Part shown: positions 1-64,000 of the stretch, piece by piece
Layout: every line of letters starts with the position of its first letter
Numbering within the stretch: the stretch's first letter is position 1
Source of the DNA: a virus
Taxonomy: Duplodnaviria; Caudoviricetes
Length of the DNA: 64,000 bases
Virus record (IMG/VR): IMGVR_UViG_2645727757_000001
Span: 96,001 to 160,000 of that record
Reading direction: 5' to 3' (one strand)
Translations under genes and position numbers: made by a program
The notes under the pieces: generated by a model
The model's input: the letters and a program-made list of their open reading frames with translations, nothing else
What the model was told of the DNA's origin: nothing
The model's database searches: none

Positions 1-288
1 TAAAATTATGCTACTTGCATTATTTAATATTGCTCTTTTAAAAATCTCTCTAGGTGAAACTAATGAACTATTTATAGTTCCACGGGAAACTTCAAACAGA
101 CCAGTTACAACATTTTGAGTGTTTAGTGTAGCTAACACAAGAACTTCTTCTGTTTGTTTTTCTAAATTTAATACACCACTTAATACTTTTACAATATCAT
201 TTGGTGAAGAGATTTTATTTTCAATCTCATATTTAGCACTAGTTTCTTTAACTAATTGTAATGAATATTTTCTAAAGATGTGTTTCAT
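1..288 (-). CDS. radC: RadC/JAB-domain protein (runs off window edge)
   Basis: Hand translation from ATG at 288: MKHIFRKYSLQLVKE...ISSPNDI...EEVLVLATLNTQNVVTGLFEVSRGTINSSLVSPREIFKRAILNNASSIIL, typical RadC pattern; RBS upstream. Confidence 0.85.
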   Translation of the reverse strand, partial: MKHIFRKYSLQLVKETSAKYEIENKISSPNDIVKVLSGVLNLEKQTEEVLVLATLNTQNVVTGLFEVSRGTINSSLVSPREIFKRAILNNASSIIL

Positions 289-357
289 TATAAATTCCTC
301 CTAAGTTTATAAATTTAAAAAATAAGAGGAAACTAATTCATAGCTTCCTCTGTTGTG

Positions 358-693
358 TTATTCTTGTATGTCAACTGATTCATAATTTAAATAATCATCA
401 GTTTTAAATTCATTTATCTTTATACAAGCACGATCTCCATTATCTTTATCGAAAACATAAAAACAAAGTTCATTATCCTCAATAGAAAGTGTGCTATCTT
501 CTTGCTCTTTATTGGCATATTGCTTTATATAATTCTCATCTATTTCAAATGTATTAATATATGATTTTCTTAGTTCTTTAAGCTTTTTTATTGCAAGTTC
601 TTTATCAGCAGTAACTAAAACAATATTAGCATTATATTCAAATACATTATTCATAAATAAAGAATCTTCTGTTACTATATAAATCTTATTCAT
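358..693 (-). CDS. hypothetical protein
   Basis: 111-aa ORF with GGGAG RBS, followed by terminator-like hairpin at ~325-350. Confidence 0.7.
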   Translation of the reverse strand: MNKIYIVTEDSLFMNNVFEYNANIVLVTADKELAIKKLKELRKSYINTFEIDENYIKQYANKEQEDSTLSIEDNELCFYVFDKDNGDRACIKINEFKTDDYLNYESVDIQE

Positions 694-708
694 TATTTTT
701 AGCTCCCT

Positions 709-988
709 TTAATATTCTTCTGGCAATAATATTGTTGTGTAGCTCCTATCCCATTCTGTAATAACCCATAAAGTATAATCTTTTATGTGATATACGGACA
801 TAACTCTATCTTCAATATTATTTTTTTATATTATTATTTTGAAGTTCTTTATCTTCCTCTGATAAATCTCCAAAATCATAATTACTATGCCTATGAAGAA
901 TATTATTTAAATCTTTCATAGATACTACTTTTTCTTCTATGAGATTTTTAATACCTATAGTAGCAATTACTTTTCCTAAAGTAAGCAT
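709..988 (-). pseudogene. frameshifted small conserved plasmid/phage protein (GD[WF]GDL..ED ... WIITEWDRSYTTILLPEEY family)
   Basis: ATG at 988 with RBS reads MLTLGKVIATIG...DFGDLSEEDKE and stops at 818-820 right after an A7 run; the conserved C-terminus RVMSVY...LWVITEWDRSYTTILLPEEY* continues in the shifted frame to 709. Confidence 0.75.
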
Positions 989-1012
989 ACATTACCACCT
1001 CTTGTTTATAGA

Positions 1013-1471
1013 TTATTTATGATAATCAAAAATACTTCCTATATAATGTTTTTCACCGTCTAATACATTATCTCTTATATAAGTATCTAAAGTATCATAT
1101 TCTCCAGAACTATATAAAACATAATAATCATTTGATTTACTAATAATATCTACTAGTCTATTCATAGGAAGAGAAACACAGAATGCTTCAAAATCAATGG
1201 ATTTATAAAATTTTACAAAGTTATCATATGACTTTTTAAAGTAACTTTTTTTAAATCCTTTTTCAAATGTTATTGATTTTTCTGACTTGTCATAAATTAT
1301 TCCATGAGGCTCTAACATGTTTATTAATTCAGAAATACTTTCTTTTATATTGTCATCATCTTTAACATAGTCAGATACTTCATCTACAAAGTATTCTTGT
1401 GCTGTTTCTATGTCTATTAAAGAATCCTCATTTATTTTTTGTGTGTCTATTTGAAAAATTCTAGAGTGCAT
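1013..1471 (-). CDS. hypothetical protein (MHSRIFQ...DYH type, common in Firmicute mobile elements)
   Basis: 152-aa ORF with RBS. Confidence 0.7.
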   Translation of the reverse strand: MHSRIFQIDTQKINEDSLIDIETAQEYFVDEVSDYVKDDDNIKESISELINMLEPHGIIYDKSEKSITFEKGFKKSYFKKSYDNFVKFYKSIDFEAFCVSLPMNRLVDIISKSNDYYVLYSSGEYDTLDTYIRDNVLDGEKHYIGSIFDYHK

Positions 1472-1514
1472 TTATATCATCCTTTCAGTTACCGTTTTTA
1501 TTTTCTTTTGTAAT

Positions 1515-1841
1515 CTATTTATCTTCGATTAAACATATAGAAATTACTATATTATGTTCATCAACAATTAAATGTTGAAGATCAACATATTTATAGAAAT
1601 CATCTGATTCAAAATAGCTTTTTATTTTATCTAATATTAAGATAGCATCATCAAAAGACTTGACCTCTATATTTCTATAACAATTTTCCAATTGCGTAAT
1701 ATATTCTCCATCTTCAATTTCTATCATATATTCAAAACCATTTAAGCCATTAAAATCATAATCTATATCATTAAAGAAGTCTTCTAGACCATTTATAAAA
1801 TTATAAATAGGTATTTTATCAATTTTATGTTTATTACACAT
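1515..1841 (-). CDS. hypothetical acidic protein
   Basis: 108-aa ORF, AGGAG RBS. Confidence 0.65.
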   Translation of the reverse strand: MCNKHKIDKIPIYNFINGLEDFFNDIDYDFNGLNGFEYMIEIEDGEYITQLENCYRNIEVKSFDDAILILDKIKSYFESDDFYKYVDLQHLIVDEHNIVISICLIEDK

Positions 1842-1868
1842 AGCAATGCTCCTTTGTTGGTTATTTTT

Positions 1869-2159
1869 TTAAGAATCTTCTTTGTCTAATATTAAAAGAA
1901 TATCTCTTTCATTTAATATTAAATAATCTTTATTCTTAGTCTTTATTGGTGTACCTGCAAAATTGGTAAATACAACAGTATCTCCAACTTTAACTCTCAT
2001 AGGTATCTTTGTACCATTATCAGAAATTGCACCATCACCTACACAAGCAACTATTCCCTTATTAGTTTGTTTATCTTCTCTTCCTGGAATAATAACTCCA
2101 CCAATCTTTTCAGCTAATTTAATTTCTTCTACTAGAACTCTAGCTCCTATAACCTTCAT
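1869..2159 (-). CDS. groES: co-chaperonin GroES (Cpn10)
   Basis: RVLVE..GGVIIP..GIVACVGDG..PMRVKVGDTVVF..FAGT..YLILNERDIL, the canonical Cpn10 pattern. Confidence 0.95.
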   Translation of the reverse strand: MKVIGARVLVEEIKLAEKIGGVIIPGREDKQTNKGIVACVGDGAISDNGTKIPMRVKVGDTVVFTNFAGTPIKTKNKDYLILNERDILLILDKEDS

Positions 2160-2233
2160 AATTTTAAATTCCCCTTTCTATTTAATATAACTATATTTTA
2201 CTATATTTTAATAGAATTGGAAATTAAAAGGAA

Positions 2234-2374
2234 CTAAGTTAATATAGATAAAATTAATATAACTAAGAATAAGAATAAAAACATTGAACCAAAGCTTAAT
2301 GTATACCAAAAGCCAAGTTCCTTTTCTCTTCTTTGCTTTTTTTCTTCTTTTTCTCTTCTTTCATCATCATTCAT
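2234..2374 (-). CDS. small membrane protein (46 aa, not in ORF track)
   Basis: AGGAGG RBS; MNDDERREKEEKKQRREKELGFWYTLSFGSMFLFLFLVILILSILT, charged N-terminus plus one TM helix. Confidence 0.6.
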   Translation of the reverse strand: MNDDERREKEEKKQRREKELGFWYTLSFGSMFLFLFLVILILSILT

Positions 2375-2431
2375 TTAAAATATTCCTCCTTTTAATAATT
2401 CCTCCTTTCAATAAATTAATGAACGATAATG

Positions 2432-2758
2432 TTAATGTTCATTAAAATACTTCTCTTCTAATAATGTATTTTTTAAATCCTCTTCTTCATAAGTACTTAT
2501 TCCATTACCGCAATTAAACGTACATATTGGACTATTATCTTTGAAGTTATATAATTCTGAATATATTTTTCCAGAATCATTTATAACTATTGAAGATATA
2601 TTTCGATGTATTCCGTTAGCTGCATCAATACTTATTTCTAAAATAGTATTATTGCCTTTTCTTTTTGATTCTACTTCTATTAGTCCTATATCTGTTATTA
2701 TTGCATCTAGTATGTTTTCTCTAATGTTAATCATCTTATCTTGTTTATGTTCGTCCAT
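2432..2758 (-). CDS. hypothetical protein
   Basis: 108-aa ORF with AGGAGG RBS. Confidence 0.7.
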   Translation of the reverse strand: MDEHKQDKMINIRENILDAIITDIGLIEVESKRKGNNTILEISIDAANGIHRNISSIVINDSGKIYSELYNFKDNSPICTFNCGNGISTYEEEDLKNTLLEEKYFNEH

Positions 2759-3004
2759 GAGCTATTCCTCCTATCGTTAGGCTAAATAGATACATTTATA
2801 TAACAATAAAATATAATATTAAATATTATTATTAAGTCTATATAAAACAAACTCTATAGCTTCAATCGCTTGGTTGTTTATAGTAGTTTAATAACTAATA
2901 TGAAAAGTTATATTAAATTATTTTTATATACCTTTTAGCTAATATGTGTATAGCTTGTTGCTATAAATAGAGTAACCTCTATGTAAAAAGAAGGATACTT
3001 AATA

Positions 3005-3229
3005 TTAAGCATCCTTCGTATCTTTATAATATTTACCAAAACCATTATAGTCATATTCTTCTGGTAAGTTTTCGTAATATTCTCTTACAAATTCTTCTGA
3101 ATATGTTTTTTTCTCTTTTACTTTATTACTTAAAGCATTGGATATTTGTTCTCTCCAATCTTCAATCTGACAGTCAGTAATATTATTTTTTTTGTTTTTA
3201 TTAAATATTTTTCTTAAGTATTTTAACAA
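3005..3229 (-). CDS. hypothetical protein
   Basis: 74-aa ORF, TTG start with AGGAG RBS. Confidence 0.6.
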   Translation of the reverse strand: MLKYLRKIFNKNKKNNITDCQIEDWREQISNALSNKVKEKKTYSEEFVREYYENLPEEYDYNGFGKYYKDTKDA

Positions 3230-3242
3230 TTAATACCATCTC

Positions 3243-3374
3243 CTATATTATACCATTATCTTTTGCTTTCTTTGCGAAATTAACAGTTCCTTTACTTATA
3301 AAATATGATAGCATTACTATTTTAAAACATACTATCGCTTCATAAGAAAAGAACCTTGAAAATAATGCTGTCAT
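3243..3374 (-). CDS. small hydrophobic protein (43 aa, not in ORF track)
   Basis: AGGAGG RBS; MTALFSRFFSYEAIVCFKIVMLSYFISKGTVNFAKKAKDNGII. Confidence 0.55.
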   Translation of the reverse strand: MTALFSRFFSYEAIVCFKIVMLSYFISKGTVNFAKKAKDNGII

Positions 3375-3384
3375 AACTACCCTC

Positions 3385-3507
3385 CTAAATATTTCTTATA
3401 AAAGGCACGAACTCTGCTATTATTGTAAATAATTGTTTACTCATTAAGCATAAAAAGAAAAAGTCAACACCTAATGAAATTAAACCTTGTTTATATTCTT
3501 TTTCCAT
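3385..3507 (-). CDS. small hydrophobic protein (40 aa, not in ORF track)
   Basis: GAGG RBS; MEKEYKQGLISLGVDFFFLCLMSKQLFTIIAEFVPFIRNI. Confidence 0.5.
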   Translation of the reverse strand: MEKEYKQGLISLGVDFFFLCLMSKQLFTIIAEFVPFIRNI

Positions 3508-3540
3508 AATAAAAACCTCGCTACTAATTTTAATTATTTA

Positions 3541-3813
3541 TTATTTTAATATTGCATTCTTTACTGATTCTATTAAGCTGTCAACAACACCTTCTGTAGC
3601 CTTTCCTAAGTCTAATGATTCAAAAGCTCCACCAATATTACCTTTTAATACTAGTAGTGCATCTATAAAGTACATAGCTGTGCAAGAATAACCTGCAAGA
3701 CCTAATATAGATGCTATGCTCTTTTTACCTGCTGTTTCTATAACTTTTTTTGTAACAAAAGTAGTTCCAAACATTAAAACTACTTGTCCAAGTATTTTTC
3801 CTAATTGAGCCAT
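3541..3813 (-). CDS. SpoIIIAC/AD-like two-TM membrane protein
   Basis: TM-E-x-A-G-K-x-x-x-A-x-x-x-x-L-A-G-TM hairpin pattern; paralog of neighbours. Confidence 0.6.
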   Translation of the reverse strand: MAQLGKILGQVVLMFGTTFVTKKVIETAGKKSIASILGLAGYSCTAMYFIDALLVLKGNIGGAFESLDLGKATEGVVDSLIESVKNAILK

Positions 3814-3865
3814 AATATTACCTCCAAAAAAATATAGCTAGTATTTAGCACTAGCTATATTATTA

Positions 3866-4051
3866 TTATAAACTAGAAAGTTTCTTTGCTAATGATGCAA
3901 CAGCAGAAACAGCAGTTCCACCCATTATAGAAATACCTAATACTTCTGTTAATTTAGCTTGACTACCTCTTCCAGAAGCTTCTAATACAACACTAACGAT
4001 TGTAGTTCCAAATCCAACACCTAACATAGTTACTATAGTTCCAATACCCAT
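3866..4051 (-). CDS. SpoIIIAC-like two-TM membrane protein
   Basis: MGIGTIVTMLGVGFGTTIVSVVLEASGRGSQAKLTEVLG resembles SpoIIIAC (GVG....L..VL...G....A....L.G), 61 aa. Confidence 0.75.
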   Translation of the reverse strand: MGIGTIVTMLGVGFGTTIVSVVLEASGRGSQAKLTEVLGISIMGGTAVSAVASLAKKLSSL

Positions 4052-4108
4052 AATTTTATATCCTCCTCAATTTAAAAAGATTATTTTTATTTTAATTTTA
4101 ATATTAAT

Positions 4109-4297
4109 TTAAATAAGTTTCATAAGATTTTCAGCTAACAACAAAACTCCTGTAATTGTAGTACAAGCCATTATTACTATCCCTAATACTTCTGTTAGTT
4201 TTGCTTGATTATATTTGCCTAACGCTTCTAAAACAACACTAACTATTGTAGAGCTTATACCAATTCCAAGCATGGTTATTATAGTTTTTATACCCAT
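4109..4297 (-). CDS. SpoIIIAC-like two-TM membrane protein
   Basis: Close paralog of 3866..4051 (TIVSVVLEA.G...QAKLTEVLGI). Confidence 0.75.
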   Translation of the reverse strand: MGIKTIITMLGIGISSTIVSVVLEALGKYNQAKLTEVLGIVIMACTTITGVLLLAENLMKLI

Positions 4298-4323
4298 ATA
4301 ACTCTCCCTTTAAAGTATGCTTA

Positions 4324-4500
4324 TTAAAGATTTCTTAACAGATGTGCAATACTGATAACGTAAGGAATCGCAACTAAAAATAATAAACCTACACCTATAG
4401 TCTCTGCTACTTTTGCTAAGAATTCCTCATCATATTTTCTTAATATTGTACCAAGATGTGCGATACCTGTACCAGCGGCAATAATTATTATTTTATTCAT
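4324..4500 (-). CDS. SpoIIIAC-like membrane protein (58 aa, not in ORF track)
   Basis: AGGAG RBS; MNKIIIIAAGTGIAHLGTILRKYDEEFLAKVAETIGVGLLFLVAIPYVISIAHLLRNL; AKVAETIG matches AKLTEVLG of neighbours. Confidence 0.65.
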   Translation of the reverse strand: MNKIIIIAAGTGIAHLGTILRKYDEEFLAKVAETIGVGLLFLVAIPYVISIAHLLRNL

Positions 4501-4523
4501 AATTTTGCTCCTTTATTTAATTA

Positions 4524-4709
4524 TTAAAGTTTTATAAGTAGTTTTGTAATTGCACCAATGCTAATAAATGTAGCTACGCCTATCGTAGATAAGCTTGTAA
4601 CTCCTACTAACTTAGACAATGATTTCATATCATGTTGATCTAATGAATTACTAACTTGTGCGAGTATCATACTACTGCCGAGCATAATTATCATAGATTT
4701 TACAATCAT
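4524..4709 (-). CDS. divergent SpoIIIAC-like membrane protein
   Basis: 61 aa, two TM segments, IIMLG...L.....KSLSKL.GV pattern parallels neighbours. Confidence 0.55.
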   Translation of the reverse strand: MIVKSMIIMLGSSMILAQVSNSLDQHDMKSLSKLVGVTSLSTIGVATFISIGAITKLLIKL

Positions 4710-4725
4710 AATTATCCCCCTTTAT

Positions 4726-5109
4726 TTAAATTAAATTTTTTTTAAGTTCTTTTATTGAACCTCCACTTTCTTTCGCAATTTCCATTGATGAACATACCAT
4801 ATTAAAAGCTGTTAAAACTCCTATAGAAACCGCAGCATTATATATGTCCTTCTCTGACATATAAGAAATGTTTTTCTTTAGTTTATCTCTTTTTAAATTA
4901 AGATTATCGGTATTTTTTAAAGACATTATCAATTTGTTTTTATCAATATTAACGTATTGTTCCTTTGAAATGTAAGCATTTAAAAAATCATTAGCTACGT
5001 TATCAATAACAGTACTTGTTACCTCACTAATGATGTCAAACAGTAAAATCTCTGTAGCAGACCTAAAATCTGAATCATTTGCTTCATTTTTTATCAAATC
5101 AAATTCCAT
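4726..5109 (-). CDS. hypothetical protein
   Basis: 127-aa ORF, GGAGG RBS. Confidence 0.65.
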   Translation of the reverse strand: MEFDLIKNEANDSDFRSATEILLFDIISEVTSTVIDNVANDFLNAYISKEQYVNIDKNKLIMSLKNTDNLNLKRDKLKKNISYMSEKDIYNAAVSIGVLTAFNMVCSSMEIAKESGGSIKELKKNLI

Positions 5110-5125
5110 AATAAATTCCTCCGAT

Positions 5126-5431
5126 TCAATTATTTTTATTTCTGAAAGATATTTTACCTTCTTGAACTAACTTGCGGAGATTATTATATTGATCTCCTAT
5201 CTCCTTATATTCTTTCTTTAATGGAGAAGAATTATTCAAGTTATTTTTCATTGAATCATCAGTAAACTTGCTCCTTGCAAGAGAATAGCTATATATTTCT
5301 TCTTTTTTCTTTTTAAACCATAAAAGATTTACTATATATTTAATCCAATTTGGTAGCAAATATATAAATAATTTACCTAATAAATATATAGCTATTAGTT
5401 GAAATATGATAGTTAATATGGAAATGACCAA
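5126..5431 (-). CDS. N-terminally anchored basic membrane protein
   Basis: TTG start, AGGAGGTG RBS, N-terminal TM then basic tail. Confidence 0.65.
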   Translation of the reverse strand: MVISILTIIFQLIAIYLLGKLFIYLLPNWIKYIVNLLWFKKKKEEIYSYSLARSKFTDDSMKNNLNNSSPLKKEYKEIGDQYNNLRKLVQEGKISFRNKNN

Positions 5432-5743
5432 TATATCACCTCCTTGCTTTAGTATTTTTTATGATGGATTTCTTTTGTTGGGTATATTTACGATATACAA
5501 CGACATATCTATATAAGATATATAGATAATATGAAACATTAGTTTATATATAATAAACAATATTATATTAAGAACATATCATATGAATTACTAAACTAAT
5601 CACCTTGCGATAAACGATCAGCCTTCAATTGGCCTAGTCTAGCATACAGCATTAGAAGAGCAAGACACACAACATATCCATAATATATATTATTCATATA
5701 TATAGACAATATTTATACTACTAGATATAAATATTGATATGTA

Positions 5744-5781
5744 TAAAATAAGACCATTAAAAATTTAATGGTCTTATTTTT
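5744..5781. terminator. bidirectional intrinsic terminator-like hairpin
   Basis: aaaataagaccattaaa-a-tttaatggtcttatttt inverted repeat directly after the FtsK stop. Confidence 0.65.
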
Positions 5782-5785
5782 AAAA

Positions 5786-7363
5786 TTAATATCTTCTATA
5801 GGTATCTTTTATTCTATCTACATCTAAATCTATACTTATTTCAGAGTTATCGTTACTCTTTTTACTCTTAGTTTTCTTAGCTTTATCCTTTGATTTACCT
5901 TCAGTGTCTGATACAACTTCAACTTCTTTGTATTCTATTGCATTTATACTTTCTCCAATATCACCGCTATTTTCTTTTTCTATTTCATGGTACATTTCAA
6001 TTATCATTTTATCCATTTCATATTTTATTTTCTCTGCATTAGACTTTTTAGCTCCTGACTTATTATTAGGATCACTCTCATAAGCTTTTAATAAATCTTT
6101 TCTTAATTTTTGTCTTCTTTCAATCATATAATCTGATTTTCCAGGGATAAGATATTTTTGAATATTATTCTTTATATCTTCTGATGTTATCCAAGGTACT
6201 AATCCGTAACTTATGGTACTACCAAATTTATATGCAAATTCTCTTTGTTCTAATCTTAAAGCTAATTCTGGGTCATCAATAGCAACAGAACTTGATACAG
6301 CATTGTTTTGTCTAAAGGAAATAATCACTGTAGACTGGCTTTTGATGAATGGATCTAGGTTATCTTTAGTAGGTCTTTGAAGAGATACAATTAAGAATAC
6401 TCCAAGTGCTGCCCCGTATTGTGCGATACGTCTTATAAGCATATTTACTAAAGATTTATCATTTTTAAGTTCTTTGCTTTCTCCAGTACAAGCTTCATAT
6501 AAGGTTGATGCTTCATCAACAGCAACAATACAAGTTTTAATTTGGTCATTTGGATGTTGCTTATTGTAATCAACATAATTATCTCCTTTAAATGCCTTGT
6601 GCATAGGACGTATTTTCATTGTTCTTTCATTCATTTCACTAGCAATAATAAGTAAAGATTCTTTTATAGATTTAATATTATCTGCATATAAATTACAATG
6701 CGCCAAATCGGCGTATGGTTCTAAATCACTCTTTGAACCTTGAATAAGATTTAATTCAAGTTCTTCTGGAGTATAAAGTGATACTAAGTTTGTTATAATA
6801 CAATCTAACATCTTGGATTTTCCACTTCTGGTACCACCTGTCAATAAAATATGAGGTAATGTAAGCATATCAACAAATATAGGTTGACCAGAATAATCAT
6901 TTCCTAGATATAGGTTCCTAGGATTATTGTCTTTAGCTTTTAAAGGAGCTATAACTCTATATTTTAAATGTTCTTGTGTAGACATTATAAATTCTACTCT
7001 AACCATTCTTGAACGTTTATACCTATTTAATGTAACTAAACATCCTAAGCCATCTTGCAATTTTTCTTTTAACTCAACTAATTGAGTATAAGTTAAACCA
7101 GCAGTAAGGAAACATTCACTTTTATATCCATAGATAGTTTTTTCAGTAAAATTTAATCCATAAGTTTCGTAAAAATCATTTAAAGCACTTGAATTAACCA
7201 TTATTTTCATCCATTGTTCATGTAAATCTAAAATTGCTTTTTTCTCTTCTACACTTTTTAAGTATCTATCTATATATTTATTATTTTTCCTGCTAAATGG
7301 AATTCTTCTTAGCATTTCTGCAAATTTTTCATTATAAAATTTAGAATTTGATTTTTGATGCAT
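5786..7363 (-). CDS. FtsK/SpoIIIE-family ATPase
   Basis: PHILLTGGTRSGKS Walker A, IVAVDE Walker B, GVFLIVSLQRP motif. Confidence 0.9.
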   Translation of the reverse strand: MHQKSNSKFYNEKFAEMLRRIPFSRKNNKYIDRYLKSVEEKKAILDLHEQWMKIMVNSSALNDFYETYGLNFTEKTIYGYKSECFLTAGLTYTQLVELKEKLQDGLGCLVTLNRYKRSRMVRVEFIMSTQEHLKYRVIAPLKAKDNNPRNLYLGNDYSGQPIFVDMLTLPHILLTGGTRSGKSKMLDCIITNLVSLYTPEELELNLIQGSKSDLEPYADLAHCNLYADNIKSIKESLLIIASEMNERTMKIRPMHKAFKGDNYVDYNKQHPNDQIKTCIVAVDEASTLYEACTGESKELKNDKSLVNMLIRRIAQYGAALGVFLIVSLQRPTKDNLDPFIKSQSTVIISFRQNNAVSSSVAIDDPELALRLEQREFAYKFGSTISYGLVPWITSEDIKNNIQKYLIPGKSDYMIERRQKLRKDLLKAYESDPNNKSGAKKSNAEKIKYEMDKMIIEMYHEIEKENSGDIGESINAIEYKEVEVVSDTEGKSKDKAKKTKSKKSNDNSEISIDLDVDRIKDTYRRY

Positions 7364-7583
7364 TATTACTATCCTCCCTGCGCTTTTTAGAAGCTTGTAT
7401 AATTTTTCTACAATCCATAGATTTGTATTCTTTTACTTCTCTTATTTCATTTCCTTGTGCATCGTGTGAAATAACCTCAATTTTTGAAAAACCTTCTGTA
7501 TTTGTACCTTTCATAAGCATACAACCTACAATGCCACAACAAATTGTGCCACCAACCATTATTAATACATCGTTACTAATCAT
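7341..7583 (-). CDS. small single-TM protein overlapping the FtsK start
   Basis: N-terminal hydrophobic Cys/Gly-rich helix, strong RBS. Confidence 0.65.
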   Translation of the reverse strand: MISNDVLIMVGGTICCGIVGCMLMKGTNTEGFSKIEVISHDAQGNEIREVKEYKSMDCRKIIQASKKRREDSNNASKIKF

Positions 7584-7641
7584 AAATTTCCCTCCTTAAA
7601 TAAAAAAAAGTTATGCACTTATCGGTACACAACTTCTTAAT

Positions 7642-8340
7642 TTATAAATATTTATTTATTTCACTAACTATATATGGAGCATAAAAATAAGCCTCAACTA
7701 ATAATATTTTTTTAAAAGTATCATTTAAATCTTTAAAGTTTACTTTATCAAAAATATTAATAACATCTATTTTGGGTAAATTAAAAAATGTATTAAAATC
7801 TAACCCGAAATAGTTCCAATTGGTTAAATTCATAAAATAACCAGATGGAAAAAACAATAAAGGAACAGGCTTAAAATTATCATAATAAAACTTTATATCT
7901 TTATCTTTATAATCTATAGTTTTATTATTTTTATCTCCAATGATAAAAAGAACATAATTTAAAAACTTATCTATATTGTTTATATCATAGTTGATACATT
8001 TATCAACCATATCTTGAAGTACTTTAATTTCACTAGATCCACTAGAAGTTTTTATGTTTTTTATTGAATACTTATGATTTTTAATAGCATCTATCCTGTC
8101 ATTTGTAATTTTATCAAAAGCTATTAATTGCTTAAAAAAGCAACCGTGATAACATAAAGATTTAAATGGTAATTCTTCAAATATGCAATTAACACCAAAC
8201 TTTCTTATATTATCATCATATATATCTAGTATCTTATCTCTAAAATTAACAAATCTAAAGTTATCTTTTCTTTTGACTATATTAATTTTAGATTCCATTA
8301 ATGAATTTAAGTCATCAAAGTTAATCTTTTTATCATCCAT
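7642..8340 (-). CDS. hypothetical protein
   Basis: 232-aa ORF. Confidence 0.65.
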   Translation of the reverse strand: MDDKKINFDDLNSLMESKINIVKRKDNFRFVNFRDKILDIYDDNIRKFGVNCIFEELPFKSLCYHGCFFKQLIAFDKITNDRIDAIKNHKYSIKNIKTSSGSSEIKVLQDMVDKCINYDINNIDKFLNYVLFIIGDKNNKTIDYKDKDIKFYYDNFKPVPLLFFPSGYFMNLTNWNYFGLDFNTFFNLPKIDVINIFDKVNFKDLNDTFKKILLVEAYFYAPYIVSEINKYL

Positions 8341-8536
8341 ACACTATCATTCCCTTACTATTCTGTAATTAAATGGTAATATATATATGTTATTATGTCA
8401 ATTAGACATAGTATGTAAATAAAAGAAAGAAAAAGAGAAGAGATAATAATAAAACAATTAAATATCTCTTATAAACTCTTTTTAATTCTTAAACACTATT
8501 GAGCTAATGATAAAACAAAATTCTCAATAGTAAACC

Positions 8537-9034
8537 CTAAGAAACTTTAGAATCTTTTGCATTAATATTTTTCTTGTCATCTTTGTAATTTAAGTAAGAC
8601 ATATAATTTTCCTTAGCATATTTATAAAAATCAGATATACAACTATTACGATATACACCAGACTTTTTATAAGGCTTTTTTTGGAATTTATTGTTTGTCT
8701 GTTTCTTAGTGTTGTTTACATTAGCTTTTTTAAAATTTACGTTAGTATCTTTAACCTCGTTTTTATTATAATTAGAACTAAAGGTATTACTCATATTATC
8801 ATAATACTCTTGTTGATTCTTCTTATAATGTTTACCTTCTCTAGACTTAGCTACATAATAATTAAACTTATTACTAGCAAACTTATATCCTCTATTTCTT
8901 ATAAAGTTTCTTAAAGGATAAGGTACAAAACTAAGAGCTAAAGATGTCACAATTTTAGCAAGAACTAAAGTAATAACAGCAAATACTAAAACTACTAAGA
9001 TATTTCTAAAAATATTAAATATAAAATCCATCAT
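8537..9034 (-). CDS. N-terminally anchored basic membrane protein
   Basis: N-terminal TM then K/N-rich tail; architecture like 5126..5431. Confidence 0.7.
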   Translation of the reverse strand: MMDFIFNIFRNILVVLVFAVITLVLAKIVTSLALSFVPYPLRNFIRNRGYKFASNKFNYYVAKSREGKHYKKNQQEYYDNMSNTFSSNYNKNEVKDTNVNFKKANVNNTKKQTNNKFQKKPYKKSGVYRNSCISDFYKYAKENYMSYLNYKDDKKNINAKDSKVS

Positions 9035-9102
9035 AAAAATCCCTCCTTATCTTTAGTAGTATGTAAAAAGGATGTATCTGAAATCAAATACATCCATTAA
9101 TA

Positions 9103-10626
9103 TTAAGAATATGAAATAGATTTGGCTTTATTTTTAAATTTCTCTTCAAATCTACTTGTTTTCTTGACTTTGAATTTTTGTAAATTCTTATTAAAAATAT
9201 CATCATCAACTATGAAACTTCTTCCTGTATCTATACCATCTATATTTTCATAGACAAAAGTTCTTTTATTTACATCTAATGATATAGCTAGTTTTGCTGC
9301 TTCATCATTTCCTAAGGTAGTGTAAGCTGCTTCTTTGGTATTTTGTTTAAAGCATATTTTATTACATAAAAATCCTCTTAAACTAACACCAATAGAATCT
9401 TCACCAGCTCTTTGTGATAAAATAACAACATAAATTCCACTATTTCTTGCTTCTCTGCATAGTAAATTTAAAAGCTTATTATATTTCTTTTTCTTAGCTT
9501 TTATATCTGGAGAATCTGTATCATCTTCTTTGAAATTTGCAATTTCATCTATAATAAGCATTAATATAGGAAGTTTATTTTTTGCTATTTTATTATAGCT
9601 ATATATATTAGTTATATTTTCTTTACATTTGTTAAATAATGAATTTCTTATTTTGTGTTCATTCCTTAATCTCTCTAGTGATCCTATACATTTTTCTAAT
9701 GTTTCAGAATAAGAACAACATTGTTCTATATTTTTAAATGGTCTAAAATCTTGCTTATCAGTAAGCATATTGAAGAATAGACCTAATTTATCCTTGCCAT
9801 TTGAAAGACATGAGTTCATAAGTGCTGTCATTATAGCTATACTCTTTCCAGAACAAGGAATACCCCCAATTAAAGCATTAGGTAACTTTTTAAAATTTAA
9901 TATAATGTTCTTTTTAAAATTACCTAATCCAACACACAACTCATAAGGTTCAACCTTTACAGGTTTAAAATCATAATTAAAATTAACTTTTTGTTTTTCT
10001 ATATCTATAACAACTATATTTAAATCTTCATCCCATTTAATAATAGATTTTCCTAAAGATTTATCAATTAAATCTTTATGATTTTCTAGTACTTCATAAC
10101 TTAATCCTAGTGGTATATTAACTTTTAATCTATATCCAGCAACTTCTCCATCTACATAAATATCAGAAATATCTTCTATTTTATATGATTCTCCTATTAT
10201 ATTTCTAACTTTACTTTTATTTGAGAAAATTTTATCCCATATAAAATATATTTTTTCTTTATCATCTATAGGCAATTCATTTAAATGAACAATCATATTT
10301 GCAGATGTTTTATCTTTATTTAAAATAAATCTAACCTCTCCACCAAACGCTGATTCTATGCTAGATTGTAAAGATTTAAGGAAAGAAAAGTTTGTACCTT
10401 TTTTGAATTCTAAAGTGCTATCAAAACCATAAGACTTTATATCTATATCTGTTATTTCAAAAGTATCTTCTGATTTTCTATCAGTGCATCCTTTAATGAC
10501 ATCTTCCCATGATTCTTCTATTTTATTTTTTATCTTCAATGTTTTTCTAAAATCCTTAGTAAGATATGATATACCACAACACGCAATTCCTAAAAAGTAC
10601 AAACTAGCTAACATAATTTCATTCAC
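9103..10626 (-). CDS. FtsK/SpoIIIE-family ATPase with N-terminal TM
   Basis: PNALIGGIPCSGKS Walker A, LIIDE Walker B, GIYVVILSQR motif. Confidence 0.9.
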   Translation of the reverse strand: MNEIMLASLYFLGIACCGISYLTKDFRKTLKIKNKIEESWEDVIKGCTDRKSEDTFEITDIDIKSYGFDSTLEFKKGTNFSFLKSLQSSIESAFGGEVRFILNKDKTSANMIVHLNELPIDDKEKIYFIWDKIFSNKSKVRNIIGESYKIEDISDIYVDGEVAGYRLKVNIPLGLSYEVLENHKDLIDKSLGKSIIKWDEDLNIVVIDIEKQKVNFNYDFKPVKVEPYELCVGLGNFKKNIILNFKKLPNALIGGIPCSGKSIAIMTALMNSCLSNGKDKLGLFFNMLTDKQDFRPFKNIEQCCSYSETLEKCIGSLERLRNEHKIRNSLFNKCKENITNIYSYNKIAKNKLPILMLIIDEIANFKEDDTDSPDIKAKKKKYNKLLNLLCREARNSGIYVVILSQRAGEDSIGVSLRGFLCNKICFKQNTKEAAYTTLGNDEAAKLAISLDVNKRTFVYENIDGIDTGRSFIVDDDIFNKNLQKFKVKKTSRFEEKFKNKAKSISYS

Positions 10627-10852
10627 CTCTGGCTTTCTTAATTTTTATACCTATAATTTCAGTAATAATTAAAACAGAACCTATAGAAATAGTTGCAATA
10701 GATAAAGGATCAAGTGAACTTAACTTAGAAATAGCAATAGTATCAACATTATTTAAAACTTTAATAGCTAAAGGAGCAGAAACAGCTCCAATAGCCATAC
10801 ATTTTAAACTAGTACTAGGTTTATCTTTATAATAATCAACTAATTTACTCAT
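10619..10852 (-). CDS. small membrane protein
   Basis: 77 aa with two hydrophobic segments, overlaps the FtsK start. Confidence 0.65.
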   Translation of the reverse strand: MSKLVDYYKDKPSTSLKCMAIGAVSAPLAIKVLNNVDTIAISKLSSLDPLSIATISIGSVLIITEIIGIKIKKARGE

Positions 10853-10992
10853 TATATTGATTTCCTCCTATTCTTATATTGATTATCGTCATAGATATTT
10901 ACTAACTTTCCAGTTGAATCATCTATAACATCACTTTCTACATCACTTGAATATTTATTATAAATATCATCTATATAGTATTTATTTTTCAT
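10852..10992 (-). CDS. small acidic protein (46 aa, not in ORF track)
   Basis: Fills the gap and is coupled to both neighbours; MKNKYYIDDIYNKYSSDVESDVIDDSTGKLVNIYDDNQYKNRRKSI. Confidence 0.45.
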   Translation of the reverse strand: MKNKYYIDDIYNKYSSDVESDVIDDSTGKLVNIYDDNQYKNRRKSI

Positions 10993-11248
10993 TTTTCTCT
11001 TCTCCTGCGGCTAGTATCATACTTGCAGCTCCACCACAGAATACTGTAAAGTATGCTATAGTCATTCCAATTAATGAAGGTTGAGTTGATTGTGCTACAC
11101 TTGTATTTGCTATACATTCAAGAGTTTTATTGTTAAGTTGCATAAATGCGGGTATTATTACTGGAGAAAGTATTGTTCCACCTAATAGCATATTCATTCC
11201 ATTTCTAACGCTCTTTCTATTTGAATATTTTTCTAATAAATTTGTCAT
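10982..11248 (-). CDS. small membrane protein
   Basis: 88 aa, two hydrophobic segments, similar layout to 10619..10852. Confidence 0.65.
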   Translation of the reverse strand: MTNLLEKYSNRKSVRNGMNMLLGGTILSPVIIPAFMQLNNKTLECIANTSVAQSTQPSLIGMTIAYFTVFCGGAASMILAAGEEKNEK

Positions 11249-11262
11249 TTTAAAAATCCTCC

Positions 11263-11607
11263 TTATGATAAAATATCTATAAAATCTTGACCTATAGAAA
11301 TATAAAGTTTTATTATATCTGCAACTTTAGGGAATATAGCAACTAAAAGTTTGTTATATTTAACTAAGAAATCAACAATTATTTCTTCATCTAAACTAAT
11401 AGAACAAGAATCATCATCTAAATATTCAATATCTAGATTTTCAATAACATCATCAACAAAGTTATTTAATTCTTCTTTTAAACTATTTTCATCTGTAGAA
11501 TCATCAATAGATTTGCTTAAATTAATAGAACCATCCTTTATAGAATCAAAAACCTTCATAAATTCAATACCTTCATTTTTACTAATTATAATTTTCATTA
11601 CCTTCAC
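11263..11607 (-). CDS. hypothetical acidic protein
   Basis: 114-aa ORF. Confidence 0.65.
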   Translation of the reverse strand: MKVMKIIISKNEGIEFMKVFDSIKDGSINLSKSIDDSTDENSLKEELNNFVDDVIENLDIEYLDDDSCSISLDEEIIVDFLVKYNKLLVAIFPKVADIIKLYISIGQDFIDILS

Positions 11608-11641
11608 CTCAATTAAAATTTAAATTTATAATAAAAACTTT

Positions 11642-12166
11642 TTAATAAATGAAATTTGGAACAATTTCAACGTATTTTTCTGGTTTATTGTTAGTTGCAT
11701 ATATAGAATCTCCACACCATAAACCATTTAATGGAGCATTAAAACCACAATATTCGTATCTATAATCATCATCCATAGTTGATGTAAGAAGTGGAAGAGG
11801 ATGTATAGTTAAACCATTTCTACACTTAGGACATTTAGTAAGATCAATATAATAAGCACAAGTATCATTAACAAGATATCTAAAATTATTTCCTGGGTTT
11901 TCATAGAATTCTAAATCTTTATAACTAGCTGATTCTATAAATAAATTAATACCTTTATCATTTGTGAATAATCCTTTCATAGCATAATCTCCACACCAAA
12001 TAATTTTATCCTTATACCAAGGTCCATCTTCTCCTATAAGCTCCATAACTCTGTTCATAAAAGGATTGTTTATAAAAGAGTGTTCAAAGAATTTAGTTCC
12101 ATCATCAAGATTTGATTGCATAACTTCCTTTTTAGTTAAATTTACCACTTTAAAATATTGTCCCAT
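11642..12166 (-). CDS. conserved phage hypothetical protein (MGQY..VNL..KE / G.K..EHS / HPLPLLT / G.W.GD)
   Basis: Recognisable conserved motif set, AGGAGG RBS. Confidence 0.75.
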   Translation of the reverse strand: MGQYFKVVNLTKKEVMQSNLDDGTKFFEHSFINNPFMNRVMELIGEDGPWYKDKIIWCGDYAMKGLFTNDKGINLFIESASYKDLEFYENPGNNFRYLVNDTCAYYIDLTKCPKCRNGLTIHPLPLLTSTMDDDYRYEYCGFNAPLNGLWCGDSIYATNNKPEKYVEIVPNFIY

Positions 12167-12224
12167 AAAAATATTCCCTCCTAAAAAATAAGGAAGCTAC
12201 ATAAGTAGCCTCCTAAAATTATTA

Positions 12225-12929
12225 TTATTCTATACAAGTTTTATTCAAAGTTAACATACTTACTATAGCTTTAGCTACGTGACATATTAAAGTTATACCT
12301 TTAGTTAATATTAAACCTAGTATTTCTATAACTGTAAAAGTAACATCTTTAACAGCATCTATTACAATGCCTAATGTATCACCTATTGTACCTAAAACCT
12401 TGGATGCGAAACCTTTTGCGAGTTTCTTTTGTGGTACCTTAAAGTTCTTACTAAGCTCATAAGATTTCTTTGAATAGTAACCAGATTTCATGTAATTTTG
12501 TAACTTCTCTAAGAATTTTCTTGATTTTTTGGCTTCCTCCTTAGTGATATTTGGATCTTCTTCAACCTCAATCATTTCTACTTCTTCAAGAATATCATTA
12601 ACATCTTTTTTATTTTCTTTATCGTTAATATTTTTATTTTCTTTATTCTTTGTATCTGTATTTGCTTTAACAACATCTTCTTTATTTTCCTTAACCTTAT
12701 CTTCTTTTTGTTCAACTTCTTCATCCTCTTCTGTATATGAATATTCATCTAAGGTATTTTTATCTGTAGGGTTTTTCTTAGAAGAAACTTTCTTTTCTTT
12801 ACCTCCTTCATCCATTACTAGATTTGTAGATTCAACATTGACATATTCAGAATCGGATGATACAACTTCTGTAGTTGAAGTAATATCATCTTCGCCTAAA
12901 TCAACAACATTGTCTAATTTAATCTTCAT
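12225..12929 (-). CDS. acidic protein with amphipathic/hydrophobic C-terminus
   Basis: 234-aa ORF; hairpins on both sides. Confidence 0.7.
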   Translation of the reverse strand: MKIKLDNVVDLGEDDITSTTEVVSSDSEYVNVESTNLVMDEGGKEKKVSSKKNPTDKNTLDEYSYTEEDEEVEQKEDKVKENKEDVVKANTDTKNKENKNINDKENKKDVNDILEEVEMIEVEEDPNITKEEAKKSRKFLEKLQNYMKSGYYSKKSYELSKNFKVPQKKLAKGFASKVLGTIGDTLGIVIDAVKDVTFTVIEILGLILTKGITLICHVAKAIVSMLTLNKTCIE

Positions 12930-12999
12930 ATTAATTTCCTCCTTATTGTTATATATAAAAAAAGAAGCTGAAAAATTCAGCTCCTAATTTATCTAATAT

Positions 13000-13377
13000 T
13001 TAATTATCCATATCTATATCACCATTGGTTTCAATGACAACCTCTTCTTTAATATCTGTATTGTTATTATCTTTAACCTCAATATTATTATCTATATCAT
13101 CTATAATATCTTTTTCTTTGATTCCATTTTCTTCAACTTCATTTGTATCTATATCTTTTATTGGAATAGTAGATGTTTCTGATAAATACATTCCATTTTT
13201 AATATTATCTTCTTCTTCTATTCTATTTACTTCGTATCCTATAGAATCAAGATATTTTGTTACTGCAATTTTAACTAATTTTGATGGTGAAATCATAGGG
13301 TTTTCTTCAAGATAATGAAAAATCCTTGAATTTTTCTTTCTTGTTATTGAAGCACCTATATATTTTTTATCTTGCAT
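13000..13377 (-). CDS. ParR-like adaptor (ribbon-helix-helix-like N-terminus, acidic tail)
   Basis: Directly downstream of parM; IGASITRKKNSRIFHYLE...SPSKLVKIAVTKYL. Confidence 0.6.
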   Translation of the reverse strand: MQDKKYIGASITRKKNSRIFHYLEENPMISPSKLVKIAVTKYLDSIGYEVNRIEEEDNIKNGMYLSETSTIPIKDIDTNEVEENGIKEKDIIDDIDNNIEVKDNNNTDIKEEVVIETNGDIDMDN

Positions 13378-13400
13378 AAACTTTTTCTCCTTCCAAATGA

Positions 13401-14417
13401 TTATTCTTCTGAATCATCTTTTGTATCAAAACCTTCAAATGTTACTTTTGCGGCTCTTTCATATGCTAAGGCATTTGAGAATTGTGGATTTTTCTCTACA
13501 ATAATATCCTCTTGGTCAATTCCATTAGCTTCCATTACATAAGGTTTAAGAAGTGCAGCACAACCACCTATAAGATATAATTTATCTGCCATTAAGTCAA
13601 AATTATTCTTTTCAAGTTCTGCTTTTATTCTATTAACAAAGTCTAGTAATATATTATCTACATCTTTTGATATATCAATAGTTCCTTGACCAATTCTTTT
13701 GAATTTCTTGTTTAATAAAAGTTTAACAGCATCATCTGTAGTCACATTTCTAAACTTATGTTTATTTGTTAAAATAGTCTTGAAATTTGTAAGTAAAGCT
13801 TCAAAACCCAAGTCATTAAAAGTAAATACATTTCCATTCTTATAGAACTTTCCGTCTATAAGTTCCCATTTACCTGCATCAAAAGTACCTCCACCAAAGT
13901 CATATACAATACAACAAGTATTTTCTTTAGAGATTATTGCAGATTGTGGTTCGACTATGGCATCCTCTACTGTTAAGGCATATTGTATTCCATCTAGTTC
14001 AACAGGCATATTTTTGATTTTTAATGCTGATTGTCTACATTCTTCTTTACAATCATCAAATTGCTCTAATGGTGTACCAAGACCAATTTTAGCTCTTATG
14101 TCTATAGGCATATCTCTTAATGTTTTTTTAGGATTATCTTTTAAAAATTTCTTTTGTGCTGATCTTATTATAGCTGTACAAAGAGTAGCAGTATAAATAT
14201 CTTTTTCGTATTTTGTAGGTCCTGTAAATGAAGAACCTTCTTCATCACCTACTTTATATTCCTTACCGTCTATAATTACATCATAGCTGTTTCTTATATG
14301 GCTTGTACCATATCTGTTTGACACATAAGACAGAAATCTAACACCTCTTGATGTTTTAGTATAAGCGTTACCAATATCAACGCCTAAAATGATTCTAAAG
14401 ATTTTTTTTGCTCCCAT
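13401..14417 (-). CDS. parM: ParM/StbA-family actin-like ATPase (plasmid partition)
   Basis: Phosphate-1 GVDIGNAYTK, LGTP, EPQS, phosphate-2 DFGGGT, adenosine IGGCA, PQFSNA. Confidence 0.9.
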   Translation of the reverse strand: MGAKKIFRIILGVDIGNAYTKTSRGVRFLSYVSNRYGTSHIRNSYDVIIDGKEYKVGDEEGSSFTGPTKYEKDIYTATLCTAIIRSAQKKFLKDNPKKTLRDMPIDIRAKIGLGTPLEQFDDCKEECRQSALKIKNMPVELDGIQYALTVEDAIVEPQSAIISKENTCCIVYDFGGGTFDAGKWELIDGKFYKNGNVFTFNDLGFEALLTNFKTILTNKHKFRNVTTDDAVKLLLNKKFKRIGQGTIDISKDVDNILLDFVNRIKAELEKNNFDLMADKLYLIGGCAALLKPYVMEANGIDQEDIIVEKNPQFSNALAYERAAKVTFEGFDTKDDSEE

Positions 14418-14429
14418 GTTGTTCCTCCT

Positions 14430-14640
14430 AATTATTACTAATATTATTTCACTATCTTTTTACAAATTTAGTGAAATATATGTATATATCTATAATTATC
14501 TACAAATATAATACTATATTTATATATAATTATTCAACTATAAATATATAAAAATAAAAATATATGTAACTATATACATATATAAATATATAAAATTATA
14601 TACTTATATATGTATAGAATTATATATATTGAAATAAAAA
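14430..14640. promoter_or_regulatory. putative parC centromere/promoter region
   Basis: Very AT-rich tract with repeated tatat(a/g)/ataa motifs immediately upstream of parM; inferred from position. Confidence 0.35.
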
Positions 14641-14706
14641 GGGATAGGTATATATAAACCTATCCCCTAAAACCTCAATGAAGTGGATTTCTCCACCTCT
14701 TAAATA

Positions 14707-15498
14707 TTATTCAAGTTCTGTATCACCATTAGTACTTAAATCATCAACAAGCTCTGATTCTTCTTGTTCCTCTTGTTCTTCGAATTTATAATTAGAATTC
14801 ATTTCTTCATTTAATTTAGTAGCTTCTTCAAAATTTCCCTCTTCAAGCATTTTTTGAATTTTATCAGTAATATCTTCTGAATTTTCTTCTATTCCTTTTT
14901 CAGAAGTTATTTCTTTATTAGTTTCATCAGTTTCTTTTACTACATTAGCATTAACTAATTGATCTGCATTTATCTCTTCACTTTCATCAAGTAATACAGC
15001 ATCAGTAACTACAATAGCATCAGATTTCTTGTTCTTAATGTTTTCTGGAGTTGCATCAGCAAATTCTATATCAGATACAGAAAGTCTAGTATTTTCATAT
15101 CTAATTGGTTGTTCAAATGAACATTTAATGTTACGTGGTTTTCCGTCAATTTCTATTTGAAGTACTTTTTCTATTGTAACTTTACTTTCAGTTTTGTATT
15201 TTTCGATATTTCCATGAACAACTATTCTTCTTGAAATAAATTTATCTTCTTCATCATAAATATTAAAGTTCTTATCAATAATCTTAGCTAAGTTACCATA
15301 TGCACAGCAGTTCATAAAGTCAGAATCTTTGACTTTCTTAGTTTCACCATTTTCATCTACTACAGTTCTTAAGTAATTTCTATCAGTTGCAATAGTAAAG
15401 TTAATAACGTATGATGGATTTTTACCTTCCTTATTAGCGTTTAAATCTCTTAATTTCCCACATTTTACTGTTCTTGCGAATGCTGAAGTTTTTAACAT
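14707..15498 (-). CDS. ssb: single-stranded DNA-binding protein with long acidic tail
   Basis: FTIATDRNY...DSDFMNCCAYG.LA...R.IVVHG.I SSB OB-fold pattern. Confidence 0.85.
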   Translation of the reverse strand: MLKTSAFARTVKCGKLRDLNANKEGKNPSYVINFTIATDRNYLRTVVDENGETKKVKDSDFMNCCAYGNLAKIIDKNFNIYDEEDKFISRRIVVHGNIEKYKTESKVTIEKVLQIEIDGKPRNIKCSFEQPIRYENTRLSVSDIEFADATPENIKNKKSDAIVVTDAVLLDESEEINADQLVNANVVKETDETNKEITSEKGIEENSEDITDKIQKMLEEGNFEEATKLNEEMNSNYKFEEQEEQEESELVDDLSTNGDTELE

Positions 15499-15602
15499 AA
15501 ATAATCTCTCCCTTTTTTTTACATTTTTTTATTTTTTAATTATTATTTTGATACAATTTAATACAAAGCAGATTACGCTATCATCTTAATGTATATTAAT
15601 TC

Positions 15603-15962
15603 CTAATTATTAATTATCTCTAGTTTATCTACTAAAACCCAAAATTCAGATTCATAAAAGTTAGGTATACATGGTTCAAAAATATCTGTAAATTTATCAT
15701 TTGCTATGATTGTTCCATTAACTTTTGCTTTTTTGTTGCTGCATAAATAAAGAGTATTAAAAATATCCTCTTCAAAAGTAATGCAACTAACTGTTATATG
15801 TGCATTATTATAATTACACATAACTGTAGATAAAGTTTCATTAGATATTTTTGATGAATCAGTAATAGTAAAAAATTTTACTTTATTTGATTTGCCATCA
15901 TTAATACTAATATCGACATCATCAAAAACTTCGCTTATATTACCAAATAAGCTAACTTTCAT
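15603..15962 (-). CDS. degenerate OB-fold/SSB-like protein
   Basis: MKVSLFGNI...FFTI...VSCITF...KAKVNGTI...VLVDKLE has SSB-like strand spacing. Confidence 0.4.
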   Translation of the reverse strand: MKVSLFGNISEVFDDVDISINDGKSNKVKFFTITDSSKISNETLSTVMCNYNNAHITVSCITFEEDIFNTLYLCSNKKAKVNGTIIANDKFTDIFEPCIPNFYESEFWVLVDKLEIINN

Positions 15963-16116
15963 TTTACCTCCTATAAAATATTGCTAACTAAAAAATCCAT
16001 ACCTCCAAAAGTAAGGTATGGACTACATAAAGCTTAAGCTCTATGACAATGTAAGATAAACTTACTATGTATAAACGTAAAAAAACCAGATACATTAGTA
16101 CCTGGCAACTAAAAAA

Positions 16117-16683
16117 CTACATTTTATTTAATATATTAGCTATTTCTCTTAAAGTTTCTCTTTCTTCTTTAGGAATATCATCATCATTAAGTATTCTATC
16201 AATAAATTTATTGAATACCATATTTCTATTTTCCTCACCAAACATTTGATAATCTCCAAGAATATTTATTGAATGAGTAAAATAATTATATACTATTGGA
16301 TCATTAGGATCGCACCCAAAGAATTTAATAGTATTTTTAATTGAATCATCTAAAGCTTTGAAGAAATCAATATCAATTTCTTTACATCTTAAATCTATAT
16401 TATCTAAAGCTTTTCTGTTATCTCTTTTAATAATTTCCTTAGAAGATTCATAGAATACTCTATTTATTGTTGTAGGTTTTACTCTTGAAGAGTACATAAA
16501 ATCACTAAGTTCTTTAGCACAAATTGCAAGTTGAAGAGGTGAAATAAGATCTAAAACCTTATATGTTAAAGTTTTATTTTCATCTTCTCTTTCCTTACAG
16601 TTAAAGTTATCTTTTTCTACTTTGTAACCCGATTCCTTTAACTTTTTAATCATAAATTCTAATTCTTTATCCATATTTCCCAC
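16117..16683 (-). CDS. hypothetical protein
   Basis: 188-aa ORF. Confidence 0.7.
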   Translation of the reverse strand: MGNMDKELEFMIKKLKESGYKVEKDNFNCKEREDENKTLTYKVLDLISPLQLAICAKELSDFMYSSRVKPTTINRVFYESSKEIIKRDNRKALDNIDLRCKEIDIDFFKALDDSIKNTIKFFGCDPNDPIVYNYFTHSINILGDYQMFGEENRNMVFNKFIDRILNDDDIPKEERETLREIANILNKM

Positions 16684-16699
16684 TCACCTTTTAATAATA

Positions 16700-17137
16700 T
16701 TAATAAAGATAATCCTTTTCTCCCTTATCTTTATTGTTGTATATATCATGGAAATCAAGTTCTTCATTCTTAGGTAAATTTTTAGAACCCTCTCTAACCT
16801 CTACCTTAGAATTAAATTCCTTTTCTTCCATAATGATATTATCTTCTTTTTTAGCATAATTTGCAAGTATAACATAATCATCAAAAGTTTCTTTCATAAA
16901 TTCAATATCTTCTTTAGTAACTTTCATTGACATATGTTGTATATAGCTTGTATCTTCTAATATTTCAAGTTCCTCTAGTAATTCACTATAAGGTTCTTCT
17001 AAAGCTATAGCTCTTTCAACTTTTTCTATAATAGAATCAACTGTATCAACTAATATTGTATCTACAGATAAACGTACTGCTAATTCTTCTAATTTCTTTT
17101 TGAAATCATTCCATAAAGATAATGAATATCTTTGCAT
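16700..17137 (-). CDS. hypothetical acidic protein
   Basis: 145-aa ORF, AGGTG RBS. Confidence 0.7.
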   Translation of the reverse strand: MQRYSLSLWNDFKKKLEELAVRLSVDTILVDTVDSIIEKVERAIALEEPYSELLEELEILEDTSYIQHMSMKVTKEDIEFMKETFDDYVILANYAKKEDNIIMEEKEFNSKVEVREGSKNLPKNEELDFHDIYNNKDKGEKDYLY

Positions 17138-17214
17138 TGTATATCACCTTTCTTTCAAAAAATAAAAAAAGCTGCATAGCATGAGGTTAGAGCCATGCAG
17201 CAAGAAGTGTTGTA

Positions 17215-17736
17215 TTAATTATTTTCCTCTTCATTATCTTCCATTTTCTTCTCTAATGACTTAGAGGCGTTAGATAAATGAATTTTCCAGTTAGTATATT
17301 CAATTAATGAAACTCCTAAAAGTATCATTCTTTTAAAAGTAAAGTTAGATTCATCAAGTTCACCTTTAAATTCTACTTCTCCAGTTTTATTTAACTCTTC
17401 ATTATCTGCATAAGCTCCTAAAGCTGGATATAAATTAGTAATAACTAGCTTATTAGCAATTTCCTTTTCATTAAAGAATTCATCTTCATTCTTCATAAAT
17501 GCTTGTGCACAATATCCAATACACTTAGATAAAGTTAAAATTGCTGTTTTTATAGAAATCTCTTTAGAATCAACTTTAGCTTTAATGTTAGTTATTATTT
17601 CTTCTACGTGTGTTTCAATTAATTCATCTTCTTGTTGACAAGTTTCTTTAGCAAGTTTTAATAAAGGATTGTTATTAAAAAAATCTATAACATCCTGTTC
17701 ATTGTTAACATCATTTAAATCATAATTTTCGTTCAT
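17215..17736 (-). CDS. hypothetical protein
   Basis: 173-aa ORF, GAGGTG RBS; TTGATT/TATAGT-like promoter elements upstream. Confidence 0.7.
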   Translation of the reverse strand: MNENYDLNDVNNEQDVIDFFNNNPLLKLAKETCQQEDELIETHVEEIITNIKAKVDSKEISIKTAILTLSKCIGYCAQAFMKNEDEFFNEKEIANKLVITNLYPALGAYADNEELNKTGEVEFKGELDESNFTFKRMILLGVSLIEYTNWKIHLSNASKSLEKKMEDNEEENN

Positions 17737-17931
17737 GGTTACACCTCTCTAATAAATACTACTATAAGTTTAACTTATAATATTTATCAAATCAACCAAA
17801 AAATTACAGTAAATGACGAAGCAGTTTATTGACTTACTTAGGTCTATGTAAAAGAAGCCAAAAGGCTCCATATATAAAATTACATTTTAACTAACATAAA
17901 AAAGAGCCTAAAAGGCTCATTAAAAATATTA

Positions 17932-18057
17932 TTATTTATTTTTTATCTTATTTATAGGTTTTAATTTAGCATTAGCTTTCATATTTTTATTAAGTCTATC
18001 TAAACTTTCTTTTCCTCTTTTTAATATGTCTTCTAGTACTAATTGTGCATTATCCAT
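17932..18057 (-). CDS. small basic protein (41 aa, not in ORF track)
   Basis: Overlaps stop of the upstream gene, GGAG RBS; MDNAQLVLEDILKRGKESLDRLNKNMKANAKLKPINKIKNK. Confidence 0.45.
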   Translation of the reverse strand: MDNAQLVLEDILKRGKESLDRLNKNMKANAKLKPINKIKNK

Positions 18058-18301
18058 TGTATTTCTCCATTTCTTCAAGTCTTTCTACATTTCTTTTTTC
18101 AATTGAGTATATTATATCATCTATTTCATCTATCATGTTTTCTATTGCTCTTTTCATTCCAGAATTATAGCCAAAATGATAAAATCCAGTTTTAGTTAGA
18201 CTAGATTTATTTAAAGTATCTATTTCAACTATTTCCGAAACTCTTTCTAATCTTAGTTTTAATTTTTCTCTTAGTATTGTTAACTTACTTAATTCATCCA
18301 T
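18050..18301 (-). CDS. hypothetical protein
   Basis: 83-aa ORF with GGAG RBS. Confidence 0.65.
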   Translation of the reverse strand: MDELSKLTILREKLKLRLERVSEIVEIDTLNKSSLTKTGFYHFGYNSGMKRAIENMIDEIDDIIYSIEKRNVERLEEMEKYNG

Positions 18302-18355
18302 AACAACTCTCCATTCTTTAAATAAAAAAATATTTCATCATAAGTTTTATTAAAC

Positions 18356-18793
18356 CTATAGTATATTTAAATTAACACAATAGGCTACATACTTTCCCAT
18401 AGCTTTAGATATAGAATCACTAACCTTTTTCCTTGGCTTATCATCTTCTATATCCTCTATTAGTTCATCATCCAATTCATCTTCTGATAAATAAGCAGAA
18501 CCATCTACTTTTAAAGTATTAGTGTCTTCATTATAACTACCATAAAAGAATACCACATCATTATCATATTCACTAGAGTAGTTATACCTATTGTCTATAG
18601 AGATAGCAATATGATCTTTAGCTATACAGTCAATACTATCACTAATCTCTACTCTACCTATTTTAGATATATTAATAGACTTAATTATATCTACTTTAAA
18701 AGAAATACATACTCCATCATTATTGTCATTTACCTGTATATTCTTTACTGAATTTACTCTACCATATAAAGCAATATTACTCATTAAATTCAC
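18356..18793 (-). CDS. divergent SSB-like OB-fold protein
   Basis: NIALYGRV...ISFKVDI...SDSIDCIA...IA...VFFYG resembles SSB. Confidence 0.5.
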   Translation of the reverse strand: MNLMSNIALYGRVNSVKNIQVNDNNDGVCISFKVDIIKSINISKIGRVEISDSIDCIAKDHIAISIDNRYNYSSEYDNDVVFFYGSYNEDTNTLKVDGSAYLSEDELDDELIEDIEDDKPRKKVSDSISKAMGKYVAYCVNLNIL

Positions 18794-19281
18794 TCCAATC
18801 TTTTTATTGTTGTTACAATCCTATATTTTTTAGACTTATATAGTAATAATCTTATGAAATTTTGGAAATACTAAAGGTATTCCATGAACACCTAGTTATA
18901 CCAGTTACATAACAGCTAAAATAAAGTCAATTTGCCATACCGAGGTGCTGTTTTATGGTATTTGCCCTAGAGGTCACATTAAGATGGTGCGTTTCCCTAG
19001 AAAAATAACCAGTATCCTTTCATTTTATAACAAAAACGCTTGAAAATGGCTCAACCACAAGGGATTATCGGCAATTTTAAGCGTAATTGGTTAAAAATAA
19101 AGTGAAATGGTTATTACTAGTGTAAGCCCATCTAAACATAAGATTACTGGTAAAATACCGTAGGTATCGGTCAAGCCATAGGTTATTAAGGCATAATGAC
19201 ACTTTAACCAGTAATCGGCTATCTAAGGCAACCTAAACTACAATAATACCAATAGGGAATGGTAACATTATAGTTTATCTG

Positions 19282-19488
19282 TTAGTAAAAAGTATTTTCC
19301 CTTAATCGCTACATCCGAAAATTTATTCTTTCGGGATATGCCCTTGGTCTTAACTTAACCTCGTCGTCACCGCTGCGCTCTGCGCTTCGGGCGGGGCCCT
19401 GCACTCCGCTCCGACTCGGTACGTACGACCTTCGGTCATACCCTACAGAATAAATTTCTGCGTAGCGATAAGGGAATGCTGTTAACTA
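19282..19488 (-). repeat. GC-rich structured element, copy 1 (ssi/sso-like); core 19330-19445
   Basis: Core is the reverse complement of 34457-34572 (about 15 mismatches in 116 nt by eye); enclosed by inverted arms tcccttaatcgctac/gtagcgataaggga and aatttattct/agaataaatt. Confidence 0.85.
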
Positions 19489-19678
19489 AAAGCTATCGGG
19501 AAATCTCGTTGAATTGGATTACCTATAGCTTCAAGATAGCAGTTATGTATATGGAGATATTACTTCCGTAATACCGAAGGAACTTGGCACAATGCATCCA
19601 AGTTTCAAAAAAGGAGTGTGGTAAGTTATAATGCCACTTACCAAGGCTATGTAGGTGGGTTCTTCACCCACAGGAATA

Positions 19679-20206
19679 TTAATATGGAACATTACCTTCA
19701 TCAAATTCTTCATCAATCTCTTCTTCTGTAACTTCTTCAACTATAGCTGTAGATGATGAAGAGGCAATGTTAGTTGGATTAGCTGATAGGAAGTTTATAT
19801 TATCTACAACTAGTTTGCAACCATATTGCTTAATAGAAGTAGTAAGTGTAACTCTAGTTCTAACACCGTTGACAGTAATTATATCAGAAACTTCAACAGG
19901 TTTGTCTATAGTGAATGTTTCAAGAGTACCTTCGATATATAAAGGACGGCTTATAAATCTTCCAAATTCATCATAGATGTTGCAGTACTTCTCAATAGTT
20001 TCAGCAGTCTTTCCATAAGCAACACAAAGAAGGAAGTCAGATTGTTTAACCTTTTTAGTTTCACCATTTTCATCAACAGTAGTTCTTTGGAATTTTCTAT
20101 CTGTAGCTATAGTGAATGTTATACTCTTAGTAGTCTTATCCTCTTTTTCGTTAACCTTTAAATTATTACATCTTACAGTTCTACCATTTAATATTGTTCT
20201 TATCAT
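19679..20206 (-). CDS. ssb: single-stranded DNA-binding protein
   Basis: FTIATDR..SDFLLCVAYGKTAE..RPLYIEGTL..LVVDNINFL; acidic tail ending VPY; close paralog of 14707..15498. Confidence 0.9.
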   Translation of the reverse strand: MIRTILNGRTVRCNNLKVNEKEDKTTKSITFTIATDRKFQRTTVDENGETKKVKQSDFLLCVAYGKTAETIEKYCNIYDEFGRFISRPLYIEGTLETFTIDKPVEVSDIITVNGVRTRVTLTTSIKQYGCKLVVDNINFLSANPTNIASSSSTAIVEEVTEEEIDEEFDEGNVPY

Positions 20207-20244
20207 AAAAAATCACTCCTAAAATTTATTATTTATTATTTATT

Positions 20245-20600
20245 GAATCGGATAAACCTGCTATGTAATCTTTGGTACAACTTATGGAGATACCTGTTAC
20301 AGCAAATCCATTACATCAAAAATGAAGAGGCGGGATAATCCACAACCTCTTCATCTTCAAAGTGTATAAAATTATGATTTGAATAGGAACCTTGAATCCT
20401 GTAGGAAATGTACCGAGTTGATTCAGCACATCAACCACAGGAATCAAAGAATCCATAAGAACAGAACTCGAAGGCTCAAAAGCTCTAAGCTCTGTTCTCT
20501 AGGCTCTGGCTCTATCAATAGAACCATAGTCACGGTACTCTGGCTCTGGTGCTCTGTTTCTGGCTCTAGGCTCTGGCTCTTGACGTACCGAAGGTATAAA
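20245..20600 (-). ncRNA. putative structured leader/ncRNA upstream of ssb
   Basis: Several stems (tacc-ttcg-gta; agaacagagct...agttctgttct; atgaagagg...cctcttcat plus U-tract) and repeated AGAGCC units. Confidence 0.35.
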
Positions 20601-20638
20601 AAATGACCTCTATAAAAATATAGAAGTCATTATTATAA

Positions 20639-21679
20639 TTATTTTTGAACCTCATTCAACTTGAACTCAACAGTATATTCAAACTCTTTGTCTATGGCAC
20701 CAATCAAGCCTAGTACCTTAGTTTCAATTTCCTCGCCTGTAAATAAACCATTGAGAGATAGAGAAATTCCTTGTTTATTTTTCTCTTCCGCAAGTTGATT
20801 GTTAAGAGTAAGCACCTCATTCTTTAGCTGCTCTATAAGTTTTAATTGTTCATCTAGTATTCGTTTAGTTTCAGCATCCATCACAGGAGTTGGTTCATGG
20901 TGGATTTCTGCTTCATCAACCTTTTGTGCTTCAATTATAGTATCACTATTTTTAACAACAACAGTTTTAGTTTCATTAGTTGTATCAGCTTGTTCATTCA
21001 TAGAATCTACAGATAGTTCTCCTTTTTTAATCATTTCCTTGATACCAACAACATCTATACCATATTTACTATAGTATGTTGATATAGAAGCAGCAGCTAA
21101 TCCAGTTGCTTTAGCTATATCGTTTGTATCATATCCCTTAATAACACAATCTGTAATATATTCTTTTCTTTGTTGTTTATCCATTAATTTAAATCTTCTA
21201 GCTATATCTGGAAGTGCACCATTATTTTCAGCACCTATAGAAAGCTTTGTTTGAACCTGTTTATCATTTTTAGTTCCAGCAGTAGGAGTTATCTTCTTCG
21301 ATCTTATTTCATATTCAACTCCATATTTATTAAATAAAGTATAAAGTTTCCCCATAGAAATACCAAAATGTTCAGTCAACTTCTTTACAGGATGTTTAGC
21401 CTTTATTGTTTTTAAAATTGATGTTATAGCTTGTGGATCTTTTTTCTCTAACTCCACTAAGCTAGGAATGTTTTTAATATCATCATATACGTTACTCATT
21501 ATAACCTCTCCGTTCAGTAATTTTTTTTCACTTCTTGAAAGAAAATCGTATTGTGTTTTAACACCGCCTCGAATGAAACCTTTCCTAGAAGCTCTGTTAT
21601 AAACACCTCTTCCGCTTTTCTTTTTCTCGAATACATCCATATGGAATATTCTTTCTACGTCATTATCTCTGTTATACAT
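20639..21679 (-). CDS. phage DNA-binding protein with HTH-like segments and coiled coil
   Basis: VKKLTEHFGISMGKLY and TNDIAKATGLAAASI HTH-like motifs. Confidence 0.65.
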   Translation of the reverse strand: MYNRDNDVERIFHMDVFEKKKSGRGVYNRASRKGFIRGGVKTQYDFLSRSEKKLLNGEVIMSNVYDDIKNIPSLVELEKKDPQAITSILKTIKAKHPVKKLTEHFGISMGKLYTLFNKYGVEYEIRSKKITPTAGTKNDKQVQTKLSIGAENNGALPDIARRFKLMDKQQRKEYITDCVIKGYDTNDIAKATGLAAASISTYYSKYGIDVVGIKEMIKKGELSVDSMNEQADTTNETKTVVVKNSDTIIEAQKVDEAEIHHEPTPVMDAETKRILDEQLKLIEQLKNEVLTLNNQLAEEKNKQGISLSLNGLFTGEEIETKVLGLIGAIDKEFEYTVEFKLNEVQK

Positions 21680-21805
21680 TTCCCATACTACACCCTCTAT
21701 TCCTAATTTTTTATCTCAATTAAATTATAATATTTTATATACCACTATTCAATATTTTTTGACATATTAGGACATTAGAGGGAAAACCCCTCTAATATTC
21801 CATAC

Positions 21806-22666
21806 CTAGCACTTAATTCTTGTAGGTCTTAATCCATATTCTTTAGCTATATTATAGAACAATAAAGCTGAACCAGGTTTAGGTGAGTTTTCGCTAGTGA
21901 ATACTACTACTGATCTGTTTTTAAATTTACCAGCTAACTCGGCAAGTGTAACAGCTATTCTAGTAACAGGAGAAGTGTTATCTGGTTTACTATTAAGTTT
22001 CATAAATTTAATATCATTTATTTCAGCGAAATCAATAGCGTGTTTACAAGCACCATATTTTTCTCTAGTTATAATAAGAACATTTTCTTTACCGTATTTT
22101 TCTATTGCTTTATTACATTCAGATTCAACTAAAGCATAATCAACATAAGTTGTTCCATCAATTATTAAAGCGAATTTATCACTTAATTTCTTACAGTTAG
22201 TTTTTATGCTAACGTTTTCTTTTTCGTGAACGCTATAAACCTTAGCACTTGTATTTTCTTCTATTACATATTCATAAACCTCAAATCTATCATCTAATAT
22301 ATTCATAATGTTCTTTTCTATAGAAGACCAGTTCTTAGAAGAGAATTTATATCCAAATGATGGTATTCTTACAGAGTTCCATCCCATTTCATCTATAAGA
22401 CTAACAAGCTCTTTGCATGATTTCACTATTTGTGAAAGACTTGGTTTTCCATTAACTAATACAGGTAGTGAGATAAATGTTACTAGTTTATCATCAATAA
22501 GTTCATTAGCAAATAGTTCTACAGATTTAGCATTTGATAAGTCAGTAGTATCAAGATCATTGAATTTAGTTTTGAATTCTTTAGCAAAGTCTTTAGTAGC
22601 AGGAACAGCAAAGATTTCTCCATCAGCGAAATTGAACATATTAGTTTTTATTGTAGATTTTTTCAT
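21806..22666 (-). CDS. Macro-domain (Poa1p/OARD1-like) + SLOG (DUF2493-like) fusion, degenerate
   Basis: N-half FAKEFK.KF...ISLP...IVKSCKELV.L.DEMGW.SV.IP.FG...W...ILDDRF; C-half IIDG...DY.L...LII....GA...A..FAE..DI. Confidence 0.55.
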   Translation of the reverse strand: MKKSTIKTNMFNFADGEIFAVPATKDFAKEFKTKFNDLDTTDLSNAKSVELFANELIDDKLVTFISLPVLVNGKPSLSQIVKSCKELVSLIDEMGWNSVRIPSFGYKFSSKNWSSIEKNIMNILDDRFEVYEYVIEENTSAKVYSVHEKENVSIKTNCKKLSDKFALIIDGTTYVDYALVESECNKAIEKYGKENVLIITREKYGACKHAIDFAEINDIKFMKLNSKPDNTSPVTRIAVTLAELAGKFKNRSVVVFTSENSPKPGSALLFYNIAKEYGLRPTRIKC

Positions 22667-22779
22667 AATTAATACACTCCTTATAATTAAAAATTTATTT
22701 TTTATAATTTAATTTTGATAAAATAAAAAGAGCTTAGTATAAAACTAAGCTCAATACAAAAACCTCAATTTAATATAAA

Positions 22780-25700
22780 TTAATCTTCAAATTCAAATTC
22801 AAATTCAAATTCTTCACTTGATAAATCATCAAGAACTTCTATTCCATCTAGTTCATCAAAGTTATCATTTAGGCTATCAATTACTTCACAGTCTATAACT
22901 TCTAGTGAATCATCAAATGATTCTTCTACTACTGAACTTGTATCAAAAGTGAATTCAGCATTATCCTCTTCAATTACTTCAAATCCTTCTGTTATTTCTT
23001 CTTCGTAATTTAATAGGTCTATTCCGTCATATTCTACAACGTCACTCATTTTAACTTTATCTTCAACTTTAATAGTTTCTTCATCTGAAATTTCTCTTAC
23101 AGCTTTAACTCTTATATCTATATTGTTTCTGTAAGCTAATTCTTCCTTTTCATCAGTCCATTCGATAACGTTGTTATTTATTTGATAATCATTAGGAATA
23201 TAATGCATATCACTTTCGCTAAAGTCAGCTTTAAATACTAAACCGTTTGCAGAATTTACATCGTTTAATCCGTAGCTACCAACCATCATTAATGGTTTCT
23301 TATCTACTACTACCCAAAGACCATCATTACATCTTTGTACTGTAAATTCTCCTTTAGCTTGTATAGTTCTTATAGATTCTGATACAGATTCTCCATCTGT
23401 TGAGTATACTAATGTCATAAATTCATTAGTATTTGTTGCTTTCGCAACAACTCTATTTTGCGCTGCCGCGCAAATTCTAGGAACTCTAATAATCTTAGAA
23501 TCTTCAACTTCAATTACATCATATTTTCCAGGTCTTAAATCAGTAGTTTCTACGAATTTACCATTTATGAATAATGCACCAACATTATTTATAACAACTG
23601 ATTTTACTTCTTCATCTGTCTTTGGTAATCTGTATAAATCACTACCTTTAGTACATTCTCTTAATAAATCTAATAGTTCATTTCTGAATACATTCCATAC
23701 AAATCCTCTAGATTTTGTATTGTCATTATTAGGTCTTATATAACATACTTCATAAGCTGTAGCTACTACTGTATTTAATTTACTAATACTACCATTAACG
23801 TATGATAATAATGCATTTCTGTATTCATTGTAGATAGATTCTATCTTTTCCCAAGATTCTTTTCTTACTTTTTCTACTTCTTCTTGTGTCATTTCATCAT
23901 CTATTGTATATAGTGAACGAACATCTATTATACGTTCTCTGCAAAGCTTTTCCATTTTAGCTATTCTTGGTTTTATAGAAGCGTGTTCATCTTTATCAAC
24001 AACTTTTAATAATTTATATACTAAAGTTGTATCAGTAGCTACCTTTTTAGTTAGTATTTCTCTAATTCTAGCTTTACTATATTTGTATAAGTTTGTCATT
24101 GGAGAATCAGATTCTTTTAATATTCTTTCATCATCTATATATACATCACCACATTTAGCTATGAAATATTCTGAATTTTTCTTGAATTGTTTCTTTGCAA
24201 GTAACCATTCTGGTCTTACTTTCATATTAGCATATGCAGGAATAACTACTTCTTCACCAGTCTTTTGTTTATCTATATCCCATCCTTGGATAAATCTTAA
24301 TTTCTTTAATACATCAGATACTCTGTGTTTTCTTCCTGTCTTGTCTATATAAGTTGTACATCCACTATTTAATAAATCAGTAAATGTTGTAGCAACGTCA
24401 GTAATAAATCCTAATTGTGATCCTTCCATAGAATCTCTGTAGAAGCTCCTTAAAATATCCTCATTAATATCACTAACAGGAGCTTTGTGTTTAAGGTTAT
24501 CATTTATAACATAGTCTTTATTATTAAAGAATTTAATAACTCTTTCATCTCTAATACAGTTAGCATGGTCACCATCAACGTCTGCTCCACCAAGAGAAGG
24601 TAATATATCATCGAATGGATTTAAGACCATTAAGTCTTCTAAATACCAAAGACGGTCATTTTTGCAAGTAGTTATCTTTCTAGCTTCACTCTTATCTATT
24701 AAAGGATTTCTAGTTAAAACAACTTCTCCTTCTATATTGTTAAGATAGAACTCTCCAGATTGTAAACAACCAAATCTATCAGTAAGATATAATGGGTCAA
24801 CTACTAGGAAATTATAATCTCCTTCAACTTGGATTCTACCAAATGCAACTTCATATAGGTAATTACCTACAAGTTTTCTTAATTTAGAATTGATATATTC
24901 ATCTTTTAGTATTTCATCTGACGCTTCTAATGCCTCTGTTAATACACTTACTAGATGTTTTTCTTCATAATCAAGGTTGTATTCACTATTAGTATCTTTA
25001 ACTAAACCTAAGAAAGTTTTAGCAGCTACAGGATTAGATAATATATTATCTTTAACTTTACTAAATTCAGTTTCAGCAAGTTCAATTAAGTTCTTAGAAT
25101 CTATGTCACTAGCACCTATTGCTTGATAATTTAGATAAGATTTTCCTGTCTTTTTGTGGTTTAGTGATACTACAGAGAATTCTAGTTTAGAACGTCCAGT
25201 TTCATCTCTAAAAGCATCACTATCGTACTTTCTTACGCTTTCTGGCATAAGAATATCGTAATCAGCATATTCTGGAACTCTCTTGTTAAAGTCGTCCATT
25301 ACAACTATACCTTTATCTCCACCGTGTCTAAATTGAATTATTCTTTGTACCTTTTTGAAAATCTTTCTTAATCTTGAATTACCATCTATAGCTATCTTTA
25401 AAGTTGCTAAATTTAAATCTTTATATGCTTCTAAGAAGTAATCTAATTCAGCTTTACTCATTAATCCTAAATCCTCTGTAGCTTTAGCTAAAAATTCAAC
25501 TGTAGCAGATGCTTGACCATCACAAGCTGTATTACAGATATAGTTATCTCTAATGAATTTAGGGATTAATTTTTCACATAAATAGCCATCTGGTAACATG
25601 AATCTATTTAATTTAGATTTTAAATCATAATTTCCAGTTTCAGTTTTCTTTAATATAACATCACCAAATGGTTTTATTATTTCCTCTGGAATTATGCAAG

Positions 25701-26964
25701 TAGATTCAGCTATTTCAACGTTATCTTTAATAACTTTAATCATAGGTTTTAGTGAAGTTGATTTTGAGTTAGTAGCAGCTAGAGCTTTACGTCCATCATA
25801 TTTACTAACATTACATTTACCATTTTCATCTAATATAGCACTAGGATCACCGCATAATAGTCTATTAGCAACAGTTGTCCATTTTTCTGATGAATAAGTT
25901 ATTCTACTTTGTCTAGCTTGTGAGAAACTTCTAGAACAAGGATTAAAATGTCTATTAAGTTCTTCATCGTAATATCCTTCCATTATAATGAATTTTACTT
26001 TTTCTAAAAGTATTTCTTTTGATTCTTCAAAGCAAGTCTTTCTTTCAGCTTTAGATAAATCCTTATATACGTATCCTCTTGATTTAATATTATCCATTAC
26101 CATTCTATTAGTTACACTTCCATTGAAAGTTGAGAAGTTGTATAGTTGATATTGAACTGTTCCATCTTCTAAAGTAACCTTAGAACCAAATTCTCTAGCT
26201 AATCTTGATTCAGATATTTTTTCTTTACATTTAGCTTCTTTAGGTAATACATATTTTCCGTTTTTGAATACTATATCATCAATAGTAAACATCTTAGTGT
26301 GATATTGGTTTTTCTTAATCCTAGGTCTGTTTATATAGTATTCAGCTAATGATTTAATGCTATCTAATTCGATGTAGTTCATTAATCTTACAGCTTCGCT
26401 ATTGAATATGAATATATCGTTATTTGCCCCGTATAGGGAATCTTCTGTGTCTACTTCGACTGATTCTCTTATGAACTTTTTATCGAATGTTACACCATCA
26501 ACGTATCTTGCCATTTTCTTAAAGTTTATGGCAGTAACAACTGAACAACCTTCTACATATTCACTATCTTCATTTGGTACAACTGTTCCAAAGATTTTCT
26601 TTATTAATTTATAATCATCAGTATTAGTTATTTTGATTATATTACCTTCGTTCTTTAATATTAAGAAACCTTCAACTGTTCCTTCGATTATTCCTCTCTT
26701 GTATTTTCTAACTAGTGAAGGTCTTTTTCCAGAGTACTTTTTAGTAACTAAACCGCCTTGTGGTAATACAGTTATACCGTTGCTTATTTTATAGTTAACT
26801 GTATTTTGAGAAGAGCTTAAAAGAGATTTGTTCAATAACATACTATTGAATCTTTCCATTAAAGCATTAATCATTGTTTCCTTAGTATTAGTAGCATCCA
26901 TACCTGTTAATGAACATAATTCTTCCTTGTTTAATCTCTTTAATAAATTTTCTAATTTTTTCAT
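22780..26964 (-). CDS. YonO-like single-subunit two-barrel RNA polymerase (cellular RdRP-related, probably DNA-dependent)
   Basis: About 1400 aa; DG, QFRHGGDKG, TRNP, catalytic GGADVDGD and DKQKTG motifs; likely start is ATG 26964 after AGGAG. Confidence 0.9.
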   Translation of the reverse strand: MKKLENLLKRLNKEELCSLTGMDATNTKETMINALMERFNSMLLNKSLLSSSQNTVNYKISNGITVLPQGGLVTKKYSGKRPSLVRKYKRGIIEGTVEGFLILKNEGNIIKITNTDDYKLIKKIFGTVVPNEDSEYVEGCSVVTAINFKKMARYVDGVTFDKKFIRESVEVDTEDSLYGANNDIFIFNSEAVRLMNYIELDSIKSLAEYYINRPRIKKNQYHTKMFTIDDIVFKNGKYVLPKEAKCKEKISESRLAREFGSKVTLEDGTVQYQLYNFSTFNGSVTNRMVMDNIKSRGYVYKDLSKAERKTCFEESKEILLEKVKFIIMEGYYDEELNRHFNPCSRSFSQARQSRITYSSEKWTTVANRLLCGDPSAILDENGKCNVSKYDGRKALAATNSKSTSLKPMIKVIKDNVEIAESTCIIPEEIIKPFGDVILKKTETGNYDLKSKLNRFMLPDGYLCEKLIPKFIRDNYICNTACDGQASATVEFLAKATEDLGLMSKAELDYFLEAYKDLNLATLKIAIDGNSRLRKIFKKVQRIIQFRHGGDKGIVVMDDFNKRVPEYADYDILMPESVRKYDSDAFRDETGRSKLEFSVVSLNHKKTGKSYLNYQAIGASDIDSKNLIELAETEFSKVKDNILSNPVAAKTFLGLVKDTNSEYNLDYEEKHLVSVLTEALEASDEILKDEYINSKLRKLVGNYLYEVAFGRIQVEGDYNFLVVDPLYLTDRFGCLQSGEFYLNNIEGEVVLTRNPLIDKSEARKITTCKNDRLWYLEDLMVLNPFDDILPSLGGADVDGDHANCIRDERVIKFFNNKDYVINDNLKHKAPVSDINEDILRSFYRDSMEGSQLGFITDVATTFTDLLNSGCTTYIDKTGRKHRVSDVLKKLRFIQGWDIDKQKTGEEVVIPAYANMKVRPEWLLAKKQFKKNSEYFIAKCGDVYIDDERILKESDSPMTNLYKYSKARIREILTKKVATDTTLVYKLLKVVDKDEHASIKPRIAKMEKLCRERIIDVRSLYTIDDEMTQEEVEKVRKESWEKIESIYNEYRNALLSYVNGSISKLNTVVATAYEVCYIRPNNDNTKSRGFVWNVFRNELLDLLRECTKGSDLYRLPKTDEEVKSVVINNVGALFINGKFVETTDLRPGKYDVIEVEDSKIIRVPRICAAAQNRVVAKATNTNEFMTLVYSTDGESVSESIRTIQAKGEFTVQRCNDGLWVVVDKKPLMMVGSYGLNDVNSANGLVFKADFSESDMHYIPNDYQINNNVIEWTDEKEELAYRNNIDIRVKAVREISDEETIKVEDKVKMSDVVEYDGIDLLNYEEEITEGFEVIEEDNAEFTFDTSSVVEESFDDSLEVIDCEVIDSLNDNFDELDGIEVLDDLSSEEFEFEFEFED

Positions 26965-27068
26965 AATTTTAACACTCCTTTTATTCAAATCATAATTTTT
27001 ATAAAGCACTTAGTAATAAAGCAATAAAAAAGAGGAAGCCAATTTTTTTGACTTCCACTTAGTAAAAC

Positions 27069-27428
27069 CTATTTAATTAACTTAGATAGATTTTCTCCAA
27101 TTTCAAAATCTATTTTCTTATTAGTTTTCTTATCAATAATCCTTAGTTTATTATCATATACCAAAGTATAATTACTTTTGTCATTAGTTAATATAGAATC
27201 ATTAGTTTTACTCTCATTTTTAGCTTTAGTTACTTTAGGTTCTTTTTCAATTATATCTGGAATAAAATCCACTTCTATAACTTCAACTTCCTTTTTATTG
27301 CTTAGTGTATAAAAGTCTTTTAGTAAGTTTTTTAGTGAATTAAAATTTTCTTTTGTATAATTATCCTTTGATGCATTAAGAGCAACTGCAAGATCATATA
27401 TTGCTTTATTCATTTTATCCATATACAA
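27069..27428 (-). CDS. hypothetical protein
   Basis: 119-aa ORF in the RNAP operon. Confidence 0.65.
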   Translation of the reverse strand: MYMDKMNKAIYDLAVALNASKDNYTKENFNSLKNLLKDFYTLSNKKEVEVIEVDFIPDIIEKEPKVTKAKNESKTNDSILTNDKSNYTLVYDNKLRIIDKKTNKKIDFEIGENLSKLIK

Positions 27429-27433
27429 ACCTC

Positions 27434-27904
27434 CTAATAAATTGATGAATTAAAGTATTTTCTTTGGCAAGTATAACAATAATACTTACCTTCATGTTTA
27501 GTTCCTTCTGCTTTGTGCATATGCCTTTCTATGAAGTCAACTGTTCTCTTTTGTAATCTCTTTCCACACAAATCACAATGTTTATTACTAAGGGTTTTAT
27601 CTTTGCTAAAGTTATCATTATAATTATCTTTACAGTAAAGTTTTTCTAGAGCTATATCTGTACAATTAATAACTTCAACCTTGTTATCTATGATAAGAAC
27701 TAAACTAGGTTTACCGTTTATTTCTCTTATATCCAATATAGGTTTAGATACAGCTTTTACTTCTTCAATAACGTTAACCTCTATATTATCTTTATCTTTG
27801 TGAATAAGGTCAGGTATACTATCGAAAGTACACCCTTCTTCTTCTTTTAGTATGAAGTTATCCAATATATCAAGATCATCTAAGGAAATATCGAATTCAT
27901 TCAT
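27434..27904 (-). CDS. C-terminal zinc-finger protein
   Basis: CDLCG...YCYTCQ. Confidence 0.7.
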   Translation of the reverse strand: MNEFDISLDDLDILDNFILKEEEGCTFDSIPDLIHKDKDNIEVNVIEEVKAVSKPILDIREINGKPSLVLIIDNKVEVINCTDIALEKLYCKDNYNDNFSKDKTLSNKHCDLCGKRLQKRTVDFIERHMHKAEGTKHEGKYYCYTCQRKYFNSSIY

Positions 27905-28788
27905 TATTTATCTTCCTCCATTTCTTCTAATCTTTTTCTTAATTTAGAAATTAATTCTTCATTTCTCTTTATTGCATCTTCTGTTTCCTTCTTAGATACT
28001 TCAACTTTAAAAGCATCCTTTTTGTTTAATATATTGTGGTCGAAGCTTCTCTTAATACTCTTACAAGCTCCTACAGTTTCTTTGCAAGTGTTATAACCAA
28101 CTCTAACTATTAAAGTAACGCCAACTACTAAAGTATTTACAGCAAACTTAGCAATACCTAGAAATACAGCAGCTAATCCTATAACAAATATTCCAAATTT
28201 AGCGAAGATATTTATTATTGTTGGGTGCATTTCCTCGATATTGTATGCTTTCTCTTCTAAACTAGCTTTTAAATCTTTCAACATTTTTGAAGACTTGTTT
28301 TCTTCTCCATCAGTTATTTCTTCAACTTCCTTAATTCTTTTGTTTAATGCTGTTATTAATTCGTAGTAACCTGCTTCTGGAGTTGAGTTTAATATCTTTT
28401 CTACTCTAGTTTTTCCAATGAATCTAAATGATTTATTAACATCACCTTCTAATATCTTTAAATCTTCCTCTAGTTTCTTAACTTCCTCTTCTGTAGCTTG
28501 TCTTTCTTTCGCTTCTTCTTCTGCCTTTACTTCTTTTGCAGCTTCTGTAAATAACTTATCAAAGAAATCTTTATCTAGGTCTTCCTCATTTTCAGCTACT
28601 TCGTATTTTCTTCCCATTTCTTTTAGTACCTCTTCAAAGTCTTTGTCTTCTTCATCAACTATAACAACAGCATCTTTAAATTTGCTGAATAGATATAGCA
28701 TAGCTTTTCTGATGTTTTCTTCATTTCTGTCAAGGTTGAATTTAACAGTTTTTTCCATTGAGTTTGTAGTGAATTTCATTTTGAACAT
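27904..28788 (-). CDS. coiled-coil protein with hydrophobic segment; first gene of the leftward arm
   Basis: 294 aa, GGAGGTG RBS. Confidence 0.75.
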   Translation of the reverse strand: MFKMKFTTNSMEKTVKFNLDRNEENIRKAMLYLFSKFKDAVVIVDEEDKDFEEVLKEMGRKYEVAENEEDLDKDFFDKLFTEAAKEVKAEEEAKERQATEEEVKKLEEDLKILEGDVNKSFRFIGKTRVEKILNSTPEAGYYELITALNKRIKEVEEITDGEENKSSKMLKDLKASLEEKAYNIEEMHPTIINIFAKFGIFVIGLAAVFLGIAKFAVNTLVVGVTLIVRVGYNTCKETVGACKSIKRSFDHNILNKKDAFKVEVSKKETEDAIKRNEELISKLRKRLEEMEEDK

Positions 28789-29077
28789 AAAGCACCTCCA
28801 TTGAGCGGGTAGGTCATTGCCTATATATCCACATACTCTGTGCCAAAAAACATTTCAAAAGATAAACTCCATATAGTAGGGGTACCCCATGAAACATTTT
28901 TTTATTTCAAGGGTTATATATATAGGTACTGCCAGAAAATATATCTAATTTTTTTGGGCTAGGGTGATCCAAATTAACGGTCATTTTGAAGTGATAAGGC
29001 GGGGTTTGGGCGCAAAAAAAATATACTAGCTTAGAAAAGCTAGTATATATAACTAAATTTTTTGGTACATAACATAG

Positions 29078-29120
29078 AAATGTTACAAATTTAAAGTTTT
29101 CTGGAGTATATAAAGAGGTA
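29078..29120 (+). promoter_or_regulatory. conserved putative phage promoter motif, copy A
   Basis: 37/43 identical to 39049-39091; both lie just upstream of plus-strand genes. Confidence 0.65.
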
Positions 29121-29190
29121 TAGGAGCTAAATATATCAAAACAAAGTTTTGCTATATTAGCAATAATATAAATGCTAGGAGGTATAGCTT

Positions 29191-29457
29191 ATGGCAATTA
29201 AAATGGTAGTTGATGAAATAAGGCGTTTAAGCCAAGAAGAAGGCTTAAACGATTTGGAAATAGCCAAGATACTAGGATGCTCCCAGTCAACTGTGAGCCG
29301 AGCGAGATCTTCTAACAATATACCAAGGTATAATGTTAGAAATCGAAAGGATAAGAGCTATGTATGTCTTTCCTGCAATAAAGAAATCTTTATAGCACGA
29401 AAGGAAAAAGTTAAGCTTTATTGTCCTGAATGTAAAGAAAAAAGGCAGAAAAAATAG
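29191..29457 (+). CDS. HTH + zinc-ribbon DNA-binding protein
   Basis: LNDLEIAKILGCSQSTVSR HTH; CLSC...YCPEC. Confidence 0.8.
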   Translation: MAIKMVVDEIRRLSQEEGLNDLEIAKILGCSQSTVSRARSSNNIPRYNVRNRKDKSYVCLSCNKEIFIARKEKVKLYCPECKEKRQKK

Positions 29458-29473
29458 CTAAAAAAAAAATTTT

Positions 29474-29502
29474 GGCCCCTGGCTAAAAATAGCCAAGGGC
29501 CG
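29474..29502. terminator. intrinsic terminator-like hairpin
   Basis: ggcccctggcta-aaaa-tagccaagggcc between convergent genes. Confidence 0.55.
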
Positions 29503-29697
29503 TGTTATAAAATAAAAAAGGTAAAATAGTAATGTAATATATTTAAAAGAGGAAAGCCGAGTTAAAAACTCGACTACAACTCTACAATAACACTTTTCTA
29601 AGTAGATTCCATAAATATTCTCGAAGTAAATGGAGGAGCCATGAGTAAGGTCCCCAAAAGTATTTTATCTTATTTTTACAATTTTGTAAATAATTTT

Positions 29698-30723
29698 TTA
29701 AGTAATATATTTATTTTTATAAGAGGAATTTTCAACCTTGCTTCTAATTGCATCGCTACAATCAAGTAGAATTTGTATGGCCATCTTGCTATAAATAATA
29801 ACAACAAATGGTTTCTTATAATATGCTTTTATTACATATCTACGCATTAGGTAATCACCTATAAATTCCATTACTATTTTGTCTTTGCATGATATTGTTA
29901 ATCCCATTCTTGTAATATTAGCTGATTTTTCAAAAATCCCTTCAATAAAAGCATCTTGGTACTCTATTGGTATATTTAAGCCTTTGTTCGTAATGAAAGA
30001 TTTAAAATCATTTATCAAATTAACGTCCCTTGATTTCATTAAATATGATGTTTGTCCCGATTTTATAATTGTTGGTTTAATTAAAAATACTTCATCAACA
30101 ATTAACTCTAATAATTCCACTTGCTTTATAGGTAAAGTAAATGTTATTTCATATTTGTTTACAGCTACATTTTTTATATTGTAAGTAGAAAACATTACAC
30201 CTAAAATATAAGCCTTGCTATTGTCAAGTTTATTAAAATATCCTATTTTATAAGGTGCTTTAACTGAATTTAAAAGTGTTCTAATTTTTTTATGATGTAG
30301 TATTCTTTCTACTTTTCTATTACTTAAATTTACCTCTTTAGCTATATCTGGAACTTTTTTACCACCAATATAATCATTAACTATAATATTAACTATATTT
30401 TTATCAAGTTCATCAATAAATAAAAGTTCTTTTTTTCTTGAATTAATTATTGTATTAATAGTTGAATATGATAATCCATATCTTTCTGCTATTTTTCTTG
30501 TTGCACACCCATCTAAATATTCTTTATATATTTTATCTTTTTCCTTTTCGGAAGCTCTTCTAAACTTCCCATTAGCTACTTTATCGCCTAAATTTCTTTT
30601 TATAGTTTCAGCAGAAACCTCATAAAGTTCTCCAATTTCTTTGAGGCTCATTCCAGATTCATACATATTTTTTATAGTTTCTATATCTTCAAATGATATT
30701 TTCCTTTTTCCCATGTTCCTCAC
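29698..30723 (-). CDS. triple-HTH + degenerate LAGLIDADG protein (paralog 4)
   Basis: Three HTH repeats; YFNKLDNSKAYILGVMFST and FIEGIFEKSA in place of the active motifs. Confidence 0.8.
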   Translation of the reverse strand: MRNMGKRKISFEDIETIKNMYESGMSLKEIGELYEVSAETIKRNLGDKVANGKFRRASEKEKDKIYKEYLDGCATRKIAERYGLSYSTINTIINSRKKELLFIDELDKNIVNIIVNDYIGGKKVPDIAKEVNLSNRKVERILHHKKIRTLLNSVKAPYKIGYFNKLDNSKAYILGVMFSTYNIKNVAVNKYEITFTLPIKQVELLELIVDEVFLIKPTIIKSGQTSYLMKSRDVNLINDFKSFITNKGLNIPIEYQDAFIEGIFEKSANITRMGLTISCKDKIVMEFIGDYLMRRYVIKAYYKKPFVVIIYSKMAIQILLDCSDAIRSKVENSSYKNKYIT

Positions 30724-30724
30724 C

Positions 30725-31759
30725 TTATATGTTTAGTTTTTCATAATATTCTCTATAATTACTATTTAAAGCACGATCGATAAGTTCTGGATGCTCTCTT
30801 AATAAGCTTTCTATACTTTTTTTATTTATTACAAGAACACTATTCTTTGTTATAGTACTGTGTATTATTTCTAATTTATCAAAGTAATTTAATATACCAT
30901 TTAAATAATTTTGATCTTTAAATAGTATTCTTATTCCAGGTCTAACGATTCTTAAAGAATACATAAAGTAACCTTTAAAGAATGAATGTAAATATTTTTC
31001 TGGTATATTAATATCACCTTCCATTCCATAACTGATTAGATCATCAAGTATTTCTTTGCTATTAAATTTTGCAATAAAATTATTATCATGGCATTTATGG
31101 ATATTAATAGTTCCTACTGATGTTAATTCATCTAGCAGCTCTCTTACAACAGGAATCATTTCTTTAGTCAATGAAAAACATACACAATGTTTTCTATATG
31201 CATGTTTTGATATGCATGACATAGAAAATATTAATCCCATATTATAAGCTTTTTTATCATCTAAATTTTTAAAATAATCCGCTTTCAATACAACGCCTCG
31301 TGTATTTTCCAAGTTATTATATTGAATTATTTTATGAATAGTGCCATATGCTAATTTATATTTTTTAGCTATTTTTGCAATGGCAAGATTGTTTTTGTAA
31401 TCTTCTTTTATTCCCTCTAATATTTCATTATCTAAATTTGAAATAAATTCTGTGTGATTAGATTTAAATTTAATTGTCTGTACTATTGTTTCCATAGAAG
31501 TGTTATATTCTTTACTTAAATCTTCAACACTTTTTCCAGCTAAATAGTCTTTGTATAATCTATTTTTATCTGATATTGATAAATAATCACACCCTCTTTT
31601 TTTAATTGAGTTATTTATTCCATAGTCTTCTCTTTTTAACCAATAATATATTGTTGTTCTTGTTACATCAAACATATTAGCTATTTCAACTATAGAAAGA
31701 CCACTATCATATAAAGTCTTTATAGTTAATAAATCTTCTTCGTCTATCTTGTTACGCAT
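30725..31759 (-). CDS. triple-HTH + degenerate LAGLIDADG protein (paralog 3)
   Basis: YFKNLDDKKAYNMGLIFSM; IPEKYLHSFFKGYFMYS. Confidence 0.8.
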   Translation of the reverse strand: MRNKIDEEDLLTIKTLYDSGLSIVEIANMFDVTRTTIYYWLKREDYGINNSIKKRGCDYLSISDKNRLYKDYLAGKSVEDLSKEYNTSMETIVQTIKFKSNHTEFISNLDNEILEGIKEDYKNNLAIAKIAKKYKLAYGTIHKIIQYNNLENTRGVVLKADYFKNLDDKKAYNMGLIFSMSCISKHAYRKHCVCFSLTKEMIPVVRELLDELTSVGTINIHKCHDNNFIAKFNSKEILDDLISYGMEGDINIPEKYLHSFFKGYFMYSLRIVRPGIRILFKDQNYLNGILNYFDKLEIIHSTITKNSVLVINKKSIESLLREHPELIDRALNSNYREYYEKLNI

Positions 31760-31780
31760 TCCCTAACCTCTCCCATATTG

Positions 31781-32782
31781 TTAATTGTATAATTTAATAA
31801 AACTCTTAATGTTTTCTTCCCCTTCTATCTTTGCACATTTTGATTTTACTTTTGTTGCAACAATTCCATTTTCAGCTAAGTATTCTAATATAAAATCTTT
31901 TGTACCAGTATTTTTATATTTTATATTTACAACATCTTCTTTAATTTCACATGAATATTCCAAATAACCTTTTACAAATTGTTTTATAAGATTATTTGGA
32001 ATTTTTGGAGTACCTAAAATATCAAATTTATTTATTAAATCATCAATAAATTTTGGACTCCTTACCCTAAGATAACAAGATCTTTTGTTTGCAATAGGCT
32101 TAGGATAAGTAGTTAAATATATAGACTTTCCTATCTCGTCAAGTAAGTAACGGTATTTATTTGATACTGTCAGCACAAGCATACTTTCTTCTTTACCGTA
32201 GTCATTTTGGAATTTAAATGTTGAGTATATAATGCCTAGTATATATGCCTTGTGCTCGTCTAGGTTATCAAAATAATTTTTTACTAACCTATTTTTAGCT
32301 TCTCTTACACCAGTAAAATCTTTAGAGCCAACTTGTACAAGTATAATGTTTAATGTTTCCTCACAAATATTAAATTTTTTAGAAATATCTTTAATTGTTG
32401 CATTATTTTCATAGTCTTTTATAATGTCATCTAATACATCATTATACTTTGTTAGTGTTTTCTCTCTTAAAAATCCCTTATTCTTTCTTGCATATCTATA
32501 TATGCTAGAAATAGGAACATTGTATTTTTTAGACAACCTTTCAAATGGTATACCCTTTAAAAATTCTTTATATATTAATTCATATTTTTCTTTTTCAATC
32601 TTTCTTTGGTTTCTAATAATGTCCTTGTCATATTTTCCAATCCAATACATTATAGTTCTTCTGTCTACCTCGTACATTTTTCCTATTTCAGAAGCACTAA
32701 GACCTTCCTTGTATAGATTAACAATATTAATAGCATCATCTTCTGTTATTTTTCTATTACTTTTCACAATAAAACACCTCAA
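31781..32782 (-). CDS. triple-HTH + degenerate LAGLIDADG protein (paralog 2)
   Basis: YFDNLDEHKAYILGIIYST; FVKGYLEYS. Confidence 0.8.
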   Translation of the reverse strand: MRCFIVKSNRKITEDDAINIVNLYKEGLSASEIGKMYEVDRRTIMYWIGKYDKDIIRNQRKIEKEKYELIYKEFLKGIPFERLSKKYNVPISSIYRYARKNKGFLREKTLTKYNDVLDDIIKDYENNATIKDISKKFNICEETLNIILVQVGSKDFTGVREAKNRLVKNYFDNLDEHKAYILGIIYSTFKFQNDYGKEESMLVLTVSNKYRYLLDEIGKSIYLTTYPKPIANKRSCYLRVRSPKFIDDLINKFDILGTPKIPNNLIKQFVKGYLEYSCEIKEDVVNIKYKNTGTKDFILEYLAENGIVATKVKSKCAKIEGEENIKSFIKLYN

Positions 32783-32793
32783 TTAAATAAAAT

Positions 32794-33828
32794 TTAAGCC
32801 AGTAAATTTTTATAATATTCCTTATCCTCGCCTTTTAGTGCTCTTTCTTTTAGTATCTTAACTTTATTTAATATAAGTCTTCTAGAACCCCTTTTAGATA
32901 TGACAATTGATTTAGCTCTAATTTTGTAATCTTCTATTCCTATACCTGTAAGGTATTTTTTGAAAAATTCTAAATAAATATTATTTTTAACTGATATATA
33001 CACACAGTATCTTTCAATTCTACTTGCATACATACAATATCCATTTACGAAACTATCTAAATATTTTTCTGGTATATTAATACTTGATTCCATTCCGTAT
33101 TTAAGTAAATCTTTACTTATCTTTCCTTTTGGTAGTCTAAATTTATAACCTTTATCCTCTCCACCATTTATTGAAGGTTTACAGTTATTAAAAAGTTCTT
33201 CAACAACCTTTTCTAATAAATACTTATATTTAGCTCCAACGGAAAACATTACTACCTTTTCATTTGAATAATCTGGTGTAAATTTTGCTGTGCTAAAAAT
33301 AATTCCTAAAATTTCTGCTTTATTATTATTTAAAGTTTTAAAATAATCGTGATTAGTAACTAACTTTATAGTTGTCTTTTCTATAAGATTTAGTTCCATA
33401 AGGAAAATTTTTAATATAGGCTTTGATATCCTATATTTTTTAAGCATATCGTTAAATTCAACTTTATTATTAAAATCTTCAACTAGATTATCTTTTATTT
33501 TTTCAAACTTAGCTCTTGATTTTTCACTTATTATACCTAATTTGCAATATAATCTATATGATATTGTTAGCTTACTTAGGCTTGTGCTTCTTTCAATTTC
33601 AGATATACTGTATCCATCTCTGTACAATTCAGCAACTAATTCTTCCTCTTCTTCGATGTTAGTATTAGTATCTTTTAACGGAAAATCAAAATTGTATCTG
33701 TTAACCCAGTATATAATTTTAGATTTTGTGATATCGTACATATCTGCAACTTCTTGTAACGAATATCCGTTTTCCCTAAACTGTTTCATGCACTTTAAAT
33801 CATCAATGTCTATTTTTACATTTCCCAT
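32794..33828 (-). CDS. triple-HTH + degenerate LAGLIDADG protein (paralog 1)
   Basis: NHDYFKTLNNNKAEILGIIFST; IPEKYLDSFVNGYCMYA. Confidence 0.8.
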   Translation of the reverse strand: MGNVKIDIDDLKCMKQFRENGYSLQEVADMYDITKSKIIYWVNRYNFDFPLKDTNTNIEEEEELVAELYRDGYSISEIERSTSLSKLTISYRLYCKLGIISEKSRAKFEKIKDNLVEDFNNKVEFNDMLKKYRISKPILKIFLMELNLIEKTTIKLVTNHDYFKTLNNNKAEILGIIFSTAKFTPDYSNEKVVMFSVGAKYKYLLEKVVEELFNNCKPSINGGEDKGYKFRLPKGKISKDLLKYGMESSINIPEKYLDSFVNGYCMYASRIERYCVYISVKNNIYLEFFKKYLTGIGIEDYKIRAKSIVISKRGSRRLILNKVKILKERALKGEDKEYYKNLLA

Positions 33829-34380
33829 ATCTTTCCTCCCTAAGTATATCTTAAAACAAATATTCCACTGTATAATTTTATATATTTATCCATACAGTTC
33901 TTTTATTCCCATTACATCACAATTTTACAATATGAAAAAAAATAAGGCAAATTATTAAATAAAATAATTTGCCTTGAACTAGGAATACAACTAGGAATGC
34001 ATCATGCACTGTAATATTTTTACAGTAGGTTTTGTATATATATATTAACATTTTATTGAAAAATAGTAAATTATTTTTTTGCATAACCTTTACAACATTT
34101 ATTTCATGTTATAAAATGGAAGTGTAATATTACTTACAGGATTATTTATTGGGTTTTTTATTTTTTTAATGTATAGTGAGCCGATTTGCTTCCTTGTATA
34201 ATCTTTTCGTGATTTTTTTCCCAATAAAATTCTCCTGAAGTAATTCTTTGTGTATTGCATAATAAGTATATACAAAATATAAGCACCATCAGAAACCTAA
34301 TGTTAACGCATTGGGTTTTCTCTATTTAGTAATTAAAATAAAGAAAAAATTATTATAAAAAATGAAAAATTATAATATAC

Positions 34381-34659
34381 AAGCCAATGATGGCAATATA
34401 ATTTTATTAAAAAAACGCAGAAAAATTTTCGACTGCAAAAAATTTAAAAATTCCCATAGGGTGTGACCGCAGGTTGTGCGTACCGATGAGCCGCGGAGTG
34501 CAGGGCCCCGCCCGAAGCGCAGAGCGAAGCGGCGGCGAAGAGGTTAAGCTAAGACCAAGGGAATATCCCGAAGGGGATTTTTAATATTTTTTTGCACAAA
34601 GAAAAATTTAAACTGCGTTTTTTAAAAAATAAAATTATTATAATTGCCATTATTGGCTT
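34381..34659 (+). repeat. GC-rich structured element, copy 2 (ssi/sso-like); core 34457-34572
   Basis: Inverted homolog of 19330-19445; enclosed by nested arms aagccaatgatggcaat/attgccattattggctt, aaaacgcag/ctgcgtttt, tgcaaaaa/tttttgca, aaaattccc/gggattttt. Confidence 0.85.
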
Positions 34660-34677
34660 TTGTTTTTTAAAAAAAAG

Positions 34678-35196
34678 GTGTGGTATCTAGTGAACCTTTT
34701 TACTTATCACATGTGGTATCTAATCAACCTTTTTACTTATATTACCCTGTGTCATTGAGTACGCCAATTTTTAAAAAAATCTTTACAAATGGCTTCGTTG
34801 TCGCATTTGTGATAACTATTAAAGTAGTGGTATCTAATCAACCAGTAATGTAATCTAATACGCTTTTTAAGTTAGATTACAATGGATAGATAATGTAATC
34901 TAATGAGCTATTAGAGTTATTAGATAGTGGTATCTAATGCACCACTTTTTAAAATCAAACCTCTACAAATGGCTTATTCACTAGCATTAGTAAGAATTTT
35001 TATATAAGTAATTACCTGTGTCATTAAGTGAGCTAATATAATGTAATTGAGTAAGCTAATGTATTTTAATGATAATGTAATCGAGTAAGCTAAAATAAAA
35101 TAAAAAGTACTTATAAATGGCTATATTGCTTAATTTACAAGTACTTTTTATATATAAATTAGTAGTGGTATCTAATCAACCACTAATGTAATCGAA
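34678..35196 (+). repeat. dispersed direct repeats between the structured element and repA
   Basis: gtggtatcta(a/g)t x5, taatgtaat(c/t) x5, ctgtgtcatt x2, aaatggct x3. Confidence 0.75.
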
Positions 35197-36372
35197 TCAT
35201 CTTTTATATAATTTACTTGGATCATATTCTTCTTCGCCTAGTGCCATTTGCTCTAGTGCTTCAAAATCATAGTTCCTTTGTTCAAAATCATTAAATCTAT
35301 TATAATTATTATCGCTAATTATATAATTATTATTCCAGTCAACTTCAATAGCTTTTAATAATGCTCCTAGATAGTTTCTATCATCTATCCTTTTGCCACT
35401 AAGATATTTTTTAACTATATTAACCTTTTCTTTTATATAATCAACTACTCCTATTCCATTATCTTCGTTTTCTTTTTTATTTTCTATTGCTGTTAGTGCA
35501 GTTGTAAGTATAGTTTTTGCTTCACCAGCTTTAACTTGAATACCTATTATATTTGAAATCATACTTATTATGTATTCCTCTTCCTGCGTATGTACAACTG
35601 GATGTGTTTCATCGAAAATATCTAATTGTTTGCAATCTTTTTTTCGTATTATATATCTGAATTTAGTAACTTTTCTATTTTTCTTTTCAAGAGGAACATA
35701 TTCTAAGTTTAAGTCAGTATGATTATTAATATCTTTTATTGATGAATCTATAACACTCCTTTTAAAATCAGCAAAAGTTTTATATTCTCCATCACGTAAA
35801 TCCAATTTGAATCTATAATCATCTACATAAAAATCTCTATATCCATATTTAAGATATTGCTTACATAATTCATAAGTTCTAAAAGAATGTTTTCTCTTTA
35901 TCTTGTTAGCAAAATCATCAAAAATCATCTTTGTATATTCTGATTTAAAAACTAGCAAATCAGCAATAAGGTCAGGATGGAATTGTAACGCAATACTTTT
36001 TTTATCGTTATTATATCTGCAAGTTATAACCCATCTTTTTCTTGATACATCTAAATTTTCATTAACATAAATTATTTCTGAATCATACAGCTCTGTTGCT
36101 ATTTTTTCAAGTTCTTTATAAACATTATTGCTTTTTATATTAAATTTATTTTTGTAAGTTGCAACATCAATTTCTATAAGATCAAAAGTACTATGATTTA
36201 TCATATCCTCAACTTTTTTAATGTTTAAATTCCTATCAAGTATTATTCTTTCTAGTTTTGTCATAGCAAGATATAAAATTCTATTTTGAGCTGTAGTTAA
36301 GTTATAACATGATTCTATAAGCCTATTAGATTTATATATTGCATTGGAATAATTAAAGCTAAGTTTATCCAT
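35197..36372 (-). CDS. repA: Rep_3 (RepB/RepA) plasmid replication initiator
   Basis: KSNRLIES.YNLT..QNRIL...F.PDL...L...YT...SFRTYELCKQY...Y..F.DFKR.VI..SIKDIN.HTDL; C-terminal FNDFEQRNYDF..LE. Confidence 0.9.
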   Translation of the reverse strand: MDKLSFNYSNAIYKSNRLIESCYNLTTAQNRILYLAMTKLERIILDRNLNIKKVEDMINHSTFDLIEIDVATYKNKFNIKSNNVYKELEKIATELYDSEIIYVNENLDVSRKRWVITCRYNNDKKSIALQFHPDLIADLLVFKSEYTKMIFDDFANKIKRKHSFRTYELCKQYLKYGYRDFYVDDYRFKLDLRDGEYKTFADFKRSVIDSSIKDINNHTDLNLEYVPLEKKNRKVTKFRYIIRKKDCKQLDIFDETHPVVHTQEEEYIISMISNIIGIQVKAGEAKTILTTALTAIENKKENEDNGIGVVDYIKEKVNIVKKYLSGKRIDDRNYLGALLKAIEVDWNNNYIISDNNYNRFNDFEQRNYDFEALEQMALGEEEYDPSKLYKR

Positions 36373-36460
36373 GATTGCATATCACCTCTTATGTATTTTC
36401 AAAATGTTATCTCTTAGTTATAGAGAAATTATAGAACATATTTTAATAAAACGTAAGGGG

Positions 36461-37352
36461 ATTTTCCCAAAACATTCTTACAACTTTACCAAAATGCTCT
36501 TATAAAAAATACAATAAAACAATACATTTTCCCAAAATACTCGTACAACTCTCCCAAAATACTCTCTTAAATTTATTACAAATCAATATATTTTCCCAAA
36601 ACACTCTTATAAAAAATTATAAAATTTTGTAAAAAATCAATACATTTTCCCAAAATGCTCGTATAACTTTCCCAAAACGCTCTTACTAAAATTGCATTGA
36701 AATTTTTTACATTTCCCCAAAATGCTCGTACAACTTTCCCAAAACGCTCGTACAACTCTCCCAAAATGCTCTTACTAATTAGCAAAAATTCTAATAAAAA
36801 TCATTAAAAAAATACCTTATATAAATCCCTTAAAGCATTGATATAACTAGGTTTATAGGGTATTGTAAATATATGTAAAATAATCACTATATATAATTAT
36901 ATATATACTCTATTTAAATAAAAATAAAAGTAAATATAAATATTATTATATATAGATATATACTATAAATTTTAATAATAAATATATATAAATAGATAAA
37001 TAATATATATATAAATAATATTTAAATATATTATATATATATTTAATAATAATATATATTAATATATATAAATATATATTAATTATTATATTATTATATT
37101 ATATTATATTATTAATTATTATATTATTATATTATATTATATTATTAATTATTATATTAAATTTAATTATATGTTATATAGCAAATAAGAGTGTTTTGGG
37201 AAAACGACACTTAAAGTACGAGCGTTTTGGGAAAATTAATTATAAGTACGACTGTTTTGGGAAAACAAAAACTAAAAGAGAGTGTTTTGGGAAAATGAAA
37301 CACAAATACGAGCGTTTTGGGAAAATAAAATCTTAAAGAGAGCGTTTTGGGA
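36461..37352. repeat. iteron origin: ~10 direct iterons (36461-36775), AT-rich unwinding tract (~36890-37180), 6 inverted iterons with ~30-nt period (37186-37352)
   Basis: Unit tttcccaaaa(c/t)(g/a)ctc(g/t)ta and its reverse complement, directly upstream of repA. Confidence 0.9.
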
Positions 37353-38074
37353 ATGCATATATAAACTATAAAAATAAAACTACATCGCAGAAAGCTTTAA
37401 AATGCGTTTATAGAGGTTTTAAGTTTAATTAGACTAATTGCTCTAAATATATATTTAAAAGCTATTACAAGCTAATTTTGAGCCATATAGAACTATACAC
37501 ATAAGATAGCTTGTATATGTATTTAAATTATTATAGTGAAATATATATATTGCATAAAGAATTTGCATGATAGGTTTACAAAGCTCAAAATTGCGTTCTA
37601 AGGCTATTTAAATTTTAGACATAAAAAACTACACCAACATATCTACTCAACGCTTAGAAGTCAAAAATAAGCGTTCTATAGGTAATGCTGGTGTTTCTTT
37701 CAGTAATAATTCAATAAGGCATTATATCTTTCGATATTATGTTATGCAGATAAGATGTTTTTATGTATGGAATTTTTGAGAAATGAATTATAGACAATAA
37801 AAAAGCAAAATGCTATTATAGTAAGTAATACAACGTTATCACTATAAAGTTCCAAAAAAGTAGAAAACCACTTCTGCAAAAGTGGTTTCGAGATAAAAAA
37901 TTAAATTTAGTTGTAATGTTGTCATAACTATTGACATATGTATAAAGTTTTTTAAAAAAATTAAAAATCGTTTCTTTATTCTTAATTCTATAATGACTTT
38001 TTTACGATGTCAATATTTTGTCGAAAAATAAAATAAATAATTGATGGAGGAAGAAGTTATGGGGGAATTAAGGG

Positions 38075-38527
38075 ATGGACGAAAAATTATTTAATGAGAA
38101 ATTCAAAGAAGTAAAAGAATCCTTGGTTGTTGATACTAACGAGCATCCATTTTATATGCTTAATGTAAAGTTCTTTAGAAATACAGAGGATTATTCTCTG
38201 TATGAAAGATTAGTTTACATTGATCTTGCTTGTTACGCTGGTCAAAAGAAAAATACAGCATATCCAAGTACATCAACAATAGCAAAGAATTTAGGTATTA
38301 GCAGAAGAACTGTTTTTAACACATTAAAATCATTAGAAGAAAAAGGAGCTATATTAACAATCAATAGAATATGGGAAAATAAATCTAAAACATCAAATAT
38401 GTATGTATTAGCATCTATTGATTTAAATACAGGAAAGATTATTAAGGAATCCTTAGAGCCTTTTATAAAATTCAAAAAAGAAGTAATCAAAAGAGGTGCT
38501 GTTAAAGTATCTAAAGATAAAAAATAA
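38075..38527 (+). CDS. winged-HTH (HTH_36-type) phage replication initiator/organizer
   Basis: LVYIDLACYA...AYPSTSTIAKNLGISRRTVFNTLKSLEEKG...TSNMY. Confidence 0.8.
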   Translation: MDEKLFNEKFKEVKESLVVDTNEHPFYMLNVKFFRNTEDYSLYERLVYIDLACYAGQKKNTAYPSTSTIAKNLGISRRTVFNTLKSLEEKGAILTINRIWENKSKTSNMYVLASIDLNTGKIIKESLEPFIKFKKEVIKRGAVKVSKDKK

Positions 38528-38573
38528 ATTTATGATAAGTCGATTTTATATCGGCTTATTTTTTTTGGAAAAG

Positions 38574-39030
38574 TTATCCACAGGTAGTATATATAGAATA
38601 GAATAGAAGTTTAGTTCAGTTAATCTATTCTCTATTTATTATTATTCTCTAATTATTATATATTCTATATATTATTATAATTCTCTATTTATTATTATTC
38701 TAGATGTGCATTTGGTGCATATACCCCATATGCATTCTGTGCATATACCCCATGTGCATCTGGTGCATATACCCCATGTGCATCCTGTGCATATACCCTA
38801 TGTGCACCTGGTGCATATGGTACGATACCAATTAAGCTAATGTAGTTGTGGATAACTATTCTTAAATTCCATACTATACAGCTTGTACAAATACTTTCAT
38901 ATATGTTAACAACCTGTTAGTAATATGTGGAAATAATGTGGAAAATATGTGGAAAACTTGTACAAGCCATCACATCAAAATTTCTTTTAATATCTTAAAA
39001 TAAATAATCCAATGGATAATTGTGGATTAT
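38574..39030. repeat. second origin-like region: five tandem 24-bp iterons (38704-38818) with DnaA boxes
   Basis: Unit at(g/a)tgcaNNNgtgcatatacccc; perfect DnaA boxes TTATCCACA 38574-38582 and TGTGGATAA 38847-38855; near-boxes at ~38926-39029; AT-rich spacer 38590-38700. Confidence 0.8.
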
Positions 39031-39048
39031 TCCTAAAACATTCTACTA

Positions 39049-39091
39049 AAATGTTACAAACATAAAGATTTATGAAGTATATAAAAAGGTA
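39049..39091 (+). promoter_or_regulatory. conserved putative phage promoter motif, copy B (head of virion operon)
   Basis: 37/43 identical to 29078-29120. Confidence 0.65.
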
Positions 39092-39112
39092 AGAGGTTCT
39101 GTAAAAAATGAG

Positions 39113-39382
39113 GTGTGTTTTATGAATCATTTACTGATTGCTGAAAGGGTAAAAGCAGAAGAGGAAATAAAGAAACAAAAACATTTAAATTCATTAATGA
39201 AAAATAAAATAAAAAGCGAAAAAGAATCTATATATGATATTGTCGGAGAACAAAGAGCTATACTTAATCCAGAAGTTATAGGGGATAGTACTTATACTTA
39301 CGACAAGTTAAAAAGCAAAATCATATATAACAAAGGCGGAGATAAATACCTAACAAGAGGTAAGAATCTAATAGTACGGTAG
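39113..39382 (+). CDS. hypothetical protein, first gene of late operon
   Basis: GAGGTG RBS, likely ATG start at 39122. Confidence 0.65.
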   Translation: MCFMNHLLIAERVKAEEEIKKQKHLNSLMKNKIKSEKESIYDIVGEQRAILNPEVIGDSTYTYDKLKSKIIYNKGGDKYLTRGKNLIVR

Positions 39383-39385
39383 GGG

Positions 39386-40024
39386 GTGCATATTTTGAGT
39401 GATTATGATGTTTGGGATGTAGATAAGGATATAGCAGAAAAAGCATCAAGAAAAATAAAATTAAAACATGGAATGTTTGCATCTGTACCATTAGTATGCA
39501 AAGGTAAAAATTGTCCTTATTTAGAAGTTTGTTCTATAGATGAAGAAAATTTAAAACCTGGTGGCAGATGTCCTATTGAAGCAGGTGCAATTGTTGAAAG
39601 ATTTAAAACTTGGTGTGAACATTTTGCCATTGATATTAATGGAGAAACTATAAAGAGAGAAGATATAGCAGACGTTAGTTTAGTTAAAGACTTAGTAGAA
39701 AATGAAATACAGATAATAAGAGCCGAAAATAAAATAGCACTTAATGGTGATTTTTTAGCTTTAACTATAGTAGATGTAGACAAATATGGTGACGAACACA
39801 AAGAACTTGCAGCTACACCAGAAGTTAAATACAAAATGGAGTTGCAAGATAAAAGATATAAAATATTACAGCTTTTAAATGCAACACGTAAAGATAAAAT
39901 AAAAGAGGCAAATGGAGCAACTAATGTAAGTGCAAAGGGATTAGCGGTTATTGAAAAAATAGATAAAAAACTTGAAGAAATGAATAAACTTAAAGGTTCT
40001 TTGAATAAACAAGGAGGTGAATAA
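39386..40024 (+). CDS. putative terminase small subunit
   Basis: KHGMFASVPLVC...CPY...C...CPIE Cys cluster and helical C-terminus ATR; upstream of TerL. Confidence 0.6.
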   Translation: MHILSDYDVWDVDKDIAEKASRKIKLKHGMFASVPLVCKGKNCPYLEVCSIDEENLKPGGRCPIEAGAIVERFKTWCEHFAIDINGETIKREDIADVSLVKDLVENEIQIIRAENKIALNGDFLALTIVDVDKYGDEHKELAATPEVKYKMELQDKRYKILQLLNATRKDKIKEANGATNVSAKGLAVIEKIDKKLEEMNKLKGSLNKQGGE

Positions 40025-40027
40025 ATT

Positions 40028-40570
40028 TTGGCTAACACATCTGTAAAACAAATGGGTGTATTTAAAAAGGCATTAAATTTACTAAGTCCTGCAAATGCAA
40101 AAGAAGCTGGGTTTAGAGCTGTACAGGAAAATATAAATGCAAGAAAAGCTATGCTTAATAATATTGATTCAGCTTTTAAAACTGTCATTACAGACAGTTC
40201 AAAAGAAGCTAGTGAGAAAGCAATGAAAACTCTTAAAAATCATGGCTTTAGACCTAAAGACGGAGAAGATATTGTTGAAGCAGCTACAGCATTTCAAGCT
40301 AAAGCACAATCTTTTAAACCAGATGAAAAATTATTTAAATCTAATAGAAAAGAGTTTCTTAAAAAAGATCATTTGTCTAAACCAGATTTTGTTGCTGGAG
40401 CAGCCAAAGATTATTTAACCAATGGAAGTAAAGCAGAGTTAGCAGCTAGATATGGAACAATGGCTGGTGGATATATAGGTGCTTCTCTTGGAACTAGATA
40501 TGCGACAGGTGGAACTGCAACTAGAAATAGTAAAGGTGAAAGAGATATTGCAGGTGTTCCATTTATCTAA
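40028..40570 (+). CDS. hypothetical virion-associated protein
   Basis: Ala/Gly-rich; C-terminal RYATGG...N..GERDIAGVPFI. Confidence 0.7.
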   Translation: MANTSVKQMGVFKKALNLLSPANAKEAGFRAVQENINARKAMLNNIDSAFKTVITDSSKEASEKAMKTLKNHGFRPKDGEDIVEAATAFQAKAQSFKPDEKLFKSNRKEFLKKDHLSKPDFVAGAAKDYLTNGSKAELAARYGTMAGGYIGASLGTRYATGGTATRNSKGERDIAGVPFI

Positions 40571-40577
40571 ATAGAGG

Positions 40578-41051
40578 GTGATATATATGAGTTTTATGGA
40601 TACATTGAAAATTATAGCAAACGCTGGAATAAACAGAGGCGAAGAGGTTTTAAAAGCAAGTAAAATGAAGTTTAAAAATAAACCAGATAAAATTTTAGGT
40701 GGATTATTTGAGAAGGTTGATGGAAAAAATGCAACTGAAATGTATGAAAAAATATCTGGTTACAAATTAAACAAAACTGCTGGAATTGTGGGAGCTTTAG
40801 GTGTTACTGGTTTAGCAGCTACATCTATAGGATTTAAGGCTTATCATAAGGGAAGTCTTGGGTACATAAGTGGTGGTGAGTTACCTAATACAGTAAATCA
40901 AAGTAGAACTCCTAAACTTATGCAAGACCTAGAAAAAATAGGAACTCCAGAGGGAGCGGGAATTCAAGGAGAATTAGAAGAATCTATGAATCTGTCCCAA
41001 GAAGGAGTTGAACCAGAAATAGTCTTCGCTCTACATCAATTAAGGAATTAG
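40578..41051 (+). CDS. hypothetical virion-associated protein
   Basis: Gly-rich hydrophobic stretch; ends IVFALHQLR. Confidence 0.7.
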   Translation: MIYMSFMDTLKIIANAGINRGEEVLKASKMKFKNKPDKILGGLFEKVDGKNATEMYEKISGYKLNKTAGIVGALGVTGLAATSIGFKAYHKGSLGYISGGELPNTVNQSRTPKLMQDLEKIGTPEGAGIQGELEESMNLSQEGVEPEIVFALHQLRN

Positions 41052-41486
41052 GTGAATTGTATGGGAAAGGGAACAGGATTATATAAAAAGACAATAGGCA
41101 AATGGGGAGCATTAAATACAGGATTTATGGTCTTAGGTGGTATAGGATCATACTCATATTCAAGACAGGAGGGACATGGGGTAGCTTATAGCCTTGGAAA
41201 AACAGTAGTTGATGAAATATTTTATTCAACTCCAGTTGGTAAGGCAGCTTTTGCAGCTCAATTAGTTGGTATGGGAGCTGGTTTTGTTATGGATAACGGA
41301 CGTAAAAATGCAAGAGTAAGCCATAATGCCTATAGAAGTAATTTTGGAGGAAATTATTCTCAAAGCAAAAATGGCTATACTATGAGGCAAAGAGGTTTAA
41401 ATGCTATAAACAACGCTGGTGTAAATGCACAACAAGCTCTAGGTTCAGAAGCTAGAACATTCCATAGATCACACTATTATGATTAA
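41052..41486 (+). CDS. hypothetical virion-associated protein
   Basis: Gly-rich; TMRQR...AI.......ALGSEA..FH C-terminus. Confidence 0.7.
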   Translation: MNCMGKGTGLYKKTIGKWGALNTGFMVLGGIGSYSYSRQEGHGVAYSLGKTVVDEIFYSTPVGKAAFAAQLVGMGAGFVMDNGRKNARVSHNAYRSNFGGNYSQSKNGYTMRQRGLNAINNAGVNAQQALGSEARTFHRSHYYD

Positions 41487-43353
41487 TTCAATATTAGATT
41501 TCAATAATTTACAGATAGATAGCTTAGTTGAGGAATTATCTAAGCTTGATAAATCTATTGATAAAGAGTTAAAGGAGCTTTTAGATGTACTAGATGTTAC
41601 AAAGCAAGAAGCTTTAGAGTATCTAGTAAGCAATGATCCTAAACTATGGGCTAAAGTTTATTTAGATTGGGAAGCTAGAGATTACCAGATAACCATATTA
41701 GACCAAGGTAAAAAATCTAAGAAATTAGTTCTAAGATTAGGAAGAAGACTTGGGAAGACAGAATGTATGTGTATCTTGATTTTATGGTACGCATATAGAC
41801 AGATAAATGCTTGTGAAGAAGGAAGATATGACATACTAATAATCACTCCATATGAAGCACAAGTTGACCTTATTTTCGATAGATTGAAGCAATTAATAGA
41901 TGCTTCACCTCTATTAAAAGGAATGGTTACAAGAGATGTTTACCATAGAATTGAGCTATCAAATGGAACTAAGATTAAAGGGATGACAGCAGGTTCAAAA
42001 AGTGGTTCTGGCGCAGCAAGTAGTAGAGGACAACACGCTGATTTATTGGTATTAGATGAAGTAGATTACATGGGTTCAAGTCAAATCACAAATATTCTAA
42101 ACATTAGAAATGAAAACCCAGAAAAGATACGTCTTTTAACAGCTTCAACTCCTTGTGGAAAACATGAAGAATATTGGGAATGGTGTATGAAAGCATCCCG
42201 AACCTATTACCCATCAAAAGAAGATATTGAAAATTATCAATTTAATGGTTATCAATGTGATGAAAGAAAAGATGGTAACGGTTGGGTACAAGTATATTCT
42301 CCATCCACAGTTAACAAGGAACTTCTAAAAATCAATGAAGATACTAATAGAACTTATATTGAGGATATTAGAAGTGAGTTATCTGAAATGAGATTCCTTC
42401 AAGAAGTTATGGCAGAGTTTGGAGAAGAAGAGGCTGGTGTTTATCGTAAAGAATTTATTGAAGCAGCAGTTGAAGAAGGAAAAAGAATAAACCATAGATA
42501 CATCTTAGATAAAGGCGATGATTATGTAAGAGAATATTGCAAGAGTAAGGTACATTCCAAATTCTTACTCGGTGTTGACTGGGATAAATATGCAGCGGGT
42601 ACAAATATTGCCTGTATTGAATATGATCCTTATTTTAAAAATAAATTTGGAATGAGAGAGCCTAAATTTATTGTTTTATTTAGAGTAGAAATACCTAAAT
42701 CAAGGTTTACTTATACAGAAGCAGTTAATAAAATAATTGAATTAAATGATTTGGTAAACTTTGATCATATTGCCATAGATAGGGGGTACGGAGAAGTACA
42801 GCTAGAAATGTTAAAAAAGTACGGAATAGCTAACCCTACATCTGGTTTGGATGAAAAGGTTATTGGATACCAATTCGGACAAAAGATTTCTGTAAGGGAC
42901 CCACATACAGGAAAGAAGGATGAAAAACCGCTTAAACCATTTATGGTAAATAATTCAGTTATAACATTTGAAAAACAAAAAATAGTATTTGATCCTACAG
43001 ATGAAGAGATTGTAAGACAGTTTGGAGCGTATATTGTAGAAAACGTAAGCTCTACTGGTATTCCTATATTCTCTAGCAAAGATGAACATATCATTGATGC
43101 TGTTAATCTAGCACTATTAGTATTTGAACAAAACTATAGTGATTTAATGAGAATAATAAGAACTTCAAAAGTATCTATATTAGGACCAATCTTAGGTAGA
43201 GAAGATTCAGTTATTAAGGAAAGAGATTTTACAAATTATGAAAATAGCTATGAGTATCTTGAAAGGGACTATGCTAAAGCAAAAGTCATAAGAGGAAGTA
43301 AAAGTTTTAATGGAGGATATAGAAAGTTTAATTTTGACAGGAGGTCTTTTTAA
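41479..43353 (+). CDS. terL: terminase large subunit
   Basis: RDYQ, GRRLGKT Walker A, LVLDEVD Walker B, STP motif, GVDW RNase-H Asp, DRGYG, DEHIIDA. Confidence 0.95.
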   Translation: MINSILDFNNLQIDSLVEELSKLDKSIDKELKELLDVLDVTKQEALEYLVSNDPKLWAKVYLDWEARDYQITILDQGKKSKKLVLRLGRRLGKTECMCILILWYAYRQINACEEGRYDILIITPYEAQVDLIFDRLKQLIDASPLLKGMVTRDVYHRIELSNGTKIKGMTAGSKSGSGAASSRGQHADLLVLDEVDYMGSSQITNILNIRNENPEKIRLLTASTPCGKHEEYWEWCMKASRTYYPSKEDIENYQFNGYQCDERKDGNGWVQVYSPSTVNKELLKINEDTNRTYIEDIRSELSEMRFLQEVMAEFGEEEAGVYRKEFIEAAVEEGKRINHRYILDKGDDYVREYCKSKVHSKFLLGVDWDKYAAGTNIACIEYDPYFKNKFGMREPKFIVLFRVEIPKSRFTYTEAVNKIIELNDLVNFDHIAIDRGYGEVQLEMLKKYGIANPTSGLDEKVIGYQFGQKISVRDPHTGKKDEKPLKPFMVNNSVITFEKQKIVFDPTDEEIVRQFGAYIVENVSSTGIPIFSSKDEHIIDAVNLALLVFEQNYSDLMRIIRTSKVSILGPILGREDSVIKERDFTNYENSYEYLERDYAKAKVIRGSKSFNGGYRKFNFDRRSF

Positions 43354-44324
43354 TGGATATAGCGTCAGAGATATTATCATATAGACCTAAAATAAAACAA
43401 CATAGGAATAAATCTATTGAACATATAACAATAGAAAATATATCTGGAGATACATCATCTTATTGTTTTAATTCGGCTTTTGATAATAAGCCTAGTGTTA
43501 CAATACAAAGCATAAAAAATGATATTTTATATTGCAAAGATGTGTTAAATGATTTAGAGCTTAAAGCAGTTAATAAGTATGGTGGAAGTGGCTTTAATGA
43601 TAAGCTAGATGATTTGATTAAGGAAAATGATTGCATAGGTGGAGATAATGTTTATGAGGTATACAAAATAGTAAGGGATGACTACAAGGCATTATCAAGT
43701 TTATACGATACTTATGTCAATCTCTTATTTGGATATGATGATCCTAAGACCATAGAAAATAATTTATTACAACAAATAACTGAATTAGAAACAGGAGAGT
43801 ATGAAGATAGGGAATGTATAAATTACACTCTTATGGCTTATGATTCACTTGTAAGTTCAGTTTTAATAAATTATTCATCATCTATATCAAGGTTGACAAA
43901 GGAATTTTACGATACTATTGATAAAAATATTGATGATGAAATAACAAATCATTCAGATAGCATGGCAAGAATATTTAAAGAAAAATTTGAAAGAGCTAAT
44001 AAAAACAATATAGCAAGAAGAGAACAATGCAATTCTGATAATCTTATTAAAATAAATAATATTTTATGCAACATATTTGAACAAAGGGACATTATAGAAG
44101 ATGTACAAGCAACATATGTTGACATAGATAAGAGCAATCCATCTGACTATATAACTATATTAATTCAAGCATTGAATGATGAAATTAATCTAGGTTTTGA
44201 TATGATAAACGATTTAATAAAAACAACAATTCTTACCGTTGTTAGCAGGGAAGAATATAATAAAATTTTATGTGAAAAAGAAAATTTAAATATATACTAT
44301 GAAAAAATAATCGGAGGTGTATAA
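43353..44324 (+). CDS. hypothetical helical protein
   Basis: 323 aa, coupled to terL. Confidence 0.7.
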   Translation: MDIASEILSYRPKIKQHRNKSIEHITIENISGDTSSYCFNSAFDNKPSVTIQSIKNDILYCKDVLNDLELKAVNKYGGSGFNDKLDDLIKENDCIGGDNVYEVYKIVRDDYKALSSLYDTYVNLLFGYDDPKTIENNLLQQITELETGEYEDRECINYTLMAYDSLVSSVLINYSSSISRLTKEFYDTIDKNIDDEITNHSDSMARIFKEKFERANKNNIARREQCNSDNLIKINNILCNIFEQRDIIEDVQATYVDIDKSNPSDYITILIQALNDEINLGFDMINDLIKTTILTVVSREEYNKILCEKENLNIYYEKIIGGV

Positions 44325-44326
44325 AA

Positions 44327-44386
44327 ATGGGTTGTAAAACTAAGAAAACTACAAAAAAGAAAACTACAAAAAAGAAAGGAAAATAG
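44327..44386 (+). CDS. tiny Lys-rich peptide (19 aa, not in ORF track)
   Basis: GGAGGT RBS 8 nt upstream; MGCKTKKTTKKKTTKKKGK. Confidence 0.5.
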   Translation: MGCKTKKTTKKKTTKKKGK

Positions 44387-44389
44387 TAT

Positions 44390-44623
44390 ATGGCTGTTAA
44401 GAGAAGAAGAGAAAAGAAAAATAAAATGAAAGAGCTTATCAAAAATAGTAGAAAGATAAAATGCTGTTTCTGTGATGCAAAAGAAAATTGCAAAAGAAGA
44501 GCATACAAGGAGAAAAGCGAAGAAATGGGTATAAATACTTATTGCAGCATTACTCCTAATAAGAAAAAGAAAGTTAAAAAGAAAAAGAAGAGCTTTATGG
44601 AAAAAGCAATTTTTAGCTTATAA
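44390..44623 (+). CDS. basic Cys-rich small protein
   Basis: KCCFC....C...YC..TPN, Lys/Arg-rich. Confidence 0.7.
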   Translation: MAVKRRREKKNKMKELIKNSRKIKCCFCDAKENCKRRAYKEKSEEMGINTYCSITPNKKKKVKKKKKSFMEKAIFSL

Positions 44624-45140
44624 ACTTATATTTCTATAGAAATATATAATTATACTTATATAATTTAATATTTTTATATAAATATATTTATATAAAAATA
44701 TAGATATATAAAAATATACAAATTTAAATATATAAAATTATAGATATATAAATATATAGATATATAGATATATAGATATATAAAATTATATTTTAAAAAG
44801 TATATTTTAAAAAGTATATAAAAGCTAATAAATGTAGGATAATACCCTATATTTATATATTTTTTAACTTTCAGAGGAATATTTAACCATATATAGATAA
44901 AAATTACTATGGAATTTTTATCGTGTAGATTATTAATTGTTTTTATAAGAGATATAAATTTATAAATAATATATTTATATCTCTATAAAACAATAAATAT
45001 ATTATTTATTAAAAATATATTTTTATAATTATATAAAACAATATAAATATAATTTTATATTTATAAAATTTAATAAATAAATAATTATATAAAAATATAA
45101 ATTTATATTTATATATGTATATAAATATTGATTTATATGT

Positions 45141-46094
45141 TTGGGAGGGGAATTTATGATAGACGTTGGACTTAAAAAAGCACTTAAAGTAGCTGTTCGT
45201 GGTGGTCATAATAAATTAGTACCTGGTTCTAATGGCTTAATAAATGAAGTTACAGAGGACAGATTAGTAAAAAATGAAGTAGTAGCATTACTTAAAAATA
45301 TTAAGAATGTAAGTGTACTTGATGTAACTTCTGAAACTTCTAATACTATTAATTCAGATTTAGCATATGGAGTTTCAAAAGCTAATTCATGGGGTGCTCA
45401 TACATTTGTATCTATTCACTTTAATAATGCCTACAAAACATATAAAGGTGCTATAGGACATGAAACATTAGTCTATGGAACAGCATCAGCTAGAGCAAAG
45501 GCTATTCAAAAAAATATTGTTTCACTTGGTTTTAAAGATAGAGGTGTAAAGAAAAGACCTGATTTATATGAACTTAGAATGACAGATATGGAAGCTATGA
45601 TTGTTGAAGTATGCTTCGTAGAAGCTACAGAAGATGTTGCTTTATATAAGAAAGTAGGATATAAAGCTATAGCTAAAAAAATAGTAGAAGGTATAGTCGG
45701 TGCAAAAATAGATGAAGCACAAAAACCAGTACCATCAAAACCAGCACCATCAAAACCTAAAGAGACTTGGGAAAATTATATTACAGGAGAAGATGTTAAG
45801 TCTCTTCAAAAAGAATTAAATTCTCAATTCAATGCAGGACTAAGTGTTGATGGTTACTTTGGAGATAATACAATAGCTAAACTAGTAATTGTAAAAAGAG
45901 GTGCTAGTGGAAGCATAACTAAAATAATTCAAAAGAGATTAACAGCTAAAAAATTCAATGTCGGCAAAGCTGGATGTGATGGAGTTTTTGGAGCTGGTAC
46001 TGAAACTGCTGTAAAGGAAATCCAAAAAGTTAATAAGCTAACTATAGATGGGATAGTTGGAACTAACACTTGGAAAGCTTTATATAGAAAATAA
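45141..46094 (+). CDS. endolysin, Amidase_3 with two peptidoglycan-binding (PG_binding_1) repeats
   Basis: GGH, E, SIHFN, VEVCF zinc-amidase residues; DGYFG..T, DGVFG..T, DGIVG..TW; likely ATG start at 45156. Confidence 0.95.
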   Translation: MGGEFMIDVGLKKALKVAVRGGHNKLVPGSNGLINEVTEDRLVKNEVVALLKNIKNVSVLDVTSETSNTINSDLAYGVSKANSWGAHTFVSIHFNNAYKTYKGAIGHETLVYGTASARAKAIQKNIVSLGFKDRGVKKRPDLYELRMTDMEAMIVEVCFVEATEDVALYKKVGYKAIAKKIVEGIVGAKIDEAQKPVPSKPAPSKPKETWENYITGEDVKSLQKELNSQFNAGLSVDGYFGDNTIAKLVIVKRGASGSITKIIQKRLTAKKFNVGKAGCDGVFGAGTETAVKEIQKVNKLTIDGIVGTNTWKALYRK

Positions 46095-46114
46095 TCAAGA
46101 AAGGGGGGAAACGT

Positions 46115-46324
46115 ATGAAAGACAGACTTAAAAATATAGGATTTTGGACATCATTAATCGCATTAATTCCAATAGTAGGAATGATGTTTTTTGATTATTC
46201 ATTCCCACCGGAATACGAGGCATTTGGAAATTCCTTAGTAGCTTTACTAGTTGCTTTAGGAATAGTAAACAACCCTACAACTAGAAACAAAGGATTCTTT
46301 GATGATAAGAAAGATAAGCAATGA
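46115..46324 (+). CDS. holin
   Basis: RLKN.GFW.SL...LVALGIVNNPTT...GF.D holin signature. Confidence 0.9.
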   Translation: MKDRLKNIGFWTSLIALIPIVGMMFFDYSFPPEYEAFGNSLVALLVALGIVNNPTTRNKGFFDDKKDKQ

Positions 46325-48120
46325 TAATTACAGATAAAATAAAGAAATGGATGATGAAAAGCCTATTTAATATAGGTGTAAAAGCTGGGTATGAAGCATC
46401 TGTAAAAGATGCTTCAACTCAATCTTATGATGAGATTTCTGGTATAGTCGGAAGGGTTGGGCTAAGAAACGGGGATTCTCAAAGTAATGATTTTGAGGAA
46501 GCTGAATATGACTTAGAAGTTATAAGTAATGCTTACGATGGTGATGCGTATATAAGACAAGGTGTCGATAAATACGTTGACCAAGTATTTAAAGAAGGAC
46601 ATGGGTTTTATGGAAAAGATGAAGGTGCTGTTGAGTATATAAAAGCTAGATTCCAGTATATGTCTGAAACAACAAAAGTTCCTACAGAACAATTATTAAT
46701 AGAAATAGTTGAGGATGTAGTTAAATTCTCGAATGCTATGGTAGTTAAAGTTAGAATGAAAGACCAAAAGGAGTTACCACAAGGTTATAACATAACTGGA
46801 ATAAACGGTAATGAGCCTACGGTTGGGCTTTTCTGTATTAACCCAACAACATTAACTGTAAAAAGAGATAAATATGGAACAGTAAAGCAATGGCAACAAG
46901 AAGTTGATGGTTCTGATACTAAAGCTAAGTTTAATGCAGCAGATGTTGTACATTTCTATTATAAGAGAGAAAGGGGTAATGCCTTTGGAACACCTTTCTT
47001 ACATTCTGTATTAGATGATGTAAGAGCTTTAAGACAAGCAGAAGAAAATGCATTAAAAATGCTTTATAGAAATGTTTATCCTTTAATCCATGCACAAATA
47101 GGAGATAAAGAAAAAACAGGAACAAAAAAAGAAATAAGTGAATTTACAGATACAGCTAACAGTATGGATGTTGAAACTGGAATCTTAGTTACAAGTGAAA
47201 GAGTTAATCTTAAACCAATAGCAACTGACCAAGTTGTAGAGAGTGCTCCTTATTTGGAGTATCTAGAACAAAGAGTTTTCTCTGGAATGGGTATACCAGC
47301 TATTTTATTTGGTAGAGGTGAAGGTGCTAGTAGAAGTACTGGTGACAATATGACTACAGAAATGGCTGGAAGAGTTAGAGCTATACAAAGAACAATAGAA
47401 ATGTTCTTTAATGGTTTTATAATAAGAGAAATGCTATTAGAAGGTGGCTATGATCCACTATTAAATCCAGATCACAACGTTGAATTTAGATTCAAGGAAA
47501 ATGATGTTGATACATTAATTAAAAAAGATGTACACGCAGTATACCTATATGAACATAATGCTATAGATGAAAATGAAATGAGGTCATTACTTGGAAGAGA
47601 TCCTGTAACGGATAGAAGTTTAATGCACCAAAACCTAATAACAAACGAAAATTACGAGGTACAAGCCGAAATAGATGCTAGATATGAGAATAGCACATCT
47701 ACAAGTACTAGCACATCTACAAGTACTAGTAACTCTACTGCAAGTAAAACTAGTGAAACTGACTCAAAAGAAACTCCAACAAATCAACACGGAACAAAAA
47801 GCTCACCTAAAAAACAAACAAATTCCCAATTAGATATGTTAGAAGGAATAATAAAAGATGAATTTGACAATGTAATAGATCACTCCAGAGGAAAAAACGG
47901 AGAAAGATTGTCATTTGAAATAAAAAACTTATATGATTCTATAAAAATAATGTCAGAAATGTTACAAATTTACAATTCGGAAGAGTATATAAAAAGAGTA
48001 GAAGGATATTTAAATTCAAAAGCAGATTATATTAGTCAAATAAATAATTATGAAGAGAATTTAAATACATTAGCTTCTATGAAAGAAGAAGTTGTAAATA
48101 TTTTGAGAAAGGAGATATAA
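46321..48120 (+). CDS. portal protein
   Basis: DVVHF...AFGTPFL..VLDDVRALR..EE; GMGIP...FG; position before the protease. Confidence 0.9.
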   Translation: MIITDKIKKWMMKSLFNIGVKAGYEASVKDASTQSYDEISGIVGRVGLRNGDSQSNDFEEAEYDLEVISNAYDGDAYIRQGVDKYVDQVFKEGHGFYGKDEGAVEYIKARFQYMSETTKVPTEQLLIEIVEDVVKFSNAMVVKVRMKDQKELPQGYNITGINGNEPTVGLFCINPTTLTVKRDKYGTVKQWQQEVDGSDTKAKFNAADVVHFYYKRERGNAFGTPFLHSVLDDVRALRQAEENALKMLYRNVYPLIHAQIGDKEKTGTKKEISEFTDTANSMDVETGILVTSERVNLKPIATDQVVESAPYLEYLEQRVFSGMGIPAILFGRGEGASRSTGDNMTTEMAGRVRAIQRTIEMFFNGFIIREMLLEGGYDPLLNPDHNVEFRFKENDVDTLIKKDVHAVYLYEHNAIDENEMRSLLGRDPVTDRSLMHQNLITNENYEVQAEIDARYENSTSTSTSTSTSTSNSTASKTSETDSKETPTNQHGTKSSPKKQTNSQLDMLEGIIKDEFDNVIDHSRGKNGERLSFEIKNLYDSIKIMSEMLQIYNSEEYIKRVEGYLNSKADYISQINNYEENLNTLASMKEEVVNILRKEI

Positions 48121-48122
48121 GG

Positions 48123-49697
48123 TTGAAAGATATTAGAAAATTAAAACCTGCTATTGCTGGATTAACTATGTCTTTAACTGATTCAACTAGTAATACAAAT
48201 ATTGTTACATTAACTGATGCTAACAATAAAGAATTTAATATAGATATTAATAATTTATCTCATATAGTTGAAGATGCTGAAAATGATAACTGCAATATTC
48301 AAGACAATGAAAATCCAATAATTAATTTTGAGCCTAGTATTACAGATTCAGAAGGAAAAGACATTAATATATCTGACGCAATATCAAGTATTAATTCTGG
48401 TAACGGAGAAATAGTTGCTGTAGATGCGTTAATAGAAGTTACACACTCTGGACTAAATGATAATAATTTTGTTTACAATTCAGAAGATTTAGAAGAAGGA
48501 GTAACAACTTGGCTAACTCCATTTAAAAAGCCATTATTAAAAAATCATGATTTAGATAGTGAGCCTGTTGGAAGAGTTATAGACGCTTATCATGGCAAAT
48601 CAGATATTGCAAATGATAGAGATACTTTAAATGTTACATTTAGAGTTACAGATAAAGATGCAATGGTTAAGCTACTTGATAAAAGATATAAGACTGTTTC
48701 GATAGGAGCTAGTGCTGGTAAAGTCAAATGTAATGTGTGCGGAAAAGACATATTAAAGGATGGAGCATTTAAATTCTGTGGCCATTATAAAGGTGAAATT
48801 TACAACGGAGAGAAAGCTACTTGGACAGCTTCTATGTTTAATTTTAAAGAATGTTCAATAGTAAATAATCCTGCTGATAAATATGCACAAATTAAAAATA
48901 TCAAGCTTGTTAAAAAGCAAGACATTGATACTCCTGGTGTTAATGATAGCGATAATGAACCAGACATATTAGATGCATTAGATGATGCAATAAAAAACTC
49001 TAATGTAAATGATTCTGTAGATAACGCTGACAATAATGAAACACCAGAAAATAATAATCCAGATATTAATGATAATAATAACCCATCAAATGATGAACCA
49101 GATAATCAAGATGGTAATAATAATGAAGATATTACTGATACTGAATATAAAGAAAAGTATGAAAAAGCATTATCAGATTTAAATGATGCAAATACAAATA
49201 TTGCAACTTTAAATGATTCTGTAACTGAAAAAGATAATGAGATAAATACTTTAAATGATTCTATATCTGAAAAGAATAATAAGATTAACTCATTAAACAA
49301 TGAATTATCAGTTGTTAGAGATGAATTAAATAAGAGCAAGGAAAACTTCTTATCAGTATCAATTTTATACAAGCAATCTTTAATTGATTATATAGTTAGC
49401 AAAAAAGTGGCTAATAACTTAATAGATGAAAAAGATATAGATAGTGAAAAAGCTAGTCTATTAATTCATTCAACTAAAGAGTTAAAAAATATTAATGATG
49501 AATTGAAGATTGAAAACAGTATTAAAAATACTGTTAAAGATACTTCTATACCTACAGTTACAAATCCATCTTTAGCTGATAACACTAATGGTAATGTTAT
49601 CGAAGATGAAAATGAAGATGAATTAAATGTTAAGGATGATAAAAAGAAACCTATAACATTAAAAGATATAGAAGAAAAATATTTAGAAATATTATAA
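48123..49697 (+). CDS. prohead protease/scaffold
   Basis: THSG..N, KPLLKNHD...PVGRV, TVSIG, ECSIVNNPAD; acidic/coiled-coil C-terminus. Confidence 0.9.
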   Translation: MKDIRKLKPAIAGLTMSLTDSTSNTNIVTLTDANNKEFNIDINNLSHIVEDAENDNCNIQDNENPIINFEPSITDSEGKDINISDAISSINSGNGEIVAVDALIEVTHSGLNDNNFVYNSEDLEEGVTTWLTPFKKPLLKNHDLDSEPVGRVIDAYHGKSDIANDRDTLNVTFRVTDKDAMVKLLDKRYKTVSIGASAGKVKCNVCGKDILKDGAFKFCGHYKGEIYNGEKATWTASMFNFKECSIVNNPADKYAQIKNIKLVKKQDIDTPGVNDSDNEPDILDALDDAIKNSNVNDSVDNADNNETPENNNPDINDNNNPSNDEPDNQDGNNNEDITDTEYKEKYEKALSDLNDANTNIATLNDSVTEKDNEINTLNDSISEKNNKINSLNNELSVVRDELNKSKENFLSVSILYKQSLIDYIVSKKVANNLIDEKDIDSEKASLLIHSTKELKNINDELKIENSIKNTVKDTSIPTVTNPSLADNTNGNVIEDENEDELNVKDDKKKPITLKDIEEKYLEIL

Positions 49698-49711
49698 AGG
49701 GAGGAAGCGAA

Positions 49712-50911
49712 ATGGCTTTATTTCAAGGAACTGAAAGAATAAACGGTTCAAGATCACATACTAAGCTAGTTGTATCTGGTCACGATTCACCAGCACAAGA
49801 TTGGCTTATAGATCCAACATTTATGGATGCAACAATGAAGGCTGCATTTGATGAAGGAGTATTATTCCACTACGATTACGGTGGTCCTGGAATGGAAGAT
49901 GTTGTTATACCAATGGGAAGAGTTGTTGGTGTTGCAGCTCCAGTAAAAGACTTCACACAAGGAGTTTATAAGACTACTTTATCTCTACCAGGAATAGCTA
50001 CAGATAATAATACTGTAGGGGTAGCTCCTTATAACTTCTGTAAAGATTATTTCCAACAAGATAGATTTGGAGGAAATAAACCTTCTATTATAACAACTAA
50101 CTATTTATCTCTTCCTTATATTCCATCAGTAGAACCTGCATCATCTTTTGATAAAGCTGGTTTATTAGATGAAGAAAAGAGAATATCAAAAGATTTAAAG
50201 ATGCCTTGGGGCGCAGTAATAGGAGCTGGAGTTACAGAAGGTTGCTATTTAAAATCAACTCCATCTGGAAGATTAACTAAATGGAAAAAAGGAACAGATG
50301 ATTTTGTTGATGTAGTAGGACAAGTACTTGCTACTGACTTCAACTCTGAACCATTCGGTTGGGAAAAATGGATGTTATGGGACCCATCAGTAAGACATGA
50401 AGATGATATGTATATCAATAGAAGTGGTTCTTCTGATCTTCCATCAGATTCAGGCTATCCATTCAGTCCAGAATATGCAGAAGGAAATACAGTATTCCAA
50501 AGTTATCAATCTCAAACTGTAAATAATCCAACTGGTATTCCAGGATTACACGATGGTAGCGGTAATTTCACAGGATTCGGTAAAAATGATACTGAATACA
50601 AGAACATAGCTTTAGGTAAAGTTCCTACAATTGAAGTAGACGATACAGTTATCGTTATAAATGCTAAAGACTATGCAGGTGGAAACCTTAAAAACCTTCA
50701 AGAAGATTCAGTTGAAATAAAAGTAAATGATGTAAAAGTTACAGAAGGTCTATCAATAGATTATGAAGAAGGTACTATATCATTCCCTGTAAAGACATCT
50801 CAAACAGGACAAGCAATAACAGGAAGCTATAAAGCTTTCCATTATGGAACACCAACATACCTAGACTTTAAAGGCGTTGTTGGAGCAGTATTCGTACTGT
50901 TAAAGAAATAA
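49712..50911 (+). CDS. capsid-associated (decoration/cement-like) structural protein
   Basis: Between protease and MCP; VVIPMGRVV, GVAPYN, GIPGL.DG. Confidence 0.7.
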   Translation: MALFQGTERINGSRSHTKLVVSGHDSPAQDWLIDPTFMDATMKAAFDEGVLFHYDYGGPGMEDVVIPMGRVVGVAAPVKDFTQGVYKTTLSLPGIATDNNTVGVAPYNFCKDYFQQDRFGGNKPSIITTNYLSLPYIPSVEPASSFDKAGLLDEEKRISKDLKMPWGAVIGAGVTEGCYLKSTPSGRLTKWKKGTDDFVDVVGQVLATDFNSEPFGWEKWMLWDPSVRHEDDMYINRSGSSDLPSDSGYPFSPEYAEGNTVFQSYQSQTVNNPTGIPGLHDGSGNFTGFGKNDTEYKNIALGKVPTIEVDDTVIVINAKDYAGGNLKNLQEDSVEIKVNDVKVTEGLSIDYEEGTISFPVKTSQTGQAITGSYKAFHYGTPTYLDFKGVVGAVFVLLKK

Positions 50912-50925
50912 TAGGGGGAGAGATT

Positions 50926-52113
50926 ATGTCAATAATTTTATTAGATAAAATTAAAGAAGCTAAAAAGAGAATGCAAGAAGACATAGAAGGTAAATTAGCT
51001 AATAATGGTAATATAACTGACTATGATACTTCTGTATATGAGTTAAGTGACGAAGATGCCGAAATAATGGATTACTTCGTTAGATCACAAAATGGAGAAA
51101 CTGTTCCAGGATTTAATTTACAAGATTTCTTAGGAACTCCACAAGCTAAAGTGTTAATTCCTAGAGTTTTAATAGGAACAATGAGAAAGGCGCAAGAACC
51201 TTATTATGTAGCAAGTGAATTCTTCAAAAAAGTAAGATTAAAAAATAGTTCAAGTATAATTTTACCATCTATAGGGGTAATGAAAGCTCATGATATACCA
51301 GAAGGAGCTGAAATTCCAGCAGAAACACTAGACTGGCAAAAACACAAAAATAAACACATTTACGCTACTAAGAGCGGTATCAGATTACAATATAGTGAAG
51401 ATACAATGAAAGAGTGTGAATTTGATTTATTAAACATTATGGTTTCAGAAGCTGGTCGTGCACTTGTAAGACACGCAGAACAAAAAGCATTTATAGAATT
51501 ACTAAAACATGGTCATCCAGTATTCGATAATGCTTTAAGAGCAAAAGATCCTAAGACTTGGGCTGCTGCTGGAACAACAGGAATGGACTTTAATGGAAAC
51601 TTCAATGATACATTATCAATTGATGATTTACTTGATATTTGCATTGCTATTTTAAATAATGAATACACACCTACTGATATGGTTATTCATAGTTTAGCTT
51701 GGACTGCTTTCGCTAAATCTGGATTAACTGGTGCTTTCACAGCATTAAAGGAAAAAGATACTAAGGCTGAAAATCCAGTAAAAGGATTCAAGCTTGGACC
51801 AGAAAGTATGCAAGGAAGATTACCATTCTCATTTAACGTAAAATTATCACCATTTGCACCTATCAACAAGAAAGCACGTAGATTCGATACTATTTGCGTT
51901 GATAAGAACAATGTTGGTGTTAAGATTATAAAATATGACCTAAAGACAGAAGAGTTTAGAGATCCTGCTAGAGATATTCAAAACTTAAAAATGGTAGAAG
52001 CTTATGGATACGGAACATACAACGAAGGAAGAGCAGTAGCTTTAGCTAGAAATATTTCAATGGCTAGATCATGGGCTTATCCAGACAGAGTTGTTAATAT
52101 CCAAACTAAATAA
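50926..52113 (+). CDS. major capsid protein (HK97 fold)
   Basis: LIPRV, IPEG.EIP, K.G.RLQ.SE, AGRAL.R..E, FRDP.RDI..LK..E.YG; position. Confidence 0.9.
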   Translation: MSIILLDKIKEAKKRMQEDIEGKLANNGNITDYDTSVYELSDEDAEIMDYFVRSQNGETVPGFNLQDFLGTPQAKVLIPRVLIGTMRKAQEPYYVASEFFKKVRLKNSSSIILPSIGVMKAHDIPEGAEIPAETLDWQKHKNKHIYATKSGIRLQYSEDTMKECEFDLLNIMVSEAGRALVRHAEQKAFIELLKHGHPVFDNALRAKDPKTWAAAGTTGMDFNGNFNDTLSIDDLLDICIAILNNEYTPTDMVIHSLAWTAFAKSGLTGAFTALKEKDTKAENPVKGFKLGPESMQGRLPFSFNVKLSPFAPINKKARRFDTICVDKNNVGVKIIKYDLKTEEFRDPARDIQNLKMVEAYGYGTYNEGRAVALARNISMARSWAYPDRVVNIQTK

Positions 52114-52143
52114 TCTTTGATATTAAAATAATACGTTAAGTAT

Positions 52144-52542
52144 ATGAAAAGGAGAAAGAAGATGGGTAAGCATACTTTAAAGCTAGATACTACTATAAGG
52201 GAAAATTACTCATTCTTCTGTCCCGATTCTGGGCTACATTTAGACTTACTAAGACCAGAAGCAACTATTGAATTAGAAAGTCTAACTCCTTCTATAAGAA
52301 GAGCTATTGATTCTAAAACATTAATATATGTAGATGGTGAATTTGTATTTGAAAATTGTCCTTCATGCGGATATTTAGAAGAATCAATTCCAGAGCCACC
52401 ACCAGAGCCACCATTAGAGAGCGATAGTGGACTTGGAGGACCAGAAGAGGACGGAATGGAAGAGTTAGCTTCTTTAGAAGTAAAAGAAGTTAAAAAAGAA
52501 AGTAAAACTAAAAAAGCTGCAACAAGAACAAAGAAAAAATAA
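52144..52542 (+). CDS. hypothetical head-associated protein
   Basis: FFCP.SGLHL....P pattern, Pro/Glu-rich; likely ATG start at 52162. Confidence 0.65.
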   Translation: MKRRKKMGKHTLKLDTTIRENYSFFCPDSGLHLDLLRPEATIELESLTPSIRRAIDSKTLIYVDGEFVFENCPSCGYLEESIPEPPPEPPLESDSGLGGPEEDGMEELASLEVKEVKKESKTKKAATRTKKK

Positions 52543-52557
52543 TTGGAGGTGATGTAA

Positions 52558-54063
52558 ATGGTAAATACAGTAGAAACTGTAGGAATAGTTGTAAATTCTA
52601 TATATCCATTAAAAAAATCAACTGATGTTCCTATAGATACAATAATAGAATTAGAGTTTAATACAGATTTAAAAATAGGTTCCTTATTTGATTCAGTTAA
52701 GCTTTATAAAAGTTTAGATGAAGATTTCAAGCATTTTGAAGAGTTAAAAGGTGAAATAACATATTCAAGTAGGGTTATTAAATTTAAACCTAGTGAAAAT
52801 CTTGAATCTAATACTTTATATAAAGTATCTATAGAAGAAGGGATTTTAAAGGATATAAACAATAACACTATGCTAGTTCCATTTACATCATCTTTTAAAA
52901 CAGCTAGAAATGAAAATATATCATATATAAATATTAATTATCCTAAAAATAATTCTATATTAAATAAACTTGAATACATTAATATTTCATCTGACAAATT
53001 CTCTAGATATGATGTTCAAATTTCAAGTAAAAATGATTTTACTTCTATAGTATTTGAAAAATCATATATTCCACAGGATGGAGATTATGATTCTATAACT
53101 ATAATGCTAGATGATTTAAAACTTGAAGAAAGAAATTATTATATAAGAGTAGTTGATAAGGAAAATAATATTTGTTCAAATCAAATTCAGATAGGAATAT
53201 CAGATGTTAAAGAGTTTGATGAATTTGAAGAAACAGATTCATTCTTTGATGATATAGCATTAGTAAAAACTTTCCCTAGTAATGGTGCAATAAATGTAAG
53301 TAGGAAAATTAATCATGTTTATATTATAGTAACTGGAAATGTAAAGAAAGAAGATATAAATGATTTTAATATTGAATATGTATCTCTTTCTGATGAAGAT
53401 TCCAATGATTATTTAGAAATAAATCTTGATAATCTTATACTTGAATATAATAAGGAGAATGACACAACTAGTATTTTTTATAAATTAAATACTGGAAATT
53501 CAGAATCAGTAACTAGAAAAAATAGTAATTCTTTTAATTATGGTCAAGTAGAAACTATAGAAGAAAACATGATATATAAAATTACAGCTAACATAAAGAA
53601 TATTGATATATCATATCAATTTGTTAGTTATGTAAATCCTAAGTATTGTACTGTAAACCAAATAAGATTAGAAGCTGGGGAGTTTTTAGCAAGTATATCT
53701 GATATAGATATTATTAAAAAAATACATGAATATAGTTTAGAAGGATTGGAGCTTTACGAAGATCAAGTTGAATCTGATGTACCAACTAGAGCATTGAAAA
53801 GATGGGTTAAGTATTCTGTTCTAATAGATTTATGTAATAAAGCTTATATAGAGATAGCTGGAAACAATGGTTCACAAAGCAAATCCATAGGTGATATTAA
53901 CATATCTATTTCAAGGAGAATACCATATCTATCAGAAATCTTGAAACTATTCAAACAAGAACTTCAAGATGCTTTAGACAGTATGGACGATGATAGTATG
54001 TTTGCTACAGCACCTAGAGCTGGAAGTACAACTTATCCTTTAGATTCGAGGGTGGGGTTCTAA
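52558..54063 (+). CDS. Ig-like (Big_5-type) domain structural/head-completion protein
   Basis: P....DVP.D..I.LEFN...FKPSENL..NTLYKV. Confidence 0.75.
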   Translation: MVNTVETVGIVVNSIYPLKKSTDVPIDTIIELEFNTDLKIGSLFDSVKLYKSLDEDFKHFEELKGEITYSSRVIKFKPSENLESNTLYKVSIEEGILKDINNNTMLVPFTSSFKTARNENISYININYPKNNSILNKLEYINISSDKFSRYDVQISSKNDFTSIVFEKSYIPQDGDYDSITIMLDDLKLEERNYYIRVVDKENNICSNQIQIGISDVKEFDEFEETDSFFDDIALVKTFPSNGAINVSRKINHVYIIVTGNVKKEDINDFNIEYVSLSDEDSNDYLEINLDNLILEYNKENDTTSIFYKLNTGNSESVTRKNSNSFNYGQVETIEENMIYKITANIKNIDISYQFVSYVNPKYCTVNQIRLEAGEFLASISDIDIIKKIHEYSLEGLELYEDQVESDVPTRALKRWVKYSVLIDLCNKAYIEIAGNNGSQSKSIGDINISISRRIPYLSEILKLFKQELQDALDSMDDDSMFATAPRAGSTTYPLDSRVGF

Positions 54064-54066
54064 TAT

Positions 54067-54609
54067 ATGATTTATAGAGATTTAATAGATTTAGAAGAAC
54101 AATTTAATTATTTATTAAATAAGTTTGGAAGCAATATTATATATGTTAGACACAGCGAAATTATGAAATGTGATTGTTATAATGAATTATTTAAAAAAGG
54201 TGATCCTAATTGTAATAATTGTTTAGGAAGTGGAAAAGCACTTGGACTTAGGATGTCTAAAATTATAATAAAAAATAGTTTAGGTGATTATAAAGAAATG
54301 ACTAGTGGATTTGAAATATCAAAATCGACTACATTATATATGCCTAATACTTATAAACCTAAAGCTGGAGATTACATTCTATTTGCTGAATATGATAAAA
54401 ATGGTTATGTAGATAACGTAACCGATGTATATGAAGTTTCTTGTCCTAATGAAACAAGAGGCGATAATGGAAAAATTGAATTCTTTAGTTTAAAAGGTAT
54501 TTTAAGAAAAGATAAAACTATTTCATTCAACAAACTTATTAAAAATATGAATTCTTTTAAGAAAAAATTACTAAAGGATGGTAGGTGTATAGATGCTAGA
54601 AGGATTTGA
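54067..54609 (+). CDS. head-tail joining protein
   Basis: C.CYN.....DPNC..C.G.G; RGDNGKIEFF. Confidence 0.65.
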   Translation: MIYRDLIDLEEQFNYLLNKFGSNIIYVRHSEIMKCDCYNELFKKGDPNCNNCLGSGKALGLRMSKIIIKNSLGDYKEMTSGFEISKSTTLYMPNTYKPKAGDYILFAEYDKNGYVDNVTDVYEVSCPNETRGDNGKIEFFSLKGILRKDKTISFNKLIKNMNSFKKKLLKDGRCIDARRI

Positions 54610-56080
54610 AAATATACAAGAACTATCTGATAGTATAAATGAAAAAAAGAATATATTTTTTATTGGAACATCAGAGTTTGGAGAAGTTAATGTTCCAACG
54701 TATATTCCAGATTTAGCGTATTTGTATGCTACATTTGGAAGAAGAGGAACGTTAATAGAAACAATTGAAAATATATTAGATGATGAATTTAAAATAAATA
54801 ATATTTATGTAGTTAAAACAACAGGTTCTCATTCTAAAGCATTACTTGATGTAAATGTAATAGGAAGAGAAATAATAGATTCTGGAGTTATTATAAAAGC
54901 TAAACATTCATCAGAAAAGTTTGATGATATTAAAGTATCATTAACTGAAAAAGATATATCTTTTTCTATGAATGAAGAGAACAATATATCTTACAAGTAT
55001 GAAGATTATATTACTATAAATAATTTAGCAAATAAAATAAATAAAGATACCAACAATGGTGATAACTATGTGTATATGGAAACATATGTTGATGATAGTG
55101 TCAAACTTGCAGGAGCATTAAGTACAGTAAACAGTAATGAATTTTATCTACATACTGGTAGCTCTGGACTTAGCACTAGTAAAAATAAATATTATATATC
55201 TTTAAAAAATACTTTAGAATTGCTTGAAGGATATGAAATTGATGTGTTAGTTCCATTAGGAGCGTATCTTGATGATATATGCTATGAGGAAGATGTTGTA
55301 AGCCATACTGATAAACTTACAATAAAAATAAATAATAAAAGTACTTCCTTTTATGAGTTGATAACAGATTTTATACATCTACAATTTAATTCTGGAATTA
55401 CTACCATAGGAGTACTTGGTTTTAATCATAAAAGCGATTTAAGTATTGATGAAAAGATTTTAGTTTTAGAAAAAAATAAAGAAAATGTGCAAGATAGAAT
55501 AAGCAACTCTTTTATATGTATATCTAGTAACAATCTTTATAATTCTAAATTAAATAGAGTAACAAACGGACAAGCAGAGCTTGGATGTTTAATACGAAAT
55601 ACCATTCCAACTGAATCAATAACATTCAAAAGTCTACCTAAATTTTACAGTCCTGTAGAATTATTTACCAATGATAAATTAATAAAATTAGCTGATAACC
55701 ACCTAGTAGCTTTTAGATATAGCTATTACAAGAAAAAAACTGTAGTTTCTACCTCAATGACTACATCTTCTTGTAAGGAAAAGGGTTATCACTATATGCA
55801 AAATATAATAACTTTACAATTTATAACTAAAATATTGAACCTATTATGCGAAAAATACATAGGCGAAGATATAAATAAAGTTATAAAAAGTAAGCAATTA
55901 GAAAATGAATTTAAAAAAATATTATCTGAACTTAGGGTTGTTCAATATATTCAAGATTATGAAGTCAGCTTGGAAAGAGTATCAACTGATGAAGTTGAAA
56001 TTCGTACAAAAGTTCAAAGTATATTCACCTTAGATTTTTTAGAAATATTAAATAAATTAAAGATTGAGGATATGGTGTAA
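54593..56080 (+). CDS. divergent tail-sheath paralog
   Basis: IFFIGTSEFG.VN.P...LYATFG, LELLEGY.ID.LVP.GAYLD and C-terminal EKYIGE...IQDY mirror the main sheath. Confidence 0.7.
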   Translation: MLEGFENIQELSDSINEKKNIFFIGTSEFGEVNVPTYIPDLAYLYATFGRRGTLIETIENILDDEFKINNIYVVKTTGSHSKALLDVNVIGREIIDSGVIIKAKHSSEKFDDIKVSLTEKDISFSMNEENNISYKYEDYITINNLANKINKDTNNGDNYVYMETYVDDSVKLAGALSTVNSNEFYLHTGSSGLSTSKNKYYISLKNTLELLEGYEIDVLVPLGAYLDDICYEEDVVSHTDKLTIKINNKSTSFYELITDFIHLQFNSGITTIGVLGFNHKSDLSIDEKILVLEKNKENVQDRISNSFICISSNNLYNSKLNRVTNGQAELGCLIRNTIPTESITFKSLPKFYSPVELFTNDKLIKLADNHLVAFRYSYYKKKTVVSTSMTTSSCKEKGYHYMQNIITLQFITKILNLLCEKYIGEDINKVIKSKQLENEFKKILSELRVVQYIQDYEVSLERVSTDEVEIRTKVQSIFTLDFLEILNKLKIEDMV

Positions 56081-56783
56081 AATGGATAGATTTGATGAAG
56101 TTATGAATGACTATTTTGGAATAAAAAATGAAGAAAAAGTTTATAAAGAAGAAACTAAAACAGAAGTTAAAAAAGATTTAAATGAATACAAAGTAGGCAG
56201 ATATACAAGCGAAGGAAATATAAGTACCATAGATGAACTAGCTGACATTATAAAAATAATTTTAGATACAGCTTTGGGTGACGGATGGGGAAGCTTTAAG
56301 CCGAAGCTTGAAAAAACTGACACTATAGAAACAATGGATGGTCCAATCATAACATATGACATTAACCACAGGGAAGTTAGTGAGAATACTAACATCAAAC
56401 CACAGCTTATGGATACCATAAAAGAAGAGGTTGATGGCGTATTGACAGGTGATGCTATAAATGTGTACAGGCAATGGTTTGACTGCATTGTTGAATTTGA
56501 TATATGGGGTAGAAATTCACTTGAAACAAGAATTTTAAGTGAAAAATTTGAGAGATTACTTAATGCTTATATTGGAAATATAAAGAAACATGGAATATCT
56601 GAAATGTTCTTTATGAATGAAGTTCCAGCAACTATATCAGTAAATTACAGAAAAGATATAGCTATGAGGCCAATTATGTATTTTGTAAAGCTTGAAAGAA
56701 TACAAACAGTAAGGGTAAGCACAATTAACAAAATTGAAACGAAGGTTAATGCCTTTATTAATAAAAGAAATGCTAGTAAATAG
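56064..56783 (+). CDS. tail completion/terminator-like structural protein
   Basis: KPQL...YRQWFD..VEFDIW...FE; precedes the sheath; likely ATG start at 56082. Confidence 0.6.
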   Translation: MRIWCKMDRFDEVMNDYFGIKNEEKVYKEETKTEVKKDLNEYKVGRYTSEGNISTIDELADIIKIILDTALGDGWGSFKPKLEKTDTIETMDGPIITYDINHREVSENTNIKPQLMDTIKEEVDGVLTGDAINVYRQWFDCIVEFDIWGRNSLETRILSEKFERLLNAYIGNIKKHGISEMFFMNEVPATISVNYRKDIAMRPIMYFVKLERIQTVRVSTINKIETKVNAFINKRNASK

Positions 56784-56808
56784 CAACATCGGGAGGTAAA
56801 GAGATAAT

Positions 56809-59253
56809 ATGGTTGATTTCACTAAAAAATATGAAAATTTACCAGGTATGCTAATCGAGTACAAAGATGGTGGAATGGCTTTAAAGAAAAATACTTCAAC
56901 TGTAAAAACTGATAGCATCTTGATATTAGGTACAGCATTAGACGGTCCTGTAATGGAACCTGTAGCTGTTGACGATGATAGTGCATATGCTCTATTCGGA
57001 GAATCAACTGATGCTTTAGGTGCTTCAAATGGTGCGACACTTTTAAAAGCTTATGCACAAGCAAGAAATATTGGGTGTACTGATATTAGACTAATGAGAG
57101 TTACAGGAAAAACTGCAAAAACTCAAATCAAGAGTGCTGCTAAAGAAGTAACTGAACTTGTTAGAATCGAAGAAGATTTCGCAACTGTATCTGGAAATGA
57201 TGAAACAGTTATAACATTATCTAATGACAATATAAATGTTGAATCATTAAAGGTATATGTAAAAGGTGTTCTATTAAAAGGTGGATATGCTTTAAATGGT
57301 AAAAAACTTACTATTGAAGCTGGAGTTGCAGATGCTAACGCTGCTGTAACTGTTCAATATGCACATACAAGAAAAGTTCTTGTAAATGATGAAATGCATG
57401 AAGTAAGTTCAAACAAAACTATTACTTTAAATGCAACACCTAAAGAGGGTACTATTTTAATTTCAAATAATGAACAAGAAGTTGCAAGTTCAAAATATAC
57501 TGTTGAAGGAAAATTAATTACTTTCACAGATGAAACAGTAAATCCTGCTGACATTTTAGCTGTTGATTATGAGTTACTTGAAGGTGAGGTTGTTCTTGTT
57601 ACTGAAAACGGAACTCCAGAAGCTCCATTCTTAACTGCAACATCAAAAATCAAAAAACTTTTAAAAGAACAACCAAAGGAAGGTTCTATAAAACTTTATG
57701 TAAATGGTGTTCTATTTGATAACGATAAAGTTATTGAAGTAGGAGATGGAGAAGAAGGAAGCGATGCTGAAATCTTACATGGTGGTAGTTTCGATGATGA
57801 ATCAACTGAAACTATTCACGGAGGAACATTCGATGGCAAAAATAGAGCTATTCTAGTTAGAGTTAATCCTACAAGAAAGACTGTATTAGTTGACAAGAAG
57901 TACTTTAAAAGAGGCGATGAAATTACAGTTGAGTATTTAAATGAAAAAGTATCTAATGTAGAACCAGTTATAGAATTTGAATCATATTTCGGTGGAGAAG
58001 TATATAACCAAGGATATGTTACTGTAAAGAATATAGTTAGTTCAAGCAGCGATAATGTAATTGGTAAAAAAGTTGTTATAACTGTTCCAGATACAAAATC
58101 TGTAGGTGCTACAGCAACATTAGAATATAGCTCACTTGACTATAAAACTTTTGGAGCTTTAGTACAAGCTATCAACCAAGATGCCAATAATGGAGTATAT
58201 AAAGCAACAACTTTATATGATGATGAATACACTATGGATTTAACATTATCTAGTTCATACTTTGTAGATGGGGAAGATGGTCTAAATCCTACTCCACAAG
58301 AAATGTTTGAAGCATTAACTGGAACAAAGGATAATGAAGGATTACTTCTAGAAAGTGGAGCTTTCCAACTTTTAGAAGGTTATCAAGTAGATTCTATAGT
58401 AGTAACTGGAGTTTATGCTGACCAAATCTTAGTAGGAAAGTTTAATAACTTTGCTTATGAATTAGCTTTATTATGTGCTGTTTTATCACATAGAAATAAA
58501 GCTACAATTGGATTTATAAGTGTATCTCCATGTAAGGACACATCATTAAGAGGCGTACAAGAATATACAGAAAAATTAGTTGCTATGAATAACTTATACT
58601 TCCTAAAAGATCAAAGTGGAAATATTATAAAAGATTCTAATGGCGATCCAATGGATTTAGGTAAATTCATAAGTGTAGTAGCAGGACCAGAAATAGAACA
58701 TACTGATTCTAAAATCGGTAGATTCTGGGGTAATCCAGCTGTTGACTACGCAGCTAAGAACTCATTACTAGCTCCACAATCAGCTCCAACAAACAAGAAG
58801 ATTGATGGAGTTAAGAAGTTAAAATTCAATTTCTCTAACTATCAATTAGATAGAATAACAGGAAATAGAATAATAACATTCAGAAGTAAATTATCTGGAA
58901 ATACAAATAATGTTGTAATCGTTGATGGTGTTACATCAGCACATCCAAATTCAGATTATACAAGAATAACTACTCAAAGAGTTATGAGATATGTTTCAGA
59001 TGAAATAAGAGAAGCAGGTGAACCATTCCTTGGGGAACCAAATACAATAGAACAAAGAAATGCTCTAGCAAGTGCGATTTCTAAGAAATTATCTACTTGT
59101 AAAGAAGGTGGAGTAATAATTGATTATGCTTTCCAAATACTTTCAGATGCAAAATCTCAATTATTAGGTGAAGCAAACATTGAATTATCAATAATTCCAC
59201 CACAAGAATTAAGAAAAATTACAGCAGTAATGGGACTAAAAGCAAGTCTATAA
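56809..59253 (+). CDS. contractile tail sheath protein
   Basis: NLPG..IE..DG, GTALDGP..EP, SAPTNK, DGVT...SDY.RI.T.R, PFLGEPN, P.QELRKI. Confidence 0.92.
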   Translation: MVDFTKKYENLPGMLIEYKDGGMALKKNTSTVKTDSILILGTALDGPVMEPVAVDDDSAYALFGESTDALGASNGATLLKAYAQARNIGCTDIRLMRVTGKTAKTQIKSAAKEVTELVRIEEDFATVSGNDETVITLSNDNINVESLKVYVKGVLLKGGYALNGKKLTIEAGVADANAAVTVQYAHTRKVLVNDEMHEVSSNKTITLNATPKEGTILISNNEQEVASSKYTVEGKLITFTDETVNPADILAVDYELLEGEVVLVTENGTPEAPFLTATSKIKKLLKEQPKEGSIKLYVNGVLFDNDKVIEVGDGEEGSDAEILHGGSFDDESTETIHGGTFDGKNRAILVRVNPTRKTVLVDKKYFKRGDEITVEYLNEKVSNVEPVIEFESYFGGEVYNQGYVTVKNIVSSSSDNVIGKKVVITVPDTKSVGATATLEYSSLDYKTFGALVQAINQDANNGVYKATTLYDDEYTMDLTLSSSYFVDGEDGLNPTPQEMFEALTGTKDNEGLLLESGAFQLLEGYQVDSIVVTGVYADQILVGKFNNFAYELALLCAVLSHRNKATIGFISVSPCKDTSLRGVQEYTEKLVAMNNLYFLKDQSGNIIKDSNGDPMDLGKFISVVAGPEIEHTDSKIGRFWGNPAVDYAAKNSLLAPQSAPTNKKIDGVKKLKFNFSNYQLDRITGNRIITFRSKLSGNTNNVVIVDGVTSAHPNSDYTRITTQRVMRYVSDEIREAGEPFLGEPNTIEQRNALASAISKKLSTCKEGGVIIDYAFQILSDAKSQLLGEANIELSIIPPQELRKITAVMGLKASL

Positions 59254-59311
59254 TTTTAAAATATTAATTCCTCCCTCTTCTTGGGGGAGGGTAAAGGAGA
59301 TGTGAAACAGT

Positions 59312-61152
59312 ATGGCAAGTCCAACTATGAGTACATTAACAAGTTTTAGTGGTTCAGACCTTTTAGTAAGTTTCGCTAATAGAGTAGTAGGAGAACTACA
59401 AGCCTTATCTTGGGGTATTGAACGTGAATGTGCACCAATATTCACATTAGGTTCAGCAGATGCAAGATCATTCAGTAGAGGTTAGCTTTAGCCTCCTTCA
59501 TACGGTGACGTGTGATGTAAAACTTCGTTAATTGCTGGGAAGTCCTAAAGCTCACAACACTACAAAGTAAGGATGAAATAAGCCTAAGCTTGAATGTTAC
59601 GAAAGTAGAAAAAAGGTGTGAGATAGCAATAAGGTTAAATCCTAAGTTGCTTTATAATGGATAATCAGCAGGAAAGTCCCGAATAGGGAAATCTTCAACG
59701 ACTATCCCTTGGTATCTGAAATGGTACAATAGGAGTAGGGCTTAATACTATGTATTAAGTAGGTGAGAATCCTTTAAATCGAAATGCGAAGGGAGTTTGT
59801 TATGGCAACTAAGTTATTTGAAAAGAAATATACATTTAATGAAAAATTCCTATACACAGATAGTAATGAGCTATGGTACTTCTTAGGATTAGTAGCAGCA
59901 GATGGTTATGTTACTGAAGAAAGAATGGAATTAGTATTAAATGAAAAAGATTTACACATACTGGAGTTTTTTCAGAATATAATACAACCAGATAAACCTA
60001 TATATCATAGAAAAAGTGTAAATGCTTATAAAATTGCAATAGATGATTATAAATTTGCAAAGCATTTAAAGAAAATATTCTCTATGGAATCAAATAAAAA
60101 ACATGAGGAATTAGTTTTTCCAGATGTTCCTAAAGAATATATAAAAGATTTTATAAGAGGATATATAGATGGTGATGGATGTATAACTAAATGTTCTGGT
60201 CAAAGAAATTTTCCGAAGTTAGGATATAAAAAAATATATCGAGGTGTAGAGTTAAAAATTTTAGGAAACGAAAATTTTCTACTTGAAATGGTAAATAAGC
60301 TACAAGAGATATATCCTAACAAAACAAAGAGTATAAGAAAAAAAGGAAAAGAAAATGTGTATGTTGTAAATTATAATTTCAAAGTTGCAGAGGGTATATT
60401 AAATGAATTATATAAAGATAGTAAAGTTCATTTAAAGAGGAAATATGAGAGATTTATATACCTTAAAAATAACAAAGTCTGTGATGTAGTCTATTCCCCT
60501 TAAAAATATCGGGAAACCGAGGGTGTAAAAGAAAAGAGCTATTGCTGGAAATATGCAATTCGCTATGTTTGACCAAGATGCTGTAGTAAATGCACTACAA
60601 ATGGTATGGGATAAAATAGCACCACCTGCAATGTATACAGCTGCCGGAAATCTAGCACTTAGAAAATCAGAAGATTTTTCAACAGTATTAGATTTATTAA
60701 ACTGGAATAAGAAATCATCTGAAACAACTAATATAAGTGAAAATTCAGAAGCGTATGGTTTCTCTGGAACTAGTGCAATTAAACCTGGTTTAGTTGAAGG
60801 TTCAAATGGAGCACCAATAATTAATAATAATGAAATTACTGGATGGAATAAAGGTGATTCAGTTCACGTACCAGCAGGATTCTCACCAATTAGAGGGGAA
60901 AACATTCTTTATGCTGATACTCTTCCAGCATTTGATGTTACTATGACATATGCCAATGAATTTGGACAATGTGCGTTCCAAAAAATATATGATGTAACTA
61001 TCCTTAATGAAAGCTCTGGTGTATCAGTTGATACCATAGTGACAGAAAAGAAATATACTTATGTTGCTAGAAGATTATCACCATTAATAAAAGGAATATA
61101 CTCTAGAGAAGAAGGCGGCTTAATGAAGGGAATGTCACCTACAGGAGTTTAA
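59312..61152 (+). CDS. tail tube protein, spliced: exon1 59312-59482 + exon2 60532-61152 (263 aa)
   Basis: Exon1 MASPTMSTLTSFSGSDL...GELQALSW...APIFTLGS.DARSFSRG joins in frame to KRAIAGNMQF...YADTLPAFDVT.TYANEFG...YVAR. Confidence 0.88.
59483..60531 (+). ncRNA. group I self-splicing intron
   Basis: P1 gaggU/Gcctc at the 5' splice site; P aattgctgggaa, Q aatcagcagg, R tcaacgacta, S atgtagtc (P7 GACUA/UAGUC); terminal G at 60531 restores the frame. Confidence 0.92.
59784..60503 (+). CDS. intron-encoded LAGLIDADG homing endonuclease
   Basis: WYFLGLVAADG and FIRGYIDGDG with intact catalytic Asp; likely ATG start at 59802. Confidence 0.92.
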   Translation: MRREFVMATKLFEKKYTFNEKFLYTDSNELWYFLGLVAADGYVTEERMELVLNEKDLHILEFFQNIIQPDKPIYHRKSVNAYKIAIDDYKFAKHLKKIFSMESNKKHEELVFPDVPKEYIKDFIRGYIDGDGCITKCSGQRNFPKLGYKKIYRGVELKILGNENFLLEMVNKLQEIYPNKTKSIRKKGKENVYVVNYNFKVAEGILNELYKDSKVHLKRKYERFIYLKNNKVCDVVYSP

Positions 61153-61156
61153 AAAC

Positions 61157-61188
61157 AAAATCCAAGTATAGTTATTATACTTGGATTT
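61157..61188 (+). terminator. intrinsic terminator
   Basis: aaaatccaagtata-gtta-ttatacttggatttt followed by T-rich tract. Confidence 0.75.
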
Positions 61189-61255
61189 TATTTTGAAAAA
61201 TAAGGTAATATAAATAAAAAATTTATTAAATGTTTTTGTTAGGAGTGTAGTTTAC

Positions 61256-62407
61256 GTGGCAAAAAATTTTTTAGAAGAATTAAGCAATAGTTATGTAATA
61301 CCAACTCAAATAGGTATTCAAAGTAAAAACAAACCATTAGATATGAGGGATAATTGTGATACTGTTGAAGATTTTGATACTGTAGCACAAAAAGGTATGG
61401 ATATTAAATATCATGGTCTTATTACTACTGAAAAACAAACAGGACTAACTAAGGTATGTAAACTAGTAGAAGATGCTTATGTTTGGGAAGTGCTTGGAGC
61501 AAAAGGAGAAAAAGGTGATACTGGTGAACAAGGACCAATAGGACCTAAAGGGGAACAAGGAATACAAGGCTTAAAAGGAGAAACTGGTGAAGTTGGACCA
61601 CAAGGACCAGCAGGAGAGCAAGGTTTACAAGGACCTAAAGGAGATACTGGTGAACAAGGACCTAAAGGTGAAACAGGCGAACAAGGTCCACAAGGTTTAA
61701 AAGGTGAACCAGGTACAAACGGAAAAGAAGTAGTTATTCAGAAAGGTTTAACTCACATACAATGGAAATATGCAGATGAAGAAGAGTGGAAAGATGTCGT
61801 TGCTTTAACTGAATTAACTGGAGCACAAGGGCCTAAGGGTGAAAAAGGAGATGTAGGAATACAAGGACCTAAAGGAGATCAAGGTCTTAAAGGTGAAACT
61901 GGGGAAATTGGACCACAAGGGCCTAAAGGAGAGATTGGACCACAAGGACCTAAAGGTGATAAGGGTGATCCAGTTCAAGTTGATGATAACCTAACATCAT
62001 CATCTAGTGTAAATGCTTTAAGCTCTAATCAAGGTAAAATTTTAAAAGAAAAAATTGATGCTGTAGAAAAAATGCTTGGTGGAAAATCATTAAAATATAC
62101 TACACAAGCAGAATACGATTTATTACCAGAAGAACAAAAAACAGATGTAAATACTGTATGGAATATAACTGATAAACCAGAACCAATACTTAAAGGTGAA
62201 GGAGCACCAGTTAGTACGCCTAACTTTATTGGTCAAGTATATATGGATTTAACTGATAAAAAGCAATATTTAGCTTTTGGAACTAGTAACGCAGAAGATT
62301 GGATAATCCAAGGAGTACAAGCTGGACCTGCATTATGGACTGGTACTCAACAAGAATATGATGCTATAGAAGCCAAAGATGAAAATACATTGTATTTTAT
62401 AAAATAA
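61256..62407 (+). CDS. collagen-like fibre protein
   Basis: Two G-X-Y blocks ([11 protein letters not shown]...), IQWKY linker, [10 protein letters not shown] and TQ.EYD repeats typical of phage fibres. Confidence 0.9.
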
Positions 62408-62414
62408 AAACACA

Positions 62415-62445
62415 AGTTAGCCTATTATGAAAAAATAGGCTAACT
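62415..62445 (+). terminator. terminator-like hairpin
   Basis: aagttagcctatt...aataggctaactt. Confidence 0.6.
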
Positions 62446-62471
62446 TATATATATTAATTTGGAGTGAATTT

Positions 62472-64000
62472 ATGATTGAAAGAGTTTATAATGGAGAATC
62501 TTATATAGATGCCATATCACAAGGAACAGATACTATTAAATATAATATTAAAAAAGAATTAGGAGATCATTTAAAACTTCTTACTCATTCTGGATTATAC
62601 AACTTAGATTATAATTTAAATATGATTGATTGTGAATTTAATAAAGGCTTAGAGTATGAAGTTGAAGAGGTTTGTTATTCTACTGATAATTATGTATATG
62701 TATTAAGCGGAGAACGTACTGTAAGAAAACTTTCTAAAGACTTAGAAGAAATTGCAGTATATAGGTCAGATAAACAAGTAAATAGAATAACAATTGATGA
62801 TAAAAACAATGTGTATGTATATGGAGGAAACTACTTAATTAAGTTAAATAATAATTTAGAACTTATAAAATCAACGTATTATGAAAGAATTAATAATCTT
62901 ATATATGCTGGTAATAATAAGTTATTCTTAACTGTAAGTAGTGGTATGTGCTATATAATAGATGCAGATACATTACAATATTCAAAAAGTTATTCTTTTT
63001 TTGAAATAGTAAGAAATGCGTATATAGATAGTGAAGGAAACTACTATGTAAATAGTGATGATAAAGTAGCTAAATTGGATAAAGATTTTACTCTTATAAA
63101 AAAAGTAACAGTAGAATCAACTTCTCTATATATTAAAGACGCTAACACATTTTATGCTATAAAAACTGGTGGTAATTTTAAAATATCTAAGTTAAATGAA
63201 AATCTAGAAGTAGTAGCTTCATATGATTCTCCAATTAGAGGTGATTTATATAAAGTAAAGGACGGATATTTTATGTTCTGCGATATGGGTGGAATTACAA
63301 AATTAAATGAGAATTTAGAACTTATTAATAAATTAGAAAGATATGTGTCGCAATGTGATATAGATGAAAACCTAAATGTATATATTTATGGAAGTGGCGT
63401 TATTTGTAAATATAATGATAATCTTGAAAAAGTTAAAGAGATAGCTATTAATGATTATCCCGACATATTATACTGTCTTAATAATAAATTATATGTACCG
63501 TCATCAGATGGAGTTAAGATTTATAATGAAAACTTAGAGTTGGTAAAAGAAATAGATTATATATTATCTGTTAGAAATATATTCAGCAATTTAGGTGAAG
63601 TATATACAGTTACTTCCAATTATAACCTATATAAAATAAATGAAGGTCTTGATGACATAAAATCATTAGTCAAACTAGGAGAAAGATATATAGGATTATT
63701 ATATGATGGAAGAGTATACACTCTAAACTACGATAACAAAATAAGAAGATTTAATAATAATGCCGAAGAAGTTAGCTCATTAGATTTAAAGCCAAGAAGA
63801 ATTGATTATTTTGTTATTACTGATAATATATATGTTCAAACAGATTATACAAAAATCAGTAAAGTTGATAAAGGATTATCTAAAATTAATATTTATACAG
63901 CTAAAAGCGATATAGACAAGCTACATTGTATGAAAGGTACTAATAATATTCTTATACAAGATTATGATAGTGCTCTTACTGTAATAAATTCAAAACTTGA
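62472..64000 (+). CDS. beta-propeller-like repeat protein (partial, runs off window)
   Basis: GGAG RBS; MIERVYNGESYID... open through the part translated by hand, with recurring (I/V)D..N.Y and KLN.NLE.(V/I) blades. Confidence 0.7.
   Translation, partial: MIERVYNGESYIDAISQGTDTIKYNIKKELGDHLKLLTHSGLYNLDYNLNMIDCEFNKGLEYEVEEVCYSTDNYVYVLSGERTVRKLSKDLEEIAVYRSDKQVNRITIDDKNNVYVYGGNYLIKLNNNLELIKSTYYERINNLIYAGNNKLFLTVSSGMCYIIDADTLQYSKSYSFFEIVRNAYIDSEGNYYVNSDDKVAKLDKDFTLIKKVTVESTSLYIKDANTFYAIKTGGNFKISKLNENLEVVASYDSPIRGDLYKVKDGYFMFCDMGGITKLNENLELINKLERYVSQCDIDENLNVYIYGSGVICKYNDNLEKVKEIAINDYPDILYCLNNKLYVPSSDGVKIYNENLELVKEIDYILSVRNIFSNLGEVYTVTSNYNLYKINEGLDDIKSLVKLGERYIGLLYDGRVYTLNYDNKIRRFNNNAEEVSSLDLKPRRIDYFVITDNIYVQTDYTKISKVDKGLSKINIYTAKSDIDKLHCMKGTNNILIQDYDSALTVINSKL

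Follow-up and report, generated by a model that had tools for sequence, protein, structure and literature searches.

Layout of the locus

The module at positions 3243-11248 of the window (by which we mean the whole stretch of 64,000 nucleotides analysed) is part of the Clostridium baratii plasmid pCBJ, a c-st-like myophage-plasmid of 185,364 bp (~185 kb). Its ORFs were all found where the initial annotation had placed them, on the minus strand, opposite to the pCBJ virion genes and within the plasmid-maintenance region, i.e. the part of the phage-plasmid that serves its plasmid lifestyle. TM segments were called with a Kyte-Doolittle scan (19-residue window, threshold 1.6). About a dozen small membrane proteins do lie next to ParMR: 11 small ORFs of 3243-11248 have a hydrophobic segment, and homology adds the hairpin of 3541-3813 as number twelve, while ParM is matched and ParR is a weak candidate. 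The features are as follows; 'cassette' refers to the six-gene arrangement of relatives treated below.

3243..3507, minus: two tiny hydrophobic ORFs of 40 and 43 aa, one hydrophobic segment each (RefSeq CDS)
3541..3813, minus: 90-aa hairpin-like protein, counterpart of the second cassette hairpin (hairpin-1 profile E 1.6e-4, hairpin-2 profile E 2.8e-3)
3866..4709, minus: four paralogous two-helix hairpin membrane proteins of 61, 58, 62 and 61 aa, remote homologues of SpoIIIAC
4726..5109, minus: 127-aa protein with no assigned function, absent from the cassette in relatives; no family match in Pfam, PHROG or NCBIfam
5126..5431, minus: 101-aa basic protein with N-terminal membrane anchor (TM 1-30), net charge +9; positional counterpart of the N-anchored basic protein of the cassette
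5432..5785, minus: non-coding gap after FtsK1; it has a terminator hairpin, followed by a stretch that can in part be aligned with the intergenic blocks conserved in the cassette
5786..7363, minus: FtsK1, FtsK/TcpA-class ATPase with neither TM segment nor gamma domain (PF01580, FtsK_SpoIIIE, 74.9 bits for a cut-off of 24, E 8e-21; phrog_1358 E 1.5e-55)
7341..7583, minus: 80-aa protein with N-terminal TM segment (1-26), sharing 23 nt with the start of FtsK1; placed where the cassette has its tiny TM protein
7642..8340, minus: 232-aa soluble protein with no assigned function; no family match in Pfam, PHROG, NCBIfam or PADLOC
8537..9034, minus: 165-aa basic protein with N-terminal membrane anchor (TM 1-41), net charge +20; no family match in Pfam or NCBIfam
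9103..10626, minus: FtsK2, FtsK/SpoIIIE-family ATPase with one N-terminal TM segment (PF01580, 27.8 bits for a cut-off of 24, E 2e-6; phrog_1358 E 2.7e-41)
10619..10852, minus: 77-aa protein with C-terminal TM segment (49-71), coupled to the FtsK2 start
10852..10992, minus: 46-aa soluble peptide, ORF only (hypothetical in RefSeq)
10982..11248, minus: 88-aa two-TM membrane protein (hydrophobic segments 20-38 and 62-82)
11263..11607, minus: 114-aa strongly acidic protein, net charge -14; no family match in Pfam
11642..12166, minus: 174-aa phage protein with no assigned function, first gene of the FtsK2 unit (phrog_3156 E 2.3e-10, phrog_35050 E 1.9e-5; nothing in Pfam)
12225..12929, minus: 234-aa acidic protein with C-terminal hydrophobic hairpin (segments at residues 186-223), in its own transcription unit; no family match in Pfam, PHROG or NCBIfam
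13000..13377, minus: candidate ParR adaptor, 125 aa, acidic, directly after parM (weak match to NCBIfam ParR NF010497, E 1.3e-3, far below cut-off)
13401..14417, minus: ParM-like actin segregation ATPase, 338 aa (Pfam ALP_N 8e-11, ParM_N 1.5e-6; phrog_691 partition protein 7e-29)

A scan of the region returned 12 terminator-like sites where 1.5 were expected, so that it is probably split into at least six transcription units rather than forming one operon. Such sites lie beside the 7642..8340 gene (7638-7605), the FtsK2 gene (9095-9070), the 12225..12929 gene (12214-12191) and the candidate ParR gene (12985-12963).

The two ATPases and their membrane partners

Two FtsK-type ATPases, each with the gene of a small TM protein overlapping its start, had been reported initially, and the profile matches and coordinates listed above bear this out. 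Residues invariant among 23 members of the FtsK1 family include Walker A (G176-S183), D283 E284 and Q329 R330 P331; in a four-member alignment of FtsK2, for which only three relatives were found (30-89% identity), they include Walker A (G254-K261), Walker B (D360 E361) and Q405 R406. By sequence, both ATPases are intact, with Walker A, Walker B and arginine-finger motifs all kept. An AF2 model of FtsK1 (mean pLDDT 77.7; residues 434-525 disordered) found the pCW3 coupling protein TcpA (6o1y, E 1.8e-23) as its top Foldseek match, together with the FtsK motor (2ius, E 1.4e-21). The model superposes on the latter, a dsDNA motor, with a TM score of 0.71 and an rmsd of 4.4, and TcpA superposes equally well; the predicted fold is thus that of a DNA motor.

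The module had been thought to be duplicated, a view that the comparison of the two ATPases does not sustain. They share 22% identity (E 2e-16) and fall into separate clades with support of 100/100 and 100/99, FtsK2 in a clade of its own (100/100) and FtsK1 nested within that of the six-gene cassette, which rules out a recent duplication. They are better seen as two members, long since separated, of one clade of hexameric DNA-pump ATPases of the FtsK/TcpA class from Clostridium phages. The 'similar' basic proteins that follow each ATPase do share an N-terminal TM segment and a positive net charge, but no sequence similarity: 5126-5431 and 8537-9034 gave no BLAST match at E < 1, nor did the small TM proteins 7341-7583 and 10619-10852, and in both pairs the likeness is one of architecture only.

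The gene at 10619..10852 has 8 nt in common with FtsK2 if the latter starts at its GTG, but stops 4 nt ahead of the RefSeq start at 10614, and each ATPase gene is probably translationally coupled to that of a tiny membrane protein. The 77-aa product is weakly similar to hairpin 4524-4709 (E 0.005), and a 75-aa protein with a C-terminal TM segment occupies the same position ahead of an FtsK2-like gene in another locus, L037. The product of 7341..7583 matches in position and architecture the 49-57-aa proteins of 15 cassettes, and its C-terminal tail has, by eye, the short M-x-C-R ... KK ... terminal-F pattern common to them; its match to the profile of the cassette tiny TM proteins is not significant (E 0.3). 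The same is true of 5126..5431, the top match of a first basic-anchor profile (E 0.12) and absent with a larger one. For these two kinds of pCBJ proteins, homology to the cassette proteins is therefore without statistical support, which counts against the explanation favoured below.

A conserved six-gene cassette

In relatives, FtsK1 belongs to a collinear six-gene cassette, new here, in the order tiny TM protein, FtsK, wHTH + PD-(D/E)XK-nuclease, conserved non-coding gap, N-anchored basic protein, hairpin 1 and hairpin 2. It is collinear in 15 other loci: all four genome loci (all Clostridium), 10 IMG/VR loci and CST192-197 of c-st. The wHTH-nuclease and the tiny TM protein are present in 10/10 of the IMG/VR loci, the basic anchor and the hairpins each in 9/10, the sole hairpin miss being due to a contig that ends too early. 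FtsK1 and its neighbours in pCBJ look like a derived copy, without the nuclease gene and with a second ATPase and extra hairpins, so that the module may be described as an expanded form of a conserved, uncharacterised cassette beside the partition genes of pCBJ. The ATPase is always paired with the wHTH-nuclease in relatives, a pairing not visible from the window because pCBJ has no nuclease gene. This 195-aa family folds, by prediction, as a wHTH plus a PD-(D/E)XK nuclease. The site where relatives carry its gene corresponds in pCBJ to the gap 5432..5785, where neither tblastn nor HMM searches found a remnant and Rfam returned nothing. Across 11 loci, 26 columns are invariant in one intergenic alignment (A3); in a second, the pCBJ gap did not align to the main conserved block. 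The 7642..8340 product is unrelated to the nuclease family (hhalign probability 0.1), and its Atlas score, 0.76, is too low for a lead. At least two further elements have both ATPases conserved (P0002/P0126 on one contig, P0003/P0125 on another), which we count as a probable sign of selection without the nuclease.

As to the array that had been called SpoIIIAC-like, the resemblance survives as remote homology but not as family membership. Scores against Pfam PF06686 (17-20 bits, cut-off 24) and TIGR02848 (20.6 and 22.0 bits, cut-off 56.65) are below threshold. The reverse profile search, however, reaches genuine SpoIIIAC: the hairpin profile retrieved 59 cluster representatives at E <= 1e-3 among 1.84 billion proteins; 57 of these were scanned, of which 15 exceed the equivalog cut-off for SpoIIIAC and another 26 match the model below threshold. 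The pCBJ hairpins are thus true but remote SpoIIIAC homologues. Within the array, 3866-4051 and 4109-4297 are 62% identical (E 3e-22) and are matched by the cassette hairpin-1 profile at 3e-11 and 4e-11; other hairpin pairs are at E 3e-4 to 1e-2, and the 3541..3813 product resembles 3866-4051 at E 0.002.

The cassette usually lies beside TubZ, ParM or ParA partition genes. It adjoins TubZ/TubR/MerR in c-st, Rep3, MerR and tubulin-like genes in five loci (L022, L025-L028), a tubulin-like gene in L023, ParA and a resolvase in L024 and ParM in pCBJ; L010 has a borderline Alp match. A partition NTPase is near the cassette in 9/16 loci, or 10 with one borderline match, the flanks of the other six having been scanned partly or not at all; this count weighs against the explanation preferred below. 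The FtsK/nuclease core pair is likewise beside ParM, ParA-like or resolvase genes in the four small Clostridium phage-plasmids inspected (4/4). Among named records, carriers of the close family are all Clostridium or Sarcina elements, and the module is thus not seen to be common in non-sporulating hosts, an outcome that would have spoken against a link with spores. The core pair also occupies a terminal position in integrated prophages and adjoins lysis cassettes (L012, L013, Geobacillus PK5.1, Bacillus Pavlov, C. perfringens LPCPA58).

Possible functions

The explanation that we prefer, although we hold it tentatively and with rather less than even confidence, is that the cassette is a translocase of double-strand DNA, tethered to the membrane, which serves the inheritance of the element by moving its DNA; import into the forespore is one possible form. 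The tiny TM proteins would anchor an ATPase that is by itself soluble to the membrane or septum, a membrane passage would be built or lined by the hairpins and basic anchors, and DNA caught by or adjoining a closing division or sporulation septum would be pumped through. In relatives, the wHTH-nuclease, a partner lost in pCBJ, could recognise a site at the conserved gap or cut there for entry. Several observations argue for such a pump: both ATPases are intact and conserved in other elements, and FtsK1 has a predicted DNA-motor fold; membrane coupling is suggested because the gene of TM-less FtsK1 is overlapped at its start by that of a TM protein and FtsK2 has a TM segment itself; the cassette is collinear in 15 other loci and linked to maintenance genes; and the hairpins are relatives of SpoIIIAC. 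In addition, as first noted, the module is not a T4SS: Pfam searches of 24 + 125 + 53 = 202 ORFs, covering the whole plasmid (outside the module, ORFs of 60 aa or more, E <= 1e-4), found no relaxase, VirB4, VirB6, T4CP or Ftsk_gamma. If the proposal is true, the pump would join partition and dimer resolution as a third function in inheritance. There are also points against it. It is not obvious how a ring translocase would act on a closed circular plasmid that has not been cut, and pCBJ lacks the cassette nuclease. The core pair of integrated prophages does not need a role in plasmid inheritance, since prophages require no plasmid-specific spore route, and its lysis-adjacent position at the prophage end is typical of morons and defence genes. 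Finally, an ATPase paired with a PD-(D/E)XK nuclease fits equally well a relaxase/coupling-protein pair, hence mobilisation, or a defence system.

Mobilisation, which we consider rather unlikely, would make the ATPase a TcpA-type coupling protein and the wHTH-nuclease of relatives a relaxase of the MOBC/Replic_Relax type, with its oriT in the conserved gap; a conjugative element in the same cell would supply the mating pore for passage of the phage-plasmid, and pCBJ would have a remnant or repurposed version. TcpA is indeed the top structural match of FtsK1, c-st CST194 weakly matches Replic_Relax (PF13814, E 0.01), a hint to be set beside the wHTH + PD-(D/E)XK fold of its family, conserved non-coding blocks adjoin the nuclease gene, and a YdjM-like hydrolase of the cassette has a homologue in TcpI of pCW3 (29-34% identity, E 1e-9 to 7e-5). 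PMC5357655 places PF13814 in the superfamily of MobC relaxases and regards FtsK-like proteins with a single domain, when they come from Firmicutes elements, as TcpA coupling proteins, and in PMC10210947 small C. perfringens plasmids carrying ftsK/spoIIIE are suggested to be mobilisable. However, the phage ATPase clade (98/99) stands apart from TcpA/TcpB, and TcpA is 25% identical within the ATPase core alone, which is no closer than cellular FtsK. Moreover, MobC relaxases are reported in PMC5357655 to be paired with VirD4 coupling proteins and never with TcpA. Two intact ATPases are kept in pCBJ despite the absence of the nuclease, the five carrier plasmids inspected are all typed as non-mobilizable (by a typing that recognises known relaxases only), and the carriers, being phages, already have their own route between cells.

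Another possibility, to us distinctly unlikely, is superinfection exclusion or anti-phage/anti-plasmid defence, in which a translocase held at the membrane, joined in relatives by a nuclease, would capture incoming foreign DNA and destroy or expel it. The core pair sits between lysis cassette and lysogeny genes in integrated prophages and siphophages, a usual site of morons, the PHROG category of the ATPase is 'moron, auxiliary metabolic gene and host takeover', ATPase plus PD-(D/E)XK nuclease is a common defence layout, and the ATPase domains resemble FtsK-like parts of SspH and mad8 (PADLOC, E 7e-17 and 1e-11). But these matches are confined to the generic ATPase domain, the accessory proteins match no defence model, the nuclease is absent from pCBJ, and strict collinearity over deep divergence with repeated partition/replication linkage differs from the usual patchy turnover of defence genes.

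A function in the lytic cycle (drawing a long genome into the cell when ejection has been partial, organisation of DNA during replication, or host takeover) seems improbable. In its favour are the 185-kb genome of pCBJ and the FtsK-like genes that strictly lytic herelleviruses of Bacillus carry between genes of membrane proteins; TimeGriffin has, in order, a tiny TM protein, a 6-TM protein, FtsK (741 aa) and a 2-TM hairpin, with a ParM-like gene ~3 kb away. The FtsK/SpoIIIE ATPase of phage Fah is a delayed-class gene according to PMC4113786. The herellevirus protein, however, groups with cellular FtsK (99/97) and not with the Clostridium phage clade, which suggests a separate acquisition and makes it a weak guide; the pCBJ cassette is in the maintenance region, on the strand opposite to virion genes; and genome length is no issue for cassettes on ~35-kb viral contigs (L020, L021, L024) or for core pairs on elements of 34-59 kb.

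Autonomous TraB-like transfer of dsDNA between neighbouring cells is very improbable, as the NCBIfam plasmid_TraB match is negligible (15.4 bits for a cut-off of 800, FtsK2 only), the wHTH partner has a nuclease domain and is absent from pCBJ, and such transfer is known only in mycelial actinomycetes, with none known in unicellular Bacillota. The resemblance to that system would lie in a single type of FtsK-like ATPase, found with no T4SS and with several small membrane proteins in the place of the Streptomyces Spd proteins, and the separate wHTH protein and conserved non-coding blocks of relatives could stand for TraB's own wHTH and the clt site.

pCBJ and its two FtsK-type ATPases

Bases 3000-14500 of the window are 100% identical to plasmid pCBJ of Clostridium baratii str. 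Sullivan (NZ_CP006906.1), a circular molecule of 185,364 bp of which the window covers C1:96001-160000 (C1 denoting pCBJ coordinates). The plus-strand half of the window codes for large terminase, portal, major capsid protein, tail sheath, holin and endolysin; the remainder of the plasmid provides baseplate and fibre proteins, together with its own replication set (DnaB, primase, a split PolIII alpha, a split RecA, GroEL/GroES, dUTPase and thymidylate kinase). This content of virion and replication genes makes pCBJ a phage-plasmid that matches Clostridium phage c-st in kind and size; c-st is likewise the nearest phage relative of the FtsK-region genes. PMC8879937 gives the size and gene count of pCBJ and places the BoNT/F7 cluster of strain Sullivan on the plasmid; no clostridial neurotoxin domain was listed in our Pfam scans of 202 pCBJ ORFs (E <= 1e-4 outside the module). 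All genes from window position 1 to ~36,000 lie on the minus strand, and GC is ~0.22-0.34.

A few other genes of the element may be recorded here, L006 to L009 denoting fetched stretches. A minus-strand gene at 22780-27009 codes for a 1409-aa protein that matches the Pfam RdRP family (E 5e-22) and is probably a YonO-like single-subunit RNA polymerase, an enzyme reported in phage c-st (PMC7824862). Four tandem paralogous genes (29698-33828, minus strand; 333-344 aa) all carry repeated N-terminal HTH motifs, and two of them match the endonuclease PHROG phrog_4645. recA occupies two ORFs around a LAGLIDADG endonuclease gene (L007:6259-8757, C1:82259-84757), an HNH endonuclease gene interrupts that of PolIII alpha (L007:9849-14232, C1:85849-90232), and a 2320-aa ORF contains intein and LAGLIDADG domains (L009:8391-15353). 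There are also a 112-aa protein of the anti-Thoeris family Tad4 (L008:8252-8590, C1:168252-168590; PF25186, E 7e-38) and an ArdC-like anti-restriction protein (L006:11734-12585; ArdcN plus zincin peptidase).

Features of the FtsK region (window coordinates)
3541-3813, minus strand, hairpin-like small membrane protein
3866-4709, minus strand, four paralogous two-helix small membrane proteins (hairpins)
5126-5431, minus strand, N-anchored basic protein
5432-5785, gap of 354 nt after FtsK1
5786-7363, minus strand, FtsK1, 525 aa; Pfam FtsK_SpoIIIE; phrog_1358 'FtsK/SpoIIIE-like protein'
7341-7583, minus strand, small TM protein
8537-9034, minus strand, N-anchored basic protein
9103-10626, minus strand, FtsK2, 507 aa; Pfam FtsK_SpoIIIE; phrog_1358
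10619-10852, minus strand, small TM protein

The ORFs of the initial annotation were all recovered at their positions, and the two FtsK-type motors that it proposed both pass the Pfam FtsK_SpoIIIE cut-off (PF01580; 74.9 bits for FtsK1 and 27.8 bits for FtsK2, against 24). Walker A, Walker B and a Q-R(-P) arginine finger are invariant in the FtsK1 alignment (23 rows) and in the FtsK2 alignment (4 rows). A hydrophobicity scan detected no hydrophobic segment in FtsK1 and a single N-terminal one in FtsK2; the four-TM N-terminal septum-targeting domain is absent from both, while the cellular FtsK genes of two fetched loci (L017 and L018) show 4-5 segments by the same scan. Nor does either ATPase match the FtsK gamma domain PF09397 in Pfam, as had been noticed from the sequence. 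As modelled by AlphaFold, FtsK1 has an ordered part (about residues 30-430) and a disordered C-terminal stretch (434-525). The overlapping upstream small TM genes are present too: 7341-7583 overlaps the start of FtsK1 by 23 nt, and 10619-10852 overlaps or abuts that of FtsK2, depending on the start codon chosen.

The proposal that the module looks duplicated did not stand. FtsK1 and FtsK2 share only 22% identity (E 2e-16), and in a maximum likelihood tree of 29 FtsK-like proteins, rooted at midpoint, FtsK1 nests within the clade of the six-gene cassette described in the next section (support 100/99), whereas FtsK2 forms a separate clade with its three known relatives (100/100). Both lineages belong to a larger group of Clostridium phage proteins (98/99), with TcpA/TcpB and cellular FtsK outside it. 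Therefore, two old lineages stand side by side and no module has been duplicated; a recent tandem duplication of the ATPase unit is ruled out by the all-against-all BLAST comparison and the tree. The accessory proteins described as similar (5126-5431 and 8537-9034) show no sequence similarity at E < 1, and the same is true, by BLAST, of the two small TM proteins (7341-7583 and 10619-10852).

A protein search with FtsK1 gave about 65 clusters at 37-84% identity, after which the matches fall abruptly to cellular FtsK (from E 2e-44 to 6e-17); the cellular matches below this gap do carry PF09397. FtsK2-type ATPases are rare, with three relatives found and none in viral contigs. Two of the three share their contig (60,969 bp and 10,300 bp) with an FtsK1 relative, so that the two-motor layout is common to at least two other elements. 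One FtsK2-like locus was fetched (L037, a 4.2-kb metagenome contig; 29% identity): a 75-aa protein with a C-terminal TM segment lies upstream of the ATPase gene, and a protein combining a winged helix and a nuclease domain (wHTH-nuclease) lies downstream (E 2e-30). The nuclease also being the partner of FtsK1 relatives, this implies that both lineages were ancestrally paired with it, and that pCBJ lost it twice or replaced it.

A collinear cassette, and its altered form in pCBJ

The surroundings of FtsK1 relatives were fetched from four genomes, all Clostridium (C. celatum, C. brassicae and two Clostridium sp. MAGs), and from 10 IMG/VR contigs of 30-194 kb. A single collinear gene order was found in all 14 loci, and the same order is seen in CST192-CST197 of phage c-st.

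The six-gene cassette, in order
1, tiny TM protein, 49-57 aa; N-terminal TM segment and conserved basic tail
2, ATPase, 434-496 aa; no TM segment
3, wHTH-nuclease protein, 195-208 aa
4, gap, ~330-440 nt
5, N-anchored basic protein, 87-114 aa
6, hairpin 1, 61-69 aa
7, second hairpin-like protein, 66-98 aa

All ten viral loci have the 195-aa protein and the tiny TM protein; 9/10 have the basic anchor and 9/10 the hairpins, the single hairpin miss being a contig that ends too soon. The AF2 model of the 195-aa protein (pLDDT 90.7) has an N-terminal winged helix followed by a restriction-endonuclease-like domain, for which Foldseek matches include FokI, XisH, Bax1, EndoMS, McrC and Hjc (E 6e-4 to 5e-2); H79, Y86, E103, D112, E129 and H134 are invariant. 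As modelled, the partner protein of the relatives combines an N-terminal wHTH with a PD-(D/E)XK domain. A nuclease profile run on 401 genomes around that of one relative matched seven of them at E <= 1e-3, the one strong match being the centre genome itself.

The gap that follows the nuclease gene contains conserved sequence blocks, with 26 invariant columns across loci whose ATPases are just 36-48% identical. One block directly follows the terminator and another, of about 25 nt, includes a short AAGT-N6-ACTT inverted repeat (an example is the gap of cassette locus L023, at 9932-10272). A search of Rfam at E <= 1 gave no match in the gap or its vicinity, and the blocks form no conserved RNA structure, their consensus fold amounting to a negligible -0.8 kcal/mol. 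They are candidates for a binding or cleavage site of the wHTH-nuclease, or for a promoter/operator.

pCBJ departs from this scheme in several respects. In the place of the nuclease gene there is the 354-nt gap after FtsK1 (5432-5785), in which the blocks are kept only in part, and no trace of the gene was found anywhere in the plasmid (tblastn and two HMMs, all six frames, nothing below E 0.25). These searches rule out a hidden or decayed copy; a 232-aa protein considered as a possible counterpart proved unrelated, with only sub-lead scores in an Atlas look-up. The tiny TM protein and the basic anchor of pCBJ match the cassette profiles in position and architecture only (E 0.3 and worse), and its hairpins match the hairpin profile clearly (E 3e-11). 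Beyond the cassette, pCBJ has two or three additional hairpin paralogues, an ORF of 127 aa and the entire FtsK2 unit.

The initial annotation counted more than a dozen small membrane proteins; about twelve small ORFs in the span are predicted to encode such proteins. It also described a SpoIIIAC-like array. The four hairpin ORFs at 3866-4709 are indeed paralogues (62% identity for the closest pair, E ~1e-2 for the most distant), and the likeness is upheld by reciprocal profile similarity, but their scores are below the family cut-offs: 17.1-20.0 bits against Pfam SpoIIIAC (PF06686, cut-off 24), and 20.6 and 22.0 bits against the NCBIfam equivalog TIGR02848 (cut-off 56.65). For the reciprocal test, a profile of ten phage hairpins (A2) was searched against 1.84 billion cluster representatives. 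It returned 59 matches at E <= 1e-3, and 57 were scanned after one input row and one 1,454-aa protein had been dropped: 15 pass the TIGR02848 cut-off, 26 match below it and 16 do not match. By these profiles, then, the phage hairpins stand beside SpoIIIAC as a sister family and do not belong to it. This exhaustive profile search was the sole informative one for the hairpins; tblastn gave no phage match, and a word-index search four proteins only. Pfam scans of pCBJ revealed no other family of the spoIIIA operon (AA to AH).

As to expression, 12 terminator-like sites were seen where shuffling predicts 1.5, and these sites, together with a hairpin directly after FtsK1, divide the region into at least six transcription units. 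A sigma-70-type promoter scan gave no excess (87 found, 92 expected from shuffled sequence). A conserved CATAnnnTA-like box lies 5' of the tiny TM gene in 6/11 aligned relative loci (five of the seven c-st-like IMG/VR loci, and cassette locus L012); a sporulation-type promoter was considered and rejected, because such a box is not evidence in AT-rich DNA and has no counterpart in pCBJ.

Host range and genomic company

With FtsK1 as query, tblastn matched 371 phage records: 255 from Bacillus, 52 from Mycobacterium, eight from Geobacillus, six each from Listeria and Staphylococcus, five from Ralstonia, four from Clostridium, two each from Enterococcus and Streptococcus, and a few others. With FtsK2, 101 were matched (Bacillus 98, Clostridium 3). 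Many of the listed Bacillus matches are herelleviruses; the one placed in the tree groups with cellular FtsK, so a separate acquisition is likely for them, to judge from this placement. Two apparent carriers were discarded: in one of the six Listeria records and one of the two from Enterococcus, the match is a full-length multi-TM cellular FtsK among housekeeping-type genes, and these records therefore look like host DNA. The named carriers of the close family all belong to the Clostridium group, and the wider FtsK plus nuclease pair occurs in Bacillus and Geobacillus phages. This host range is compatible with a link to endospore formation, but it is confounded by phylogenetic distance from the query.

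The cassette and its core pair often lie beside partition or replication genes. The neighbour of the module in pCBJ is an actin-like ParM (ALP_N 8e-11 in Pfam, phrog_691 7e-29), adjacent to which is a small adaptor that is weakly ParR-like (E 1.3e-3), as expected of a ParMRC locus. A Rep3-type initiator (35197-36372, minus strand; Rep3_N 7.5e-20, Rep3_C 2.3e-13) lies about 21 kb from ParMR; in c-st-like contigs the same initiator family adjoins TubZ and the cassette. The cassette comes after a MerR-type gene, TubZ and TubR in c-st; in five of the fetched cassette loci (L022 and L025-L028) the genes ahead of it are those for Rep3, a MerR-type protein, a small wHTH protein and a member of the tubulin/FtsZ family. 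A tubulin-like gene is downstream of the cassette in L023, a ParA-type ATPase and a resolvase are upstream in L024, and L010 has a borderline actin-like match (26.2 bits, cut-off 26.3). Among plasmids, the nearest relatives of FtsK1 are all on Clostridium or Sarcina elements of 34-215 kb. The four small plasmids inspected all have phage lysis or tail genes or a resolvase, and in all of them the FtsK plus wHTH-nuclease pair (E 2e-6 to 4e-26) is present, with a YdjM-type metal-dependent hydrolase after it. The pair adjoins ParM and a resolvase in C. tetani, ParM in C. kluyveri, a resolvase in C. perfringens and a ParA-like ATPase in C. estertheticum, where a SpoIIIAC-family gene is directly upstream. 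A contrary pattern is also seen: the cassettes of L012 and L013 come directly after the lysis cassette, as does the core pair in Geobacillus PK5.1, Bacillus Pavlov and C. perfringens LPCPA58. The flanking ORFs suggest that one further locus, L011, is inserted into a chromosome.

Two other families recur at these loci. The YdjM-type hydrolase (PF04307) regularly follows the FtsK plus nuclease pair (L022 and L025-L028, 3' of the cassette, and loci L038-L041) and is homologous to TcpI, encoded in the conjugation locus of the conjugative C. perfringens plasmid pCW3 (36482-36976; 29-34% identity, E 1e-9 to 7e-5); a counterpart in pCBJ was not found. Directly 3' of the cassette, three c-st-like contigs encode proteins of 176-180 aa with a SpoIVA ATPase domain (PF09547, above cut-off), a second sporulation-related family beside the cassette, of which BLAST found no homologue in pCBJ.

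PF09547 proteins beside the cassette (E 3e-10 to 3e-14)
L022:11603-12133
L026:11486-12028
L027:11924-12454

Possible roles, and comparison with named systems

The finding made from the sequence is real, and more structured than could be seen there, without a duplicated unit. As to function, we tentatively favour, with considerable doubt, a membrane-tethered dsDNA pump serving the inheritance of the element itself. In this scheme the ATPase would be kept at the membrane by the tiny TM proteins, hairpins and basic anchors would serve as the membrane part, and the partner nuclease, in elements that have it, would recognize or open DNA at the conserved gap. Import into the forespore, as proposed in the initial annotation, would be one form of such a pump and would neatly fit both the relation to SpoIIIAC and the host range, although taken by itself we consider it unlikely. 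An FtsK-class pump, held at the sporulation septum by the tiny membrane proteins, would import the genome of the element from mother cell to forespore through a passage built from SpoIIIAC-like hairpins, in the relatives after the partner nuclease has cut the DNA at the conserved site, and inheritance would be guaranteed through the sole surviving cell. Such a private 'SpoIIIE plus SpoIIIA-like' apparatus might exist in phages and phage-plasmids of clostridia that form endospores, and pCBJ would then carry a two-motor, multi-hairpin form of it.

The main alternative, which we regard as somewhat improbable, is mobilization, the ATPase and its partner being a coupling protein and a relaxase. MOBC relaxases have a wHTH and a PD-(D/E)XK-type fold; CST194 of c-st weakly matches Replic_Relax (PF13814; 16.4 bits against a cut-off of 25.3, E 0.01), and the L010 protein does not match. 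Three papers mention a Replic_Relax protein near ParM in phage Izhevsk (PMC7685451), TcpA-type coupling proteins in streptococcal mobilizable elements, with PF13814 as the MobC relaxase superfamily (PMC5357655), and small C. perfringens plasmids with ftsK/spoIIIE that 'may be mobilizable' (PMC10210947). The coupling protein TcpA of pCW3 has, like FtsK1, a single FtsK_SpoIIIE domain and is the best structural match to it (6o1y, E 1.8e-23, TM 0.68), and its locus likewise has two FtsK-like ATPases (TcpA and its paralogue TcpB) and small membrane proteins (TcpD/E), along with the YdjM-like hydrolase TcpI homologous to the one beside the cassette in relatives. In the tree, TcpA and TcpB group with each other (100/99) and outside the phage clade (98/99). 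TcpA and FtsK1 are 25% identical, over the core only; FtsK1 is without a TM segment, and neither a relaxase nor TcpC, D, E, F or H is found in pCBJ. By Foldseek, FtsK1 is about as close to the FtsK dsDNA motor (E 1.4e-21, with the lower rmsd) as to TcpA (E 1.8e-23), and structure therefore does not decide between coupling protein and translocase. The earlier observation that VirB4 and a relaxase are lacking could be extended to the whole plasmid: VirB4, VirB6, TcpC/D/E, the VirB4-like TcpF, the VirB6-like TcpH and relaxase are found neither in the 202 pCBJ ORFs (Pfam) nor by direct BLAST, and the pCW3 Tcp proteins match the six frames of pCBJ only at the ATPase cores and the NlpC/P60 domain of a tail protein, which rules out such a system elsewhere on the plasmid. 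That pCBJ lost the nuclease while keeping two intact conserved ATPases argues mildly, for this plasmid, against the relaxase reading.

The same loss argues mildly against a role in defence or exclusion, for which the restriction-endonuclease-like domain of the partner might be cited; PADLOC matches to known defence systems are confined to the ATPase domain, and we hold this role to be decidedly unlikely. A function in the lytic cycle has a still smaller chance. Autonomous transfer of the Streptomyces TraB type is very improbable, since NCBIfam plasmid_TraB is matched by FtsK2 only, at 15.4 bits against a cut-off of 800, and FtsK1 has no C-terminal folded domain to compare with the TraB wHTH, which binds clt repeats. 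For type VII EssC/EccC there is a single domain-level match (43-55 bits against 778), and no WXG100, EssA or EssB family was found in Pfam scans. Judged on sequence, the module is not TraB, not a type VII system, not a T4SS/Tcp system and not a known defence system.

Phage-borne FtsK/SpoIIIE-like genes have been noted for two decades, and in PMC4113786 and PMC9658697 a role in sporulation or DNA movement is only guessed at. Open-access papers and preprints gave us no description of the cassette and no functional test of a phage FtsK-like protein; the cassette with its SpoIIIAC-related hairpins, and its tie to partition loci, thus appear undescribed in the literature searched. A loose observation becomes a defined object: six collinear genes, among them that of a nuclease partner, with a conserved non-coding site and membrane hairpins related to SpoIIIAC. 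The c-st group of phage-plasmids, in which the cassette is repeatedly tied to TubZ, ParM or ParA loci, includes the neurotoxin-converting phages, known for the instability of their lysogeny. Should the cassette serve inheritance, it would represent a third class of plasmid-prophage maintenance function and give a handle on the persistence of such elements through sporulation; should it instead supply a coupling protein and a relaxase, conjugation would be a further way for large phages to spread. The role of SpoIIIAC/AD themselves may likewise be illuminated by the association of such hairpins with an FtsK-type ATPase.

Compared with cellular FtsK/SpoIIIE, the pCBJ ATPases have the same alpha/beta motor fold (2ius and 6t8g, TM ~0.71, for FtsK1) and Walker and arginine-finger motifs, but no four-TM N-terminal domain, linker or gamma domain. 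The hairpins resemble SpoIIIAC/SpoIIIAD as two-helix membrane hairpins of ~60 aa with reciprocal profile similarity; they differ in being linked to an FtsK-like ATPase, not to SpoIIIAA, with no other spoIIIA gene. In TimeGriffin, a lytic herellevirus (L019, 59925-70758), a ParM-like gene, an M23 peptidase, a tiny TM protein, a 6-TM protein, a 741-aa FtsK-like protein and a 2-TM hairpin follow one another in this order; its ATPase groups with cellular FtsK, and the layout is convergent, a separate acquisition. Bacillus and Geobacillus phages (seen in Geobacillus PK5.1 and Bacillus Pavlov) have the same core pair, FtsK/SpoIIIE and Replic_Relax, with or without a TrbC/VirB2-like protein, preceded by a small TM protein. 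The ATPases of these phages, which bring an N-terminal TM segment of their own, fall outside the Clostridium group in the tree, and no SpoIIIAC-like hairpin was detected at these loci.

The closest parallel is phage c-st, whose TubZRC was reportedly studied by Oliva et al. in 2012 and whose cassette genes are annotated as hypothetical or FtsK/SpoIIIE-like only. Both c-st and pCBJ are phage-plasmids of ~185 kb in which the gene of an FtsK-like ATPase (that of c-st is 28% identical to FtsK1, E 3e-34) has a tiny TM protein gene before it and, after it, genes for an N-anchored basic protein and for SpoIIIAC-like hairpins, all beside a partition system. They differ in that c-st has one ATPase, the wHTH-nuclease CST194, two hairpins and TubZR, whereas pCBJ has a second ATPase and ParMR, lacks the nuclease and carries four to five paralogous hairpins. 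The pCBJ module is a variant within the plasmid- and phage-borne modules of the FtsK/TcpA class.

What the first reader, a model, noticed from the sequence alone, without database searches (positions are those of the whole stretch)
19282..34659. Paired inverted GC-rich hairpin elements 15 kb apart that appear to be selected as single-stranded DNA structures
Seen: a ~116-nt GC-rich core at 19330-19445 is ~87% identical (by eye) to the reverse complement of 34457-34572 in an otherwise very AT-rich genome. Each core is closed by a long imperfect stem (about 45 and 75 bp arms) whose sequences are unrelated between copies, so structure is conserved without sequence. Two substitutions swap cGAAg with cGCAg (gaccGAAggtc / gaccGCAggtt; gcGCAgc / gcGAAgc). 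This preserves the cGNAg triloop but not the UUCG tetraloop on the opposite strand. Known: cGNAg mini-hairpins are exceptionally stable in DNA and occur in N4 virion-RNAP hairpin promoters; GAAGCGG (present in copy 2) is typical of primosome-assembly/ssi signals. Inference: one ssDNA signal per strand, bracketing the ssb, YonO-like RNAP and dead-LAGLIDADG block and adjacent to the Rep origin. Candidates are priming sites, ssDNA promoters for the phage RNAP, or a novel ncRNA; they could also mediate inversion of the 15-kb segment.
Basis: partly seen in the sequence, partly recalled or inferred. Interest (0 to 1): 0.85.

Follow-up and report, generated by a model that had tools for sequence, protein, structure and literature searches.

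The report
Paired GC-rich cores inside AT-rich palindromes
A large phage-like plasmid of Clostridium baratii carries two diverged, oppositely oriented copies of a 116-base GC-rich non-coding module, each at the centre of its own long palindrome. The pair is real and has no known relatives, but its function, and the claim that it works as single-stranded DNA, remain unproven.

Summary
The sequence facts hold. Window 19330-19445 and 34457-34572 are a 116-nt inverted repeat, 87% identical with no indels. These are the only two copies in the 185-kb replicon and its two most GC-rich islands (70-72% against a 27.6% mean). Each sits at the centre of a long imperfect palindrome whose arms are unrelated between copies.

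The replicon is pCBJ of Clostridium baratii Sullivan, a jumbo myovirus-like phage-plasmid. No Rfam family, tRNA or homologue was found; only 95-99% identical copies turned up, in four metagenome runs.

Fold significance comes from the arms (z -5 to -9.6 as RNA or DNA). The cores alone are weak (z +0.3 to -3.1). The cGNAg mini-hairpins have a predicted probability of 0.03 or less as DNA. Conservation of core structure is borderline under RNA parameters and absent under DNA parameters.

Best guess (about 0.3) is a strand-specific fold-back signal used when the DNA is opened, at both borders of the 15-kb ssb / RNA-polymerase / LAGLIDADG-like block. A structured RNA, a protein-binding site and a neutral relic remain close rivals.

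The parts
19330..19445 (.). Copy 1 core: 116-bp GC-rich module. The purine-loop ('GNA') version is on the - strand.
   Evidence: (GC up to 0.70).
19270..19329 (.). Copy 1 left palindrome arm.
   Evidence: Pairs with 19446-19500: 44 Watson-Crick pairs of 50 aligned positions. Whole-element z is -5.45 / -6.45 as RNA and -4.95 / -6.66 as DNA.
19446..19500 (.). Copy 1 right palindrome arm.
   Evidence: (inverted repeats I4 and I13).
34457..34572 (.). Copy 2 core: 116 bp, 87% identical to the reverse complement of copy 1. The purine-loop ('GNA') version is on the + strand.
   Evidence: (GC up to 0.72).
34381..34456 (.). Copy 2 left palindrome arm, almost pure A/T. Its outer end carries the -35 box of a near-consensus promoter.
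   Evidence: Pairs with 34573-34660: 67 Watson-Crick pairs of 75 aligned positions. z is -9.63 / -8.07 as RNA and -7.02 / -6.88 as DNA. The best local fold of the whole window falls here.
34573..34660 (.). Copy 2 right palindrome arm, followed on the + strand by a T-run (TTTTGTTTTTT).
   Evidence: A terminator-like site at 34565-34578 on the + strand is listed.
34369..34396 (-). Sigma-A-type promoter-like site TTGCCA-16-TATAAT (11 of 12 matches). It points leftward into the 15-kb block.
   Evidence: Overall, promoter-like sites in this region occur at chance frequency (11 found, 10.2 expected).
34680..35201 (+). Repeat set A, abutting copy 2: five direct GTGGTATCTAATCAACC-type repeats interleaved with five TAATGTAATC-type repeats.
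   Evidence: (0 of 100 shuffles reach 5 matches in either search).
19446..34456 (-). The bracketed block. From right to left it holds two small ORFs, four HTH + LAGLIDADG-like paralogues (29698-33828), three unknown ORFs, the PF05183 RNA polymerase (22780-27009), two further ORFs and ssb (19679-20206). All are on the - strand. One 88-aa HTH gene (29191-29457) is on the + strand.

Best explanation
The two elements are diverged copies of one cis-acting fold-back signal that works when the duplex is opened. When the duplex opens, the AT-rich arms snap together and present the GC-rich 116-nt apex as a platform that stays partly structured under SSB and is recognised by a protein. This is a single-strand initiation / loader signal in the manner of plasmid ssi and sso elements.

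The copies are inverted, so the same strand version (the purine-loop 'GNA' strand) lies on the - strand at copy 1 and on the + strand at copy 2. That strand is the lagging-strand template of forks leaving the 15-kb ssb / RNA-polymerase block in both directions. The arrangement therefore predicts a second, probably lytic, origin inside the block, separate from the Rep3 plasmid origin.

Shown: the repeat, its uniqueness, the GC island, the palindromic arms, their positions at the block borders, and the weak bias of one-sided changes towards the GNA strand.

Inferred: that the elements act as DNA rather than RNA, that a protein reads the apex, that priming or loading is the activity, and that an origin lies inside the block.
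For: - The whole elements fold far better than shuffles under DNA parameters (z -4.95 to -7.02, no shuffle as good). Copy 2 is the best local fold of the 64-kb window and copy 1 is second by raw energy.
- The arm sequences are unrelated between copies yet paired in both, 88-89% of aligned positions. Pairing, not arm sequence, is what the two copies share.
- Both elements sit in long ORF-free regions (885 and 920 nt) at the two ends of one co-directional block. That block contains an ssb gene, and a second ssb lies 4 kb further on.
- Copy 2 abuts a repeat array next to rep.
- All 3 one-sided changes remain wobble-compatible only on the GNA strand: 19427 and 19439 between the copies, and 19329 T>C in three metagenome runs, with its partner 19447 covered and unchanged in one of them (X3).
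- Two core pairs changed on both sides and kept pairing: 19353/19424 and 19363/19415.
- Architecture recalled from the literature, not from any call: long imperfect hairpins whose conserved part lies at or near the apex are typical of rolling-circle sso elements and of pAMbeta1 ssiA.
Against: - The cores alone do not fold better than composition allows under DNA parameters (z -2.1, -2.65, -0.07, +0.33).
- Real substitutions are no kinder to the partner copy's DNA fold than random ones (p 0.26-0.88).
- For forks coming from the probable Rep3 origin at about 37 kb, the two copies present opposite strand versions. They cannot both serve plasmid-mode replication.
- No origin inside the block has been shown.
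- There are only two sequences and the consensus structure was derived from them, so the pair counts are circular (24 of 500 shuffles do as well).
- Three related Rep3 plasmids have no such element and no GC island near rep.
- There is no expression, priming or replication data.
Confidence: 0.3

Rival explanations
1. The elements are structured RNA: either two copies of a small non-coding RNA gene, or an RNA-level cis element (3'-end, processing or insulator hairpin) at the operon borders. The GC-rich core would be the folded body and the arms a closing stem.
For: - In a 27.6% GC genome, 70-72% GC islands are typical of structural RNAs (general knowledge).
- The only structure-conservation signal appears under RNA parameters on the GNA strand. 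The partner copy's fold is kept better than in 93% and 97% of random-substitution mutants. Core z is -3.13 and -1.5.
- All 3 one-sided changes give G-U on that strand.
- At copy 1 the GNA strand is the sense strand just after ssb.
- At copy 2 (+ strand) a T-run follows the hairpin, and two promoter-like sites with 10 of 12 matches lie upstream.
- In SPbeta, the YonO polymerase starts upstream of an unannotated non-coding RNA (PMC5467207, passages read).
Against: - No Rfam family matches at gathering score or at E<=10, apart from noise.
- The copy 2 core is not better than shuffles on one strand (+0.23) and only weakly better on the other (-1.5).
- Promoter-like sites occur at chance frequency.
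- There is no shared promoter or terminator in the flanks, which are unrelated.
- AU-rich duplex arms of 45-90 bp would be unusual for a stable small RNA.
- The copy 2 GNA strand is antisense to the local gene flow.
Confidence: 0.25
2. The elements are a neutral or selfish relic: a GC-rich mini-element that was copied into, or grew, two separate palindromes and has since decayed. It would be comparable to the mobile GC clusters of AT-rich yeast mitochondrial genomes and would have no function for the phage-plasmid.
For: - There are only 2 copies and no relatives elsewhere.
- Similarity has sharp edges exactly at the palindrome centres.
- Core folding is weak.
- Arm-to-arm mismatch (11-12%) is about the same as core-to-core divergence (13%), as expected if all parts have drifted since one episode.
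- 14 of the 15 differences are G/C versus A/T, as AT-biased decay would give.
- Other long AT-only palindromes exist in the replicon, at window 36.9-37.1 kb and 44.6-45.1 kb.
- Homing-endonuclease-type genes lie beside copy 2.
- Precedent: PMC4478555 (listing and start of abstract seen).
Against: - There is no target-site duplication and there are no terminal repeats of the core itself.
- No mobilising mechanism is known that targets palindrome centres.
- Both copies keep 70-72% GC. W-to-S and S-to-W differences are balanced (8 versus 6).
- At 19340, related strains show the copy 2 state, so the change in this record went from T to G.
- Two compensatory pairs exist.
- Both copies lie at the borders of one functional block, which drift does not predict.
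- The host chromosome could not be searched for further copies.
Confidence: 0.2
3. The elements are double-stranded protein-binding modules. The 116-bp cores would be long, specific landing sites for the four neighbouring HTH + catalytically degenerate LAGLIDADG-like paralogues (an architecture like WhiA-type regulators). These proteins would mark or loop together the two borders of the block.
For: - Conservation is blockwise, with a 34-bp invariant centre (19376-19409) and no indels.
- GC-rich sites give specificity in AT-rich DNA (inference).
- Four tandem paralogues lie 630 nt from copy 2. Each has several HTH units plus a LAGLIDADG fold, and the acidic motif residues are missing.
- No strand needs to be preferred, which matches the mixed strand evidence.
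Against: - It does not explain the palindromic arms.
- No partial copies of core segments occur elsewhere in the replicon as extra sites.
- No binding data exist.
- The link to these proteins rests only on gene neighbourhood.
- The 'dead' status of the nuclease is read from motifs, not tested.
Confidence: 0.13
4. The cores are the ends of an invertible or transposable 15-kb segment, acting as recombination sites or terminal inverted repeats.
For: The orientation is inverted, and 15,011 bp lie between the arms.
Against: - No recombinase or transposase catalytic domain is found in or beside the segment. Only HTH domains of the resolvase or IS630 type match.
- There is no target-site duplication.
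- 87% identity over 116 bp is poor for homologous inversion.
- Genes inside and outside the segment are co-oriented.
- No junction contigs appear at copy 1 in 4 runs, though these are contigs and so weak evidence.
Confidence: 0.03

Closest known systems
Single-strand initiation signals of theta plasmids (pAMbeta1 ssiA; phiX174-type and G4-type ssi; RSF1010 ssiA/ssiB). Recalled, from no call.
   Same: Non-coding and about 100-150 nt. Hairpin-forming, strand-specific and placed near replication functions. RSF1010 carries two copies on opposite strands.
   Different: The two copies here are 15 kb apart, not adjacent. The copy nearest rep is about 2 kb from the probable Rep3 origin. The core hairpins are not significant under DNA parameters. 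No sequence relation could be tested.
Single-strand origins of rolling-circle plasmids (ssoA, ssoU, ssoT). Review PMC5714925 seen as listing and start of abstract only; details recalled.
   Same: Long imperfect palindromes of 150-300 nt. Structure is conserved more than sequence, a short conserved part lies at the apex, and function depends on orientation.
   Different: This replicon is a 185-kb Rep3 / iteron phage-plasmid, not a rolling-circle plasmid. The conserved apex is 116 nt, not a 6-nt loop motif. The recalled CS-6 motif (TAGCGT) is absent from the cores.
F-plasmid Frpo / ssDNA promoters of leading regions. PMC11541004 seen as listing and start of abstract only; details recalled.
   Same: A long hairpin active only as single-stranded DNA, found near ssb genes.
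   Different: No -35/-10 pair is rebuilt within the stems beyond chance-level matches. The replicon is non-mobilizable by typing and has a phage tail sheath, holin and lysin, so no conjugative ssDNA entry is expected.
Hairpin promoters of phage N4 virion RNA polymerase. Recalled; mini-hairpin stability from PMC13037366 and PMC3201870, listing and start of abstract seen.
   Same: GNA-type triloops closed by C-G, in a phage that encodes its own RNA polymerase and an SSB.
   Different: The polymerase here belongs to the two-barrel PF05183 family, not the T7-like family. The mini-hairpins are embedded in longer-range pairings and are predicted at 0.03 or less under DNA parameters. There are only two sites, neither directly upstream of a gene.
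Mobile GC clusters of yeast mitochondrial DNA. PMC4478555, listing and start of abstract seen.
   Same: Short GC-rich, partly palindromic islands in the AT-rich spacers of a very AT-rich genome that also carries LAGLIDADG genes.
   Different: Those occur in many copies and are 30-60 bp (recalled). Here there are two copies of 116 bp, each centred in a long palindrome at operon borders.

Membership tests
Any Rfam 15 RNA family | A covariance-model match at the family's gathering score. | tested here: not met
   There were 0 matches in the 64-kb window at gathering score. At E<=10 around each copy, only far sub-threshold noise appeared, for example HTT-AS1_3 at 22 and 17 bits against a cut-off of 70.
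tRNA / tmRNA | ARAGORN detection. | tested here: not met
   No genes were found in the window.
ssi / primosome-assembly or G4-type priming signal | Stable hairpins in the single DNA strand, beyond what composition gives. | tested here: inconclusive
   Whole elements: z -4.95 to -7.02 as DNA. Cores alone: -2.65 to +0.33. The signal comes from the arms.
ssi / primosome-assembly or G4-type priming signal | Located at an origin, with the active strand on the lagging-strand template. | tested here: inconclusive
   Copy 2 abuts repeat set A. The GC-skew minimum and the 22-bp iterons with an AT tract are at 36.45-37.35 kb. For forks from there, the two copies show opposite strands.
ssi / primosome-assembly or G4-type priming signal | Orientation-dependent priming activity on ssDNA. 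| not testable with these tools
Rolling-circle ssoA | Conserved CS-6 loop motif and RSB (both recalled), on a rolling-circle replicon. | tested here: not met
   TAGCGT is absent from both cores. The replicon has a Rep3_N / Rep3_C initiator.
Frpo-type ssDNA promoter | -35 and -10 hexamers rebuilt in the hairpin stem, reading out of the base. | tested here: not met
   The only stem hit is TTTAAA-17-TAAAAT (9 of 12 matches) in the copy 2 right arm, and there is none in copy 1. Promoter-like counts equal the shuffled expectation.
N4-type hairpin promoter | A short hairpin with a 3-nt purine loop, recognised by a T7-like virion RNA polymerase. | tested here: not met
   The polymerase is PF05183 two-barrel. 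Closing-pair probability of the cGNAg hairpins is 0.000-0.033 as DNA and 0.000-0.30 as RNA.
MITE / IS-derived element | Terminal inverted repeats of the element, target-site duplication and multiple copies. | tested here: not met
   There are 2 copies in the replicon and no duplication at the core edges. The host chromosome could not be searched.
Invertible segment (Hin/Gin-type) or DGR repeat pair | An adjacent recombinase (or reverse transcriptase, with adenine-specific differences). | tested here: not met
   Only HTH domains match and no catalytic domain is found. The differences involve all four bases.
LAGLIDADG homing endonuclease (the four paralogues at 29698-33828) | The double alpha-beta-beta-alpha-beta-beta-alpha fold. 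| tested here: met
   The model of the 31781-32782 product has pLDDT 80.6 overall and above 90 over much of the C-terminal half. Foldseek matches I-DmoI, I-SceI and I-AniI at E 2e-5 to 2e-4, with target-normalised TM 0.61-0.66. phrog_4645 'endonuclease' matches at E 3e-10.
LAGLIDADG homing endonuclease (the four paralogues at 29698-33828) | Acidic catalytic residue at the end of each LAGLIDADG motif. | tested here: inconclusive
   The motif-like stretches read AYILGIIFST and FVKGYFEYS in the alignment consensus. Which positions are catalytic is taken from recalled consensus. No Pfam LAGLIDADG model matched at E<=0.01.

The most novel reading that the evidence does not exclude
The two fold-back elements are single-strand-DNA start sites (promoters or primer-RNA sites) for the plasmid's own two-barrel, QDE-1 / YonO-like RNA polymerase working together with the adjacent SSB. 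This would be an independent reinvention of the phage N4 'hairpin promoter plus SSB' logic by an unrelated polymerase family. Relatives of this polymerase prefer single-stranded templates in vitro (crAss-like gp66 and QDE-1; 10.1101/2020.03.07.982082, passages read), and the promoter of YonO is still undefined (PMC5467207, passages read).
Probability: 0.07. Interest if true: 0.85.

Novelty: new variant of a known kind. Interest (0 to 1): 0.42.

Why it matters
If the pair is functional, it marks both borders of the replication and transcription module of a little-studied jumbo phage-plasmid. Its inverted layout gives a testable prediction: a second origin, or outward-facing start sites, inside that module. 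It would also offer a candidate recognition element for two-barrel phage RNA polymerases, whose promoters are unknown. If it is a decaying GC-rich insertion, it would be a bacterial-virus parallel to the mobile GC clusters of AT-rich mitochondrial genomes. As it stands, it is a well-documented orphan element, not a demonstrated mechanism.

Tried and rejected
**Searches for homologues, all empty**
- Exact-pattern scans of viral contigs, genome contigs and metagenome contigs gave 0 hits each.
- blastn 'distant' against phages gave only a 37-nt, E 5e-3 match in a Streptomyces phage gene, taken as chance. Against plasmids it gave only the window's own record.
- Protein-anchored locus searches found no relatives: Rep, the RNA polymerase alone and an alignment of 4 polymerases.
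- The covariance model R1 (built from the 2 copies) found nothing in 3 plasmids with related rep genes or in Bacillus phage 0305phi8-36 (0 of 3 and 0 of 1). Those 3 rep loci have no GC island of 0.55 or more.
- Earlier notes of this scan: nothing for this genome or sequence. A word search gave only analogies.

**Relatives that exist but could not be read**
- The genome search cannot draw relatives for a virus record. The host chromosome and other Clostridium genomes were therefore not searched.

**Sequencing runs**
- No RNA holder is listed.
- The 4 runs laid are contigs of 95-99% identical loci. They give no information on expression or strand. Uncovered stretches and the absence of joints carry little weight.

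**Readings considered and rejected**
- Coding: in all 6 frames, 7 to 11 of the 38 codons change amino acid for 15 nucleotide changes, with no codon periodicity. Stop-to-stop fragments of the copy 1 region have no Pfam hit at E<=1 (0 of 8).
- DGR repeat pair, invertase sites and MITE: see Membership tests.
- Strand bias in the arms: G-T versus A-C mismatches are 1:0 and 2:0, which is uninformative.
- DnaA boxes: none near either copy.

**Technical failures**
- The Lfold scan timed out.
- The ungapped palindrome scan missed the gapped arms. It was replaced by a sliding-window fold.

Full report
**What the window is**

The 231 nt around copy 1 match, at 100%, plasmid pCBJ (NZ_CP006906.1, 185,364 bp, circular) of Clostridium baratii str. 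Sullivan. The same replicon is held as a virus record, of which the window is bases 96001-160000. Its annotation shows a tail sheath, a holin, a lysin, ParM, two ssb genes and a replication initiator. It is therefore a jumbo myovirus-like phage-plasmid. A comparative paper lists pCBJ only by size and gene count (PMC8879937, passages read). I found no description of these elements in the three literature searches that touched the plasmid or its polymerase.

**Checking the observation**

The repeat finder gives arms 19330-19445 and 34457-34572: 116 nt, 87% complementary, 15,011 nt apart.
- BLAST of the core against the whole replicon finds exactly these two places (E 4.5e-36 for the second).
- A covariance model built from the two copies finds nothing else, although these two match by construction.
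- The copies differ at 15 positions (6 transitions, 9 transversions) with no indel.
- In 80-nt windows the two cores reach 0.70 and 0.72 GC. The replicon mean is 0.276 and no other island exceeds 0.55.
- Similarity ends sharply at the core. Between the two ORF-free regions (18794-19679 and 34276-35197) the next-best alignment is 26 nt at E 0.017.
- The flanks of each core pair with each other: 44 Watson-Crick pairs of 50 aligned positions in copy 1 and 67 of 75 in copy 2, each with 14 gap columns.
- Whole elements fold far better than dinucleotide shuffles on both strands. As RNA, z is -5.45, -6.45, -8.07 and -9.63. As DNA, z is -4.95, -6.66, -6.88 and -7.02.
- In a 300-nt sliding fold of the window (1062 windows, + strand), copy 2 is the best both by raw energy and after correction for GC. 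Copy 1 is next by raw energy.

The GAA/GCA swaps exist as described. Three tests weaken the inference drawn from them.
- The cores alone are not clearly structured. As RNA, z is -2.35 and -3.13 for copy 1, and -1.5 and +0.23 for copy 2. As DNA, z is -2.11, -2.65, -0.07 and +0.33. The significance comes from the arms.
- In partition-function folds, the closing pairs of the two cGNAg hairpins have probability 0.000-0.033 under DNA parameters and at most 0.30 under RNA parameters. The hairpin that is well populated in copy 1 is GCGC-AGA-GCGC (0.93-0.99); its copy 2 counterpart scored between 0.00 and 0.68, and the typed motifs for that copy did not centre on the loop. The caveat is that these models carry no bonus for GNA mini-hairpins, whose unusual stability is documented (PMC13037366 and PMC3201870, listing and start of abstract seen).
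- I asked whether the real 15 substitutions spare the other copy's minimum-energy fold better than 1000 random placements of the same substitutions. Under RNA parameters on the purine-loop ('GNA') strand the answer is borderline (fraction of mutants as good: 0.072 and 0.027). On the other strand it is 0.22 and 0.15. Under DNA parameters it is 0.26-0.88.

The complement of a GNA triloop is a UNC triloop in the same stem register, so the swaps are equally neutral on both strands.

In the RNAalifold consensus of the GNA strand, all 34 pairs form in both copies. Of the 4 pairs with changes on both sides, 2 lie in the non-homologous arms and 2 in the core (19353/19424 and 19363/19415). 24 of 500 shuffles do as well, and the structure was derived from these same two sequences.

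One-sided changes give weak evidence for the GNA strand. 19427 and 19439 differ between the copies. 19329 T>C appears in three metagenome runs, and its pairing partner 19447 is covered and unchanged in one of them (X3). All three stay wobble-compatible only on the GNA strand, which is 3 of 3. Against this, one G-U in the apical hairpin favours the other strand, and the arms show no bias.

**Context**

All genes from 36372 down to 14707 are on the - strand, except one 88-aa HTH gene. The order from right to left is:
1. Rep3 initiator at 35197-36372 (PF01051 7.5e-20, PF21205 2.3e-13).
2. Repeat set A at 34680-35201: five GTGGTATCTAATCAACC-type and five TAATGTAATC-type repeats. 0 of 100 shuffles reach 5 matches in either search.
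3. Copy 2.
4. A promoter-like site TTGCCA-16-TATAAT (11 of 12 matches), whose -35 box lies in the outer left arm.
5. Two small ORFs.
6. Four paralogues of 333-344 aa at 29698-33828.
7. Three unknown ORFs.
8. A 1409-aa PF05183 polymerase at 22780-27009 (E 5.2e-22).
9. Two further ORFs.
10. ssb at 19679-20206.
11. Copy 1, followed by 470 nt without ORFs.

The paralogues carry N-terminal HTH arrays. Their C-terminal half is modelled at pLDDT above 90 over much of its length and matches I-DmoI, I-SceI and I-AniI (target-normalised TM 0.61-0.66). The motif-like stretches lack the usual acidic residues (motif positions recalled).

Upstream of rep lie about 12 copies of a 22-bp repeat, then about 300 bp of pure A/T, then about 6 inverted copies, spanning 36450-37350. 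The cumulative GC skew of the window turns there, at about 37 kb. That region, not set A, is the likelier Rep3 origin.

**Relatives**

Nothing related was found in IMG/VR, GTDB genomes, JGI metagenomes, INPHARED phages or PLSDB plasmids, either by pattern, blastn, protein anchors or the covariance model.

Four metagenome runs (gut, two soil, cetacean by their labels) hold contigs 95-99% identical to the copy 1 locus including its flanks. These are the same element in close relatives. Their variants are 19160, 19244, 19266, 19329 and 19340. The last of these matches the copy 2 state. No joints were seen.

Polymerase relatives at 90, 82 and 50% identity exist in other assemblies, but their DNA could not be fetched. 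A real covariation test is therefore not possible at present.

**How it most likely works**

Four things need explaining: a conserved, very GC-rich, non-palindromic centre; palindromic arms that differ in sequence; inverted orientation; and placement at both ends of one co-directional block that holds ssb and a polymerase.

I rank first (about 0.3) a fold-back signal that acts when the duplex is opened, of the ssi/sso kind. The geometry is as follows. For a leftward fork the lagging-strand template is the - strand, and for a rightward fork it is the + strand. The GNA version lies on the - strand at copy 1 and on the + strand at copy 2. Forks leaving the block in both directions would therefore expose the same version. 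Forks arriving from the Rep3 origin at 37 kb would expose opposite versions. This reading consequently predicts an additional origin inside the block. That is an inference, not a finding.

Nearly as likely (0.25) is an RNA, which the RNA-only signal and the extreme GC content favour. A neutral or selfish relic (0.2) is favoured by three observations. Arm mismatch and core divergence are nearly equal. 14 of the 15 differences exchange G/C with A/T. The core fold is weak. A double-stranded landing site for the LAGLIDADG-HTH paralogues (0.13) explains the blockwise conservation but not the arms. Inversion or transposition (0.03) lacks an enzyme and lacks junctions.

**Comparison with what is known**

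The elements resemble sso and ssiA signals in architecture, RSF1010 ssiA/ssiB in having one copy per strand, Frpo in lying near ssb, and N4 promoters in their loop motifs. They fail or cannot be put to each family's defining tests (see Membership tests).

Two-barrel polymerases related to this one transcribe single-stranded DNA well in vitro, and QDE-1 needs a single-strand-binding complex (10.1101/2020.03.07.982082, passages read). YonO's promoter is undefined, and its transcript starts upstream of an unannotated non-coding RNA (PMC5467207, passages read). These facts keep the boldest reading open at low probability: a single-strand start site for this polymerase.

**Verdict**

This is a real orphan element with an unusual architecture in an unusual gene neighbourhood. 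The evidence that it is selected as a single-stranded DNA structure is weak, and its function is open. Interest is moderate.

Noticed in passing
window 36450-37350: About 12 copies of a 22-bp repeat (TTTCCCAAAAYRCTCKTAYAAC type) lie upstream of rep. They overlap a probably spurious 69-aa ORF. Next come about 300 bp of pure A/T (GC 0-5%, palindromic), then about 6 inverted copies. The window's cumulative GC skew turns here. This is probably the Rep3 origin.
   Followed up: partly
window 34680-35201: A second, different repeat system lies downstream of rep. It has five GTGGTATCTAATCAACC-type and five TAATGTAATC-type repeats with irregular spacing, plus repeated TACAAATGGCTT motifs. Its role is unknown; it could be a second origin, a control region or a partition site.
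   Followed up: partly
window 38528-39112: This intergenic region holds a cluster of DnaA-box-like sites: 2 perfect TTATCCACA and 3 with one mismatch, at 38574-39029. It also has the second-best GC-corrected local fold of the window. It lies next to a 150-aa HTH_36 / DnaD_N-like gene.
   Followed up: no
window 29698-33828: Four tandem paralogues (27-28% identical) combine several N-terminal HTH units with a monomeric LAGLIDADG fold that lacks the usual acidic residues. The architecture recalls WhiA-type regulators (recalled).
   Followed up: partly
window 22780-27009: A 1409-aa two-barrel RNA polymerase (PF05183). Its closest named relative is gp99 of Bacillus phage 0305phi8-36 (25.5% identity over 43% of the query). 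Relatives at 90, 82 and 50% identity occur only in unnamed assemblies.
   Followed up: partly
window 20487-20604: A GC-richer stretch (up to 0.52) lies between ssb and the next gene. It carries two perfect 17-nt direct repeats (CTCTAGGCTCTGGCTCT) 67 nt apart and many GCTCTGG-type units. Whether it is coding or structural is unclear.
   Followed up: no
window 18794-19679: The 885-nt ORF-free region around copy 1 has 31-39% GC outside the core, well above the replicon mean. It has no Pfam-detectable gene remnant (0 of 8 fragments) and holds several ACCAGT-containing inverted repeats.
   Followed up: partly
window 44580-45140: About 500 bp of almost pure A/T (GC 0-12%) with long internal palindromes, among the best GC-corrected local folds of the window.
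   Followed up: no

What the first reader, a model, noticed from the sequence alone, without database searches (positions are those of the whole stretch)
29698..33828. Operon of four nuclease-dead LAGLIDADG proteins, each with three HTH repeats: a domesticated homing-endonuclease array
Seen: four tandem 333-344 aa paralogs, highly diverged yet all full-length and tightly coupled. Against the intact intron endonuclease in this window (LGLVAADG; FIRGYIDGDG), all four lack the catalytic Asp in both motifs (LGVMFST, MGLIFSM, LGIIYST, LGIIFST; FIEGIFEKS, FFKGYFMYS, FVKGYLEYS, FVNGYCMYA) but keep the helix scaffold. Known: WhiA is a domesticated LAGLIDADG + HTH DNA-binding protein. Inference: a new family of diversified sequence-specific DNA/RNA binders, such as specificity factors for the sigma-less phage RNAP, origin/hairpin binders, intron maturases or target-site shields against rival homing endonucleases.
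Basis: partly seen in the sequence, partly recalled or inferred. Interest (0 to 1): 0.8.

Follow-up and report, generated by a model that had tools for sequence, protein, structure and literature searches.

The report
Four dead homing-endonuclease DNA binders
A phage-like plasmid of Clostridium baratii carries four neighbouring genes for proteins that keep the fold of a DNA-cutting homing endonuclease but have lost its cutting residues. Each adds three DNA-binding helix-turn-helix modules, so they most likely act as DNA readers.

Summary
Window 29698-33828 (minus strand) holds four tightly spaced paralogs of 328-344 aa that are 24-34% identical. The window is plasmid pCBJ of Clostridium baratii str. 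Sullivan, a phage-plasmid.

Each protein has three N-terminal tri-helical HTH modules and a C-terminal two-lobed LAGLIDADG fold:
- AlphaFold pLDDT is 80-97 over that domain.
- HHalign gives 99.9% probability against canonical HTH-LAGLIDADG endonucleases.

Both metal-binding acidic positions are replaced in all four proteins (T/M/T/T and S/S/S/A).

They are not an isolated oddity. An exhaustive profile search places them in one clade of 40 cluster representatives with the same architecture. Of these, 38 lack both acidic residues and 2 lack one. Members also sit in Bacillota megaplasmids. No Pfam, NCBIfam or PADLOC model describes the C-terminal domain.

Each paralog has its own intact ortholog elsewhere. 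Contig sizes suggest that arrays of three or four recur.

Best reading (0.6): non-catalytic, long-site DNA-binding regulators or maintenance factors, an independent WhiA-like domestication. A link to the plasmid's single-subunit RNA polymerase is not supported: 0 of 4 megaplasmids with family members have one. Function is untested.

The parts
32794..33828 (-). p4, first gene of the array, 344 aa: three HTH modules plus a dead LAGLIDADG domain (motifs LGIIFSTAK and FVNGYCMYASR)
   Evidence: Hits phrog_4645 at 1.4e-9. Orthologs P0001 and P0003 are 78-98% identical per half with no indels.
31781..32782 (-). p3, 333 aa from TTG at 32782; the likely start is GTG at 32767 (328 aa). Motifs LGIIYSTFK and FVKGYLEYSCE.
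   Evidence: Hits phrog_4645 at 2.7e-10 over residues 76-325. Ortholog P0010 is 328 aa.
30725..31759 (-). p2, 344 aa. Motifs MGLIFSMSC and FFKGYFMYSLR.
29698..30723 (-). p1, last gene of the array, 341 aa from GTG; the likely start is ATG at 30714 (338 aa). Motifs LGVMFSTYN and FIEGIFEKSAN.
   Evidence: AlphaFold model has mean pLDDT 79.7, with the C-terminal domain at 80-95. Fold matches.
34369..34396 (-). Best sigma-70-like promoter match upstream of the array (TTGCCA, 16 nt, TATAAT; 11 of 12)
   Evidence: This is a consensus match only. The total number of matches in the region (40) is not above the shuffles (45.9).
33944..33975 (-). Terminator-like hairpin plus T-run in the leader, about 115 nt before the p4 start
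   Evidence: 7 terminator-like sites found against 2.1 expected. Its role is unknown.
29474..29575 (-). Two terminator-like hairpins (29575-29555 and 29501-29474) that close the array's transcription unit, facing the convergent HTH/zinc-ribbon gene 29191-29457
34680..35199 (-). Cluster of four kinds of same-orientation direct repeats between the 3' end of rep and the array promoter: A GGTTGATTAGATACCAC x5, B GATTACATTA x4, C AGCCATTTGTA x3, D AATGACACAGG x2. Candidate binding sites (inference).
   Evidence: (5 matches against 0.02 expected). Motif A occurs nowhere else in the 185-kb record.

Best explanation
The four genes encode non-catalytic DNA-binding proteins. Each is built from three tri-helical HTH modules and a monomeric, two-lobed LAGLIDADG domain whose two metal-binding acidic residues are gone.

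They belong to an old, unnamed clade that descends from phage-type HTH-LAGLIDADG homing endonucleases. The clade apparently lost catalysis once and then spread among mobile elements of Bacillota.

On pCBJ the four deep-branching paralogs are expressed from one unit. That unit sits next to the Rep3 replication initiator and its iteron origin. They most likely recognise long composite DNA sites. The three HTHs would read bases. The dead endonuclease domain would either clasp the DNA or act as a docking platform for another protein, as in WhiA. In this way they would control gene expression or maintenance of the phage-plasmid.

Shown: the fold, the homology, the loss of the catalytic residues, the family and its conservation. 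Inferred: DNA binding, the regulatory role and the targets. The adjacent cluster of four repeat types is only a candidate target.
For: Fold:
- Foldseek gives E 3.4e-5 to I-DmoI.

Homology:
- HHalign of the 48-member family against 24 canonical HTH-LAGLIDADG proteins gives 99.9% probability and E 3.5e-34 over 214 columns, covering the last HTH and both motifs.
- The profile also matches I-DmoI in the PDB at E 2.7e-4.

Loss of catalysis:
- The I-DmoI D21-equivalent is T, M, T, T. The E117-equivalent is S, S, S, A.
- Across 48 family members only G175 and F260 are invariant. G20, Y162, F163, G245 and G263 are nearly so. None is a catalytic type of residue.

Maintained by selection:
- Six ortholog comparisons show 67-98% identity per half with no internal indels.
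- The 40 representatives of one clade are 324-373 aa, apart from two fragments.

DNA-binding character:
- HTH_7, HTH_23, HTH_28 and HTH_38 hits pass Pfam cut-offs.
- 28 of 30 family members match HTH_7 and HTH_23.
- The C-terminal domains are basic, pI 8.6-9.5.
- The lysine aligned with I-DmoI K130 is invariant in the four paralogs.

Diversified reading surfaces:
- HTH recognition helices and saddle strands are the least alike between paralogs (0.22 and 0.20).
- Within ortholog groups they are as conserved as the rest (0.94 and 0.89).
- The LAGLIDADG helices are the most alike between paralogs (0.46).

Context:
- The array lies between Rep3 with its iterons and the early genes.
- A repeat cluster unique to the plasmid lies just upstream.

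Precedent: WhiA uses its HTH for base contacts. Its dead endonuclease domain makes backbone contacts and contacts WhiB and RNA polymerase (passages read in PMC10243135, and PMC3384342).
Against: - There is no direct evidence of DNA binding, of targets or of expression. No RNA run was listed.
- Family members in the four other plasmids are single genes among hypothetical proteins, with no informative neighbours.
- The match of four repeat types to four proteins may be coincidence. Motifs C and D are short and few.
- The synonymous-to-nonsynonymous signal I could obtain is weak: 6 synonymous against 9 nonsynonymous changed codons in one 223-nt metagenomic contig.
- Within ortholog groups, conservation hardly differs between structural classes (0.86-0.94). 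The 'diversified surface' pattern therefore rests mainly on the between-paralog contrast.
- By the WhiA precedent, the LAGLIDADG domain may not touch DNA through its saddle at all.
Confidence: 0.6

Rival explanations
1. Promoter-specificity or activator subunits for the plasmid's own single-subunit two-barrel (YonO-like) RNA polymerase. Each paralog would direct that polymerase to a different promoter class.
For: - A 1409-aa protein with a PF05183 match (5.2e-22) lies 2.7 kb downstream at 22780-27009.
- The HTHs weakly resemble sigma-70 region 4.
- WhiA's dead endonuclease domain contacts RNA polymerase (passages).
Against: - 0 of 4 megaplasmids that carry a family member have a PF05183 match. 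The window's own record matches at 3.5e-24 as positive control.
- tblastn-type search with the polymerase itself also found 0 of 4.
- The array and the polymerase are in separate units, divided by two terminator-like hairpins and a convergent gene.
- No dispersed repeated promoter-like motif was found in the 185-kb record. Only the iterons reach 5 or more exact 13-mers.
Confidence: 0.12
2. Target-site shields or remnants of the homing life-style. The proteins would bind former homing sites to block cutting by rival endonucleases or to exclude competing elements.
For: - Ancestry from free-standing phage HTH-LAGLIDADG endonucleases.
- An apparently intact LAGLIDADG gene lies in the same plasmid.
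- Long-site recognition would suit this role.
Against: - The intact endonuclease is not a close relative. It does not match the dead-domain profile at E <= 0.01.
- The dead state is old and shared by a whole clade, which is unexpected for short-lived arms races.
- No PADLOC defence model matches beyond generic HTH.
Confidence: 0.08
3. RNA maturases that help group I introns of the plasmid to fold, like the nuclease-dead bI3 LAGLIDADG maturase.
For:
Against: - The genes are free-standing, not intron-encoded.
- They carry three DNA-type HTH modules.
- Rfam found no group I intron or any other family at gathering threshold in the window.
- Family members occur singly in megaplasmids.
Confidence: 0.05
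4. Still-active nucleases or nickases that use other residues for metal binding.
For: - Scattered acidic residues lie near motif 2 in p1 (FEKS) and p3 (LEYS).
- Two clade members keep E at one of the two positions: P0027 in motif 1 and P0012 in motif 2.
Against: - No acidic residue is conserved at or near either site across the four paralogs or the family.
- p2 and p4 have none there.
- The position equivalent to the catalytic Asp varies even between close orthologs: T in p1, I in P0004 and P0005.
Confidence: 0.03
5. Decaying pseudogene copies of a homing endonuclease with no function.
For: Loss of the catalytic residues is the usual first step of homing-endonuclease decay.
Against: - All four frames are open, with ribosome-binding sites.
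- Orthologs are full length without indels.
- 40 diverged representatives keep the architecture and the fold-defining residues.
- AlphaFold confidence is high.
Confidence: 0.02

Closest known systems
WhiA / DUF199 (bacterial transcription factor; PDB 3hyi, 3hyj, 8dy7, 8dy9)
   Different: - The domain order is reversed: three HTH modules come first and the endonuclease domain last, whereas WhiA has the endonuclease domain first and one HTH last.
- No WhiA Pfam family appears in the rows shown.
- The sequence kinship is with phage-type LAGLIDADG_3 endonucleases, so the origin is independent.
- The proteins are plasmid or phage-borne and occur in four-gene arrays, not as a single conserved chromosomal gene.
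- They retain the lysine equivalent to I-DmoI K130. The review passages say WhiA lost its basic active-site residues.
Free-standing phage HTH-LAGLIDADG homing endonucleases (PHROG 4645; Pfam LAGLIDADG_3 with HTH_7/HTH_23)
   Same: The same architecture, one to three N-terminal HTHs followed by a two-lobed LAGLIDADG domain, and clear homology:
- HHalign 99.9%
- p3 and p4 hit phrog_4645
- full-length BFVD matches to phage proteins of 320-350 aa, E down to 2.6e-12
- the shared 'YF..L/I....KAY.LG' lead-in to motif 1
   Different: Canonical members keep ADG and GYFDGDG. The pCBJ proteins and their clade have non-acidic residues at both positions, and they fall outside Pfam's LAGLIDADG models.
I-DmoI (archaeal monomeric LAGLIDADG homing endonuclease)
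   Different: I-DmoI D21 and E117 bind the metals. Here those positions are T/M/T/T and S/S/S/A. I-DmoI has no HTH modules and is intron-encoded.
bI3 LAGLIDADG maturase (PDB 2ab5)
   Different: It is intron-encoded and binds RNA, and it has no HTH modules.
Cbp1 (Sulfolobales CRISPR repeat-binding protein with three HTH modules)
   Same: A chain of three small HTH modules that reads direct repeats. The N-terminal halves hit NF040595 (E 2.5e-12 for p1, 5.4e-16 for P0015).
   Different: Scores are far below the curated cut-off (46.9 and 58.7 bits against 140). Cbp1 has no LAGLIDADG domain. The resemblance is architectural only.

Membership tests
LAGLIDADG homing endonuclease (active enzyme) | [quoted passage not shown] | tested here: met
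LAGLIDADG homing endonuclease (active enzyme) | Acidic residue (Asp or Glu) at the end of each LAGLIDADG motif, for metal binding | tested here: not met
   4 of 4 proteins lack it in both motifs: T/M/T/T and S/S/S/A. In the clade, 38 of 40 lack both and 2 lack one.
LAGLIDADG homing endonuclease (active enzyme) | Site-specific DNA cleavage and homing | not testable with these tools
LAGLIDADG homing endonuclease (active enzyme) | Match to a Pfam LAGLIDADG model (PF00961, PF03161, PF14528) | tested here: not met
   None appears among the rows shown at E <= 1. All rows were shown for p2, p3 and p4, and 25 of 33 for p1. None appears among the 25 families shown of 80 for the 30 family members.
WhiA / DUF199 | N-terminal LAGLIDADG domain followed by one C-terminal HTH | tested here: not met
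   The order is reversed and there are three HTH modules.
WhiA / DUF199 | LAGLIDADG fold without catalytic acidic residues | tested here: met
   The WhiA feature itself is as described in passages of PMC3384342.
WhiA / DUF199 | Match to WhiA sequence models; single conserved chromosomal gene of Gram-positive bacteria | tested here: not met
   No WhiA family appears in the rows shown or in NCBIfam. The genes are plasmid-borne and in four copies. The chromosomal conservation of whiA is from the review passages.
Phage HTH-LAGLIDADG_3 endonucleases (PHROG 4645) | Profile match to the family | tested here: inconclusive
   p3 scores 2.7e-10 and p4 1.4e-9. phrog_4645 is not among the rows shown for p1 (25 of 42) or p2 (25 of 30). 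HHalign of the family profiles gives 99.9%.
Phage HTH-LAGLIDADG_3 endonucleases (PHROG 4645) | Conserved ADG and GDG catalytic motifs | tested here: not met
   (D32, D123 and D125 are invariant or nearly so in the canonical set).
LAGLIDADG intron maturase | Encoded inside a group I intron and binds that intron's RNA | tested here: not met
   The genes are free-standing in a four-gene unit. No Rfam family reached gathering threshold in the window. RNA binding itself is not testable here.
Cbp1 (NF040595) | Score above the curated cut-off of 140 bits | tested here: not met
   19.1-46.9 bits for the four paralogs.

The most novel reading that the evidence does not exclude
The four paralogs form a conserved four-gene module, kept as a set in at least three diverged mobile elements. 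Each member would be a natural 'dead meganuclease' whose HTH chain and LAGLIDADG saddle together read a long DNA word. The set would decode the composite array of four repeat types beside the replication origin, and so set copy number, partition or the switch between plasmid and lytic life of phage-plasmids. That would be a protein-only, multi-reader control device, built from a homing endonuclease independently of WhiA.
Probability: 0.2. Interest if true: 0.8.

Novelty: new variant of a known kind. Interest (0 to 1): 0.55.

Why it matters
WhiA is the textbook example of a homing endonuclease turned into a cellular DNA-binding factor. These proteins show the same end-point reached independently:
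- They start from phage-type HTH-LAGLIDADG enzymes.
- The domain order is reversed.
- They sit inside mobile elements rather than in the host chromosome.
- They are kept as sets of anciently diverged paralogs.

If they bind long specific sites, they are natural nuclease-dead meganucleases. They would be of interest for understanding how phage-plasmids control themselves, and as scaffolds for programmable DNA binding.

The family has no curated model, and records annotate it only as 'helix-turn-helix domain-containing' or 'hypothetical'. A definition of the family would therefore improve annotation of Bacillota plasmids and phages.

Tried and rejected
Searches for related DNA
- No relative was confirmed with profile A1 in viral contigs or genome contigs.
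- A4 in viral contigs and the polymerase in genome contigs and viral contigs also found nothing.
- Alignments A3 and A4 were too diverse for the pattern step.
- JGI metagenomes gave 5 loci, all canonical active-type enzymes and not the dead clade.
- tblastn with p4 found nothing in 50,697 phage records and only pCBJ itself among the plasmids.
- P0015 gave one weak phage hit.

Survey of species genomes
- This was not possible. The window's record is classed as a virus and has no relatives, and W handles cannot serve as a centre.

Sequencing runs and selection
- No RNA holder was listed.
- The four DNA runs laid hold only short contigs. One 223-nt variant contig gave 6 synonymous and 9 nonsynonymous changed codons, too few to estimate selection.

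Names and annotation
- None of the 20 clusters looked up carries a name.
- The word-indexed searches returned no names.
- PADLOC gave only generic HTH hits.
- Rfam found no family at gathering threshold in the window. For 34200-34800 it gave only two weak chance-level matches.

Motifs
- No dispersed repeated motif was found in the 185-kb record. Only the iteron words reach 5 or more exact 13-mers.

Literature
- Four full-text searches returned no paper on a three-HTH, dead-LAGLIDADG family of plasmids or phages among the rows listed (12-15 per search).
- One search used LAGLIDADG, helix-turn-helix, catalytically inactive and phage.
- One search used LAGLIDADG, degenerate, domesticated, DNA-binding and plasmid.
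- One search used LAGLIDADG, exapt, transcription, bacteriophage and WhiA.
- One search used pCBJ and baratii.
- Subscription journals are not covered.

Other
- Rejected ideas: decaying pseudogenes and cryptic active nucleases (see rivals).

Full report
WHERE THE WINDOW COMES FROM

The 4.1-kb stretch is 100% identical to positions 171701-175831 of plasmid pCBJ (NZ_CP006906.1; 185,364 bp, circular) of Clostridium baratii str. Sullivan. The scan's genome store classes the same record as a virus record with 86% estimated completeness.

The window's gene content fits a phage-plasmid.
- On the plus strand from about 41 kb lie a terminase large subunit, portal, major head protein, tail sheath, tail fibre and endolysin.
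- On the minus strand lie a Rep3-type initiator (35197-36372; PF01051 at 7.5e-20), a ParM-like partition protein, two FtsK-like ATPases, an SSB and a 1409-aa protein that matches PF05183 (5.2e-22).
- GC skew changes sign near 37 kb.
- There, iterons of the type TTTCCCAAAAYGCTC stand in opposite orientation on both sides of an AT-rich stretch.

The record annotates the four genes only as 'helix-turn-helix domain-containing protein' (three of them) and 'hypothetical protein'.

THE OBSERVATION

Four minus-strand ORFs lie head to tail at 32794-33828 (p4), 31781-32782 (p3), 30725-31759 (p2) and 29698-30723 (p1).
- Ribosome-binding sites and the RefSeq starts favour ATG at 30714 for p1 (338 aa) and GTG at 32767 for p3 (328 aa).
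- Metagenomic orthologs have the same lengths.
- The gaps between genes are 1-26 nt.
- The proteins align end to end at 24-34% identity.
- The best sigma-70-like promoter match lies upstream at 34396-34369. Two terminator-like hairpins follow p1 at 29575-29474, facing a convergent small HTH/zinc-ribbon gene.

One transcription unit is therefore plausible, though it is not shown.

WHAT THE PROTEINS ARE

The N-terminal 150 residues hold three tri-helical HTH modules.
- Pfam HTH_38, HTH_7, HTH_28 and HTH_23 hits lie above their cut-offs.
- Both AlphaFold models show nine helices in three groups.

Pfam, NCBIfam and PADLOC see nothing in the C-terminal 185 residues. Five independent lines nevertheless identify a monomeric, two-lobed LAGLIDADG domain.
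1. A profile of the four C-terminal halves matches I-DmoI in the PDB across both motifs (E 2.7e-4).
2. [quoted passage not shown]
4. HHalign of the 48-member family against 24 canonical HTH-LAGLIDADG proteins gives 99.9% probability and E 3.5e-34 over 214 columns.
5. The nearest ESM Atlas clusters to the C-terminal half carry LAGLIDADG_3 (score 0.92).

p3 and p4 also hit phrog_4645 'endonuclease' (2.7e-10 and 1.4e-9). The apparently intact LAGLIDADG gene at 59784-60503 matches the same PHROG at 2e-34.

THE ACTIVE SITE IS GONE

In the I-DmoI alignment and the family alignments, the position of D21 is T, M, T, T in p1 to p4. The position of E117 is S, S, S, A.

No acidic residue is conserved nearby. 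Across 48 family members only G175 and F260 are invariant. G20, Y162, F163, G245 and G263 are nearly invariant. All of these are helix-packing or turn residues.

The residue at the former Asp position even differs between close orthologs: T in p1, I in P0004 and P0005.

One feature of the old active-site surroundings survives. The lysine aligned with I-DmoI K130 is invariant in the four paralogs (K280 of p1) and is the family consensus. The review passages I read describe K130 as one of the conserved basic residues at the active site, and say that WhiA has lost such residues (PMC3384342).

A WIDER, OLDER FAMILY

An exhaustive profile search of 1.84 billion cluster representatives with the C-terminal profile gave 711 proteins at E <= 1e-3, 31 at <= 1e-10 and 4 at <= 1e-30.

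I aligned the 156 proteins then in hand to the profile and kept the 107 that cover at least 60% of it.
- At the two catalytic columns, 41 have no acidic residue at either, 41 have both, and 25 score as 'half'. Many of the 25 are alignment artefacts in which GDG fell into insert columns.
- In a FastTree tree (LG+gamma, 189 columns, midpoint-rooted, branch supports not inspected) 40 proteins form one clade.
- That clade holds the four pCBJ lineages and all other proteins of 324-373 aa whose LAGLIDADG domain starts near residue 155-170. Two members are fragments.
- 38 of the 40 lack both acidic residues. P0027 keeps E in motif 1 only and P0012 keeps E in motif 2 only.
- The remaining three 'dead' proteins (P0043, P0132, P0154) are shorter and sit among canonical enzymes, so they look like separate losses.

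Canonical relatives keep ADG and GYFDGDG. They have from none to three HTH modules.

The simplest history is a single loss of catalysis in a three-HTH endonuclease, followed by radiation. Within the clade the four pCBJ lineages are interleaved with metagenomic members, so they are old paralogs and not recent duplicates. This rests on one unsupported tree and should be rechecked.

WHERE ELSE THE FAMILY OCCURS

tblastn with a central member (P0015) found the family in four further plasmids:
- Bacillus thuringiensis Bt407 BTB_502p (502 kb)
- a Pontibacillus plasmid (898 kb)
- Clostridium perfringens pJFP838A (404 kb)
- a Brevibacillus plasmid (414 kb)

A family-profile scan of those records found one, three, one and one matches. 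One of the three in Pontibacillus covers only the HTH part. All four proteins that I read lack the catalytic residues. They are single genes among hypothetical proteins.

The top ESM Atlas cluster for P0015 is a 58-member Bacillota cluster of 338-aa 'hypothetical proteins' that carries only HTH families.

None of the 20 clusters I looked up carries a name.

IS THE ARRAY MAINTAINED?

Each paralog has its own ortholog in metagenomes: P0004 and P0005 for p1, P0009 for p2, P0010 for p3, and P0001 and P0003 for p4. Identity is 67-98% per half. There are no internal gaps. The only length differences are the start codons and one truncated record.

The look-ups report the same longest-contig length for several proteins.
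- 29,429 bp for a p4 ortholog and a p2 ortholog.
- 24,287 bp for a p4 ortholog and a p3 ortholog.
- 19,989 bp for four distant family members (P0011, P0013, P0019, P0029).
- 11,042 bp for three others (P0012, P0020, P0039).

In the tree, P0019/P0020 and P0029/P0039 pair up, and P0011 and P0012 are neighbours. I could not fetch these contigs, so co-location is an inference from contig sizes. If it holds, sets of three or four paralogs recur in elements only 20-35% identical to pCBJ.

HINTS ON HOW THEY WORK

I sorted alignment columns by structural class.
- The putative reading surfaces are the least alike between paralogs: HTH recognition helices 0.22, saddle strands 0.20.
- Within ortholog groups they are as conserved as everything else (0.94 and 0.89).
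- The LAGLIDADG helices are the most alike between paralogs (0.46).
- This is the pattern expected of a fixed scaffold with diversified specificity. The within-group values differ little between classes, so the evidence is modest.

The C-terminal domains are basic, with pI 8.6-9.5.

The N-terminal triple HTH resembles Cbp1, which reads direct repeats, but far below that model's cut-off.

Just upstream of the array lies a cis-element. It spans 520 bp between the 3' end of rep and the promoter-like site, and holds four kinds of same-orientation direct repeats.
- A 17-mer occurs five times there and nowhere else in the 185 kb (5 matches against 0.02 expected).
- A 10-mer occurs four times.
- An 11-mer occurs three times.
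- Another 11-mer occurs twice.

That these are the proteins' targets is a guess. It is prompted only by adjacency and by the count of four.

The polymerase link is weakened.
- With the window's record as positive control (3.5e-24), none of the four megaplasmids that carry a family member has a PF05183 match.
- A search with the polymerase protein itself also found none.
- On pCBJ the polymerase sits in a different unit.

WhiA shows that a dead endonuclease domain can dock onto RNA polymerase and a partner protein while the HTH reads the DNA (passages of PMC10243135). A link to the host polymerase therefore stays open.

The maturase idea lacks support. The genes are free-standing, they carry DNA-type HTH modules, and Rfam found no intron in the window.

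The shield idea cannot be tested here. The plasmid's intact LAGLIDADG gene is not a close relative of the dead ones.

COMPARISON AND NOVELTY

The closest known system by mechanism is WhiA. By descent it is the phage HTH-LAGLIDADG_3 endonucleases. The proteins fail the membership tests for both: the domain order is reversed and no WhiA model matches, and the catalytic residues are absent.

Four full-text searches returned no description of such a family among the rows listed. Subscription journals are not covered.

Earlier notes of this scan record other dead LAGLIDADG-plus-HTH proteins in archaea and in a phage reductase. These notes are unchecked leads. They suggest that this kind of domestication recurs, which lowers the surprise but not the interest of a mobile-element-borne, multi-paralog version.

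I rate it a new variant of a known kind, with interest 0.55.

LIMITS

No expression data, no DNA-binding data and no DNA for the related arrays were available. The selection test I could do was too small: 6 synonymous against 9 nonsynonymous changed codons in one short contig.

The host strain carries a botulinum neurotoxin cluster according to passages of PMC8879937. That paper places the cluster on the plasmid, which I did not check. Bench work with these genes is therefore referred, and tests are proposed on homologues from unlisted organisms instead.

Noticed in passing
window 34440-34600 and 19330-19445: A GC-rich element of about 125 nt lies in a plasmid of 26% GC, flanked at 34.4-34.66 kb by long inverted AT-rich arms. 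Its RNA fold has z -4.77 against shuffles. A second copy, 87% identical over 116 nt, lies in opposite orientation upstream of the SSB gene. There is no Rfam match. It could be a small RNA or a repeated cis-element.
   Followed up: partly
window 36448-36790 and 37183-37369: Two sets of Rep3-type iterons (TTTCCCAAAAYGCTC and its complement) stand in opposite orientation around an AT-rich stretch at 36.9-37.2 kb. The GC skew changes sign there, so this is probably the plasmid origin.
   Followed up: partly
window 22780-27009 (minus strand): A 1409-aa protein matches the eukaryote-type RdRP family PF05183 (5.2e-22) and carries a GGADVDGDH motif. This points to a single-subunit two-barrel, YonO-like RNA polymerase. 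It has no PHROG match and no close relatives in the viral or genome collections scanned.
   Followed up: partly
window 59784-60503 (plus strand): An apparently intact LAGLIDADG gene (LGLVAADG, FIRGYIDGDG; phrog_4645 at 2e-34) lies between the tail sheath gene and ORF 60553-61152. No group I intron model reached Rfam's gathering score anywhere in the window. Whether it sits in an intron was not examined.
   Followed up: no
window 29191-29457 (plus strand): An 88-aa protein with an HTH and a C-terminal CxxC...CxxC zinc ribbon is encoded convergently with the array. The two share a hairpin terminator at 29474-29501.
   Followed up: no
window 33917-34275 (minus strand): Two small ORFs (55 and 58 aa) and a terminator-like hairpin (33975-33944) lie in the roughly 540-nt leader between the promoter-like site and p4. 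This may be an attenuator or a small-RNA region.
   Followed up: no
window 5786-7363 and 9103-10626; 1872-2159; 13401-14417: The replication/maintenance arm holds two FtsK/SpoIIIE-like ATPases, a GroES-like co-chaperonin and a ParM-like partition protein.
   Followed up: no
ESM Atlas cluster, no coordinates (rank 5): A 56-member Actinomycetota cluster of 311-aa proteins is named 'putative DOD-type homing endonuclease domain-containing'. It carries HTH_28, HTH_23 and Sigma70_r4 but no LAGLIDADG Pfam family. It may be another degenerate HTH-LAGLIDADG lineage.
   Followed up: no
L008 (C. perfringens pJFP838A) 9944-12449: The family member there lies tail-to-tail with a SprT-like gene, followed by a nuclease-related (NERD) domain gene. 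A DUF262 gene lies 7 kb away.
   Followed up: no
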